DNA of 64,000 bases from Amphiscolops sp. MND2022 (lineage: Eukaryota), in contig OZ076409.1 of the NCBI GenBank assembly GCA_964187785.1, positions 4,466,001 through 4,530,000 on the forward strand, given 5' to 3'. Below, piece after piece: positions 1 to 64,000 of the stretch. How positions within the stretch are numbered: the stretch's first letter is position 1; each line of letters starts with the position of its first letter. Below the pieces are notes generated by a model. The model was not told where the DNA came from and did no database searches. It saw only the letters and a program-made list of their open reading frames with translations. A program made the position numbers and the translations under genes.

Positions 1-515
1 TGTCTTCGAATACAATTCAATTTGTTTCTAAACATGCTAGGCCCACTTCGACCCTAGCGGGTGGGATAAAATGACCACAAACGGAACCAGGAAAAACCGG
101 AAATCTCAATTTTTTCTCAATTTTTTGGTCCCAGTTTCTTGATTTCAGAGGCTTCAAGTCAATAATTTGTGTAAAGGCGTGTAATACTATGTAATATCGT
201 CTGAAAATCTTATTCGAAAGTTTTCTTCACCATACGGTCAGCTTGTGCCTTCAGAAGTTTGCAAAAACTAATTGGTACAAAATCGTACCATCTTCCATTC
301 AGGGTTAATTGCGATCAATGCTCTTTGAGACCTAATGATCTTGTATTTTTAACTTAATTTCTGTTTTATATATATCGATTTTGCTACATTTTTGAGAACT
401 TGGGATCATTAGTGATGATAATTCATGCTATTCGGTTTTATTGTTTTTCTTCGATATAATGCCAAGTCAGCAGTGTAGTATCGTGCTCAATTCTGATTGG
501 CTGATCGACTGGCAG

Positions 516-662
516 ACGATGGTGAGTTACGTCATCTGTCTGGACAAGCCCTCGAACAGGGACTGTTGGATCACGGACTCAACCATGCCCCAGTACTGCG
601 TGGACCCCCACTACTACTACGTGCAGGGAGAGGTGTACACCTACGGGCTGCTCGCCCTCGTC
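516..662 (+). CDS. Penultimate coding exon of an unidentified membrane-protein gene (5' part lies before the window)
   Basis: cag| acceptor at 513-515, |gtaagt donor at 663, 147 nt, high GC3 frame TMVSYVICLDKPSNRDCWITDSTMPQYCVDPHYYYVQGEVYTYGLLALV; joins in phase 0 to the next exon. Confidence 0.75.
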
Positions 663-675
663 GTAAGTACCACCA

Positions 676-1093
676 AACAAGCCGTGGAACGGCCCAAGTT
701 GGCGCCATATCTATGGCTCAAAAATAGCAAAAGCATTTCAAAGTGTTAAGTATTCTCTTCAACAGTACCCGAAAAGGACCCTTTGGGATTTTTAACATCT
801 GTGGCAAAACATAAAAAAATTGAAGGGGGCCCTTTGGTGAGAAGAATTTCGGAAAAAAGTCTCACAATGCCGAAAAAACCGAAAGGGGGACCCTTTAGTC
901 TCGCTCGGTATTGTATGTTGCGCGTAAAAAGAACTAATTTTATATTTCAGTTCCTTGTGCCAAATGGTCCAATTTGGCACCTTGAAGTTTCGTATAACTT
1001 TGTAGAACTATTTTGGTCGGTTCGCGTGGATCGAAAAAATAAGAGTCGCTAAATATAATAGTCGCGTTTCACTTCATGAAGCGCCGACTGAAA
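676..1093 (-). mobile_element. DINE-1/HINE-like non-autonomous Helentron family copy
   Basis: Same termini (aacaagccg...aagttggcgcc / gcgccgactgaaaa) and gggggaccc-rich internal repeats as the other copies. Confidence 0.6.
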
Positions 1094-1263
1094 ATGGGGG
1101 TTTCAGATGACGATTTCATGATTAGGTTCAAAGTACTTCCCCTCTTTTCTCACTGTAAGAGTCGGGCATCTTTTTTTCACAAAACGCGCCGACTAAAAAA
1201 GTAGAGAAAAAATATGTATAGGTCACTACATTGCACTGAAATCATGATGACGCAATGTTCCAG

Positions 1264-1407
1264 GTGGGAGGTCTGATTGTGGTGATGTTCGGCCTGCTGT
1301 TCGCAGATGCCCTGAGAATCACCAGTCAGCGCAGAGAGGAGTCGTCTGGCAAGGGAGGAGAAACGCTGGTCGGCATGAACAAAAAGGCACCCTCCGTCCT
1401 CTGCTGA
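1264..1407 (+). CDS. Terminal coding exon of the same gene; completes a C-terminal TM helix and short tail
   Basis: ttccag| acceptor; VGGLIVVMFGLLFADALRITSQRREESSGKGGETLVGMNKKAPSVLC*; the spliced segment YGLLALV|VGGLIVVMFGLLFA is hydrophobic. Confidence 0.75.
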   Translation: MGGLIVVMFGLLFADALRITSQRREESSGKGGETLVGMNKKAPSVLC

Positions 1408-1412
1408 TTGCG

Positions 1413-1512
1413 TCACTATGACGTCATACTTCCTCTGATCACTATGACGTCATACTTCCTCTGATCACTATGACGTCATTCTTTGTCTGATCACTATGAC
1501 GTCATACTTTGA
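1413..1512 (+). repeat. ~4 x 26-bp tandem repeat containing TGACGTCA
   Basis: Unit tcactatgacgtcatacttcctctga starts at 1413, 1439, 1465, 1491. Confidence 0.9.
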
Positions 1513-4500
1513 CATGACCTTCGCTATTGGTCGAACTCTACAAAAGTTGTCACGGCTGTGAATATGTGTCACGGATGTCACATGGGTTTGACACACAGTA
1601 TTTATTTCGGAACAACGAACCGCACTCAAATAAGAGAAAAAAGTTGTTTTGCCAAATTAACGTGTACTGGAAATCAGACTTGACTCCACTAATTAGCGCG
1701 GAATTTTTAAGCAAAATTTATTAGCGATTCAAATTAACGGCAACTAATGAACTATCTAAATTCAAAATTTTCTCAGAAAATGCACGGAGTTTCGAAATGA
1801 ATTTCGGAAAAAACCCAACTCTTACACTTGTAAAAATTAGCATAATATACAAGTCAAAACCATGTTGGAAATCAATATAAAATACAATTCTGCACTAAAA
1901 TGTCTGAAATGCCAATATGCCGACTGAATTGTTTTTGGCCAATTGACTTTTGAACGCTTTCCGACTTTTTTATCGACTCAATTCAGAAATTAAAGCTGCT
2001 TTTTTGCAGTACAAAATTGAAGTCGCGGTTTCTAAAAGTAAATACTATTATTTGATGCCTCTAATATATTTACTTATAAATGCTGATTTATACTAAATAG
2101 TTTTCAATTTGAATACTTCTGTTGAAGCATGAGTTATTCTTTCGTAAAACAATCCTTTTTGGATTTCTTCTAGAGGTTTCAGTATCTAATAAGAGGATGA
2201 AATCTTTATCACTTTCATCGGTTGTATTGTTTCCTATTGGGCACGCTATCATCACTTCTTACGTAATAATTAATTCACAAGCAGCAGTTATCCCTGGTCG
2301 GCATAAAAAATGCAACTGGTTTTGAAAGACATTGTTTCACGGATTCTTTTATGACTCCTTCAAGTTTTTGAAAAAACCACCTGTTGAAAAAGTGTCTCCT
2401 TACTTTCAATTATTAATATCTTTTTTTTTGCACTGTTATCGCATCCTGTCTTTTAAACGATAGTTTAAGATGTTACAATTGTTTCATCATAAGTGCGGCT
2501 CTAAAACCGAAGTTAGTTACGTTTGGAAAAAATACTTCCGGATTATGTTATCATAATTATCCAGGCCTCGCTGCTTATAAAAATTTCTATTCATTGGTCA
2601 TCGCGATCAGAGTAGTTTTATTTTCAAGTTTGATTTGCCAGTCGGTTTTTGTTTCCTCTGCTTATCCTCAAACCTTACAATACGAAAATTCTCTTCGGTA
2701 ATTTTTTTGTCCTTTTTGCTAGCGTTTGCCAGTTTTTAAAGAGTCGGAAATACATTTCGACTACTTACGCACTTACCTTTTCTTTCGACCTTTCAATTAA
2801 AATTTCTCAAAAACTGTCTGTACAATTTTTATGAAATTCAGCACACTCATTCTACACCCAAAGGTGCTCCTGCGTGCGCAATGGCATCAAAACAATTGGC
2901 TGGGATTTGAGAAAGGTAGCAAAAATTAGTCCCAAAAATAACCGAAAAATGGCCATTTTGGACTTTTTTCAATTTTCTCAAACTGTCCATGCTATTTGAA
3001 CGAAATTTTTACAATAATTCTACCCCATATTAGGGTCTTATGTGTGCAATGACATCAAAATAGTATGACTGGGATCTGAGAAAGATAGCCAAAATCAGTA
3101 CCAAAATGGCCAAATGACAGAGTCCTTAATTTTTTGATATTCAATATTTTAATCCGTTTCCGATTCTTTTCCGCGCATGTGGCTCTGGTTTTCAATTGTA
3201 TCTGCAATAAAGCGCAAAAGGCTTTTGGATTGCTACTCTTCCATTTGAGTGACTGCGGATTAAGTTCTAAGCTCATATTCGGTTTGTGATTTTGGCTGTC
3301 AAATCGGATTAATGCTTGTTATTCCCCGTCCTTCATGGTTTTTCTAAAATATGATTTCGCTGCAAGCTTTTTGCAGTCTCTCTTTTTGAACATTTCCAAG
3401 TCAGTCACTGCGTCTGTGGAATTAACGTCAATCCTTCATTTTAAAATCCGGAACTGATTTCTATCTTCAGTAGAATTTGAACGAATGTTCGCTAGAAAAA
3501 TAAATTCAGTTTCTATTGTACAGTTTCATCAGACTGCGCTCTCTAGGTTTCCATTAATTTAATGTGCTTTGATCACAACAGCTGCTGATATAGTTCAGAA
3601 ACTTGCATTTAAAGTAATACATTTTGTAAGAAAGTTGTGTTCTTGACCGTATTTCAAAGCATTACGTAATCGTTCAATCAAGCGTTGACCTATTAAATTC
3701 ATCTTGAAAAGCAATCTTTTTCATTCCATATTTCAGCCGGCTCTGTCCCGACTGAATATAATCTTTCTTTAATCTTTTTTTTTTCAAATCAACCAAATAA
3801 GATTTATCCATTGAGACCAATGAATAATTCATTTCAGAAACTTGATCATGGCGCCGAATTCGGATTAGCTTCAAAAGCAGAGGAGAAAATTCACGAGCGG
3901 AAGTTACCATGTGAGTTTTACCAGCAGCCATCAACCATGTTTTAGCTGCAGCCGCTTCTAAATTAAACCATCTAACGCTTATTTGTATATCCAGCTTATT
4001 CCAATTAAATATATTCCATATTCGTGTATCGATATTCATATTCTATCATGTCTTCAACAGCAGTTACAGCAATTATTGTCATCTCACATCATATCATGAA
4101 ATGTCGAAATTCTCGACATGTATAAGACCATCCGAAATGGTTGATGGTGTTTCACGCAGTTATTCAATAGGAGCAGTAAAGCTTGCTGTGTTTTGGAGAA
4201 GGGTTGCTAGATTTTTGAACTGTTAGAATCAGCAATTTATTACAAACTGGTTTAACACTGATCAGTGGTGTTTTTAAATATTTTCAACAGATTTTTTAGC
4301 AATAATCAATTGAAATTTTTCAAAACCAAATCCGCCAAACCAATTTTTGCCATGAATTTGAATTTAACCAATTTTTAAACAACTTTTTGGGCATTAGGGT
4401 TTACTTTTGTGGCTATTTGCTCGAAATTCTTGAATCACACAATCGGATGAGCTTGGTTGTTAAATTATAGATGTGTGATTGGGAGTTTAAAAAATGTGCG

Positions 4501-4568
4501 GAAACTAGGCATAATTGCCTGGCTTTACTTGAACCCCAAACCATTTCTGAAACACCACTGAAATGACA

Positions 4569-5110
4569 AACAAGACGGGAACGTCTAAAGTCGGCACTAT
4601 ATCTGAGGCTCAAAAAGCGCAAAGTTTTCAAAATTGTAAAAAGGGGGGTTTCGACTTTTTTGAAAATCCAGTCTGTTGCAAAATATCAAAAAAATTGAAG
4701 GGGGACCCTTTGGAGACATTCAAAAAAATTTGAAAAAAAAATTGAAAATATTCGAAAAAAAACGAAAAGTGGAATTTTGAAACAGTCTCATAGTGCCGAA
4801 AAAGCAGAAAGGGGAGACCCTTTTGGCTTTTTGAGACCAGTTTGTTGCAAAGTATCAAAAAACTTGAAGGGGGACCCTTTGGCGACAAAAAACTTTCGGA
4901 AAAAAGTCGCACAGTGCCGAAAAATTCCAAGAGGGGGACCCTGTAGTCCCGTCCGGCTTTGTATCTTACGTTAAAAATTGAGTACATGAAAAGAGGGACC
5001 TACTACTAACTTTGCACTAACTTAGATGCGTTTGCCGGTCCAGTAGTTTAGTAGTTCTGTAAAAAGTGTCCACTACGCATACATCATTCTGTTATCTGAC
5101 GAAAAACAAC
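4569..5110 (-). mobile_element. DINE-1/HINE-like family copy (one end degraded)
   Basis: aacaagacgggaacgtctaaagtcggc end plus internal cacagtgccgaaaa/gggggaccc repeats. Confidence 0.55.
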
Positions 5111-5489
5111 TGCTTTGTCGACTGAGGTACCTCGTTTTGACGGTGTCCTATATTGTTATTTTTGTCAAAGCTTGAAAATTAATAAAACTTGCTAATAATA
5201 CAATTGATTTGGATTGAAGCAATGGTCAAAATGAACTTCTTGGGGGGTTAGTTTTTGGCAAATTCCGAAACGTTACTCCAGTTCAATTGAAAGAACATTC
5301 GGGCTCCAGATTCGAAGGCGCGGGCTCAAATTGTGTCTTTTCTTGACGATTGTGGCAATTCTTAGCTGTCGGGATTCTTCAAAAATGGATTGAATTCGCC
5401 ACTGGTAAATACATAGGTGTCAAAATCCAAGATGAAATCTTCCCAGTTAAAATGTGTGTTGAAATCTCACATAAAACCAATTTCACCTA

Positions 5490-5886
5490 CTCTGTTGTGC
5501 TTAATAAGAGGGGGGTACCTACTACTGTCTCTGCCTGAAAATCAGGGACCCCCCCTCTTATTATGACCCCCCCTGGTAGCAAACACGAAAGAAAAAAAGC
5601 TCACGCCCAGGTTCGAACCCTGGCAGAAAGAGCAAAGAGCAGATTCAAAGTTTGTCTCGAATCGAAAATACAGTTAAGCAAGAAATATCTACCGCTTCTA
5701 ACGAGCTACGGCCATTTTTCAACAAACTGATCTCGGAAATCAATCAACAAAGACGAAAATTCAGAAAACCGGCCGGAAAATAACTTAGACCCCCCTGTAA
5801 TTTAGACCCCCCCTCTTACTGTCCGCCAGAAATTTGCTAGACCCCCCCTCTAAATATGACCCCCCCTCTTATTAAGTACAACAGAG
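5490..5886. mobile_element. Tc1/mariner-type MITE
   Basis: TIR ctctgttgtgcttaataagagggggg / cccccctcttattaagtacaacagag, flanked by TA on both sides. Confidence 0.75.
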
Positions 5887-6371
5887 TAAGTTGAGATCTC
5901 CTAAATAAAAGGAAATCAAACATTCGTTGTGTATGACTCTGCTTTCCTTCTTGGCCTTCGTTAAAACCAGTTGTTAGACCAGTAGTGGCACGTCGCTTCG
6001 CTCCTGCATTTAGGGCACTATTGGTATTTTAACTTAGCTAGCTTATCACGATTCTATATAACATAAACTAAGTTAAGATTTTAAGTTGACCCCTCGTAAA
6101 TACTGTTTATAACTTATCTCTAAATGTCATTAAAAGCCTATAACTACTGATTCGGAGAAACTTCATCTTCCAATGTAGTATAGGTTACCAGAGAAAAGCG
6201 CCCAAAACACGCAGTCAAAAGCGCCCCAGTCATAAGCGCCTGAATCAAACACTACAAAGGATTTGCTGACTCTTTTCAACTGCCAGTTTCAAGTCTCGCT
6301 CCGATGAAATAGTAATCAGTATTTCATCTCAAACCAGTTTATTGACAAATTGATTTATCAATAAATTTATA

Positions 6372-6545
6372 TAGTCAACTCCGGTTAATTCGTATCCGGA
6401 TAATTCGGATCTTCGTCTCATTCGTATGCATCTGAGACCCCCATTTCGCGATGACCAAAGTAATATCATGCGGTTAATTCGTATTTCTCACTATTCGTAC
6501 TATTTTATTCGGTCCCCAGTGATACGAATTAGGCGGGTTCTACTG
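6372..6545. mobile_element. Tc1/pogo-type MITE (CAGT-like ends, TA flanks); relatives at 38260-38390 and 61934-62120
   Basis: Imperfect TIR agtcaactccggttaattcgta / tacgaattaggcgggttctactg; shared internal sequence with the other copies. Confidence 0.7.
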
Positions 6546-7125
6546 TAGTTCGTTCAGAAATGCCCAAAATTATCAGAGTCGTTTTCAATTGAGACTTGTT
6601 AAATGTGAAACTGTCAAATCTGGCATTACCAGTGAGTTAACCTTGTCTTTGAACACCTTCAATTAAGCTTAATTAGAGGCGGTGAAATAAACTCAAAAAT
6701 TAGTAAGACGTTTTGCCTTGGGGCGCTTATGACTGTGTAAAATGGGCGCTTTTGCCTGTACACGGTAATATAAATTATATGATATAACGAAAACCCTAAC
6801 AACCCTATTGTGCATTCAGTTCAGATGTCTGAAGTAGTGAGTCTAAGATGTCTTTCTACTTAAAGGCTCACGGCATGCATTTACGCCCGATGACTGCTGT
6901 TTGATGGATTAGCCCGCTAGCAGCTTTCTTTATCTATAAATTGCTTCCTCCCAATGTACATTATCTCAGCTTGTCCTCCAGAATCTAAGTCTTGATTCTG
7001 CTCTGTACATATTCACCCAACATATCTCAACTCTTCTTGTCTTCGGTTAGCAGTTACTGGGGTGAACAAGGGTGTCATAATATCCTGATTATTATTAATA
7101 AAGGTAAATGAAAGAAATAGCAAAG

Positions 7126-7607
7126 AACAAGACGGGAACGTCTCAAGTCGGCGCTATATCTAAGGCTCAAAAAGCGCAAAACATTTTTTTGGAAAAAAAC
7201 TTGAAATTTTCGAAAAAAAAATTCTTTCGGAAAATGTCGCACAGTGCCGAAAAATGTAAAAGGGGGACCCTTTTTGATTTATAAACACGCATTCTGTAGC
7301 AAAATAACAAAAAACTCAAAGGGGGGACCCTTTGGGGACATTAAAAAAAATTCGAAAAAAAAGTCGCACAGTGCCGAAAAAAAATCGAAAGGGGGGACCC
7401 TTTGGTCCCGTCCAGGCTTGTAGGTAACGTTCAAAAAGTAAAAAACCAAAGGGGGGATCCTTTGGAATAATTTACATGCGTTTCCCTGGTATTTAGTTTC
7501 CTTTAGTTGAACGTTAACGTTCGTCGCTTCGAGTCTGTCTTAAATAAAAAAAAAACGAGTGACTGTAATAGTCGGGCTCTTTTCTTGAGAAAAGCGCCGA
7601 CTAAAAA
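7126..7607 (-). mobile_element. DINE-1/HINE-like family, full-length copy (very similar to 57906-58378)
   Basis: Both ends present: hairpin agacg-ggaa-cgtct plus subTIR agtcggcgc, and tagtcgg...aaaagcgccgactaaaaa. Confidence 0.65.
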
Positions 7608-9237
7608 CGGGTGTCAAAACGCTGCAAGCTGCAGAGCCTCCTTGCAGTGTCAATAGCGGTCCCATAAAAACAAATTCTGAAAACATCGGCAAGTGGAGGA
7701 TGATTTATAAAATAGGTCTTCGAATCTCAATTTTATTGAACGTCCAAAGAAAAGAAAAAGGTGTTTGATTCTAGGATTAGTCGCACCCGAAGGATTGTCA
7801 AGTTCATGTCCTGTTTGTTAATTATAAGTTATAAAGGAAATTACATAAAGGAAAGTTAGGATGGTCATTTGAATGAATGGTCTTTTCATTAACTTCACGC
7901 CTTTAAAACCGTTCATTTTTTCCATTAAAAATTAATTCCGTGTGTTTCAAAATGAACAAGACGGGAACGTCTCAAGTCGGCGCTATATCTAAGGCTCAAA
8001 TAAAATCGAAGGGACCTTTTGGAAGAAAAAAGAATTTCAAGAAAAAGTAGCACAGTGCCGATAAAAAAACGAAGGGGGGACACTTTATACTCATCCGGTT
8101 TTGTAGGCTACGTTTAAAATTTTAAAAACCAAAGGGGGAACCCTTTGGAATACCTTAGATGCGTATTCGTTTATCCCTGGTATTCGTTTAGTTTCCTATA
8201 GTTGAACGTTAACGTTCGTCGCATTGATCAATTTTTAGCTGCATTGGAATTACTGCATCTGAGTCAAAATTTTAAATTTATGTACCTCCATTCAATTTTT
8301 CATCCAAAGAATTCTCGGAAATGTTTGAAATTATTCGAATCATTTACTTCAAAAAACCCAAATAGGAATTTCTTCACTGGAAACTCTTGAATTGAAATGC
8401 CAAGCAACGTTTTGATTACAAAAGTTGAATGCCAGAGTGTAATTTGAATGTGCGTGTTGTTTCAAAACGATTATCGTAATGATTGTAGTAGTAATCAAAT
8501 TGGAGTTGTATTTTTGGCCATTATGTCGTCAAAAAGCCTTTTACGGACTTACTAGTGCCACTTTTTGGCTATGCGTGTCGTAAATTTTCTTTTTCGGTCT
8601 ATAAAATTGTTTCTAACAAGCCGTCAAATAAAATGCACACATTCGAGACAAAAATAGATTTCTTAATCTCTATCGTAAAAATTAAATATAAGTCGCAAGT
8701 ATTTATATTTATCATGTAGTCATCACATGACTACATTTGAATTCTACTTTACCTCGTATACACATTCTCGAGTTAGTTTTGAAAGTTTGTGCTTTTTGGT
8801 CCGCAAGGTTTTCAATAATAATTTTGAGGTTGATTAATTTTATCGTTTTATTAGAACAACAATGGCACTGGGAGATAAAAAAACTTTACTGTTTTGTAAA
8901 ATGGGTACTTTCCCAGTTTCCTCCCAACCCTCGAGTTTTTGTGTAGCGGAAATGAGTTTCTGTAATTGTTTCGACCCATTGCACTTCAGGAGTGGAACTG
9001 ACCGGAAGTAGTTGTATTGTTCGCTCTTCCAGTATAATGAATCTGTTCAAATTCATCTTTGTTCAATGAAAGAAATGCCGTCAAATATTCACAAAATAAA
9101 GGCATTTTATAAATCCTCTGCAATAAATTCTGTTCAAATTACAAATCAGTTTTTATTTATCTGCGATTGCAGGAATATAGAAATCTGAATTCTTCAGCTT
9201 TTTTTCAGTACAATTCTTCGCACGATACTGAAAAATT

Positions 9238-9593
9238 CAGATATTTTGTTCGACAGTGAGTGTAAGCGTGAGATTTAAATTTTTCAAGCTGCCGACAACA
9301 ATTCGTTTCTCGTGCGATGGAACGAGCGAGTGGTAATTATGAATTGGTACGCCGAGTTATTGAGATGGAGCGAACGAGTGTTAATTATTCGTTCACCGAG
9401 AGCTTCGCCTACATTCAAATGCGAATGCGAAACTTCGTATACGCTTAGTAGTTCTATTTTTGTAGTCCAAGAAGAATTAAAGGCGGTGTAAACTGGTAGT
9501 GATTAATTATGCGCTATTTAATGATTAAGATATGCTTTTATTATTGAACATGAAAGCCTAAAAGCAGAAATAATACTGTTCCCCACGGGAGCC
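9238..9593. repeat. Dispersed repeat, also at ~32968-33331 and partly at ~46796-46920
   Basis: Shared cagtgagt(g/a)taagcg..agatttaaa ... ttgaacatgaaagcctaa..gcagaaataatactgt. Confidence 0.7.
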
Positions 9594-9762
9594 TCTTTTG
9601 TTAAAATCAAGGGTTGGGGGAAACTGGAAAAGTGCCGTAAAATTAGTTCATAGAGAGTGATAATATTGAATATGTGACACCTTTGGGATCAATCACCCAG
9701 AAGTAGCTAACCCTCTCCCTCCCGGCTGGAGACGTGTCACCCCCTGTTTGGTTGGTGTATAA

Positions 9763-9903
<141 letters not shown>

Positions 9904-9915
9904 TAATATAATTTT

Positions 9916-10384
9916 GGCTCTTTTCTGTCCCCCCCCCCCCCCCCACCATCAAAATTTTTGAAAGAAATTCCCTTAAAAACTTTAGACTAGCCTAAATAAA
10001 AGTAAAACATTTTTCATAACGTCTTTTGGAACAAGTTAACGTCTTTGTTAACGTCTTGGAACGTGGGAAGTTAACGTCTTTTGGAACAATTTTTAGCTTG
10101 AACAAAACATTGTTCACACATTTTGACTCTAATTATGTTCGTATTAAGTGTTTATTGATGACTCAAAACAGGAAGCTGTTGATTTCTTCATCAAAAATGC
10201 GTAACTACATGGAAAAAGCGTGAAAAAAGTTTGTATCTGAATCCTAAGTTATCACCCTTAGAATAAATTCTAAATTTGAAATTGAAGCTTTCTGGTTTGT
10301 ATTCAAGTCTATTTGTTATAAGATTTTCACTAATTTTTAATAAAAAAATTTTGGTGGTGGTGGGGGGGGGGACAGAAAAGAACC
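9916..10384. mobile_element. GG...CC TIR MITE with poly-C/G subterminal tracts (sibling at 47727-48130)
   Basis: TIR ggctcttttctgtccccc / ggggggacagaaaagaacc; internal sequence matches 47727-48130 in reverse orientation. Confidence 0.75.
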
Positions 10385-10401
10385 ATTTTTTTCTGTGATA
10401 T

Positions 10402-10670
10402 TGTGCTGCTTTTAATGGTTGGTTATTGTTTTTGATGGTCTTATACGCAACTACTAAAAGCGGCTGAGAGACAGGCTAGCTAGCTTACTTTATTACAACT
10501 ATTCCGAGGTGTTAGGAGTAGAACAAAAAGGAAGTCAACTGAATACTGATTATTAGTTTTCTCTCTCTGAAGGAGTAGAGATTTACAATCATTCAATAAC
10601 AAATAAATGTACATTCTAGAACATTCTATAAACATCTAAATACTATTGGTTATTAATGTAGGTCAGTACA
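10402..10670 (-). repeat. 3' LTR (269 bp)
   Basis: Minus strand TGTACTGACC...AGCAGCACA; identical by eye to 32696-32964; minus-strand AATAAA at 10489-10494. Confidence 0.95.
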
Positions 10671-10685
10671 TCCATCCCGGTTTTT
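10671..10685 (-). other. Polypurine tract (imperfect)
   Basis: Minus strand AAAAACCGGGATGGA directly abuts the 3' LTR. Confidence 0.7.
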
Positions 10686-10768
10686 AAATAAAATAAAATT
10701 TTAAAGTAGCATCATTAATTGAAATGAAGAAAAATTTTTTGTTTAAATGTTCTTAGCGTTTCAGCTAG

Positions 10769-11038
10769 TTAACATTTTTCATTTGATGGATGATTGGCAT
10801 AAGTCTCGTTAAGAGTGGTGTAAGTTCGACTCATTGGTGTACCTCGAATTGTCAAAATTTTGATTGACACCTCGTAGGTGCGACTACAGTTCAAAAGCGT
10901 CAAAGTGTTCTTTTTCACTATGCTTTCGTCGGCTTGTTTTTTGAACTGGTAGATGCTCAATTTTATGCTTCTGTTGAAGTTTTGAATGAACTTCGCATTG
11001 AACAAACGTGAGCAAACATCATACGAGTTAGAGGTCAA
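10769..11038 (-). CDS. Possible small accessory ORF of the LTR element (may be the 3' part of a frameshifted ORF)
   Basis: 89-aa ORF on the element strand just upstream of the PPT; no recognised motif. Confidence 0.3.
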   Translation of the reverse strand: MTSNSYDVCSRLFNAKFIQNFNRSIKLSIYQFKKQADESIVKKNTLTLLNCSRTYEVSIKILTIRGTPMSRTYTTLNETYANHPSNEKC

Positions 11039-11720
11039 AGAGTCAAAGAAATAATATTGAGAAAAATTTTTTATCGAACGTGAAATACGTTTGAAAAGAT
11101 TTCAGGTTGTAATTAACTTTGGCGGGTTTGTTATGTAACAAATGTTGAAAACTTTGAGAACTTGGGTCTGTCATTATTCGAATTTGATCTGAACAATGTG
11201 CTTGATCTGATTTGGAGCTGGTTTTGTTGAAATTTGAAAAGATTTGTTGATAATATTTGTGAATTTTTTGTTGGGTAGGATAGCACCGAAAAATAATACT
11301 TATTACTAATTATTCTTTAAAAATAAAGCAAATAAATATCGGTACAGGTGTGAATAAAAATTTTTGGGCAAATAAATGTGGGTGGGGATGAAATTTGAAA
11401 TAATAACTACATAATGAATAATTTAGATGAGAGTTTGAATTCTATGAAATATTAGATGAGTTTGAAACTTTTTCGAAATGTTATCATGCACAATGTTTTT
11501 CTTTGAGTTTTCTTTATTATTACTTATCGATCATCTTTGGCTGAGCATGTGGGTGACGATGGACGATTGGAAGATGGAAGAAGAAGGGTCAGCAGATGAA
11601 TGAAGGTGGGCAACTGTTGGGCGGCTGTGAAGTTGAAGATGGGTGCTGATCTGTTGCTCGTTGAAGATGTGGAATTCGAAGATGGGAGTAGACGGGTGCT
11701 GTTGGTGGCGTCTGTTGATA

Positions 11721-12371
11721 TTAGAAGGAAACGTAAGTATATGTTTTGTGTGGGTAATTATCATCTATAAGTGCTTCTGGGGGATCTTTTTGAAGGTCTT
11801 CGTCAGTGTCATCATTGTCATCTGAGGGCCAATATGAATTTAGACGTTGTTTTTCCATTTCGGAACGCATTCTATTGGATAGAGTTCGTATTAAACGCTT
11901 GGGTTTGATGGTAGTATGTTCTGTTTGGGTAGTGGCATCCTTTCGAGTTGAATAAGTGTCAGGATGTTTATGAATATGGAGATATTGGTCGAAATTTATT
12001 CTTATTTGGAATATTTGGAACATATTAAGCAATATCATCCTTGTAAGATGTGGGTCTGCCTTTTTTTCTGTTCGAAGCTGCGCATTTAATGTCGGTAAAT
12101 GCTTTTTCAGGATCAAGGATCGCAATCGAGCTGAAGAGATTGAAAGAAAAGGAGCTATCGGGCAGTCAATGTCGCCAGAGTGGATAGTTGTCATATTGAA
12201 GAATGAGAAATTTTCGTTGAAAGCTGTAGAAGATTCTTCGGAATTCTTCTTGAATGGGTGACCTGAGAGGAGGAAGGAATGCTGAAGAAGCAGTTGTGAC
12301 GATATTCACCTAAAATAGATTAGTTTGTTTACAATAAAGTTCCTTTGAAAATAGAATTTCGTAGTTGACAT
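11721..12371 (-). pseudogene. Accessory ORF of unknown function (~216 codons with one in-frame TGA, or spliced)
   Basis: ATG at 12371 (MSTTKFYFQRNFIVNKLIYFR*ISSQLL...) is in frame with the 157-aa ORF 11721-12194; single TGA near 12306. Confidence 0.5.
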
Positions 12372-12596
12372 TTTTTTATTGAATTTTGTGATGTTATAAC
12401 TTTTTAATTTTAATAATTAAGTTGTTGTATTTTGGAAGTCTTTTGAAGGGTATGAGTTTTAATTTTTGGGCATTTCAAATACGAAATTTCAAATAGAATT
12501 TCGTAGTTGACATTTTTTTTATTGAATTTTGTGATGTTATAACTTTTTAATTTTAATAATTAAGTTGTTGTATTTTGGAAGTCTTTTGAAGGGTAT
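12349..12596. repeat. ~105-bp direct repeat (12349-12453 and 12491-12596) inside the element
   Basis: aatagaatttcgtagttgacattttttt...gtcttttgaagggtat occurs twice. Confidence 0.9.
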
Positions 12597-12858
12597 TTAA
12601 ATATCTTTCATATAAGTACTTATTTGTTGAAATCGGTCCATTAAAAGGAGGAGCATTCGAAGAATTTCGTTGAAAATTTTTATGTCGTGATTGAAATTTT
12701 TATGTTATTTCATTTTAAAAGTGTATTTTAACATCAAGCATGTATTATAATCATGCATAGCAGGCATATGCGTGTAGATTCAATTAATTTTGACAGGTTG
12801 TTAAGAGATTAAGTGATAAGTGTTAACAACTTTAAAGCTATTATCCCATAATTACCAG

Positions 12859-14151
12859 TTAAGATCGATGCATTTTTTCAATAGTGTAGTTGAATTCGTC
12901 TAAGGATGTGCGAATGCACAAAGCTGATTGGCTAATTCTTGTCGTATCAAATACGATATTTTGTATTATGCTTCGAGCTTGTTCAAGGTTATTTACGATT
13001 TCAGCGATTGTTATAAGAATATCTCGGTTTGGATGATGATACGGTTTTATGATATTCAGGATTTCTGTATATTTCTGTAATTCATCTGTTGGGCGAAAAC
13101 TTTGTGGTTGAGGAATATCATTTTTGGTTTTCTTAGGCGATTCTTGTTTTGCCTTTTTATTTTCTTTGTGATTTCCATTTGTAATAAGTGAAAGTAGGTG
13201 GGAAATAATGAAAATTAATTCATTATTTGAATATCCCTTTTTGATCATTGCGTGGAAATAAGACTTTTCACAGTCTCCCAATGGTTGAGAGGCTATCTGT
13301 TGAAGTGGAGGAAGAGGATCAGATATATGTTGAGGTATATCTTCTTGTAGTAACGAATCGTCGTTTAGAATGAGGTATTCTTGTGGAACAATGATTGGTC
13401 TTTTTGGGTTATCATTTGGAAGGAAGAGAAAACTTTGTTTCAGCGGGTCATAATTTCTAAGTTTTCCTTTTGTTTTGGTATGATCTATTAAATATTCTGA
13501 GTTGAAAGTGAATGGCGATGTATATTTGGAGTTGAAGAATATATAATTATCGGGCTCTTTATATTGAAGGAACTTTTGATAAGTCATATGGTGGGCCTTT
13601 TTGATTTGATATGGCAAAAAATTTGCATCATTTTCTTCTGTTCGAAGATCATATGGAGATGGTCTGAGGAAGTTGTATTGAAGTGAGAAAATTTTCACTT
13701 TATTGTTTAACCACCAATCATATGGGGTAATCAGTTTTGAAGCAATTGATGTATGATAATCATTTTTAAATACTCTGATGATGAATTTGTGTTTTGTTGG
13801 AATCATGTATAACGAAGTTAACTGAGATTGAAATGTGAATTGTTTCGACGAGAGAATAGGAACTAATTCACAATCTCTATCTTCATCTTGTTTAATTGGT
13901 TTTATGAAAGGAGGGCAAGCGCCAGATTCCATAAAAGGTTTATCTGCGGTTATATCTGGGTACTTTCTTTTTTGAGATCTTGTGTTAACATGATCTACTT
14001 GTTCAATTGGGATATTTTCTATAGGGTCTTGAGAGTTGGAGGAAGAGTTATTATCTTCGTTAACATTTTGTTGAATAGTTATATTCAAAGGGGTTGCAAG
14101 CAATTCAGAGGGATTAGAGTTAACTACATCAATTTCGGGCAAGGATTCCAT
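12859..14151 (-). CDS. 430-aa accessory ORF downstream of env, unknown function
   Basis: Long intact ORF in very AT-rich DNA on the element strand; acidic/low-complexity N-terminus, basic RSQKRK patch, helical-looking C-terminus. Confidence 0.8.
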   Translation of the reverse strand: MESLPEIDVVNSNPSELLATPLNITIQQNVNEDNNSSSNSQDPIENIPIEQVDHVNTRSQKRKYPDITADKPFMESGACPPFIKPIKQDEDRDCELVPILSSKQFTFQSQLTSLYMIPTKHKFIIRVFKNDYHTSIASKLITPYDWWLNNKVKIFSLQYNFLRPSPYDLRTEENDANFLPYQIKKAHHMTYQKFLQYKEPDNYIFFNSKYTSPFTFNSEYLIDHTKTKGKLRNYDPLKQSFLFLPNDNPKRPIIVPQEYLILNDDSLLQEDIPQHISDPLPPLQQIASQPLGDCEKSYFHAMIKKGYSNNELIFIISHLLSLITNGNHKENKKAKQESPKKTKNDIPQPQSFRPTDELQKYTEILNIIKPYHHPNRDILITIAEIVNNLEQARSIIQNIVFDTTRISQSALCIRTSLDEFNYTIEKMHRS

Positions 14152-14342
14152 TATTTAAACTTGCGTGTTTTTGTAGAGCTAAAATAATGATTATAACTTT
14201 TGATTACATTATTTCTAATACTAAGGAAAAATTTTGTTATGTCTTTTCTATCCATTAAATTGTTTGTTAAAATTAAAGTTCTAATTGTACTTACAATATG
14301 GGAATACTGGGTCAATGATGGGTTGAAAACATCAACAATCAC
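14151..14342 (-). CDS. Small ORF between env and the 430-aa ORF; stop overlaps the next ATG (TAATG)
   Basis: Open from an upstream ACG (TTEITEVSIPGIDATVIVDVF...KFK*); TAA/ATG share base 14151. Confidence 0.35.
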   Translation of the reverse strand: MIVDVFNPSLTQYSHIVSTIRTLILTNNLMDRKDITKFFLSIRNNVIKSYNHYFSSTKTRKFK

Positions 14343-14567
14343 AGTGGCATCTATTCCAGGAATAGAAACTTCTGTGATTTCGGTCGTTTAGATGGACTGA
14401 AAATCCAGTTGAAGTCTTCTGGTTGAGAGTTGAGTTGAGTTGAAAAGGAGAGACCGGTCCGAGTGAGAATTTGGGTGTGAATGAAAGTTGAAACTGAGAA
14501 GAATTTGGTTGATAATTTTGTGAACTTTTCTTGAGGTTAATTTGTTTTTTAAGTTATTGCTTTTCAG

Positions 14568-17147
14568 CTAGGAGGGATTGAATTTTATAAAGACTTTAGC
14601 AGGACTTTCCGGTACAGCTATTACATTTGACATTATTGGGTCATAGTCCTGAGAATTAATATCGTTTACATTAGTTGGGTGTGTCTTTTGCGGTGATTGA
14701 AATGTTGAGTTCTTACTGGAATATTTAGGAGGTAAATAAGGGGAGTCAGTATCAGAGTGTCTTCGTTTATTGTTTAATTCTTTTCCCGGCAATAGGATAT
14801 TATCATTTTCACTTGTTGTAATTTTGTCTTTAGTGTATATCCGTTTTCGTTTTCCTGTATTATTTAAATCGGTTACCATTTCCGATGTAACTATATTAAA
14901 AAATCCATGGGCTATTGAACTCAAAATGGAAATGTTGCTTTGGAGATTATATTTTATGCTAATTGTTCTGTAGAATTTGAGTAAAAATGTTAAAACTTCT
15001 CTAATGAAAAGGAATGTTGGAAAATAAATTCCACATTGGGTTAAAACATAACATGGGTATCCAAAGAAATTAATGAATGCTTGACTGAACCAGTCAGGGT
15101 TAAAAAGTGGTAAAAGATTTAACAAGTGGTCATGTTCTCCAATCCTTAAATGAATATAGGGATTATGTCCTGAGTATGAGTGTTTTTCATTATGCATTGA
15201 AATGAAATCATAGCTTAATGATTTTCCAAGTAATTGAAGAGTTGTGTCTGAATGTTTAGCAAATAATACTCTATTCCAGAATTGATCTAATTCTGCATTT
15301 GAGTATATACCGGCATCTTGGGCGGTAAATGTATTAGGAGTGATTGTTGTTTTAATTTGGGTAGGTTTAAACATTTGTGGTGCTTCTCGTTTGAGTGGTT
15401 CTGGTGTTAACACATAAAAATCTCCGTCGTTGGAATCTGGATCTAATTCTATTATATTTTGTGGGTTATTTCCACATTCAATTGGTGTTGCGTAGTTAAA
15501 AGTTTGTCTTGTTATTGGGTCAACATACATTATCGTTTCTCTGTAGTGTATAGGAATTCTATCAAAGCATTTATCTGCCTTGTATAGTGGTGATATAAAT
15601 TGAGGGCAATCATACAGCCATGCTGTAGATCCTTCAACGTAGAGAAAGTTACTACGATTTCCAGTTAAAAGAAAACCAGCTAATTGAGGATTTTTAACTG
15701 ACATTGCTAGTGTTGTTAACAGTTGAGTTCTTTCTAGTTCACATATTGTATGAAGAGTGTTTAGTTCTTGTACTGTCATGGATTTAAATACATGATTTAT
15801 TGTGAAATCAATCTTTGTATTAATGTGGGCATCATATTCTAAAGTGGCGAAATTGTTTGATATATTCAATGCAGGGAATATATACCTTTTGTTTGAATCA
15901 TCATATTTTATATTTCCACTAATTGTTTGGTCAATTATTGAGTGTGGTTTTGGTAATCCTGTGTTCATATCAAAACCATCTAAGTATATAACAAAGATGT
16001 CATCATATTGTGTTGAAAATAATGGTTCAGGTTTTCCACAGAAGGTTTGTGCAATTGGGTATATTTCAAATCGAGAAAGGCTTGGATTGCTTACTTTTGA
16101 TTGTGGTGTTTTTTTATTTTAGGGTATTTTGTTCCTTGTATTCCTTCGGTTTGAAGTTTTTGTGTGATGTTTGAAGTTTCAATGAAGGTATCGGTTTCTA
16201 TCCAATATCTATCTTTGATTCGTGTCATTCTACCAATGAATTCTTGAAGTTGAAATATGAGGCAAACTTTTTCATCAAACCATGTTAATGTATATGGAGT
16301 TTTGGTCGTTGGTTTACAAAATCCGTCTGAATGATAACATGGTAATATGTGTCCGTCATGTATTAATTGATTGTTTTTATCGTCATAATCTATTGCGGTG
16401 TTAACAATTCTAAGTTTCCAACTTTGTCGGGTAATTAAATGTTCGCGGTCTGATCGACATCTAGAGTATGTATTCTGTGTAACATTAACTATCCAATCAG
16501 GATAATTTTCGTCAAATACGAAGGTTCCAATATGCCATGTATTTAATTTTTTTTACTCTAAATGGTGTCTGAATTCGTTCAATTGTGTTTTGATAATTAC
16601 TATCGTCGAACAATGAGAAAGAGCTTTGTATATTGTAGTTGTTTAATTCTTCGCTATCAGTCGCGTTTAAATATCTGATCATATTTTTGCATTCAATAGG
16701 GTCCAATATTTTTGGAAGTTCTAATGTGTTTTGTCCCCATTGTAAACGATCATATCGTCTACTAGATGTGAATGTTTGTGAACACCAGACTTTCTCAGTC
16801 TTTATATATGCTTCACATTTAAAGGCTTTTATTCTTTTGGCTTTTGCTCTAACGTAAACTGTTGCTTGGGTTTTTGTGTGTTGTATATCTGAGGGTGCTT
16901 GTTTACATGGTTCTACATTTAATAAACTGAATTGTCTTAAGTTATTTTGTTTTGCACAATCATAATGAGATACCATTAAGTTTAAAATGTTAGGATCTTG
17001 GTCTGAAATATGATTTTCGGAATTGGTGGTGTCAACTTTGGGAACAGTTGAAGGGTGAACTAAAGAGTGAACTATATTTATTATATACGTGTATTTAACA
17101 ACTTGTATTATATATATTAAATGAAAGGTAAAGGTGATTTGGTTCAT
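14568..17147 (-). CDS. env: Envelope glycoprotein, chuvirus-G / herpesvirus-gB-like (class III fusogen), ~860 codons, two frameshifts (~16550, ~16120)
   Basis: Hydrophobic N-terminus; SHYDC...FSLLNVEPC...FKC...VWC; ICELERTQLLTTLAMSVKNPQLAG...EGSTAWLYDC...CFDRIPIHY...YVDPITRQ...PIEC; C-terminal hydrophobic segment and cytoplasmic tail. Fragments 16512-17147 and 14568-15968 are bridged by an open frame (…HILPCYHSDGFCKPT…). Confidence 0.8.
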
Positions 17148-17149
17148 GG

Positions 17150-18617
17150 TTAAAATATTGATCTATAATTGAGTCCTGAGTAGGGATTAAAAAAGTTTAT
17201 ATGTCCTGTTCTAATCTCAGGTAAATCTGCGTCACAAAGGTAGGAAATGGAGGTAACAATGAATGGTGATGGGGTTGTTTTATGTGCTACTCTTGTTGAA
17301 AGAGAGAATGGATGAGGTCCTAACGAGTTGAATGTGACTTCTACTTCAAATTTTAATGTGAGTTGTTGTTCTTGTAATCTTCGTAGTTCTCTTCGTTTTC
17401 TTTGAGTTGAGAGTGAACTATTGTTTATAAATCTTGCAGGTAATACCGTGTATCGAGGATCTTCGTTAAGCGTGCGAACAATTTTTGAGTTAACACGAAT
17501 AGGATATTCGTGAGGATTTGGCGATAGAGGTCTTGAGAATTCTTCTAAAAAATATTCAGGTAATTGTATAGAGGAGTTTGATGCTATTGAACTAGGTGAG
17601 TAAACTCGTGAAAAATTAGCTGCGCTATCTGATATAGTTGCTGGCTCTTCAGAAAGAAGAGAGGCTGTTTCAAATCCTGATGTGATTTGAAATGGTAGTG
17701 ATAGAGAAGATGGTATAGTGTGCTGAGATGAGGAAAGAGAAGAAGTGTCCAATCTGGGTTGGGCGTGTTGTCGAAGTAGTCTTGAGTTTGTACTTGAACT
17801 AGTTAAGGATTGTAATTCTTGAGAATCTCTTTGTTGTTGAGATCGAAGGTTATAATTATGTCTTGGTACTCTAGTACTAGCAGTTGAGTCAGAGTCTTTA
17901 TCTTTATGATACAAATCTGTTAATGAAGAGGTAGTTGTTGAATGTACACGTTGTAATTCAAGCTTGGGATATATTTGAGAAAATGTGAAGGAACTTAGTT
18001 CCGATGGTGAAGGAGTTGGGTATTGTTGTGATTTTTTCGTTGGTGATTTTAATGAAGGTTCTGGTAAAAATGTTATTGGGATATTACTTGATGATGGTAA
18101 ATCAAGATTTTGTGGTAATGTAGGTAAAGGAGTTTTTTTTTGTTTTCGTTGCAGTTGGTACTTTGTGTGGACAAGAATTTATGTATTGTAGGACTGAGCT
18201 AGGATCAGGGATATGAATAGAACGAGTGGTAGTAATCGGTGGAAGAGGAGGTCTATTCAAAATATCTGAAGTATCTTGTGTATTTGGTATTGTAGGTGTT
18301 CCATCATTAGAGTCAGAAAGTGGTGAATTTGTTTCTAAAAATGTTAGATTTCGTGAAATAGGTTGTGATTGAGTTGTTAATATTTGTGGTTGAGTTTGGG
18401 ATATAGGTGTATTAGTGGGTGTTGTTGGTACTCTATCAGGAGTATATGGAGCGGATGGACTGGGATTTGAGGATGAGGAATCCAGTATGTCTGTATCTGA
18501 GTTTAAATATGCTGTATATTCAGGTAATCTTTGGAGTGAATGTGTTGAACTAGAAGAAGAGTTATTTGTAGTTGATGATGGTGAGTGAATATGTCTATCA
18601 ATTTTGAAATCGTTGTG
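17150..18617 (-). CDS. ORF2 between pol and env: ~490-codon S/T/P-rich protein (2-nt deletion at ~18135 in this copy; no ATG at the start of the open frame)
   Basis: Using the undeleted duplicate (22117-22685), the frame reads continuously from HNDFKIDRHIHSPSST through PSAPY and YPKL into the 254-aa ORF 17150-17914. Confidence 0.6.
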
Positions 18618-18786
18618 TTATGATAGTTAGTTTCAGCTTGTAAAATAGTTATAGTTTTATATCAATTAGGATTTCTTTCTTTTATTCTCATTCGTGAAAT
18701 AAATTTCATTTATTTTCGCATTAAGCTTCAAACTTTTTCTTTCTTCCAAACTTTTTTTGTGTGTATTTCTTTCTGTATTCCGTATT

Positions 18787-21700
18787 TCAGCAGGATTTTT
18801 GAGAAAGTGAAATTATATCCTTTTCACCAAGGAAGAGTCGGTAGTCTTTTCTTGGTTGTGGGCGGAAATTGTATCTATTATAGGAGTGTCTTCGGGGATT
18901 AATAAAATTATCATAATCATGAATATCTGATTGGTTATCCAGGGAGGTATTTCGAGGAATTTGTTCTTTTTGTTTATATGGAAATGAAGAATATTGGTTA
19001 AATGGTTCTGGTTGTAAGTCAATCGTGGATGGTATATCCGTTTCTTTATTAAATGTTGTGGAAGGAAATTGTTCTTCGTCTGTAAATTTGTCTTCATCAG
19101 AGTTAATTATTTGATCGTTTGTATTTGAATGACAGTCATTAAATAAATGAGGGTTATATTGTTGTATGAAAGGGAAAATAACTGGTTCTTTTGGATAATA
19201 AGGAATTAAATGATTTCTATGTATGTGCGATGTATAACCATCTTGATTAACAATTTCATATGTTATATCGGAGAGTTTGTTAATAATTTTGAATGGGCCA
19301 ATTCTGAGAGGTTTTAATTTATCGGAAAAATGAACATGGAGAAAATTTCTTTTTAGTACAAATGTACCAATATCTAAGGGTCTTGGATTGTGATATGTTT
19401 TGTTAAAATAAGCATAGGAATTAATCTTTCTTTTTGTGTTTTCATATACCGTTGGTATATCTGTATCATAGCAGTTTCAGTAGCTAAGATCCATTGTGGA
19501 ATTGGAATTCTTGACAATATTGAGAAGTACAATTTCTATATAAATCTCTTTGGAGATTGAGTTCAAAGTTGATTGGAATTCTGGGTATAGTATGGAATAC
19601 TATTTCATATGGAGATAACTTTAATTCAGAAAGTGGTTGTGAATTATGTGCATAAGCATACATATGGACTTGAGTTGACCAATTTTCTGGAGTGTTATGT
19701 AAGAAAAGTCTGAGATGAGTTCCAAGATTTCTGTTTTGATTTTCAACTAAACCATTTGTCCATGGTGCATAAGGAGTTCTTGGTGAATGTCTAATTCCCA
19801 TTGTGGTACAAAGATTTGCAAATTCTGAATTAATATATTCTGTTCCACGGTCGGTAACTAGGTATACAGGAGGTCCAAATTTTGTTATCCAATGATGTAG
19901 TAATGAGTTAACAGCGTTTTGAGCATTATTTTGTTTTATGGGTACTGTTACTACAAAGTGACTAAAAGCGTCTACTATAACGTGAATGTATGAATTTTGA
20001 TTTGATGGTGGGTTTATAGGTCCTTTTGTATCCATTGATATTCGGTAATTAAAATATGAAGCATTTTCTGAGAAGGTTTGTATAGATGCAGTTTGTAATT
20101 TTTGGTTAATATGTTTATTTTGTTGGCATTCAATGCAATCATGGATGAATATTGACATCCATTTATTCAGGTACGGTATGAAGTAAAATTGGTTGAAAGC
20201 TTTGATGGATATTTTTATTCCTGAATGTCCATGAGCATGAAGTTTGTTAAAAGCTGTGTGGAAAAGTTTAAATGGTAGACATATTTTGTCTCTTTGATTC
20301 GGGTTGGAATCGTGAAGATTAGGATAATCTATGTGAATAATTTTTGTATCATGATTAATATATAATTGGTTGAAGAGTTTGTAATATACTAATAAGAAAG
20401 AGTTAGCTGCAATTGTTGGGTCTATTTGTAAGGGTCTTTCATTATTAAGTATCCATTGGTAAACCTTTTGTAAAACAGTATCTTGATTTTGTTGAGCTTT
20501 TATTGTTTCAATGGTTATTTGTGTATCTTCTGGTAGGAAGAAGTAATTAAAATATTTTTTGTATTTGAAAAAGGATGGATCAAAAAATGGAACTTGTTGT
20601 CTACAATAGTCAGATTTGGTAGGATATTGTATAGCAAGGGTGTATTCTTTTACTATGTTCGAGTTTTGTTGTTGGATATTATTTGATGGTGTTATTTCAT
20701 CTTCATCACTAAGAATGTCAGTATCATTAAGAATTGTCGATTGTTGTAAAAGAGATTTTGCTTGTTTTTTTGTAGGCTTTTTATATTTTGATTCGAATGG
20801 AACAATAGATTGAAAAGAGAAGGAATCTAAAGGCTTTATATGTATATCTTCTCCTTTGTTATTTATACGGATGGAGAATTGGTCGTCTCCGTAGTCAGCA
20901 AGGATAGGATGACAATCATTCTTTTGATTATATTTTTTTTCTTCATGTTTTACTAAATAATGTACTGGTTTGAGTTGATTATCTTTCATGATAGAGAAAT
21001 CTATTTGAGGTGGTAATTGTTTGTGTCGTAATTGGTGTACTTGTAGCTGTTCTTTTGTAAAGGTTCTTGAAAGCATATCTGCTACAGTTAAATTTTTTCC
21101 AGGGGTATGAATGATTTTAATTTGGAGAATTTGGTTAATTGCATTTGTGCTCTATAGAATCTAGGACTAAGATTTCCTTTCTTTGCGAAACAATGTAGTA
21201 AAGGCTTGTGATCTGTGAAGAGATATATAGGATGAGGAGATCCGATGATCAAAAATTCATATATTTGTAATGCGTAAACTATTGCAAGAAGTTCTCTGTC
21301 TAAAGTTGAAAGTTTTTGTTCTTGTGTATTGAGAATTCTGGAGTTATAAGAGATTACTTTCATCTTATTTTCTTCGTTCATTTGGAATAAGACTGCGCCT
21401 AAACCTACTAACGAAGCATCTACTGTTATAAAAAATTGATGCGTGGTGTTGGGTATTGTTAATTCAGTGTCTGCTGTCATTGCGTTTTTAAAATTTTGAA
21501 ATAGTTTTTCTAATTCAGGTGTCCATTGAAATTTAACATCATCATGTAGTAATGTATACAATGGTTTAAGGTTTATATGAAGTTTTTCAATGAATTTTGA
21601 ATAAAAGTTAACACTGCCAAGAAATTGCATAACATCTTTCTTTTCTTTTGGTGATGGGATTCTTTTAATAGCTTCAATTTTGGATGGAATTGGTTTGTGT

Positions 21701-22115
21701 TGTTACCAATTTCATGTCCAAGGAAAGTTTGAGATTTTCTCGAGATGCTATTGTATGTAATTCTTTTATAAGTTCAAACATTTCTTGTTTTTCATTTGCG
21801 AGTAATAGAATATCATCTATATAAACTAACGCAGAGCGTTTGTCTATAAGTGATCTGAAGAAAGTTGACATTTGTTTTGTGAAAAAGTTTGGAAGTCCTT
21901 TTAATCCGTAAAATCCACGGATAAAGGCGTATAATTTGTCACCGGATGAAAATCCTGTAAGTTTAATTGTTTCTTCATCTAATGGTGTATGAGCATATGC
22001 ATACATTAGATCAATAGTTGATTTGTATTTTTTATTTGCTCTAGCTAATTGAGGAGCTAAAGGTTCAATAGGCCAAGATTCAAGTTCTTGGTTAGTGTTT
22101 GAGTTTAGATGTCTT
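18787..22115 (-). pseudogene. pol: Duplicated pol 3' half (RT C-part, RNase H, integrase), 5'-truncated
   Basis: YIDD (ORF 21674-22006), RNase H (21088-21630), integrase (19484-21076), GPF module ~19200-19330, stop TGA at 18787. Confidence 0.9.
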
Positions 22116-22854
22116 TAATGAAGGTTCTGGTAAAAATGTTATTGGGATATTACTTGATGATGGTAAATCAAGATTTTGTGGTAATGTAGGTAAAGGAGTT
22201 TTTCTTTTTGTTTTCGTTGCAGTTGGTACTTTGTGTGGACAAGAATTTATGTATTGTAGGACTGAGCTAGGATCAGGGATATGAATAGAACGAGTGGTAG
22301 TAATCGGTGGAAGAGGAGGTCTATTCAAAATATCTGAAGTATCTTGTGTATTTGGTATTGTAGGTGTTCCATCATTAGAGTCAGAAAGTGGTGAATTTGT
22401 TTCTAAAAATGTTAGATTTCGTGAAATAGGTTGTGATTGAGTTGTTAATATTTGTGGTTGAGTTTGGGATATAGGTGTATTAGTGGGTGTTGTTGGTACT
22501 CTATCAGGAGTATATGGAGCGGATGGACTGGGATTTGAGGATGAGGAATCCAGTATGTCTGTATCTGAGTTTAAATATGCTGTATATTCAGGTAATCTTA
22601 GGAGTGAATGTGTTGAACTAGAAGAAGAGTTATTTGTAGTTGATGATGGTGAGTGAATATGTCTATCAATTTTGAAATCGTTGTGTTATGATAGTTAGTT
22701 TCAGCTTGTAAAATAGTTATAGTTTTATATCAATTAGGATTTCTTTCTTTTATTCTCATTCGTGAAATAAATTTCATTTATTTTCGCATTAAGCTTCAAA
22801 CTTTTTCTTTCTTTCAAACTTTTTTTGTGTGTATTTCTTTCTGTATTCCGTATT

Positions 22855-23551
22855 TCAGCAGGATTTTTGAGAAAGTGAAATTATATCCTTTTCACCAAGG
22901 AAGAGTCGGTAGTCTTTTCTTGGTTGTGGGCGGAAATTGTATCTATTATAGGAGTGTCTTCGGGGATTAATAAAATTATCATAATCATGAATATCTGATT
23001 GGTTATCCAGGGAGGTATTTCGAGGAATTTGTTCTTTTTGTTTATATGGAAATGAAGAATATTGGTTAAATGGTTCTGGTTGTAAGTCAATCGTGGATGG
23101 TATATCCGTTTCTTTATTAAATGTTGTGGAAGGAAATTGTTCTTCGTCTGTAAATTTGTCTTCATCAGAGTTAATTATTTGATCGTTTGTATTTGAATGA
23201 CAGTCATTAAATAAATGAGGGTTATATTGTTGTATGAAAGGGAAAATAACTGGTTCTTTTGGATAATAAGGAATTAAATGATTTCTATGTATGTGCGATG
23301 TATAACCATCTTGATTAACAATTTCATATGTTATATCGGAGAGTTTGTTAATAATTTTGAATGGGCCAATTCTGAGAGGTTTTAATTTATCGGAAAAATG
23401 AACATGGAGAAAATTTCTTTTTAGTACAAATGTACCAATATCTAAGGGTCTTGGATTGTGATATGTTTTGTTAAAATAAGCATAGGAATTAATCTTTCTT
23501 TTTGTGTTTTCATATACCGTTGGTATATCTGTATCATAGCAGTTTCAGTAG
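22855..23551 (-). pseudogene. pol: Integrase C-terminus (GPY/F module) and end of pol, out of frame with the IN core
   Basis: KLKPLRIGPFKIINKLSDITYEI...HIHRNHLIPYY, then RYNFRPQPRKDY...KSC*. Confidence 0.8.
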
Positions 23552-25144
23552 CTAAGATCCATTGTGGAATTGGAATTCTTGACAATATTGAGAAGTACAA
23601 TTTCTATATAAATCTCTTTGGAGATTGAGTTCAAAGTTGATTGGAATTCTGGGTATAGTATGGAATACTATTTCATATGGAGATAACTTTAATTCAGAAA
23701 GTGGTTGTGAATTATGTGCATAAGCATACATATGGACTTGAGTTGACCAATTTTCTGGAGTGTTATGTAAGAAAAGTCTGAGATGAGTTCCAAGATTTCT
23801 GTTTTGATTTTCAACTAAACCATTTGTCCATGGTGCATAAGGAGTTCTTGGTGAATGTCTAATTCCCATTGTGGTACAAAGATTTGCAAATTCTGAATTA
23901 ATATATTCTGTTCCACGGTCGGTAACTAGGTATACAGGAGGTCCAAATTTTGTTATCCAATGATGTAGTAATGAGTTAACAGCGTTTTGAGCATTATTTT
24001 GTTTTATGGGTACTGTTACTACAAAGTGACTAAAAGCGTCTACTATAACGTGAATGTATGAATTTTGATTTGATGGTGGGTTTATAGGTCCTTTTGTATC
24101 CATTGATATTCGGTAATTAAAATATGAAGCATTTTCTGAGAAGGTTTGTATAGATGCAGTTTGTAATTTTTGGTTAATATGTTTATTTTGTTGGCATTCA
24201 ATGCAATCATGGATGAATATTGACATCCATTTATTCAGGTACCGTATGAAGTAAAATTGGTTGAAAGCTTTGATGGATATTTTTATTCCTGAATGTCCAT
24301 GAGCATGAAGTTTGTTAAAAGCTGTGTGGAAAAGTTTAAATGGTAGACATATTTTGTCTCTTTGATTCGGGTTGGAATCGTGAAGATTAGGATAATCTAT
24401 GTGAATAATTTTTGTATCATGATTAATATATAATTGGTTGAAGAGTTTGTAATATACTAATAAGAAAGAGTTAGCTGCAATTGTTGGGTCTATTTGTAAG
24501 GGTCTTTCATTATTAAGTATCCATTGGTAAACCTTTTGTAAAACAGTATCTTGATTTTGTTGAGCTTTTATTGTTTCAATGGTTATTTGTGTATCTTCTG
24601 GTAGGAAGAAGTAATTAAAATATTTTTTGTATTTGAAAAAGGATGGATCAAAAAATGGAACTTGTTGTCTACAATAGTCAGATTTGGTAGGATATTGTAT
24701 AGCAAGGGTGTATTCTTTTACTATGTTCGAGTTTTGTTGTTGGATATTATTTGATGGTGTTATTTCATCTTCATCACTAAGAATGTCAGTATCATTAAGA
24801 ATTGTCGATTGTTGTAAAAGAGATTTTGCTTGTTTTTTTGTAGGCTTTTTATATTTTGATTCGAATGGAACAATAGATTGAAAAGAGAAGGAATCTAAAG
24901 GCTTTATATGTATATCTTCTCCTTTGTTATTTATACGGATGGAGAATTGGTCGTCTCCGTAGTCAGCAAGGATAGGATGACAATCATTCTTTTGATTATA
25001 TTTTATTTCTTCATGTTTTACTAAATAATGTACTGGTTTGAGTTGATTATCTTTCATGATAGAGAAATCTATTTGAGGTGGTAATTGTTTGTGTCGTAAT
25101 TGGTGTACTTGTAGCTGTTCTTTTGTAAAGGTTCTTGAAAGCAT
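23552..25144 (-). CDS. pol: Integrase (HHCC + DDE core), preceded by a long spacer after RNase H
   Basis: HAHGH...CIEC zinc finger; ISMDTKGP, TDRGTEY, NGLVENQN catalytic motifs. Confidence 0.92.
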   Translation of the reverse strand: MLSRTFTKEQLQVHQLRHKQLPPQIDFSIMKDNQLKPVHYLVKHEEIKYNQKNDCHPILADYGDDQFSIRINNKGEDIHIKPLDSFSFQSIVPFESKYKKPTKKQAKSLLQQSTILNDTDILSDEDEITPSNNIQQQNSNIVKEYTLAIQYPTKSDYCRQQVPFFDPSFFKYKKYFNYFFLPEDTQITIETIKAQQNQDTVLQKVYQWILNNERPLQIDPTIAANSFLLVYYKLFNQLYINHDTKIIHIDYPNLHDSNPNQRDKICLPFKLFHTAFNKLHAHGHSGIKISIKAFNQFYFIRYLNKWMSIFIHDCIECQQNKHINQKLQTASIQTFSENASYFNYRISMDTKGPINPPSNQNSYIHVIVDAFSHFVVTVPIKQNNAQNAVNSLLHHWITKFGPPVYLVTDRGTEYINSEFANLCTTMGIRHSPRTPYAPWTNGLVENQNRNLGTHLRLFLHNTPENWSTQVHMYAYAHNSQPLSELKLSPYEIVFHTIPRIPINFELNLQRDLYRNCTSQYCQEFQFHNGS

Positions 25145-25155
25145 ATCTGCTACAG

Positions 25156-25698
25156 TTAAATTTTTTCCAGGGGTATGAATGATTTTAATTTGGAGAATTT
25201 GGTTAATTGCATTTGTGCTCTATAGAATCTAGGACTAAGATTTCCTTTCTTTGCGAAACAATGTAGTAAAGGCTTGTGATCTGTGAAGAGATATATAGGA
25301 TGAGGAGATCCAATGATCAAAAATTCATATATTTGTAATGCGTAAACTATTGCAAGAAGTTCTCTGTCTAAAGTTGAAAGTTTTTGTTCTTGTGTATTGA
25401 GAATTCTGGAGTTATAAGAGATTACTTTCATCTTATTTTCTTCGTTCATTTGGAATAAGACTGCGCCTAAACCTACTAACGAAGCATCTACTGTTATAAA
25501 AAATTGATGCGTGGTGTTGGGTATTGTTAATTCAGTGTCTGCTGTCATTGCGTTTTTAAAATTTTGAAATAGTTTTTCTAATTCAGGTGTCCATTGAAAT
25601 TTAACATCATCATGTAGTAATGTATACAATGGTTTAAGGTTTATATGAAGTTTTTCAATGAATTTTGAATAAAAGTTAACACTGCCAAGAAATTGCAT
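25156..25698 (-). CDS. pol: RT thumb/connection and Ty3-type RNase H (frameshifted fragment)
   Basis: QFLGSVNFY, VDASLVGLGAVL, RELLAIV, TDHKPL; continues after a 1-nt slip into HTPGKNLTVADMLSR. Confidence 0.92.
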   Translation of the reverse strand: MQFLGSVNFYSKFIEKLHINLKPLYTLLHDDVKFQWTPELEKLFQNFKNAMTADTELTIPNTTHQFFITVDASLVGLGAVLFQMNEENKMKVISYNSRILNTQEQKLSTLDRELLAIVYALQIYEFLIIGSPHPIYLFTDHKPLLHCFAKKGNLSPRFYRAQMQLTKFSKLKSFIPLEKI

Positions 25699-25741
25699 AA
25701 CATCTTTCTTTTCTTTTGGTGATGGGATTCTTTTAATAGCT

Positions 25742-28700
25742 TCAATTTTGGATGGAATTGGTTTGTGTTGTTACCAATTTCATGTCCAAGGAAAGTTTGA
25801 GATTTTCTCGAGATGCTATTGTATGTAATTCTTTTATAAGTTCAAACATTTCTTGTTTTTCATTTGCGAGTAATAGAATATCATCTATATAAACTAACGC
25901 AGAGCGTTTGTCTATAAGTGATCTGAAGAAAGTTGACATTTGTTTTGTGAAAAAGTTTGGAAGTCCTTTTAATCCGTAAAATCCACGGATAAAGGCGTAT
26001 AATTTGTCACCGGATGAAAATCCTGTAAGTTTAATTGTTTCTTCATCTAATGGTGTATGAGCATATGCATACATTAGATCAATAGTTGATTTGTATTTTT
26101 TATTTGCTCTAGCTAATTGAGGAGCTAAAGGTTCAATAGGCCAAGATTCAAGTTCTTGGTTAGTGTTTGAGTTTAGATGTCTTGCGTCTAAAACAACTTT
26201 TATTGCCTCTCCTTTTGGGATAATAATTAAAGGGTTTGAAAATGTTGTTCCAATAGTATGTTTTTCATCTGTTGTCGAACCAATTTGTTTTATGATGTTG
26301 TATTTTTCGAGTTCTAGTAAAAGTTTATTTAGTCTATCTCTATAGTGGATAGGTACTTTAGAAGGTCTTTGTGTGTGAAGTTTACAATTATCTTTTATTC
26401 TAATTCGAAAAGGAGTAGAAATCTTTCCTACGTCGTTTTTATGTTTGGCGTAACAGTTTTGGTTGTTAATTAGAATATTGCAGAGATTTACATATTCTGT
26501 ATCGGTTAAATCTGAGTATTCGAAATTGAACTTCTTTATGAATTGTTGGTTTTCTGTAGAATAGGGTAATGGAGGGAAATCTTTTCGAATTTTATCTGAA
26601 GGTCGAAGGTTTCCAGTAACAGAAGGTATAGGAAGTTGAAGTGTTTTGTCGTTAATTTCTATCTTGTTTATTTTTAATAGGGATTGTGGTAGTACCCTAG
26701 TACATAAGTTCATATCTGTATATGGATTTTGTTTAATCGGGGTTGTGGTATCAGGGTGATATGCATGTATTACAGAGTGAATGAGTGAATTTACATCGTT
26801 AACTCTGTAGTGAGGAGGAGTTGTTTGCGTAATAGGTATTTCTATATATCCAATAATTCCTCGTGGTAATGTAGCTGGGTAAGATGTAAAGTTTTGAATT
26901 ATGGTTGCACATGAGTCTTTGCTTTTTTCATTGACTATCATATCTAAGAAATGAAAGATATTTTTAAATTTTTGTAAGAAATATGTATATGGGTTTGTTG
27001 GGTAGAACTTCGTATTATCTTCGAGTTCAAAATGTAGATTTGAATAGTTTTTAATTGGAAAATGTATGGTTTTTCCTGACCTTGGTTTGAAGTGAATTGG
27101 TTCCTTACATTTAATAGTATAAATGTAAGAAATATATGGATAATCTTTTTCTGTAAATGTAGAAAATGTAGTTTTTGTTGAAAGCTTTGGATGTTGTTCT
27201 GTGTACGTCATAATGTTTTGTTGAAAATCAATATTTTGGTTGTGCTTTTTGAAAAAGGGTGTTCCAAGAATGTTGTATTTGATATTTGCTACGGCAAAAT
27301 CGATATTGAAGGATCGTGTTTTGTGATTTACTTCAGTGAAACAGGTCATCGAAATATAATGTATTATTGGTACTTCAGTTTGGTTTGCAACTGTAAGAGT
27401 TTTGGCTCTTTTGTTTTGGAGGTTAGTTGGAACATTGATGTTTAATTGTTTGGAAATTACATGAAATGTTGGTAAATTCAAAACAGATATGGAAGCTCCA
27501 GTATCTAAAAGGAATAAGATTTCTAATTTTGAAGGTAATATGTTGTCATTTGTTTCAGAGGCGTGAATATATAGTGGATAAAACCAACTATAAGGGGTGA
27601 TTGTATTAGCTATTTCAGTCATTTGACAGGTGTGGATTTCAAACTTTGTACTATCATTTTCTTTTGGAGATTTAACGTCTACTTGATTTATTCTGTTTTG
27701 TTGTCTGTTTCTTGAGGGTGTTCTAGATCTTGATCTAAAATCTCTAGGTCTTGTTGGAGATCTATATGGATAATTATATCGTTTAAAGGAGTTTCCTTGT
27801 GATTGAGAACGAGATCTGTATCTTGAGCGAGAATTATATCTGTAATTTGAGTTATTTCTGTATGGAGATCTATATGGAGATCTAGATGGTGTTCTTCTTT
27901 GATAATAATTATCAAATCGAGATCTATACGGACTTCGGGATCGATTATAATATCTTTGTCGAGAGTTTGATCTATAGGTGTTTTGCGAATATTCTCTACT
28001 ATTGCTACGATATCTATCATTGTTTCTGTATCTATCATTATAGTAGTTTTGATTATATTTATTACGATCATTATCTGAGGAATAAGAGTTTGTATTTTCA
28101 TTTCGATTTTCCTGAGGATTATTAGGTTTACTGCGAAAATATTGTACAAAGGATTGTTGAGGAGTTCGTGATCTTTGGTTATTGTATTTCTGGTATTCGT
28201 CATCACGTTGTTTTTGATAACAATTTGAAATACTATGATTATTTTTATGACAATAGGAACAATATTTTCTATACGCTGGTTTGCTTTTGTTATTTGGGTC
28301 TCCAGTTTGAGTAACCATTATCTGATCTTCGTATTCAAATTCTTTTTTGTTAGTATCCTCTTCAAGCGATACTTTGTTTATTTCTAGGGCTAAGTCGTTA
28401 GTTCTGATTTTTTCATTAGCAATATCTTCAGAATCGACATGTCTAACAAGTGTATGAAATGGTATTGAAGGTTCAAGTAATGTTGATACATGTTTAACTT
28501 GTCGTTTATGGGCAAAATCTTTTAACTTCTTTGGTAACCCTTTTGTAAAGATTTCATTATTTTTGAGATTTATGGTAGCTGCATTTTCATTACACCATCC
28601 CTTTTTAACTAATTGTTGTACTCTAAGGGCGAAGTGGCGAACTGTTTCATTATCCTTTTTCATGAGTGACATAGCTTCTACTTGAGCGTAGTAAGCAGTT

Positions 28701-30781
28701 TTTTGAGATGAGAATTGTTTTTTGAATAGTTGTACAAAGGAATTCCATTGTTGTTTATATGATATATGGAGGTTAGTGTACCAATCGAGAGCTGTTCCTA
28801 TTAATGAACATTGTATGTAAGCCATGCGTCTATTATGCCAAGATTTGTACTTTATAGGATTATTTTGAGGTTCTTCACCTATGGCGAAGGTTAATCTTGC
28901 TTCGACTTGTTGTAGATATTCTTCGGGGGTGTAAGAATGGTCCAAACCATCAAAAGGTTTCATAGGTTCTGGTATTGAAGCGGACATGTTTATAAAGGTA
29001 TCTTGTGGCATTGGTAGATATTGGGGTGAAGAAGCTAATTGTTGTGTGAGTGGTGGAGGTATATGTTGGATTGTATTTGGTGAGAATGGGTTAGGATTAG
29101 GGTTAAGATTCGGATTTGGATGCATTCGATACAGAGGATCAGTTGGGATATGTGTAAGTGGAGGATTATGAAGTCTTCTTTGAGAATCCTGTGTAATATT
29201 AGAATAAGAAATGGAAGTACACGGGGTTCCTCGATTTTGAGAATATATATTCTGGGACGTATTGGTATTTGATAATTGTATGAAGGGGTTTTGTGTTGTT
29301 GAAATTGTTTTAATTTGAGAGTGGTTTTGGTTTATATTTGTATTGGTAGTTGTGTTTGATGGAGGATAAAAGTTATAATTAAATGGATCGTAATATCGGT
29401 TGGAAGTTTGAGGATTATCATTAAAATTGTTACTAGAAGTGGTCGATCTGTTTGAGCGAAAGGCGGAGGGAATTGATGGAGGATCATATCTAGGTCGAGT
29501 AATGTATCTTGTAGAATCAGAAGTAGTTCTTGTTGGAGATGCAACATTAGCAGAAGTATTCTGAGCACTAGATGTAGTCATAGTATTATATTGTAATGTA
29601 TCATGGGTTTCATCGTTTATGTCATCTGTATGTGGAAGGTTAAAATTTATATTACGGTTTGGAGATGTATCTAAATGAGATTGAGGACTATGTATATTTT
29701 GTCTTTGATTTACAACTCTAGTGGGAACTCTAAAGGAGTGAGTATGCACTGATGTTGATGTCCCTGTTTGTGATGGATTATATGTTGAGATTGTAGATTC
29801 TTGGGTAGTAAACTCATTATCGTTATAGTTTTCAGGTTGATTTTGTTGTTGGGTTGTATTTTCCTGATCGGTGTTATCATCTTCAGTAGAATTGTTAGTG
29901 TTAAAATGTAAATTTTGTTGATCTTGAGAATTTTGTTGATAGTGGTAAGGTCTATTATCTGGGAATAGATCATTTTCTGAAATTAATAGAGGATCGAAAC
30001 GTATGTAATCTAAGGTTTGTTTTGTAATTAATTGTGGTTTATGAAAGTAAGGGTGTTCATTTTGTTCACTGATGATGAATGGTAAACATTCTTCTAATGT
30101 AAAATGATCTGGAAATGCTGTAAAAGCAGATTGATCTTGTTGAGACCATAATAGTTGATAATTAAATCTGAAGTATTTTCTGAGAAATAAAGATATTACT
30201 TTGATCTGAGGAATTGTTTGGTCATTTAATGTTAGGTCTTTGAAGTAGTGGTAGATGAAATTTTGAATTCGTAATATATCATCTTGTAACCAATGATGAG
30301 GGTTGTCTTCAGGATTAACCAATGTTTCAATAATTTCTACGTCGAAATTGTCTTTGTATCGTTGAAGATCGTCGAGTGCATTTGGACTATATTTTGGAAT
30401 TTCGTGTGCTAAATTGTGGTCTTTTACATTATTTAGAAAAGCATGAAAAACTTGTTTAATAGGAACTTGAAGGTTTATTGGGTTTATTGTTCTTCTGTAT
30501 ATATGAGATGAGTTAAGTCTTTGTTGAGGAAAGGATATTTGAAAAGTTGGGTATTCTTCGGTGATTGTTAAAACTTTATATCTAATATAGAAAAGGTATG
30601 TGTCCAAATGTTCTCTAATAAGAGGGATTGTTTCAATTGTGTGTGGTTCATTTTCAAATGGGAGTGGTTGTGTATAATGTGAAATAATGTTTTGTAGAAA
30701 TGGGTTTAGTTCTAATTTTACAACTTTTGCATTTTTAATGACGGGAGTTTGGAAAGGTAGAGGGGTTGTCGTTGAGGACAT
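25742..30781 (-). CDS. gag-pol: Gag-protease-RT polyprotein (1679 aa), cut short by a deletion/frameshift after the RT palm
   Basis: Capsid-like PFDG...ALDWY...W..F...F; zinc knuckle CSYCHKNNHSISNC (28220-28261); RS-rich tract; protease LDTGAS (~27500); RT VLDARHLN, STIDL, YIDD (25880-25891). Confidence 0.95.
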   Translation of the reverse strand: MSSTTTPLPFQTPVIKNAKVVKLELNPFLQNIISHYTQPLPFENEPHTIETIPLIREHLDTYLFYIRYKVLTITEEYPTFQISFPQQRLNSSHIYRRTINPINLQVPIKQVFHAFLNNVKDHNLAHEIPKYSPNALDDLQRYKDNFDVEIIETLVNPEDNPHHWLQDDILRIQNFIYHYFKDLTLNDQTIPQIKVISLFLRKYFRFNYQLLWSQQDQSAFTAFPDHFTLEECLPFIISEQNEHPYFHKPQLITKQTLDYIRFDPLLISENDLFPDNRPYHYQQNSQDQQNLHFNTNNSTEDDNTDQENTTQQQNQPENYNDNEFTTQESTISTYNPSQTGTSTSVHTHSFRVPTRVVNQRQNIHSPQSHLDTSPNRNINFNLPHTDDINDETHDTLQYNTMTTSSAQNTSANVASPTRTTSDSTRYITRPRYDPPSIPSAFRSNRSTTSSNNFNDNPQTSNRYYDPFNYNFYPPSNTTTNTNINQNHSQIKTISTTQNPFIQLSNTNTSQNIYSQNRGTPCTSISYSNITQDSQRRLHNPPLTHIPTDPLYRMHPNPNLNPNPNPFSPNTIQHIPPPLTQQLASSPQYLPMPQDTFINMSASIPEPMKPFDGLDHSYTPEEYLQQVEARLTFAIGEEPQNNPIKYKSWHNRRMAYIQCSLIGTALDWYTNLHISYKQQWNSFVQLFKKQFSSQKTAYYAQVEAMSLMKKDNETVRHFALRVQQLVKKGWCNENAATINLKNNEIFTKGLPKKLKDFAHKRQVKHVSTLLEPSIPFHTLVRHVDSEDIANEKIRTNDLALEINKVSLEEDTNKKEFEYEDQIMVTQTGDPNNKSKPAYRKYCSYCHKNNHSISNCYQKQRDDEYQKYNNQRSRTPQQSFVQYFRSKPNNPQENRNENTNSYSSDNDRNKYNQNYYNDRYRNNDRYRSNSREYSQNTYRSNSRQRYYNRSRSPYRSRFDNYYQRRTPSRSPYRSPYRNNSNYRYNSRSRYRSRSQSQGNSFKRYNYPYRSPTRPRDFRSRSRTPSRNRQQNRINQVDVKSPKENDSTKFEIHTCQMTEIANTITPYSWFYPLYIHASETNDNILPSKLEILFLLDTGASISVLNLPTFHVISKQLNINVPTNLQNKRAKTLTVANQTEVPIIHYISMTCFTEVNHKTRSFNIDFAVANIKYNILGTPFFKKHNQNIDFQQNIMTYTEQHPKLSTKTTFSTFTEKDYPYISYIYTIKCKEPIHFKPRSGKTIHFPIKNYSNLHFELEDNTKFYPTNPYTYFLQKFKNIFHFLDMIVNEKSKDSCATIIQNFTSYPATLPRGIIGYIEIPITQTTPPHYRVNDVNSLIHSVIHAYHPDTTTPIKQNPYTDMNLCTRVLPQSLLKINKIEINDKTLQLPIPSVTGNLRPSDKIRKDFPPLPYSTENQQFIKKFNFEYSDLTDTEYVNLCNILINNQNCYAKHKNDVGKISTPFRIRIKDNCKLHTQRPSKVPIHYRDRLNKLLLELEKYNIIKQIGSTTDEKHTIGTTFSNPLIIIPKGEAIKVVLDARHLNSNTNQELESWPIEPLAPQLARANKKYKSTIDLMYAYAHTPLDEETIKLTGFSSGDKLYAFIRGFYGLKGLPNFFTKQMSTFFRSLIDKRSALVYIDDILLLANEKQEMFELIKELHTIASRENLKLSLDMKLVTTQTNSIQN

Positions 30782-32136
30782 TTTTAAAGTTTATCTCTTA
30801 TCACTGTAAGTATTTTTTCAAGAAGAACACAAACTATAAATAAGACACAAAACGTGTATGTTGTAATGAGTACTACTGTGGTAACCTTTTCCCACATGTT
30901 ATAATGTGAAGGTTATAACGTTGAAATGTCTTGTATACAGATTTTCTAAGTTCGAGCTCTTGGGTAATTTCTTTGTTGATTTATGATAAAGAAGAAATAT
31001 CGTTGATATCGTTCAATTAATCTTTCAAAATCGTTTGGTGTAGGGTTTTGAAGTGAGCTAATTGGTGGAATGTAAAAGTTGAAAGGATAAATTTCTTGGT
31101 TTGGGTTCATATAAGTTGTATTGTAATTTGAAGTTATTTGAGAAGTTAATATTTTAGGATAGAGAAGAAATAAGTGGGTGCAGTAGGATCTGTATTCAAC
31201 CTCAAAGGATTGCTAACAGAAACTAAATGTTATTTTAAGTCTGGATCACTTTAAGGTGTCTAACATAAGGTTACTGACACGTCCAGAAAAAACTAAGGTT
31301 GTTTTAATTTTAAGTGGGTTGTGTTTTTTAAGACTAAAGGAGTGGAACTCTGAACAATCAACGTCCACTATCCAAAGTCTGATCAATACTGATCAAGATC
31401 AAAATTTGATCTTTGTTTCTTTTACTTTTACTTTTACTTCCTGAGAATTTTGAAGATTCGAACGTAGTTCGGTGTCCTCTCGATTCTCCTTAAAAACGTT
31501 TACACTTAACTAAGGTTTTTAGTCAGTCTTAGAATCAGAGTACGCTGGTGAGGCTGTCTGATTTGCTAAGTCTTACGGGAGGGGATAGGAATTGTGGGTG
31601 CCTGAAAGTAGAAAACTAACTTTACTTTGTTTGTGTTATTTACATGCCTTATTTTAAGTTTTGAAGCAAAAGAGTTGTGAAAATTGTATGTTGTATATTG
31701 TTAAAATAATTGTTTTGTAGGATTATGTTAAAATTATTATTATTGGAAGTACTTGAGGTAAGTTTGAGTTTATTTGTTATTGTTATTTTTGTTGGTTATT
31801 GAAAACATTTTTGAAGTTATTTGTATTATTTAAGTTTTGTGAATTTATTTGTATTGTTTGTCGACAATAGGGAAAGAAAGGGAATAGTGCGTGGTTCTTT
31901 TTGGTAGTTAGTCTTGGTTGCCTTTTTTTGTTTTCAGAGTCTATTTCTGAAATTTTTTTGTAGGAAATTTTGTAGAAAGGCGATCCGAAACGTAAAAGTA
32001 GAAAATCCAGGTTTTCTGCCAACACGAAGTTGATCTTGAGACGTATGTGCTTATAGGTGAGCGGAGTTGGACATGCACTCAGTCAACTATTACACCAGGA
32101 GTCCACCTGACGTTCAAGATAGCAGGATTGAAGAAA

Positions 32137-32273
32137 GTTGCTGTGTCAAAGGTGTTAGAAAACCTTGATAAACCAGACAAATGTTGCTGTGTCAAAGGTG
32201 TTAGAAAACCTTGATAAACCAGACAAATGTTGCTGTGTCAAAGGTGTTAGAAAACCTTGATAAACCAGACAAA
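32137..32273. repeat. 3 x 46-bp tandem repeat in the element 5' leader
   Basis: gttgctgtgtcaaaggtgttagaaaaccttgataaaccagacaaat at 32137, 32183, 32229. Confidence 0.95.
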
Positions 32274-32675
32274 CATCAAAGAACTGTTTCAACAAGCTTC
32301 CGGATTAGCTGTGATAAATCAGTATAGAGAACAGAACTGTGTCACTTTGGATAAATCAGTCTAGAAAAAGAAGAAAAACAGAACTGTGTCACAATGGATA
32401 AATCAGTCCGAAATGAAACCGTTTCAACGTATTGGAAAACGTGATAAACCGGTAGTGAAGAAAATTTGTTATAGTAAAGTTGATTGTTGTAGTGGAGAAA
32501 TTGTGTTTCGAACGATGATGTATTTATTGATGAAATTTAGAAAGTCACAGACCAAACTTTCAAGAAATTCTAGAAAGATTTCACTGCAATTCCAGAGAAT
32601 TTCAAATATGGAGAGTGGTATTTGTATGATTGTTGAGAGAAGAGAAATCATCCAGGAGAAAAGGCAAAAGAAAAA

Positions 32676-32692
32676 TTTTACAAGTCGCACCA
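32676..32692 (-). other. Primer-binding site (priming tRNA not identified)
   Basis: Minus strand TGGTGCGACTTGTAAAA starts 3 nt after the 5' LTR; TGG pairs with tRNA CCA. Confidence 0.75.
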
Positions 32693-32695
32693 AAT

Positions 32696-32964
32696 TGTGC
32701 TGCTTTTAATGGTTGGTTATTGTTTTTGATGGTCTTATACGCAACTACTAAAAGCGGCTGAGAGACAGGCTAGCTAGCTTACTTTATTACAACTATTCCG
32801 AGGTGTTAGGAGTAGAACAAAAAGGAAGTCAACTGAATACTGATTATTAGTTTTCTCTCTCTGAAGGAGTAGAGATTTACAATCATTCAATAACAAATAA
32901 ATGTACATTCTAGAACATTCTATAAACATCTAAATACTATTGGTTATTAATGTAGGTCAGTACA
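32696..32964 (-). repeat. 5' LTR (269 bp)
   Basis: Identical by eye to 10402-10670; TG...CA. Confidence 0.95.
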
Positions 32965-33931
32965 GTATCAGGTATTTTATTCGGCAGTGAGTATAAGCGC
33001 GAGATTTAAATTTCTCATGCTGCCGATGACAGTTTCTTCATTTCTCGTGCGATGAAACGAGCGAGTGTTAGTATGCATTCCTACGCCGAATTCATTGAGA
33101 TGAAGCAAATGAGTGTTAATTACTCGTTCGCCGAGAGCTTCGCTTGTGAATGCGAAACTTCGTGTACGCTTAGTATTTTAATTTTTTTTAGTCTGAGAAG
33201 AATTCAAACTGGTTGTGATTATTTATGCGCTATAGAATAAAGATTAAACAGGAGAGTATATATATTCCAGATATGCTTATTATTGAACATGAAAGCCTAA
33301 AGCAGAAATAATACTGTACCCCACAAGGGCCTATTTTCTTTTGAATAAAGTTGGTGAAATTAGACCAAAATTAGCGCAACACGGAAGCGTTAAATGCACT
33401 GATTTACAAGCCTAGTACACGGAAAACCTGATGTAAGAATCATCTCGAAAGTGCCACTTCAACTTTCCTGCCTGCCATTAATATTCCGAGCTCACCGTTG
33501 CATCAGTAAGGACGGTATCAAAGCTTCTTCAAATCCAGCAGTTATACGCTTTTTAGCTCTTTCCTTCCTTAGAACTAAATCAGAAACCTTCAGTTTTTGT
33601 TCTCAGGATAATTGTTTTGTATTCAGATACAAACTTTGTCCACACTTTCATTATGAAATCACTAATTTTTGATCAGAAAATCGACAATTTCACTTTTTGA
33701 GTCACAAAAAAACAGTTAGTTTTCAACGTGATCACAACCAGAATGCGTGACAAATGTTTTGTTGAAACGAAAAACTATTCCAATAGAAGTTTATTTCGAC
33801 CAGTTTGAAAATTAACTGTAAATTTTCTTCAAAAAATTTGGTTGGGGTTGACAGAAATCATCCCACTTTTTTGATGATTTCCTTTCTTAACCCCGCGCAT
33901 TCAACTTCCAGTGTTTTGTGGAGTTTTCTTC

Positions 33932-34564
33932 GGTTGGGCGACAATTCGTCCCAAGCGACAATTCGTCCCAAGCGACAATTCGTCCCAAGCGACAATTCGT
34001 CCCAAGCGACAATTCGTCCCAAGCGACAATTCGTCCCAAGCGTCAATTCGTCCCATTTTGAAAAGGCGACAATTCGTCCCATTTGTAAAAAGCGACAATT
34101 CTCCCAAATTGTTTAATTGATCAGCTAATTACCAACCTTTTGAAGGTTGAAACGAAAGAAATAATCAAAACAACTACAAATGAATTCATTCAACCACGTG
34201 ACAATAATTAGAAAATGTTGCATTTTAACGTACTAGTCGTGGAATACTAAAATTAATTGTTGGCACCTGCCTCTAATTGTAATCTTTCCTTATCATTCAT
34301 TATTACAAAGGTCTTTATTGGCAATTAAATTGGGGACAAATTGCAGCGTTTTATAATTGGGACGAATTGTCGCCTTTTGAAAATGGGACGAATTGTCGCT
34401 TTTTGGAATTTGGGACGAATTGTCGCTTGGGACGAATTGTCGCTTGGGACGAATTGTCGCTTTTTGGAATTTGGGACGAATTGTCGCTTTTTGGAATTTG
34501 GGACGAATTGTCGCTTTTTGGAATTTGGGACGAATTGTCGCTTGGGACGAATTGTCGCTTTACG
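33932..34564. mobile_element. Foldback/MULE-like element with inverted 17-bp arrays and 9-bp TSD
   Basis: gcgacaattcgtcccaa arrays on the left, ttgggacgaattgtcgc arrays on the right; gttttcttc at 33923-33931 and 34565-34573. Confidence 0.8.
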
Positions 34565-34599
34565 GTTTTCTTCCTATCGATTGATGGATGTTTTAATTA

Positions 34600-34783
34600 C
34601 AGTCGAACTCGGATAAAAGAAACACGGATAAAAGAAACATTCGGATATAAGAAACGTTTTCACTCCTTCGATTTTATGCAAGTCAAACTTTCTACGTTAA
34701 TTGGACAACTGATAAAAGAAACTATGGATAAAAGAAACCCTTTTCTCACCGCCTAATGAGTTTCTTTTATCCGAGTTTGACTG
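34600..34783. mobile_element. Tc1/pogo-type MITE
   Basis: TIR cagtcgaactcggataaaagaaac / gtttcttttatccgagtttgactg, TA flanks. Confidence 0.8.
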
Positions 34784-34802
34784 TATTTTGTTGGTGTTGC
34801 AG

Positions 34803-34931
34803 CTGGATTCTTCGTGCACCATTTTGAGCAGTGACCAAAGCGAGATCAACGTGTACGGCATTGAGTCGCTAGATGGCGCCATTTACGATCTGGACGACCG
34901 CGTGTGTGATGTCGCGGATGACAAGGAAACA
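34803..34931 (+). CDS. par-3: Par-3 exon 2
   Basis: ttgcag|LDSSCTILSSDQSEINVYGIESLDGAIYDLDDRVCDVADDKET|gtgagt; matches Par-3 DG.I.DLDD..CDVADDK. Confidence 0.93.
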
Positions 34932-35220
34932 GTGAGTATTAATTAATACGGGGATTGCTATTTTATTCACGAGTCCGCCGAAAATGATTTTGAGGCGAGC
35001 GGGAGTAACGTCTAAGGAATAACATCTAAATGCAAAACGAGAATAACACGTGTAAAGCCAAGTCATGGTCATTCCCTGTCTTAAAACATTGAATTTTAGA
35101 CGTTATTCCTTTAGACGTTATTCCCGAAACACTTTTAGACGTTATCCCCTAGATGTCATTCGCGTAACTAGATTTTTAATCCCCACGAGTCCGAAAGATT
35201 GTTGAGCTGTTTTATTTGCA

Positions 35221-35740
35221 TTTTTAGGGCGCGTTTTAAGGAAAAATGCCCGACTATAGCAGTGACCTTTTTTTTCTTCAGACTACAATCCTCACACTGA
35301 TCGGTCCACTTTTCTTACAATTCTTACAATCTTAAAATCTTACAATTCTTACTTAGCAAATTTAAATAAAATACTTTAAAAGCTTGCGAAGTAGTATTTT
35401 TACATCATCTAAGAAACTCAAAGGACCAAAGGGACTTAGAGTATTTTCGGCTCTGTGAGACTTTTTTTCGAAAAAAAAATTTTCCCAAAGGGTCCCCCCT
35501 TTCAGTTTTTTCGGCATTGTGAGACTTTTTTAAAAAAATTTTTTTCACCAAAAGTGCCCCTCCTTCATTTTTTTTTTATTTGCGACAGAATGGATGAAAA
35601 ATTTCAAAGTGTCGCCTCTGGTGTGCCAATTCGGTTCAACTTTTGGGTTTTTCCGGTACCGTAGAAGAGAATACTTGGAAGTCCTTTTGCTGTTTTTGAG
35701 CCTTAGAAATGGCGCCGACTTGGGCCGTTCCCGGCTTGTT
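35221..35740 (+). mobile_element. DINE-1/HINE-like family copy
   Basis: ttttagggcgcg...cccgacta start; ggcgccgacttgggccgttcccggcttgtt end. Confidence 0.6.
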
Positions 35741-36786
35741 CATTCATGTGTTTAAATAAAATTAACTATTTTGCGCGTCGAAAGAACGAGTCACATGGAA
35801 AATTGAATTGAAACAACTAGTAACAGAAACTCAAAACTGAAATGAACGTCGATCTTAAATGAATACTTTAGCGCAAATGAGACATGGCATTCCAATAATT
35901 TGTTCCGATTACCAAGTACCGAAGAGGTTTTCGCAAATTTAGTTTAAATTATTTCTCGGACTCGCAGGAATTAGAAATTTTCGGACTCGTGGTAAGACAC
36001 CAATCCGGGTAGTATATTTGAGGCCCGAAGCTAGTGTCATCTGGGGCCAGAAGTATTGAAACTGCAATAATGCATCTATTGTTAACTTTGATCTCTTTTA
36101 TTATTTTGTTACATCATGAAAAGAATCAGTTTTTTTTCGGGCCTCATGTTACTAGGATAGATTTTTCAGAGTTTTCCGATTACAGTATTTAATCATAAAC
36201 ATCACAGCATTTTCAAGGGCTCAATGCTTTACATGAAAATTGATTGGCCATTGCAATTGGCGGGGAATTGCAATTTTGATCTGAATTACTTTTTTTTCAT
36301 CTCTTTTCTTTTTTTTCCTCCATCAAATATCATGGATCTTCGTCATCAATGAAGTGCCATGTGTATCATCATGCTGGGGGAGAAGACACACACCCGTGGT
36401 CTGAATTACTGTTTTCATTTGTATTGAATACTATGCAATAATTAAAATGATCCTTTTTATAAACAAATCTTTTTCAAAAGAAAAAAATCACAACACTGGC
36501 TCAAGGTTAAGGACAAGTTTTGATGATAATTCTGAGGAAATTTCTCGCGGAAGAAAATTTCAACTTGTTGATAATGAGTTCACGAGAACAATCAAATATA
36601 AAACTGTAAACTTCTTGGGTTTGTTTCAATAAGAGCTTCACAAAAATGTTTGATTGGGGCAATCGTGAGGAAATTGATGGATTTTCATCAGTTTTTAAAC
36701 AAATCCTATTATTCACTGACTATCAGAAGTGATATAATTTCCAAAGTATCCAGCTAAACTGTGAAGATATTGGATATCAATCGGAC

Positions 36787-37191
36787 GGTGTCCGGACATT
36801 ACGCCCAAAGCGGACATTACGCCCAAACGTAAATTACGCACAAGGAAATTACGATAATTGAACTAAATACTCCGATACGCCGATTGCCTAAAATAAAAAT
36901 AGCCGATTTTGTCAATGCGTAAGATTAACAGTCAATAAAATTATTATTATAACGTAGTCAGCTATGCACACATACCCCTAGTGCCCTAAATGCAGGAGCG
37001 AAGCGAAGCGGAGCGACGTGCCATATGTCCATGCCTCAATGTTGCTACTTGGCGAAGGGAGCGAAGCGTCCGAGCCATTCAACAAATATGTAAACCTCTT
37101 CAAATAATAACCTGAAAATAATCACTGCTATTCGCTTTGAATAGCTTAATTTCCTTGGGCGTAATGTCTTTGGGCGTATTGTCCTAGAACC
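36787..37191. mobile_element. MULE-like MITE with 9-bp TSD
   Basis: ggtgtccggacattacgcccaa / ttgggcgtattgtcctagaacc; caatcggac at 36778-36786 and 37192-37200. Confidence 0.75.
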
Positions 37192-38013
37192 CAATCGGAC
37201 ATTTTTATTTGCCAACCTTACGTTATTGACAAAATTATCTTGGGTTGACTTGCAACCAGAGTTTGGACACCGCTAAATAGCATGACTGACCTTTTTAGCG
37301 ATTCCATTAGCGATTCAAAATAGCGGCAACTAATAAAATGTCCAAAATACAATTTTGCCGAAGGTATATAAATGAATTTCGAAAAATTCCACCTCTTATC
37401 TTGGAAAAACTCACTCAGTGATATAAATTCAATTTTTTTCTCAGAAACAAAAAAAACTGAATTCAGTTATCAATTTTGAAAGAAACTTGGAGTCAAGCAT
37501 TTAATAGTTTGAAGAAAAACTTTTTCAGCGAAAAAATCAGCAATGTCAAAACCCTGCTTGCAACCTTCTGAGTTGGCGCTTTTCTCTTAACATGTTTGCC
37601 TTGTTTGCTGTTTTCTACTTTTTTGCGATTAAACTCATAAACACCGAAATCATCTTTAATTAGAAATTTCCAGTGCAAAATGTTTTAGTTTTTGTTGTTT
37701 CTGTTTTTAGTCGGCGCTTTTCTAGTGAAAAGTGCCCAACTGTTACAGTGGCTAGTTTGCTTTCGTCAGGCCACTTTTTGTGCATTATACCCTTTTACCA
37801 TAAGACTTAGTACTTCATTTTGAACGTATCCAAATCTTCTAACATGAAGTACAAAACCATTCCAAGGCAGAAGCGTCCCCTTTCAGTTTTTTCGGCACTC
37901 TGAGACTTTCCCCCTTTTTTGGCCTTGAGGTTTTTTCGAAGATTTTTCGGCACTGAGACTTTTTTGGTAAGTTTTTTATTGCCCCCTCCAATTTTTGTTT
38001 TCTCTTTTCCCAG

Positions 38014-38167
38014 CTGGTGGCCTTATTCCACGAGAATGTGAATGCAGTGGGGGATTGTGCCAGTTCTGCGGACGGGGGCAACAGCAGTGAACACTTCACG
38101 TCCTCTCTCACAAACACGCAAGACATCCCCAACACCACCCACAGGCTCTCCTCTTACAGCCAGCCAG
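38014..38167 (+). CDS. par-3: Par-3 exon 3
   Basis: tttcccag|LVALFHENVNAVGDCASSADGG...SQP|gttaat; LVA.F.E completes the N-terminal domain; ends in phase 1. Confidence 0.88.
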
Positions 38168-40027
38168 GTTAATATTACCTCATCCAACATTACTACGAAC
38201 AGTGCTTTGAGTAGCCAGGTGTTTATAGCCGAACACGTTTAAAGCCGAAAACTGTTATACAGTTGAATCCGCACCAATTCGTATCGCTAAGGACCGAATA
38301 AAATTGTACGAATAATGAGGAATTTAAACAGATTTATTCCAATTAATCGAAGATCCTAATTATCCGGATACGAATAACCGGAGTTGACTGTACACACATT
38401 TAAGTTTGAAGAAAAACTTTTCAGCGAAATAGCGATTTTGAAATTAGCGAGTAGCGAAGAAAATACAGATTTCAAAACTGATTTTATCCGTAATCCTTTA
38501 GATTGGAATCAATTAATTAAGAGATCCTAATTAAGAAGAATTCACGAAGTCTGCCGTGTTCCTAAACTTCTATGCAAAATTGGATCTTAGAATAAAAATT
38601 CCCTCAAAAATGTTTCTCGGAAAAGTCTCATAGTGCTGAAAAAGGAGCTTAAGCTCACGAAATGTTTTTTGCAAGTCGAGTGAAGAGGGTACCATTTGAT
38701 CAAATAATTTTTTTTCGGAAAAAAGTTGCAGAACGAAAAAAAAACAAATGTGGGCCCTTTGGTCTCATAGGAATTAAACCAAGATCCGAATTATCAGGAT
38801 AAGAATTAACCGGAGTTGACTGTAGCAGAATATGATTGAATTCTCAACTGTAATTGGCCAAACCACTTGAGAAAGAAGCTTCAGTTTCGTAACTATTATG
38901 TAACAATTACATGTAGTCAGAAAAATGAAAGTTGATGCAAATAGATTCGGTTAAAATTACAAAGAATTTGCATTCATTGACATTCATTTACTTTGACCAG
39001 GTGCAAAGTTACATAATAGTTTCATCACTTAAATCTCTCACTCGAACGGAGCGACCAATTGCAAGTGAGAATTCAATTCGTTTCTGTTATATATTGTTTC
39101 TGGGAACCGTTCAATTGGATGACCGCTCAGTTAGACGACTGTTCAATTGATCGATTTTGCACGCATTCCATTCTCAGTTCCGCTCACAACTTGTAATGAT
39201 TACGTAATCGGAGTCTGTCAGCGAAGATGAATCAACCAATAATATTTTAGAAACAGCTGATAGTCTTCCAATTGATCAATCGGTTAGTTGAGCGGTTGTC
39301 CAATTGAGCTAGACTCACTCCCTATCACCGTTCTATTGGTCGACGACTGCTCAGCTAGACGACTATTCTTCAAATGATCGATTTTGCATGCGGTGCTAGG
39401 TCAATTGGCCGACGGCGCTATTGGATGACTGTGCAATTGGCCGACAAAATAATTTCAGAATAGCGGAAATAGACCCAAAAGTTTTTAAATGGAAAGAAAG
39501 AAATTAGGTTTCGGTAGAGATCACGGAATAAAACTAGTCTTGATTCAAAATCATTTCACTTGAAAAAGTAATGTTTGATGCTCGTAACTTTTGAATTGAC
39601 GCGAATCATTGTTGCATATTAAAATTGAGAAAATTTTACGTAATGATTACGTAATTTGAGCATGTCTGCGATGCTCGCCCAACCAATATTTTTTAGAAAC
39701 AGCTCATTGTCTTCCAATTGATCAATCGGCTAGCTGAGTGGTGGCCCAACTGAGCTAGACTCCATTCTAAGTTTCAAGGTTGTTGACATTTGACCGGCTG
39801 GAAAATTTGACCGGTGACAAAAATGACTAGACTATTATGGAATTACCTTTGGGATGATGGAATTTTATAATTGGAAAATACTCTAATAATTTTACCCACT
39901 GAAACTGTTCATGAGAACCTTTCCGTCGTGTTTCGAAGTTTTTTTGTGAGAATAGATGATGGACGGAAAAAAGCAAATCGGGGAAAAGCCAGTAATTTTT
40001 ATCGAGCCTTTTCTGCACATCAATTGA

Positions 40028-40644
40028 TTTTTAGTCGGCGCTTCATGAAGTGAAACGCGACTATTATAGTGACTCTTTTTTTTCTATCCACACGAACTGA
40101 CCAAAATAGTTCTACAAAAGTTCTACAAAATATTATTGCATCAAAATGCACTATTTGGTCTAGCGAACTGAACCAAAAAGGTTTTTCCTGTTTTTCCGCG
40201 TAACAAACCATACCGGGCGAGACCAAAGACTCCCCCTTTCATTTTTTCGGCACTGCGAGACTTTTTTTTCGAAAAAAATTTTTTCCCCAAAGAGTCCCCC
40301 CTGCATTTTTTTGTTTGATGTTTTGCGACAGAATGGATGTTGAAAAATCCCAAAGGGTCCCCCCTTTCAGTTTTTTTCGGCATTGTGAGATTTTTTCCCG
40401 AAAATGAAAATTTTTGTTTTCTTCAATTTTTTCATGTTTTGCGACAGAATGGATGTTGAAAAACCTCAAAGGGTCCTCCCTTTCAGTTTTTTGGCATTGT
40501 GAGACTTTAGCGCGCCACTCGGTCCATTTTTTTTGAGTATGTAATTTTTTCGAAGTACTGTAAAAGAGTACTTGACACTTGGAAGTCGTTTTGCTATTTT
40601 TGAGCCTTGGATATGGCGCCGACTTGGGCCGGTCCCGGCTTGTT
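40028..40644 (+). mobile_element. DINE-1/HINE-like family, full-length copy
   Basis: ttttagtcggcgcttcatgaagtgaaacgcgacta ... internal tandem repeats ... ggcgccgacttgggccggtcccggcttgtt. Confidence 0.65.
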
Positions 40645-43600
40645 TGTTTTCTTGTAGACATACATACTTTCCCGTTCATAAAGGCAATCGCCTTTGTACA
40701 AACACGAAACTCTTGACCATGGTATAACTCGGATCGTGGAAATTTTTTGAAAATCTGAATATTGCCTAGAAATAATGCCATGTTGCGCATCACATTTAAA
40801 ACCTATAATAATTTTCGTTGAAAAAATCACTTCTATTGCGGGAATTATGTCTATTCTGGTAAAACTGATGTTGTCTGAAACGTCCAATGTTTGAAACCTA
40901 ACCGAGCAACTGGTGTTGGAGAAAACAAACTCTGAAATAAAAATCGTTTAAAGCGGATTGAAAGTAATATTGAAAACTAGTCCTCAGAATTAATGTATAA
41001 ATATCTTTGTCAAAATTAGCCGCTAAAGCAGTAGTGGCACGTCGCTCCGTCTCGATGATGTGTTCAGGGTCCTTGAGGTATTGAGGCATGTGCCAATGAC
41101 AATTGCATTCCTTGAGCACTGCTTCCGCTTCAACGTTTTGGACTTTATTTACTGTCGATTGTTTTGTTTGGAAGTTGTATGTAACAACTCCGTTACATGC
41201 TTGGAATAAATCAGCAAAAGGCTAAGGTTTGAAGCCAGGCCCCCAAGATACCTTTCTTTGAATGTGAATCTTTCCTCTTTGTATATTATCTGAAACTAGT
41301 TTCTCGTAGCTTCAAGACGTATTCTGCTTCCAGCGCTTTGACAACCTACATTCACAGCCTTGTAATGCGTTTCGATTTTGTGGACATTCTTTGTATACTG
41401 TTGTACAGACACTTGTGTATTATTAAACAATTATGCGCTTCGGTTTAATTGTTTCTCGAATGTTTCGTCAATTGTTAGTCCAGAAACTTCAAATATTTTC
41501 AAAATTATTCGGCTGGATATTCGAGCAAAACTTTCTTTAATGCCAGTCAGTCAATTGAGTCCAAACGCCTCAAGTCATTGTGGTGAACACTTTGTGTTAA
41601 ATTTGAGATACGTTTTTTTGTGATTAAAACTTTGATTATATTACCTTATTCCTTAATCTTTGAAAAGCTTTTTCCTTATTCTTTTACTATTTACAATCGT
41701 ACAAATGTTCCGAACTGAGTCAATCCGCTGAAATGAAAATATATTTTCAGTCTCCACCGCAGTAGAACCAAAGTATTGATAATTTTTGATAATAATGAAA
41801 GATAGAATTTGATTTAATTTTTCACGCTTCTTTTGTTTGTACGCTTCTTGAACACATCGAAAAGTCAAGTGGCAAAACTTTGAAGTATTTTGAAATTGAT
41901 TTTGATCATTCTCGAAGGCCTAGTAAGAAAGAATGCTTGCCCTGACAAGTTGAGTCAATCAAATAACGTTGCAGCTATTTCTACCGTTACTGAACCCTTG
42001 AACTGAGGAGTTTGCTTTTGAACTTGTTAATATGTTTTGATCCGGCAAGCACACTTATTCAATTTGTTTGTCAAACCTTATAAGTGACGTATTCAACAAT
42101 TTATTGGTTATAATAATTGGGGGCCTATTCATACAGCAGAAAATGAATATTCGGTCCCATACAGCAGAATTCAAATTACTAGCTTTTAGTGTTGTTACAG
42201 CCAGTATGTTGAAACTTGATTTATTTGAAAAGGTTTGCATATTTGTTGTATGGCTCGGTCGCTTCGCTGCCTTCGCCAAGAAGCAACATTGAGGCATGGC
42301 CATATGGCACGTCGCTCCGGTTCGCTTCGCTCCTGCATTTAGGGCACTAGGGGTATGTGAACATATCTGACTACGTTATAATAATAATTCCGACAAAATC
42401 TGACACGCGTTTTCAGCTTAATGAATTCAATTCGATTTGAATTTTCAGCCAATCAGATTGCAGCATAAAGAAATATTCTGCTGAATGGGACCGAATTTTC
42501 TTTTTCTGCTGTATGAGACTTCTGCTGTGTGGGAATTCCCCAATAATTGTTACAATCCAGTGTTTCAAGGATTGATGTTATACGAGTCCTGTGATGAAAG
42601 ATTTCACATCGCCAAATTTAGCCGTTGCTTACTCAAGGTGAAGATTTCATGAGGAATTTCTTTGGGTCTCCGAAACCGATGTCGAATTTTGTCGACAGTG
42701 AACTTTCGGAAAAAAAGTTGATTTGGAAATATGCTGTAGCTATATATTTATTTATACCTAAGCGCAATGAACCCCTAGTGTCCTAGGAAAAATTGTCAAC
42801 TTCACACCCAGTGTTGATCGTTTAAATGATTTTTAAACGCTGAACAAGCGTTTAAACGCTGATGAAAAATATAAACTGTTTAAACGCTCGCCAAGAAACG
42901 CGGGCAAAAGATTTTAAATTAATCAAATTGAATTTCATAATTAATTTGATCAATTTATAGCAAAATCAATTGGTTTTTTATGGTATCCATTGACAACCTG
43001 CAACGGCGTCCCTCTGAGAGTAACGCTGCCCGAGAAAAATTTTCCCCACAGAATGCCGGCGACGGTAAAATTCTTAAAATAATTCCCAAAATTCCGAATG
43101 TTAAATTCAGAATTTCAAGACAATTCGGAGAATTAACCAGTGTTTAAACGCTGAGCGTTTAAACGCTACCCACTTTAAATTTCTTTAAACACTCGAAATC
43201 GTTTAAACACCGTTTAAACGGCGTTTAAACGACGGTTAAAAATAATCAACACTTCACAACGTTTCATGGTCTTAATCAACATTCACCAATGGAATTCAAT
43301 GACGAGGTTTGAACAATGTCCTGATTTATCCCCTCATATACTTTACCATAGTGGGTTTTCGCACGTAAGGACTACATTTGGGGAGCCATTTTTAAATATA
43401 TAATTTGCGATAATCTAGCCTGTAGAACGGTGCCTTTTAGTTGGCGCTTTATGAATAAAAAACGCGACTCTTTTTGCGTCCTTTCATCGGTTTTATGTCG
43501 ATCCGGTCGAAGTGACCAGGAAAATTTTACGAAACTATTTGCGAGCCTTGAATTTGAAGGGTTAATGATTCAAATGGCCCCTTTTTCTTTTTTTTAGAAA

Positions 43601-43923
43601 ATTTCAGTTTCGTAAAATCACAACGCTATATTTGTGTTTTTTTCAGCACAGTGTGACTTTTTTGAATTTTTCTTCTAACCAAAGGGTTCTCGCTTCGATT
43701 TTCAAAATTTTTCTGGTAGAAAAAATTCTTCAAGCCCAAAGGGCCCTTTTGAATATTGTTCGGCACTGTGAGATTTTGAGAACTTTCAAGTACACATTGA
43801 AGTGCTTTGTGCTTTTTGGGCCTTAAACGGCGCCGATTTCAGTTGTTCCGGTTTTGTCAAATCTTTATTGAATAACAGCATCTTGGTGGAGGTTACTTTG
43901 TAGAGGAATGGTACCTGTTTCAG

Positions 43924-44059
43924 ACACCCATCAGTACTCGGAAGTGTTTCGCGCCAAAAGTGAGGACATTTTGAACAAACCCAACTCTGGCTTGTCTTCA
44001 CTGAACGAATCGTCGGCCTGTGACGTCACTGTAGACAAGAGCAGTCCCTCGCAGAACCA
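43924..44059 (+). CDS. par-3: Par-3 exon 4
   Basis: tttcag|(D)THQYSEVFRAKSEDIL...SPSQN|gtgatg; phase 1 in, phase 2 out, consistent with both neighbours; no recognised homology. Confidence 0.7.
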
Positions 44060-44637
44060 GTGATGACCATTCATGTATCATAGAAAAGCTGAGAGAAATA
44101 TGGGAGCGCTTCTAAAAAACACTAATCTCCGAATTTAAAAATGGAATGAACAGACACATTCATCCATAAAAACGATAGTATAAAACTGTAATAAATTAAA
44201 AGTAGTAATATTAGGACTAACAATAACAACGATTGAATATTATAAACGCACAATAATGATTCAGTTTTTAAAATCTGCGGCTTTGGGCCGTGCAGTGTTC
44301 AGATGACCTAATTATGAAGTTCCGGTTTCCTGTTTTTTTTTGCACTGGAATTGTCTGCATCTTCAAAAAAGTTAGTGATTTTTTAAAAAGATTTTTGCAA
44401 ATTTTTGACAGTGCTTGGAATGATATAACTTCCAGAAAAACTTTGGTAAAGTGAAAAAAACTGGGTAAAGAAAAAGATTTTTTTTTGGTTCAAATAGGGG
44501 AATGGAAGTGGAACATAGGAAGTATTTTGTGATGAAATATCAATGACAACTTCTGCGTTCACGACAAACATATTTTCAGTTCAACTACTAAACTATTGAG
44601 TTTGAACTTGGAATTATCGGCACAAAAATCTGATGAT

Positions 44638-45137
44638 TTTATTCGGCGCATTTTAGTAGAAAATGATCCAGACTCTTTCAGTGGGTAGTTTTTTAGACAC
44701 GTAAGGTCCATTTTATTATTTGTTCAACAACATCAACTTGAACTGCGGACGTCCAAAACATACTAGAAACGCCAAAACCTCGTCCAAAACGAAAATATTG
44801 ACGTCCCGAACCTAGAAAACAGAAAACATACTAAGGAGCCTTTGGTTTTTTTCACTTGGATTTTTTTCGGCACTATGCGACTTTTTTTGTCTCCCTTCAT
44901 TTGTTTCGATATTTTGCAACGCAATGGATGTCAAAATAACCAAAAGTGTCCCCCTTTTACATTTTTCGGCACTGTGACACTGTTCAAAAACCTCATTTTT
45001 GAAATTTTTTTCGAACTCTCTCTTTGATTTTTTTTTCATATTTTGCAACCAACTGGAGGTTCATGAAGCACAAAGAGTCCCCCTTTTACAATTTGAGCCC
45101 TTGATATAGCACAGACTTTGGCCGTTCCCGCCTTGTT
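44638..45137 (+). mobile_element. DINE-1/HINE-like family copy (similar to 54662-55191)
   Basis: tcggcgcattttagtagaaaatg start; ggccgttcccgccttgtt end. Confidence 0.55.
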
Positions 45138-45218
45138 GTAATTTTCCATCTCCTACGGCACATTTTTTGTGATGACGTAATCCAGTAATACATGATCATC
45201 CCTGTGTTGGCTGTGCAG

Positions 45219-45441
45219 ACACAACCACTCGTTGGATTACATTCTGCACGATTCGATAGACCCCAGTCCCATGCTGCCCCCCAAGTACGGCGGGGGTATC
45301 CTGAGGGGGGATAGAGTGGGAACAGGTGCCAACAAACAGCAACAGTCGCATGCACAGATACCCTTATCCCGCACAGATGGAGATCTGCACAGGTTGAATA
45401 TATCCGCCAATTCTGCTGCACCCAGCAGTGGGCCCCTCAAA
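45219..45441 (+). CDS. par-3: Par-3 exon 5
   Basis: gtgcag|(Q)HNHSLDYILHDSIDPSPML...LSRTDGDL...GPLK|gttaga; phases fit. Confidence 0.75.
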
Positions 45442-45673
45442 GTTAGATTGAATTTTGTTCCTCTTTCAGCAGTCGGAAAAATTTCGACTACTTATGCAAT
45501 CGTACCTTTTTTCCTCCAAAAATTCTTCAAATTCGAATTTCTCAAAAACTGTCCATACAATTTTTTAAAATAAATTTTAGCACCCTCGTTCATCACCACC
45601 GTATTAGGGTTCTATGTGTGCAATGGCATCAAAATAGTGTCACTGGGATCTGAGAAAGATAGTAGGGAGTTTG

Positions 45674-46054
45674 TTTTTAGTCGGCGCTTCATGAAGTGAA
45701 ACGCGACTATTATAGTGACTTTTTTTCTATCCACACGAACTGACCAAAAAATAGTTCTTAAAAGTTCTACCAAATATTATGGTGTCAAGTTGTACCATTT
45801 GGCCTAGCGAACTGGACCAAAAAGGTTTTCCCTGTTTTTCCGCGTAACATACCATACCGGGCAACACCAAAGGGCCCCCCTTTCAGTTTTTTTCGGCATT
45901 GTGAGACTTTTAAAAAAAAATTTTCTCCAAGTGTCCCCCTTCAATTTCTTTGATATTTGATATTTTGCAACAGAATGTGTTAGTTTTTCAAAAATAATGT
46001 TTTGCGCTTTCTGAGCCTTAGATATAGCGCCGACTTTAGACGTTCTCGTCTTGT
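45674..46054 (+). mobile_element. DINE-1/HINE-like family copy
   Basis: ttttagtcggcgcttcatgaagtgaaacgcgacta ... gcgccgactttagacgttctcgtcttgtt. Confidence 0.65.
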
Positions 46055-47179
46055 TCTATATTTAAATCTGTTTCCGACTCCTTTACCGCACATGCGGCTC
46101 TGGTTCAAAAATTCAAAAAGCCTTGTTCAAAGACATCGGTCTAGTTCTTAAGGGTACATGGATCCGCATTTTGACCGAAATTCCCCTATGTTACTAATTT
46201 CAAATGTCCAAAAATGTAATTCTTGAAAGTTAATGAAAATAATGGTGGTCATTTATCATGTCACATACTTTTGGAGATGAATTTCAAAATTCTTATTCGA
46301 GAAATAAACGTATTTGTTTCTAGTCCTGGATTAATCTTTCTCGTCGCTTCCAGAACTTTTTATGCATCAATCGCTGCTCGTGTCTTCAGGAAAAGCAAAA
46401 TGTTCCTGTTGAACTAAAATTCATTCTCAACATTCATTCATCATCAAAACTACTTTATGTTAAAAAGTATAGACCATGTTTCTTATTTTCCCTCAGGTAC
46501 ACATTATTTCTTATTCCCCCAACACGAAAAAACTTTTACGCTTGAAAAAAAATTCTTGAGCGAATAGAAGAAATTGACATGGCTATTAGTACTTAGAGGA
46601 TTGTTTCAACATTTGTATGAAAAAATTATCGGAACTTTTTGATATTTTTCGGACAAAAAAGCAAAATTCACCCCTGGAACAAGCTAAATTATTATTATTA
46701 TTTCTGCGATATCAGGAATAATATTGAAATCTGAATTATGCAACTTTTTTAAGTTCATTTTTCGTCGTGATTCCGAGTACCTACTGAAAAAAAAATCAGA
46801 TAAAGGCTGTGTCAACTGGTAGAGTGATTAATTGTGCGCAATATAAATGATTAAGATATGCTTCTATCATTGAACATGAACGTCTGAAAGCAGAAATAAT
46901 ACTGTGTTCCGCAGGGGCCCATTTTAGGAAAGCCTCTATTTCATCGCAAAATTTCGACATAAATAAAAAATGAGCAACTTTTAACTGAATCAATGTAAAG
47001 GGTTGGATTATGTCGACATCAATGATTTCATTGGACCAAAATTTCAGCGCAAACCATGTGGACATAATGGTATTTGAACCTTGTTTCATATTTTCGCCCA
47101 CGAGAGGATAAGAAACATGGCCCAAAAGTATGATTGAACCCTGTGTGCAACATTTTGTAGTTGTTTTTTCTTTTCACAG

Positions 47180-47342
47180 GACAGTAACCTCAAACCGGTG
47201 GCCCAGTTCCGCCGCACTTTCGGCACAGAAGCGTCCCCGAGACTGACCACCAAAGCCAACTCGGACCTGGTCGACCGCTGGCTCACGAGTCAGATGGCCA
47301 AAAACGTCGCCATCGGACCCGCCTATCAGCCAAACACTCAGG
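47180..47342 (+). CDS. par-3: Par-3 exon 6
   Basis: ttcacag|DSNLKPVAQFRRTFG...DLVDRWLTSQ...TQ|gttcgt; resembles the Par-3 QF.R...V..WL..Q segment before PDZ1. Confidence 0.85.
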
Positions 47343-47726
47343 GTTCGTTGCAATTCATGGTTTAGTATCATTTCACCCCACCTTTAAATTATCAAATGCG
47401 TCTCAGGTTAATGACTATTGCCACCCAATTTCAATCTTAGCGCTAATAGAAAAGCGTCTTGAATCTAATTACCAATTAGATAAACAAACGATGCTTGCAA
47501 TGTGAACCACAAAATCGGAACAAAAAAGTTTCACTTATGGGAACTGTTATGCTTCTGAACAAAGCGTTGAAAATTTTTATCAATCGAAATCTTCAAGTAT
47601 GGATGCTGCTATAATTACAATTTCGTGTGAAATGAAATTTGGGGTGAAATGATTTTGGGCTGAAATGAACGCACACCCAATTCATCTCATCACGTCACAT
47701 CCAATCTGTCATTCAAATGGCGTCAC

Positions 47727-48130
47727 GGCTCTTTTCTGTTCCCCCCCCACCACCATTTTTTTTGGAAAATTAGTGAAAATATTATAACAAATAGATTTGA
47801 ATACAAACCAGAAAGCTTCAGTTTTAAACTTATTCTCAAGGTGATAGTTAAAGATTCAGATACAAACTTTGTTCACACTTTTTCCTTAAGTAGTCACGCA
47901 TTTTTGATGAAGAAATCAACAGCTTTCTGTTTTGAGTCATCATTAAACGCTTAATACGAACATAATTATAGTCAAAATGCGTGAACAATGTTTTGTTCAA
48001 GCGGAAAACTACTCTAATAGAAGTTAACTTCCCGTTATGAAAGAATGTTTTACTTTTAATTAGGATAGTCTAAAAATTTTAAGGAAAGTTATTTTCAAAA
48101 ATTTTGGTGGTGGGGGGGGAACAGAAAACC
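47727..48130. mobile_element. GG...CC MITE with 8-bp TSD
   Basis: ggcgtcac at 47719-47726 and 48131-48138; TIR ggctcttttctgttccccc / gggggaacagaaaacc. Confidence 0.8.
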
Positions 48131-48746
48131 GGCGTCACACCTAGTACCAATATTCTTTGATCGTACATTTGTTTCGCTCATGGGAATTAGCGTTCGCTTA
48201 ACCCTCTCATTGGCTAAAATATTTCGCCGAAAATTGAAATAACTCGTGAGCAGACGTTGAATGTATGGACGTTGGAATTGTTGGCGGTTTGATGGTGGTT
48301 CAAATCAATACCAACCATTAAGTTGCCCTAAAATACAAAAACTTTTCAGAATACCGTCAATAGATTTAAATGACCAGTTTTGACTCATTTAGCTCATAGA
48401 AAAGTCAAATTTAATCGCCAAAAATATCATTGTTTGGTTACTATTTGCTCTAAGGTATTTCAGTTTAATCCCATATAGTCGATGGAAACGAAAAGTCAGG
48501 AATATAGTATCACGTTCAAGTGATGCTAACAGACTCAATAAAATCAATTTAAACTTGGGTGTTTTTTGCCTGCAGTGTCAAAACAGTTGTAGAGACAATC
48601 CTCTAAGTATATACATTCATATAATATTATCTTATTAGTGGAATATTTTTCCTCGAGTATAAACTGTTCCGGGGGAGGATTCAAATCAAGATGTTCCGGG
48701 GGGGGGGTGTAAAGAACATGGTCTTAAACTTGATTTCCCGTTTTAG

Positions 48747-48954
48747 ATTTCCCAGCGAACGAATCGGATGGTAACTCAATGCTCCCCTTCTCCACAACAC
48801 CCAATGAGGAAGAACCTTTGACTGACCCAGGGGGAGGAGGGACCGCCCAGCCGAGTAGTATGTACAGAGTGGTCAACATCGTGAACGACAACGAACTTCT
48901 CGGAATTCAAGTCGTGGCGCAATACGAGAAAAGCAAGCAGCCTGTCGCCTCTGC
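48747..48954 (+). CDS. par-3: Par-3 exon 7 (start of PDZ1)
   Basis: ttttag|(D)FPANESDG...YRVVNIVNDNELLGIQVVAQY...VAS|gtgcgt; ND..LGI.VV of PDZ1. Confidence 0.88.
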
Positions 48955-50354
48955 GTGCGTATTTTTTGCATTCAAATTCACCTTCTTCGATTAGTGAGAA
49001 ATCTTGTGTGATACCATTAAATTAACCCTAATTGACCTGAGCGTTTTTACAAATTTCAATAAAATCTGATTGAAAGTTTTAAATCATTAATATCCACAAC
49101 TACGCATACCAGAGAAGTGACTATATCGTGTTTGAAAGACCTGGTACTAGGTTTTCATTAAGTGAGCCCCTGTCGCCGCGCGCGCCCCATTCTTCAGATA
49201 GGGGGGGGGGTATTTATTACATTGATTAACAGTTGAAAGCTGCTCATTTCATCTCATGGCGGAGAAAATTGGGGTCCAAATAGGGACCTCTCTATACTAT
49301 TTTATCTCGTTCCAGACGTGAATTTTTGCTATTTTCGACAATAAAATCAGGAAAATCAGGGTTTTTTGCTGTAAAAACAGTTGTAGAGACAATCCTCCAA
49401 GTATTCACAACCATATTTAATGTTACTGTTAGTAAAATATTTTTCTTCAATAATAAAATGTGCTTCCGTTTTTTTGGGAGGGGGATTGGGTTGGTTATCA
49501 AGGTGTACCTGGAGGGATGGGGATAAGAAAAATAGTCCTATTATGGTTATAACTAAGATTAATAACTCCACAGTCTAAGGGACTGTATGTCGACGCGCCT
49601 TCAACCAGACATGGAATTTTCGATTAGCGTCGTTGTCCACGAGGGAGAGCTGTCATGAACTCACAATCCTTTGGGTGCAACTAATCCTAGAATCAGCCCC
49701 TTTTTTCTTTTCTTTGGTCGACTAAGATTGATCTTATCTTTTTATTTCATGTAATATGGGGACCGTGAGTGGAATGTGTTGGTCTGCAACGGTAATGACC
49801 CACTGTTGAAAGGGGCAATTTTATTACTGAATGATGAGACAGTGACGATTCGCTGCAAGCTGCATAGCCGCCTTGCAGTGTCAGTAATGGTCCCCGTATA
49901 TATAAATACTGAAAACATCAGCAAGCTGAGGACAGATTTACAAAGCAAAGCACAAATTTTATTGAAATGGTAAAAAAAATTGACGGTCAGGATATGCACC
50001 CACTTGGGATTGTCATAATTCACGACAGCCTTCCCTCCTATACTGTTGCCGCAATGGAAGACTCAACATGGTCCATTAGACGCTTAAGAGCGCGACATCC
50101 TCTCAGGCATGAAACCGAGCTAAGATGTCAAGCCTTCTCCGCAACTTTTTGTAATCACCAGGGGCGGTTTTAGGATTTTCTCAACGGGTGAGTGCACCAG
50201 TTGAATATTTGCAACTAGCAAAACCGGTTCATGTTACTCGGTGATATCAGTTCATCCCATACATCTCTCCGAAGGGGCAGGCGGCCGCCCATCCTAAAAC
50301 CCACTTAAGACCGCCCCTGCCTCGGACGTCAGATTAATTCAACTTGTTCTTCAG

Positions 50355-50531
50355 GGAGAACGCGTCGCTGGTGGCGGAGGGCGAGGTGACGGCAGTGAAG
50401 AGCATCGCAGTGGGGCTGCTTGTCAGACACGTGAACGAGGGCGGCAAGGCCCACTCCCAGGCCCTGCTCTTCCCCGGCGACCTCATCACAGAGATCAACG
50501 GCCGCTCCCTCTACGCAATGACCTTCGACAG
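50355..50531 (+). CDS. par-3: Par-3 exon 8 (PDZ1)
   Basis: ttcag|...GLLVRHVNEGGKAHSQALLFPGDLITEINGRSLYAMTFD|gtgggt. Confidence 0.92.
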
Positions 50532-50595
50532 GTGGGTCACCTCACCCCTTGACCTCTTGACCTAAAAAACACTAGTTCCTACTTAAAATAGTATA

Positions 50596-51049
50596 AACAA
50601 GCCGAGACCGGCCCAAGTCGGCGCCATATCTAAGGCTCAAAAATAGCAAAAGGACTTCAAAATGTCAAGGTATTGGTGAATTGGGGACCCTTTTATGAAA
50701 AAAAAATTGAAAGTCTCACAATGCCGAAAAAACGTTGGAGATCCCTTTTGGGATTTTCAACATCCATTCTGTCGCAAAACTTCGAAAAAATTGAAGGGGG
50801 TAAATTTTTCTTTCGGAAAAAAGTGTCCCACAGTGCCGAAAAAGTCAAAGTGGGACCCTTTAGTCTCGCCAGGTATTGTATGTTACGCGGAAAAAAAGGA
50901 AAAACCTTTTTGATTCTGTTCGCCAAATGGTTGTTTGACACCATAAAATTTTGTAGAACTATTTTGGTCACTTCGGGTGTATCGGAAAAAACACTGACGA
51001 AAAGCCATGACTATAGTCGGCTCTTTTCAAGGAAAGCGCCGACTAAAAA
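50596..51049 (-). mobile_element. DINE-1/HINE-like family, full-length copy
   Basis: aacaagccgagaccggcccaagtcggcgcc ... tagtcggctcttttcaaggaaagcgccgactaaaaa. Confidence 0.65.
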
Positions 51050-52495
51050 GACATTTCTATTTCAAGAGGTAGTGTATACAATATCAGTGAATTAAAACGT
51101 AATTTTAGGGTAAAAGGGGGTGATTATGGGGACGTATTATGTAAAACGGTAGACACTCCAACATTTTGTTCCATATTCTGGTCGTTCTCCTCATCTTTGG
51201 CACCAATCAGTTTTGACTGCTAATTAGCGATTTAGCGACCGTGTAGAATTTTCAAGCGGTTTTCTGAGCGATTCGAATTAGCGGCCACTAATGGATTGTC
51301 AAAATTCAAAAGTTCCAAGTATAGACGGAGTTTCAAAATGAATTTCGAAAAATTTCTACTCTTATTCTCGTAAAACCCACTCAGTATGAAACATGCAGCT
51401 TCCTAAATTTTACTGGAATCATCTACAATGGGCAATATGCACTTTGAACAAGGCCAGATTCTTGTCGTGAAAGTTTGGTAGCCGCTGCTTTCTCATAGTT
51501 GAACTTCTAGTGGTAACTGCTGAACAAACAATGAATAGTTGAACTTCCACCAACCTTAGTGTTAAAGTAGTACATGAGACTAACTAATATCCGAATCCTT
51601 TTGGGAATGTAGCTTAGAGATTTCTCTAGAACCGTTATTGGTGATATTTTAAATGCTTCAAACTTTCTCAACGCCGTTTCATGAATGTGGTTCTTGAGAA
51701 TCCCAGTTTGGTGACTTGACTAACATGGGTACATTTTGACTGAAAGATCATTTTCTGCTCGGAGAACGTACAAACAAGTTGTTCTCAAACTTACCTTAAT
51801 GCGTGTGTTGATTGAACTGACGCAATAAAACGAATCTGCTATCAGATATAACACAACAGGTTGAAATGAACTTTTTTTTAAAAAAATGGATTAAAGTAGT
51901 CTGTCTATCTTGCAATTTAATTCGTAATAACGGTAAATTGGTCAAAAATGCCTACTTAATTCAGATGTTATTCAAAAAAGACACAAAATGGGTCCAGAAA
52001 ATCTTGAACGAATTTTTGGTCGAAATAACACATCGCATTTTTTGTAAGAATTTCTTAAAAATAGATACAGATTTTGCAAAAATGTTATCAGACTCTTCTA
52101 AGAAATGTTCAACGCTGTAACAAACTTGCAAAATTTGCGATTTTTGTACAAACTCGTAAGATTCTTGTAAGAAATGCATAATTGGTAAGAATTTAGGACG
52201 AATTTTGCAAAATTTGTGATTCTGAAAAACTAGGGTTGTCTAACATTTTTTATATTTAGCACAAATTTTCAAGTCGAGAAACCACAATGAAATTTATCAA
52301 AATGAAGAGAGTTTTGAAACTCAGCGGAACTGAAATTAATGAGCAAAATGTTTTGAAATTATGCTCCAAAGTTGTTTTACATGTTGTCGTTATCGAGTTT
52401 CCCACTTTCATTCTTCTTTGATTCCTACTACAAAGTTCAATCCGCATTTTAATACAATTACATAACTCTGTGCCCTGACGTGTGTAATTTACGAC

Positions 52496-52858
52496 GGTGC
52501 TAGGTCAATTGGCCGACGTCGCTATTGACCGACTGTGCAATTGGGCGACTAAATAATTTCAGAACAAATTTTTTAGATCTGAAATGGAAGTTATAAATTT
52601 TAATGAATGAATTTAGGTTTCCATACAGATCAGGAAATGGAGCTGATCTTGATTCAAAATCATTTCATTTTTTTGCATCCTTTTAAATGGGAAATAGTAA
52701 CCGTGTCACAAACAATTTTTTGATGCACTGTTGATTCGATGGGAGTTTTAGTTAGATAACAAAATTGAGAATATTTTCACTGATATCCAATCATGTTCAA
52801 TCGGTTCGGCGAACTGCACAGTCGGCCAATAGCACCGTCGGCCAACTGACTTAGCACC
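52496..52858. mobile_element. TIR MITE (partial sibling starting at ~39392)
   Basis: TIR ggtgctaggtcaattggccgacg / cgtcggccaactgacttagcacc; flanking direct repeat gtaatttacgac. Confidence 0.75.
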
Positions 52859-52973
52859 GTAATTTACGACGTATGGTTGGACCTTATTGGGACTTGACAA
52901 GGAATTCAACAGCTGCCACAGTGTGTGAAATGAGTAGGAAGAGTTACAGAAACGAAGTGACCGTGTATTTAAG

Positions 52974-53197
52974 GGCTCAGGACGTGTTCAAAGAAGCCCT
53001 GAAGACGCCCTCACTTTCTCTGAGGGTAGTCAATGCGTCTATCGGGGCATTCGGGGGCGGGGGAGGGGGCAACAGTGCAATGAAGGCTCAAGGTCCTCCT
53101 TCCAAGACAACAACAAGCGGGTTCCCCCATGTGACACCCAGTGACACCTCATCCATCACGTCATCATTCTGCTCGCCAACCTCAGTTACTCACAATG
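52974..53197 (+). CDS. par-3: Par-3 exon 9 (end of PDZ1 and linker)
   Basis: tttaag|(R)AQDVFKEALKTPSLSLRVV...THN|gttagc; matches AQ..F..A..TP....VV. Confidence 0.9.
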
Positions 53198-54661
53198 GTT
53201 AGCAGTGAATTAGGTTTTACCAAAAAAAACGCGGCGCTTATCGCTTGTTGCGCTCATTATGACTGGCCTGCTTACGCGGTGCTTTTTGAAGGAAAAGTTT
53301 GGCTCAGCGAATTTAAGTTTTCAAAAGCTGCAATTTCTTCACATTTTGAACTTTTGGAAATTTCGATTTACAGCTCTCTTTTGTCAACAAACTACCATCA
53401 TAAGAGACAAATCTTTCAACTGTACTGGTGTTGGGTGAAATGCCCGGTACAAAAAACTCAAGTGCTGGAAATTCTCACGGTAAAAGTTGGGCACTTTTGT
53501 TACCAAAATAGCTGAAGCTTCCTACCAATCAGATAGGTGCAACTTTCAGTCGGCGCTTTCGATTCTTTTGCGCTTTCGCTTACAAGCTGCCTAATTCACC
53601 GAAGTTCAGTTTTAGTCTAGCAGCTCTTTTGTATGAATGAAATTACCAGTATTTCATTGATTATTTTTTTGTCAGATGACTCAACACCCAACAACGCCTG
53701 AATAGTCATATTTTTGCAGAGACTTTCTTCTCAATTCATCGATGACAGTGGAACACGTATGCGACCGAAAAAATAATAATAATTTAATTCATTTTGTCAT
53801 TCTTATTACAAATACAGTATATAAATAAACATAAATTTATGACCAAAAGAGCGCACTTCTAAGGGCGCACAAGCCCGCTTGAAGAAAGCCTATCCTGAAC
53901 AACTTGCAAGCTCAAATTTTCACCAGCAAAAACAATTTGAATTTGAATGAGGCGTTGAAGAAAAAATCTCCATGAAAAAAATATGGTGATGAAAGCAGTT
54001 ATAGCCATTATTTAGCAGTTTTCTCATTTTTTGCTTCAACACAATGCCGGAGTTTTCCACTGTTCAATGATCTTTTTCTGCTTTTTTCAGTTTTCTGACA
54101 CTCAACCAAGGTTTTTGTGCAAAGTATTTTGATAGGAACATTTTCATGGAACCGCTTTTGACATTTTGCTTCCTTTGATGAAAAATGATGGTGCAAAAGT
54201 GACAATGAATGGACAAGTGTCTGTTTTGACGATTTTCAAAGGCATCTTTTTCAAATTAACCACTTCACAATGATTTGAGTCGATACAATTTACTAGTTTT
54301 ATTTTTAGGAATATCAGTTGAATTGTAGCGATGTATGTCACTTTGAGAGTACCTCAAGTAAAGATTTCCACGCTGATTTCTTTAAGTCACCCCCAATAAC
54401 CCCCGATAAAGTCTAGTTCAAATCATATCATATGTACATTTAGTGGAAAGAGTCAGTTTTGTTGGAAAATTGGAAAATTTTGGATAAGCCTCATTTTAGT
54501 CAACTGTCTTCTATCGAGAAAATAGGTCCATCGGTTCTGTGAAAAAGCATTTTGTTTACAAGTTTTTGAAATTTTGTCCATTATGCAGTCTTTTTCATTT
54601 CAGAAGGTAATCTCGATTTAAACAGTTTCAAATTTATGCATTGTCAGTGTTCTATTGTGCG

Positions 54662-55191
54662 TTTTTAGTCGGCGCATTTTAGTAGAAAATGTGCCCGACT
54701 ATTACAGTGGGTAGTCTTTTTTTAGACACGAAAGGTCCACTTTTTTGTTAATTTGTTCAACAACCTCAAACTTCAACAACTTCAAACCTCAACAACAACC
54801 TCAGAAGCGCGTCCAAAACGAAAAGAAAAAACAAAACAGACGTCCACAACCTCGAAAACACACCTTAGCCCCACTTTTTTCAGCACTTTTTTTGAAGTTT
54901 TTTGGATTGCACCAGAGGGTCCCCCCTTCATTTGTTTCGATATTTTGCAACACAATGGATGTCAAAAAATCGCAAAGGGTCCCCCTTTTACATTTTTCGG
55001 CACTGTGACACTGTTCAAAAATCTCATTGAAAAAAATTTTTTGAAATTTTTTCATGTCTCCAAAGGGTCCCCCCTTCAATTTTTTTTCAAAATTTTTGCA
55101 ACCAGCTGGAGTTTCACAAAGCCCGAAGGGTCCCCCTTTTAAATTTTGAGCCTTAGATATGGCGCCGACTTTGGCCGTTCTCGGCTTGTTT
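54662..55191 (+). mobile_element. DINE-1/HINE-like family, full-length copy
   Basis: tttttagtcggcgcattttagtagaaaatgtgcccgacta ... ggcgccgactttggccgttctcggcttgtt. Confidence 0.65.
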
Positions 55192-55220
55192 GTTATTTTT
55201 ATAATTTTTTTGTATTATAG

Positions 55221-55358
55221 CTACCAATTTGGACGCACCTCAACTCACCAACAGACCCTTCTCACCCCCGGTCAATGGGTCAGCCACTCTCCCCAATCGG
55301 AGGAGATCAGCTGGTGCTCAGAACACGCCCTACATTGCCCCTTCTGCGGGTCCCACAG
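55221..55358 (+). CDS. par-3: Par-3 exon 10 (linker)
   Basis: ttatag|(A)TNLDAPQLTNRPFSPPVNGSATLPNRRRSAG...GPT|gtagta; phase 1/1. Confidence 0.75.
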
Positions 55359-55490
55359 GTAGTAGAGCTAGCTAGCTACATTGTTTACATTGCTGAAAAA
55401 GGTCGAGAGTTTATTATTTTCCGCCCTCGCAAATTTATTTGTGTCGAGGGAGGAAAATCACCATCGGTGTTGCGTTTTTTCCCTCCAAAT

Positions 55491-55881
55491 TAGAGGTGTA
55501 CCGGACAACATGTCCGGTCCGGTATCCGGCCGGATTTCAGGAAAATGTCCTGACTTTTTACAACGTCCGGCCGGATCTTATCTTATTCCGATTAATTAAG
55601 ATTATTATTATATCTAATTTAGAGAAAGTGTATGTGCATCGAAAAATTGAATTTGTCACTGTGAATCAAGATTCATTAAATTATGGCAGAGCGAAAAGTT
55701 TTTCACTGCTTTGTGGTAAAAGCCTGCTTCGTGTTTTTTGTAATCTTCATTGCCCAATTCTGAAAACAGCCCTTCATCGCTTACAATTGAGGATAATGTC
55801 CGGTCCAGCCGGTATCCGGCTTCAACCAGTCCTGTCCGGTTGTCCGGCCGGACGGAAATTTTCCTGTCCAGTGCACCTCTA
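55491..55881. mobile_element. hAT-type MITE with 8-bp TSD (partial sibling ~57565-57690)
   Basis: TIR tagaggtgtac / gtgcacctcta; ctccaaat on both sides. Confidence 0.8.
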
Positions 55882-56610
55882 CTCCAAATTCTGCCAAAAA
55901 TGGCGCCTGCCAGTCAGCAGGTCGTTAGTTGCTGGAGCCTGAATTTTTTCCTGCTTTCCCAGACAGTACGTCGCCTTTACAATACTCTTTCTGCAATACG
56001 AGTAGAGTGGACAAAGTCCCGGCGCTTAGCGGGTGTCTTGCTAAACGTTAATTGTGTCATTCCTCATTTTTGGTGGCATTTCTGAACAGTTCGTGTTTCG
56101 TTATTTTGCAGAAACTCTTGAACTGTTTTGACTAAAAAAGTGAACGGACGAAAACTGCTAAAATTTTCGCTATGTTGTCTATATTCAGATCCTAAAGCAT
56201 GAAGTTTTTGCTGAATGATAATTTTCCGCCCGTATTCCATATGGGAAAGGAAAATATTCAACTCAGCCTCGTTTTTACCAAAATTTGCCATTTGCCAAAT
56301 TTATACCTTAATTGAAAGGTTCACCCATAGACTTTAACTGATATAAACTTAGTTTGTTGCAATATGTAATTGGAAGAGATTTTTGGACTTTCCTGGAATG
56401 ACCCAAAATATTCGTTGTTGAACCTTTTTAACATTCCAACCCCAAAAATACGATTTTCAACATTTTAATGCTATTTTGTACAATTTTCGGGGTTGGAACG
56501 TTAAAAATGTTCAACAACGAATAAACCCGTTGTCCAGTAGACTTCTTTGAAGAGATAAAATCAGTTTCTTGTTCATCTATAAAATAATTGTCGTGCCACT
56601 GTGCTCGCAG

Positions 56611-56781
56611 GGCAGCATGTGGGTGGTGGGAACAGCGACCCAGTGTCCTCTGGTCACGTGACTACTACCCCTGGACCCAGTAGTGGCGACAAGACATTCC
56701 ACTTCGAGAGTCCACTCTCTCTGATGAACAGAGCCAACACGAAGAAGATCGGACGCAAAATTAGAGTGCAATTACTAAAGG
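56611..56781 (+). CDS. par-3: Par-3 exon 11 (start of PDZ2)
   Basis: tcgcag|...NTKKIGRKIRVQLLK|gtgaga; NTKKIG is the conserved Par-3 PDZ2 lead-in. Confidence 0.93.
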
Positions 56782-57905
56782 GTGAGATGAGTTACCTTGG
56801 AATGCAATAATGCTAAAAAATAAAGTAGTGATATTATTAAAAGCAACATAGCACGCGGAAAGAGAGCAAATAAATAAATCTCATTGGCTAATTCAGGCCT
56901 CACGTGCTCATTTCATTGGTGTAGAGCTATTTCCAAAACTTTTGTAATCTCACTCGTCGAGAAAATAAATATTATAATTGAAAGATTGCGTTATGTTGAG
57001 GTTTGATAAAAAGGGGAATTATGTTCGATGCGAAATTATAGGGTTTCAAATGATTTTAACTAAATGATAAAGCTGATAAAGGTTGTTGAAGAAAAAGGAG
57101 GTTTGTAATCTTACTCTATTCGAGGAACCTTCTATCCAAATCCTTGTGGCAGTTGTTGCCAAAGAAGAAAAATTAGGTGGATCTTACTTTAGAAAACTTG
57201 AAATTCTTTGTAGATTCCTTTCTGGAGTCGTTGAATTGTTGAAGATAAAAGAGTAGACGTCAATTGTTATTATGGAGAGTGAAAAGTTTCATTCAAGAGA
57301 AATTAAATCTGGAGTCTTTGATTTGGCTTGAGAAACAATGAGTCAGCTTTTGATTACTCATAATTGTGAGTCAATTTAAGTTGGAGCTCACGACAAAAAC
57401 ATCATCTTTTAGTTTTTCGAACTTTGACTCACTCACACTTTTTTGATTTCGAAATTTTGACGAAAATTCTCCCGAACATTTCGAATCTGACTTCAGATGC
57501 TTGTTTATTGAGATAATAGAGTTTTTCCACTATTTTTGAGCAAACGTTTACTTTTCGTCATACTCATTGCCCAATTGTGAAAACAGTCTTATAAATTGAG
57601 AATAATGTCCGGTCCGACCGGTATCCGGCTTCAATCAGTCCTGTCCGGTTGTCCGGCCGGACGGAAACTTTTATGTCCGGTGCACCTCTGCCACGTTACC
57701 GCCATTCTTGTTCTTGAAATACACACCGTATTTCTTCGAATACAGGCCGCGGCTTGTAAGATTTTTCCGTAGTGATTTCGCGGCCTATGTCAGAAAAAAT
57801 ATCGTAAGCTATGGCTTTTTAAGATGAAAGTTTCAGGCTTAATGCGGCTTCTAATCGGGGGCGACTTCTATTCGAAGAAATACATAGTTGCTCATTTGAA
57901 AACAA

Positions 57906-58378
57906 GAACAAGACGAGAACGCTTCAAGTCGGCGCTATATCTTAGGCTCAAAAAGCGCAAAACATTTTTTTTTGGAAAAAAACTTGAAATTTTCGAAAAA
58001 AAAATTTCTTTCGGAAAATGTCGCACAGTGCCGAAAAATGTAAAAGGGGGGACCCTTTTTGATTTATAAACACGCATTCTGTAGCAAAATAACAAAAAAC
58101 TCAAAGGGGGGACCCTTTGGGGACATTAAAAAAATTCGAAAAAAAATCTCACAGCGCCGAAAAAAAATCGAAAGGGGGGGGGGGTACGAAACTTTAGTCC
58201 CGTCCGGGCTTGTATGTAACGTTGAAAAAGTAAATGAATGCGCTCCCCGTTTGCCTTTAGCGGTCCAGTAGTTTAGTACTTATTTAGTAGTTGAACGTTA
58301 ATTTTAACGTTCGTCGCTTCGAGTCTGTCTTAAATGAAAAAAAACGAGTGACTGTAATAGTCGGGCTCTTTTCTTAAG
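57906..58378 (-). mobile_element. DINE-1/HINE-like family copy
   Basis: Nearly the same sequence as 7126-7607, truncated at the subTIR end. Confidence 0.65.
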
Positions 58379-58404
58379 ATGATGAAAGTCTTTTTGAATT
58401 GAAG

Positions 58405-58518
58405 GTGCCGACGGTCTGGGCTTCAGCTTGACTGCACGTGACAACTCGGGTCCCCTTAATGCTTCGTCTCCTGTGTACATCAAGAAGATCCTCAAGAAAG
58501 GAGCCGCCATCGAAGACG
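58405..58518 (+). CDS. par-3: Par-3 exon 12 (PDZ2)
   Basis: gaag|(G)ADGLGFSLTARDNSGPLNASSPVYIKKILKKGAAIED|gtacgt; GLGF motif. Confidence 0.95.
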
Positions 58519-58692
58519 GTACGTGTGAAAGTCTTGTAAACTAATCGTGTTAAATATTAGTAAACAATACGCCATTTAGCTATAATACCAGCAAAAGTGA
58601 AACCGTGGGAAAATATCATTCACACTCAGTCCGTAAGTTGTTAACATTCTGCCAATTCAAGTATTATTGCCATTACTGTTTCTGTTGCCAAT

Positions 58693-59198
58693 CAGAGATG
58701 TTGCGGGGATTTTCACGGAATTATGCGATTCGGAATGCGGAATTTTTATTGAAATTATGCGCTAAAAATCGTACAAAAATGTGAAATATGCGCTAATCAG
58801 AGGAATTATGCGGGGAAAAATGTGTTTGTCAAAACTGAAATTCAACTCAATCTGCAGAATAATAGGCTTTTTCGGCAAAAACGTTTTGGAACATTTTTAC
58901 GCGTGTTTGGGCATCCACAGATGAAGAATGATCTCTTTTTCGTTTCTTTGTTTTCTCCAGTTAAAGAAACACCCGATTGTAACCTCTTACATGGCTGGGC
59001 ATAATTAATTCCTAATAAGAATTACCAGAATCATTCATTTTTGAATAATAGCTTATATTTTGATTTACATTTCTCAGAAATACGCGGCAACACTTGGCAA
59101 TATAACGCAATTATGCGGCAATTTGTGCGCGACGAGAATTACGCCAGATAATGCGGAATTGTGCGGGATTATGCGCCGCATAATTGTAACATCTCTGA
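58693..59198. mobile_element. hAT-type MITE
   Basis: cagagatgtt / aacatctctg ends; ttgccaat on both sides; subterminal attatgcg repeats. Confidence 0.65.
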
Positions 59199-62100
59199 TT
59201 GCCAATACTCAAGACTCAACAGTACATCACAGTTCCGTTGTATTGAATTTGAATTTATCTGCTATTCAATGAAAAGAAACGCAGACTAATACAAATCATG
59301 TTCAATCATCACATAACAGAACAGACTTCCAAAGGCCTATGCTCGCTTAACGGAAACCTGATAGTATGTAATTCATAACAAAAAGGCAAAATTAAAAAGA
59401 CGAGGAATGTCAATTTTTTCTGTGCTAATCTTATTCTCTTGGAACTTGATTTCATCATTTTACACAGCCACATTCAGATTTGCAACCAGGCCTGGCCTGC
59501 CTTTTGATAGGTGTAGAACAAAAAGGGTCCAAATCAAATTCATTCCCCCAAAATGGGCAGCAAATTAAGTAACATCAAGTTCACCAGAAATTTCGTCGTC
59601 AGAAATTTGTCGTCAGATTTTTCGTCGCCGGTGATTACGTTCTATAAAACGTCGCATTTTCTCTAATCTATTAGGAATCGTCTTATTATAGAGTCTTAAT
59701 AATTATCGATAATTGTGCAATTATTAGTATCATTGACTACTTTTAGTTATGGTTTTAAGATAAAAGTTTCGGACCATGTTCCTTACCCACCGCCCCCTCC
59801 AAAAATACACCTTGTTTCTTATCTCCCCAACATCACGAAGTTGTTTCGACACTTAAAGCAAAAATTACCAGGATTGTTTGATAATTTTTTGACAAAAAAG
59901 CAAAAATTCCCCCTGGAGCAAGCTTGAATTGTATTGTAAAGCCCGGGTAAGTGATTCCATCGGTAGGACTGAAAATATACTATTGCTCAATAAGCGTCTT
60001 GATGAGTTGATTGAATGTAATTTACTTTTTGACTCAATTTTGGTGTCAAAATTAAACTTGTTCCTAGATCTCATTTTGATAATTAAATAATTACACTTGC
60101 GATAAGCAAGTGTTATGGGAAAGTGCGGGTGCTTTTTTTCCGCGCGACAACTCTCGTTTCGGACGGCAAGTCGCATAGTCTGAATTTGTGGCCGTGCAAG
60201 TCGCAACTTCTGGCACTTGGCATAGAGGTTAATTAGGATTTTTTGAGGTCTGCCAAGCAGAAGGACGTGGGTTCGAGTCTCGCCCTTGACCAAAATTTTT
60301 TGTGCATGTTATTTCGGCTTCGTGACTTTTCTTCGCAATTTTTTTCATGTCACCTAAGATTCCTCTCTTCATTTTTCTGGTATTTTGCAACAGAACGAAT
60401 GTTAAAAAATCCCAAAGGGTCCCTTCTTTCAGATTTTTAGGCACTATGAGACTGTTGAAATTTCTCATTTTTTTGTTTTGGAAATTTTTCAATTCTCGCT
60501 TCAATTATTTGAAATTTTGCATCAGAATGGATGTTGAAAAAATCTCAAAGTGCCCCCCTTTTACAGTTTTCGGCATTGTGAGATTTTTCAAATCGAATAA
60601 TGTTTGTCTTAAAATTAGGTTTTCTCAGGCCCAGCACGCTATATCCGATTTTTGTTTTTTTAAAGACCGCTGTTTTTTCTATGCATTTTTTTTCTAATTT
60701 GTTTTCATCGAAGCCCCCTCAATTTTTACCAGAAACGAAACGTTTTGCGAGCATAAAGCACTTCTCAAGGTTTTCGGCACTATGCGACTTGCCGGTCATC
60801 ATCAAAAAAATTTCCTCAATTTTCTGTTTTTTAAAGGTTTACGGTTGAGAAAGATTGGTTTTCTGTTGTTTCCAGTTGGAGAAGAATTGTTTTCGAGATT
60901 TATGGGTATCCCTTCGGGGTTTTTTGGCGTAAAATTGATGAAATTTCAACAATAATGTCCTTTTACCCTTGGCTCTCCGTATGATATTGCTTATTTGGGT
61001 TTCTTCAAAAGTTCGCAACTTTCTTCGTAAGTGTTTGCGAAGCACGGCTTCGCCTCTGTGTTGAATAATCAAATGATATCTTGGTAAAGGCTGTTAATTC
61101 TAATCAATACTACGACGAATTTCTGACGACGAAATTTCTGGATTTGCTATTACGACGAAGTTTCCTACGACCTCTGTGGAGTCTTCTTTGATATAGACCC
61201 TTCGGTAAACTTTTCTTCCTTTCTGAAAACGTTGTTTGTCAAAATTGTACCACAACATATTAATAGCGGTAAACGTGAAACTCTACAGGAGCCTTTGCTG
61301 TTACTATAATATTTTGAAACTTTATTCTTAGTGCTGTTTTTCTGTGAAAATGTCCCAAAATCCCATAGTTATTCGTCAGTGTTAGTTAGGAAATATCAAA
61401 AATTTCCAAGTTACATGGTTTATTCCGATTTGGGTGCTTATGCTTAGAAGGGTAGTGTTAGTGTCAAAGAATAAATCATCGATTGATTTTTACACGGAGT
61501 AAAATGCTTACTTGATTTATTCATAATTCATTCTAATGCTGTCAGACCAACACCATTCACCAGTATATTGTTCAAAATTTCAGATTTTTTGTATAACAAT
61601 TTGTTGGACAACAACGCACGGCGTAAAAACGGAAGTTTGCAATAGGACGCTACTTTAAAAGCAAAGAAGACAATCTGGGAATTGAGAAATGCGGAAATCT
61701 TGTATTTCGTTTGTGCGTGCTGAATCTGTAGTTCAAATTGAATGTCAACAGTTGATTGATTCTTCGAAATCGATCCTTTTTTGAAAAAAAAGCAATCAAA
61801 AAATCATTTAAATCTAAGGATTTTTTCAAAAAAATTGATTTAAAACAGTCATTTAAAAAATCCTATTTTTATCCGACCCTGCGTCCGATGCTTTGTCCTT
61901 GGCTGATATCTTTAACCTAATTTTAAAATTGTACTGTTGAATCCGCCTAATTCGTATCGCTAGGGACCGAATAAAATTGTACGAATAATGAGAAATTCGA
62001 ATTATGCGGATGATAATTCATACTTTGCTCTTCGCGAAATGGGGGTCTCAGATACACCAACGAATTGAACGAAGATCCTAACTATCCGGATACGAATGAA

Positions 62101-62557
62101 TTAACAGCCGGAGTTGACTGTATAATCAACGTCAGCAGAAGGACTGGTGGTATTTCTCATGTACGAACTTTCTTATATGCCGGTGTAATAAGTTATACAA
62201 TTGTTTTAGGTGGTTTTCATTTTTATACAATTCTAAATTCAAATGTGCTACTTTTTACGCCAGTTTTGATACGTTTTGGCTTCTTCGTGAATATTTATCA
62301 ATAATTAAAGCTATTTGAATTATTACTAACTATTGTACTGAAATAAGTAATGACTTTACCGAATTAATTAGCCGAAATTTGTTTAGGTCGAAATTGCAGG
62401 TTGAAATTGTGAACGGTTGAAAGGGCAACGGTTGGAATAGCAGTGGTTGCAATTGCATAGGACGAAATGACGTCATGTAACCACGCTGACTCACCCGATA
62501 CTTTGTCAGTGACTGATACTTTTAACCTAATTTTAAAATCAAGTCTGTGTATTTCAG

Positions 62558-62721
62558 GTCGTCTGATGGAGGGAGACCGTCTTTTGGAGGTGAACGGCAC
62601 CACAGTGACTGGAATGAGTCAGAACGAGGTCGTCGCTTTCCTCAGAGCCATTCCCCAGTCTCACAGTGCCGACATTCTCGTCTCTAGACACGAGGTCGAG
62701 GATGTGCCCAGAGAAATCACT
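62558..62721 (+). CDS. par-3: Par-3 exon 13 (end of PDZ2)
   Basis: tttcag|(G)RLMEGDRLLEVNGTTVTGMSQNEVVAFLRAIP...VPREIT|gttagt. Confidence 0.95.
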
Positions 62722-63106
62722 GTTAGTAATTAACTCATCACACCTAGAACCTTGATCATTATTGAGATATGAATCCATCCACCAATAAAGGACTGCTAAG
62801 TTTACAACTGTTAAGAACAACTATTAAGTTTAAGACTAATATTTTTTACTCAAACAGCTTGAAAGAGAAGTTGATACACCCGATTACAGTTTTTAAAAAT
62901 GTTGGAGGGACTATCAATTTAGATATTGTTTTTCTATCCAATTTCAACCTCAATATTTTTCATTTTTTGTATTTGTACACTACTTTTTTTACTGAGTCTA
63001 TCATGGTTTTAGTAACAAAGGTCAATACAGCGTTTTTTTTCAAGGACAAGTATGATCTTTAGGTATGCAAGACTCTCTTCGTGTTGTCAGTGAATAATAG
63101 TTCATA

Positions 63107-63269
63107 CAGTAAACCCTCGATTATCCGCCACCTTTGGTCAACCGCCACAAATCTACGGGGACATTTTGCTATAACACCCGTGTCTAAGCTACCTTGATTA
63201 ACCGCTACTCTCACTTATCCGCCATAATTCGCGCTGGACCGATGGTGGCGGATAATCGAGGGTTTACTG
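63107..63269. mobile_element. Tc1/pogo-type MITE
   Basis: TIR cagtaaaccctcgattatccgccacc / ggtggcggataatcgagggtttactg, TA flanks. Confidence 0.85.
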
Positions 63270-64000
63270 TATATAGTTCTGGGGATGAAAAATCTACCAA
63301 ACTTAAGAATGCGTGACCCGCTAGTCACTTTGGAAAAACGAAAATGTGCCCAAGCTCCGAATTTTTGTGTGACTTCACTGAAAGTCAATAGTGCTGTTTT
63401 GATTTTATTATGCAATATTTTTTGCAACGGAAATTCTGTAGTTGGATAGTAACGGAATCTAGACTACTAATATTGTGCAACGTCATACATCCACTCATGA
63501 GGTGTTTCGATGCAAAGTCGCTTTTCAGGCTGACTTCAGACATGATCATAGCTCGAAATTCTATTATAGTCTATTATAGCAATGCTATATTAAACGCTGT
63601 TTTTTTCTTTTTTTTCTTAATTAAAAGGACCGCGCATTTTGAAATTACTATTAAACGCTATGTTATTAAAAGCGGCAGCAACTATCATAGCGGCTATAAA
63701 ATGAACATATACGGAATTTCTATAATAGAATACTACAATTGCCGCTATTATTGACCAATTGCCGCTATTATTGTTGCGTACCTCTCGATGAATAGAAAAA
63801 ATGAGAATTTTGTCTCAAAATTTGAAAACTAGACTCATCGTTGAATGTTATAATAATTAGTTAATGGTCTTCAATGTTTCGTTATTTTTTTCGAAAAAAA
63901 ATTCAACTGTTTTGTCCTTAGCTGACTAACCTAGATGGGCGCAAGGATTGAAGCTATAATGATGCTATTGACAAAATTGGATCTATAATAGAATTCTATT

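Follow-up and report, generated by a model that had tools for sequence, protein, structure and literature searches.

A probable giant, env-bearing Ty3/gypsy endogenous retrovirus with conserved extra ORFs in Amphiscolops sp. MND2022

Env-bearing gypsy elements, as well as giant elements with extra ORFs, were known before. Chary and Hayashi (eLife 2026; PMC13524379) describe env-carrying Ty3/gypsy errantiviruses, three-ORF elements with an ENV resembling HSV gB and Chuviridae glycoproteins; the search set out in the accessible part of that paper was limited to regions no longer than 10 kb and, outside insects, to a POL-ENV gap of at most 1 kb. Planarian Burro elements exceed 30 kb and encode env in the same frame as gag and pol, between the two, within one huge polyprotein that includes host-like domains, and foamy-like fish ERVs with accessory ORFs reach 17 kb (accessible part of PMC6431247). 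Captured Chuviridae glycoproteins occur on mosquito BEL/Pao elements (Dezordi et al. 2020; PMC7642597), and LTR elements of bdelloid rotifers are described as carrying a single ORF3 that often encodes an enzyme, such as a GDSL lipase or a DEDDy exonuclease (PMC5408684). In Cer1 of C. elegans, the post-pol ORF represents just the C-terminal part of the CERV protein, with exons spliced on from the gag region supplying the start (PMC10309623).

Here, we analysed a 64,000-nt stretch of the Amphiscolops sp. MND2022 genome (contig OZ076409.1, positions 4,466,001 to 4,530,000; hereafter the window), of which an LTR retroelement on the minus strand occupies positions 10402-32964 (Table 1). Its parts follow each other in the order LTR, 1.9-kb leader, gag-pro-pol, ORF2, env, ORF4, ORF5, about 1 kb of non-coding sequence and LTR. 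All components named in an earlier note on this DNA, that is LTRs, PBS, PPT, gag-pro-pol, ORF2, env and further ORFs, were recovered on that strand. The element measures 22,563 bp with an internal duplication and 18,497 bp without it, in agreement with the roughly 18.5 kb proposed earlier and with the median spacing of 18,191 bp between 33 LTR pairs of sister copies on one contig (C1). The window very probably holds the recent and defective insertion of a giant endogenous retrovirus of the Ty3/gypsy group (Metaviridae) that is errantivirus-like and bears an env. With the errantiviruses as portrayed in PMC13524379, it has in common a Ty3/gypsy pol, a class III fusogen-type env after pol, a large number of near-identical copies and, putatively, a tRNA-type PBS; it differs from the three-ORF elements in its length of about 18.5 kb, its six conserved ORFs, an ORF2 of about 1.5 kb between pol and env, and two genes after env. 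Given the size and POL-ENV limits of the published search, such a layout would probably escape it (PMC13524379). An Rfam search of the whole window and a Pfam search of its flanking ORFs returned no match.

Table 1. Coordinates of the element's features within the 64,000-nt window, in the element's 5' to 3' direction
Feature	Position	Strand	Remarks
5' LTR	32696..32964	-	269 nt, TG..CA, 269/269 identical to 3' LTR
PBS-like site TGGTGCGAC	32684..32692	-	3 nt past 5' LTR; core common to families A, B, C
Long 5' leader, ~1.9 kb	30782..32683	-	81% identical to family A2 leader
gag-pro-RT	25745..30781	-	single frame, 1,682 codons; breaks near 25764 relative to sister copy
pol piece, RT end + RNase H	25159..25770	-	RT_RNaseH E 1.8e-25 (Pfam)
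pol piece, bridge region + integrase zinc finger + catalytic core	23555..25219	-	rve E 9e-18, Integrase_H2C2 (Pfam)
pol piece, integrase C-terminal SH3-like/GPF module	22858..23544	-	Integrase_p58_C, SH3_Tf2-1, both slightly under Pfam cut-offs
Internal tandem duplication, copy 1	22114..26181	-	spans mid-RT to first third of ORF2
Internal tandem duplication, copy 2	18048..22113	-	99.83% identical to copy 1
ORF2, S/T/P-rich, methionine-free	17153..18617	-	two frames in window copy, split near 18137
env, class III-type fusion glycoprotein (by homology)	14571..17147	-	three frames in window copy, splits near 16554 and 16115
ORF4, 430 aa, coiled-coil-like C-terminus	12862..14151	-	intact in window copy
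ORF5, 157 aa, fast-evolving	11724..12194	-	73% identical, family A vs A2
PPT-like motif	10671..10685	-	adjoins 3' LTR; related CCGG-centred motif same place in families A, B, C
3' LTR	10402..10670	-	269 nt, TG..CA

Pfam recognized Retrotrans_gag, RVT_1, RT_RNaseH, Integrase_H2C2, rve and Integrase_p58_C in the element and, within a continuous 2,321-codon frame, placed gag at 636-707, RT at 1537-1662, RH at 1725-1857 and IN at 2144-2308. The gag-pro-RT portion begins with a long N-terminal Gag extension, followed by a capsid-like domain (Retrotrans_gag E 1e-7), a CCHC knuckle visible in translation as CX2CX4HX4C, an R/S/Y-rich stretch, a DTG protease and an RT with YIDD. The RNase H acidic residues as well as the integrase HHCC and DDE signatures could likewise be read from the translation, giving the domain order PR-RT-RH-IN. 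Among solved structures, a set with no BEL/Pao member, RT-RH matched Ty3 first (E 2.6e-38); caulimovirus (1.6e-26) came next, then foamy virus (9e-19), and Ty3 scored far above foamy or gamma-retroviral RT; for IN, the top solved-structure match was the Ty3 polyprotein 7q5b. Domain order, motifs and best match thus bear out the Metaviridae assignment of the earlier note, and a Ty3/gypsy affinity of the element is supported at the sequence level. Between families A and A2, dN/dS was 0.12 for gag-pro-RT and 0.07 for RH-IN.

The direct repeats (10400-10670 and 32694-32964) show 100% identity, and the true LTR ends within them were set from the 4-bp target-site duplications of sister copies. Such duplications were exact in four of five copies examined, while the window copy has an imperfect one (ATAC vs ATAT, three of four bases matching). 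LTR ends read TG..CA in families A, A2 and B and TG..TA in family C. The Troyka superfamily, for which the accessible description gives CG..CG ends and 3-bp duplications (PMC12440569), was excluded. A pattern search for a tRNA that would prime from the PBS-like site yielded 54 matches versus 41 for the control, none of four tested loci held a tRNA, and the site does not appear in the published PBS table. The PPT-like motif is only moderately rich in purines, and the leader contains eight upstream ATGs where base composition would predict about 26.

The window copy itself is defective and cannot be autonomous: through frameshifts, pol now consists of four pieces, env of three and ORF2 of two. 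The earlier reading of gag-pro-pol in one frame holds from gag through pro to RT, but not for the pol of this copy as a whole. In addition, a 4,068-bp unit is repeated in tandem with five mismatches and one gap, and its junction was seen solely in the window copy among 40 scored matches, making the duplication a private rearrangement of this copy. One might ask whether the repeat arose in the assembly, by merging reads from two element copies. More than 1,000 near-identical copies make misassembly plausible, the junction is unique and several of the window copy's frameshifts lie in A-runs, where long-read errors are frequent; yet the units differ by just five bases and one gap, well below the roughly 1.2% that separates distinct copies, and a second copy of 22.1 kb lies on the same contig. 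We regard an assembly artefact as unlikely, though it deserves to be kept in mind, and treat the duplication as a genuine rearrangement.

Four related families (A, A2, B and C) reside in the same 1.07-Gb genome, with lengths of 18.1-18.8 kb and the same six-ORF order. Env identity of the three further families is 54-94%. LTR-PBS junctions numbered 1,193, 1,819 and 66, with two families pooled in one of these counts; if most junctions represent full-length copies, the counted groups would total about 56 Mb of the genome. Separate copies diverge by about 1.2%, without the G/A excess expected from deaminase-type hypermutation (85 A/G vs 111 C/T differences). Tandem arrays also exist at the host level. 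These relatives bear directly on whether the post-pol ORFs are nested or captured DNA confined to the window copy, a reading that its private 4-kb rearrangement might invite. At least 97 copies have ORF4 and at least 95 have ORF2, and the ORFs are also present in the three further families; every other copy and family examined has the identical ORF order, and 18.1-18.5 kb is the family norm, so that this reading is refuted and retains a negligible probability.

A second concern is that the post-pol frames are not genes at all and have stayed open by chance on a sense strand poor in G, hence in stop codons. The composition is indeed skewed (about 11% G and 38% A on the sense strand; plus-strand GC skew of 0.26-0.40 along the element), and no conservation is seen for the 110-codon frame at 10772-11101, which is closed in family A2, unlike ORF4 and ORF5. 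Of the three to four further ORFs counted in the earlier note, ORF4 and ORF5 stand as conserved and this frame does not. The remaining frames behave differently. ORF2, usually an open frame of 489 codons, was free of stops in 80 of 95 scored copies, and ORF4 in 85 of 97. Both align as proteins between families, with identities of 36-44% for ORF2 and 35-43% for ORF4. Third codon positions account for most of the changes that separate families A and A2: dN/dS was 0.13 for ORF2, 0.08 for ORF4 and 0.18-0.22 for ORF5 in frame, whereas off-frame controls for these ORFs gave 1.0-3.0 (1.0 and 3.0 for ORF5). Chance openness is contradicted for ORF2 and ORF4 and appears highly improbable overall; by these measures, ORF2, ORF4 and ORF5 are real genes under purifying selection. 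For ORF5, families A and B have in common a single 24-residue motif (hhalign E 0.0015, probability 16%), and nothing common was found with family C.

None of the three proteins matched a known family in Pfam, the PDB or the Atlas. While ORF2 had no match in any of these collections, ORF4 gave none in Pfam, no usable one in the Atlas and, in a PDB profile search, designed coiled coils only. A profile search with ORF4 across 1.84 billion representatives returned 619 matches, those listed being mostly short fragments without other domain context. The AlphaFold model of ORF4 was unreliable (pLDDT 42.8) and was therefore left out of the fold search.

Env could be placed by homology. In all four families it matched PF24664, the gB-like fusion glycoprotein of chuvirus/mononegavirus type (Monjiviricetes), with 82-96 bits against a cut-off of 27, pointing to a class III fusogen like the G proteins of chuviruses and mononegaviruses. 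One sister copy encodes it in a single frame of 863 codons. A Foldseek comparison of the predicted model with the PDB listed herpesvirus gB for all top matches (E ~1e-5, TM-scores 0.1-0.17), and top matches among viral proteins were xinmo-, chu- and rhabdo-like G proteins (E 4e-13); as the model is poor (pLDDT 42 overall, 60-80 for residues 90-420; TM-scores 0.1-0.3), this fold evidence is taken as no more than supportive. Searching a phage collection with env gave no match. Whether such an Env still serves transmission is a separate matter, as the element could be an intracellular retrotransposon amplified in the germline only, its env and accessory genes being inactive in transmission. Growth to the junction counts given above would be possible without infection, and the host-level arrays fit this picture as well. 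Against this, the env dN/dS of 0.08 between families A and A2 indicates strong purifying selection, and 49 of the 50 family B copies scored have kept env open. This constraint, together with the open frames of family B, is hard to explain with a dispensable Env, and we judge purely intracellular amplification improbable.

ORF2 contains no methionine in any of the four families, versus about 1.1% in the element's other proteins. Moreover, in families A, A2 and C, stretches that lack ATG in all three frames and measure 1,155, 1,180 and about 905 nt, respectively, end exactly at the env ATG; the ORF2 stop lies 2, 29 and 1 nt upstream of it. At most one in 1,000 dinucleotide shuffles was free of ATG, a significance to be read as moderate, as the stretch was chosen post hoc and the region is locally G-poor (9%). 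Family B fits less well, with one ATG 285 nt upstream of the env ATG and an ORF2-env overlap of 55 nt. The lack of methionine within an ATG-free stretch that ends at the env start codon suggests that ORF2 and env may be read from one coupled messenger. In arrangement, ORF2 resembles Cer1 CERV in lacking its own start codon, although Cer1, as described, has no env and is much smaller (PMC10309623). Scored against a simple consensus, no convincing splice donor was seen near the gag ATG, and acceptor-like motifs near the ORF2 start, compared by eye, were not conserved in position. Database proteins covering ORF2 begin with M at sites that are not ATG in the examined copies and are uninformative about its true start.

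From this anatomy, a replication cycle can be proposed. Full-length RNA would be translated into one Gag-Pro-Pol polyprotein, the putative tRNA-type PBS and the PPT-like motif would bracket reverse transcription, and the integrase would generate the 4-bp target duplications. A class III Env, typed by homology, would permit spread from cell to cell, and the selection acting on ORF2, ORF4 and ORF5 suggests that the lineage needs their proteins. ORF2 and env may be expressed from one subgenomic messenger, with ORF2 starting at a non-AUG codon or, on the model of Cer1 CERV, at an upstream AUG joined on by splicing; env could then be reached by leaky scanning across the ATG-free ORF2 or by reinitiation past the adjacent ORF2 stop. 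More speculatively, additional subgenomic RNAs might yield ORF4 and ORF5 as regulatory or accessory proteins.

Measured against the other described systems, the element combines familiar parts in a different way. Like Burro, it is a giant gypsy-type provirus of an animal that shows homology to env, has additional coding capacity and is present in thousands of copies; unlike Burro as described, its env is a separate post-pol ORF, its length is 18.1-18.8 kb and its extra proteins match nothing known (PMC6431247). The same source mentions several LTR elements with extra ORFs, so that the earlier premise of at most one ORF after pol was too strict (PMC6431247). In layout, with accessory genes on both sides of env, a long leader and a genome rich in A, the element recalls the complex retroviruses (PMC6431247), but with RT-RH closest, among solved structures, to Ty3 and not to Retroviridae, it is not a member of the latter. 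The mosquito elements carry the same type of glycoprotein on a BEL/Pao instead of a Ty3/gypsy backbone, and accessory genes are not among the features reported for them in the accessible text (PMC7642597). Extra ORFs besides gag and pol are also found in the bdelloid rotifer elements, from which, as portrayed, the present one differs by three non-enzymatic proteins without known family plus an env (PMC5408684).

Tentatively, and with more doubt than confidence, we put forward that a Metaviridae clade independently evolved the plan of a complex retrovirus, with three lineage-specific accessory proteins and a startless ORF2 coupled to a class III Env, and that this clade is still replicating, possibly infectious, and makes up about 5% of the genome. 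Complexity in retroviruses, in the sense of accessory and regulatory genes that subgenomic RNAs express, tends to be regarded as a trait of vertebrate Retroviridae. Because the published search for env elements would probably overlook this layout, similar lineages may be under-counted. The methionine-free ORF2 running into env offers a concrete, testable hypothesis of translational control. Together, a Ty3/gypsy lineage with an Env, three conserved proteins and thousands of very young copies would provide an independent natural case for studying the origin and role of accessory genes.

The giant retrovirus-like element that an earlier note had proposed proved real: identical 269-nt LTRs enclose Pfam gag-pol domains and an env assigned to PF24664. 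It occupies the minus strand, and its LTR limits (TGTACTG...GCAGCACA) were set by combining a slightly longer direct repeat with the target duplications that flank sister copies. TGGTGCGAC begins three bases past the 5' LTR, and because its core also follows the LTRs of families B and C, two of four related families (A, A2, B, C; the window copy belongs to A) in the same genome, it is supported as a putative primer-binding site; a tRNA gene pattern search and a published PBS table yielded no priming tRNA for it. Related, CCGG-centred motifs adjoin the 3' LTR in all three of families A, B and C. Four of the five copies examined have exact 4-bp target duplications, that of the window copy being imperfect (ATAC versus ATAT). 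Plus-strand GC skew is 0.26-0.40 within the element and near 0 outside, marking a sharp compositional border. The sense strand is extremely poor in G and rich in A, with about 11% G and about 38% A in family A and 8-11% G in B and C. The host flanks of the window copy are symmetric in base composition, and no G/A excess was seen in the differences between copies.

Gene content was assessed from minus-strand stop-to-stop frames and Pfam. Gag, protease and RT share one 1,682-codon frame with Retrotrans_gag, a CCHC knuckle, DTG and YIDD, followed in the window copy by pol in three pieces, ORF2 in two frames, env (PF24664) in three, an intact ORF4 of 431 codons and, last, ORF5. Ahead of the capsid-like domain lies an extension of about 640 residues rich in N, Q, S and T. 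Several of the breaks, located by comparison with a sister copy, fall in A-runs. Because frameshifting breaks interrupt pol, ORF2 and env, the window copy is not autonomous, its identical LTRs notwithstanding.

Features of the window copy and its surroundings, and of related copies in other stretches of the host assembly (L025 to L031)
Feature	Stretch	Position	Strand	Remarks
Element, family A	window	10402-32964	minus	
LTRs	window	10402-10670; 32696-32964		269 nt
Direct repeat	window	10400-10670; 32694-32964		271 nt, 100% identical
pol piece: RNase H	window		minus	Pfam E 1.8e-25
pol piece: integrase zinc finger and core	window		minus	Pfam E 9e-18
pol piece: integrase C-terminal module	window		minus	third piece after gag-pro-RT
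Frameshifting indels in pol	window	near 25764, 25186, 19452		first two reappear in the second duplicated unit, inside which the third lies
Break in ORF2	window	near 18137		
Breaks in env	window	near 16554, 16115		
Duplicated units	window	18048-22113; 22114-26181		99.83% identical over 4,068 bp
R/S/Y-rich stretch	window	27700-28300	minus	long, RS-domain-like, between Gag zinc knuckle and protease
Repeat in ORF4-ORF5 spacer	window	12371-12453; 12514-12596		two perfect direct copies of 83 nt, starts 143 nt apart
Dropped frame	window	10772-11101		
Tandem array just beyond element	window	34375-34560		17- and 27-nt units containing GGGACGAATTGTCGCTT
Pair of adjoining 64-nt units	window	35435-35562		70% alike
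Family B tandem array	L028; L030	2525-3487; 730-1692		unit 18,204 bp
Related element with family B copy nested in its integrase region	L025; L027	1-2218; 353-1400		
3' end of another A2 copy	L031	1-890		just 131 nt upstream of the examined A2 copy

The internal duplication appears peculiar to this copy among those scored: of 40 scored matches, out of 2,109 candidates, only the one in the window contained the complete junction, and the other 39 covered one half only. Subtracting the duplication leaves 18,497 bp, in agreement with the length of about 18.5 kb claimed previously and with LTR spacing on contig C1 of the assembly, where 98 listed LTR starts resolved into 33 pairs on a common strand, at spacings of 16.7-22.3 kb (median 18,191 bp, n = 33), and 32 unpaired starts. 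One C1 pair, spaced 22,107 bp, belongs to another family A copy, which exceeds the normal length by about 4 kb and lacks the window's duplication junction.

The proposed Ty3-type affinity was supported by structure matches. RT-RNase H matched Ty3 RT/RNase H best (4ol8, E 2.6e-38), followed by a caulimovirus polyprotein (1.6e-26) and foamy virus (9e-19), and the integrase also matched Ty3 best, by a narrow margin; a Pfam search of the element proteins found no chromodomain. Env hit PF24664, the chuvirus/mononegavirus-type fusion glycoprotein family, at 82-96 bits (cut-off 27) in all four families. Its AlphaFold model was poor (pLDDT 42). Foldseek with this model listed herpesvirus gB for all top PDB matches (E about 1e-5) and xinmo-, chu- and rhabdo-like glycoproteins as top viral matches (E 4e-13), with low TM-scores in both cases; this predicted fold backs the glycoprotein assignment in a supportive capacity only.

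Across the host assembly (1.07 Gb, 1,929 contigs), with one mismatch allowed and A and A2 counted together, families A and A2 contributed 1,193 LTR-PBS junctions and 2,406 LTR starts; junctions numbered 1,819 for family B and 66 for family C. Because LTR starts come almost exactly two per junction, solo LTRs of A and A2 seem rare, a scarcity unusual in a family so abundant. Three family A copies differ pairwise by about 1.2-1.7%. The post-pol ORFs of the window copy recur elsewhere: the copies examined of A2, B and C (one each, 18.1-18.8 kb) all keep the order gag-pol-ORF2-env-ORF4-ORF5, with Env proteins 94%, 60% and 54% identical to that of A, respectively. In C, gag and pol overlap in different frames; in the other three families they form a single frame. 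Openness of the frames differs between copies, and all six are uninterrupted in the A2 copy analysed. Family B also forms a host-level tandem array, with an identical 123-nt spacer between back-to-back LTRs at both junctions examined.

Regarding the same-strand ORFs claimed downstream of pol, ORF2, env, ORF4 and ORF5 held up, with A-A2 dN/dS of 0.08-0.22 (0.13, 0.08, 0.08 and 0.18-0.22, respectively); a further frame at 10772-11101 was dropped as a conserved gene because it is broken in A2. The same comparison gave 0.07 for RNase H-integrase and 0.12 for gag-pro-RT, and 1.0-3.0 in an off-frame control using the same alignments shifted by one or two bases. Protein identity across families is 36-44% for ORF2 and 35-43% for ORF4, and stop-free copies made up 80 of 95 and 85 of 97 scored, respectively. 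ORF5 is alignable only between A and A2 (73%); A and B share a 24-residue motif at an equal position. Neither ORF4 nor ORF5 found a match in Pfam, PDB or Atlas. ORF4 has a variable N-terminus, a conserved centre holding most invariant residues and a helical C-terminus that matches designed coiled coils only; regulatory roles for both proteins are our guess.

ORF2 comprises about 490 codons, 40% of them Ser, Thr or Pro, and lacks methionine in all four families, against about 1.1% in the other element proteins. Up to the env start codon, all frames are free of ATG for 1,155 nt in A, 1,180 nt in A2 and about 905 nt in C; of 1,000 dinucleotide-shuffled versions of these stretches, only 0 or 1 lacked an ATG. 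The ORF2 stop precedes the env ATG by 2 nt in A, 29 nt in A2 and 1 nt in C, whereas family B has a 55-nt overlap of ORF2 and env and a single ATG 285 nt ahead of the env start. P(T/S)AP serves other enveloped viruses as a late-budding motif, and the PSAP in ORF2 of A, A2 and B is a lead to such a function only. We infer that ORF2 and env would share a messenger, on which ORF2 could start at an AUG from an upstream exon or at a non-AUG codon and env might be reached via leaky scanning or reinitiation. A simple donor score revealed no splice donor near the gag ATG. For the proposed ORF2 start, Cer1 of C. elegans offers a precedent (PMC10309623).

According to PMC13524379, Ty3/gypsy elements that carry an F-type or a gB/Chuviridae-like Env occur across metazoan phyla. 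As described there, the search was held to regions of ≤10 kb and, outside insects, to a POL-ENV gap of ≤1 kb, and would probably miss the present layout. PMC6431247 reviews giant gypsy elements (Burro), foamy-like ERVs of fish that reach 17 kb and LTR elements bearing additional ORFs. We found no comparable gypsy element, 18 kb long with six genes, described in the open-access literature. Overall, the earlier interpretation was largely right, and the interest of the element lies in its conserved accessory genes and its ORF2-env arrangement.
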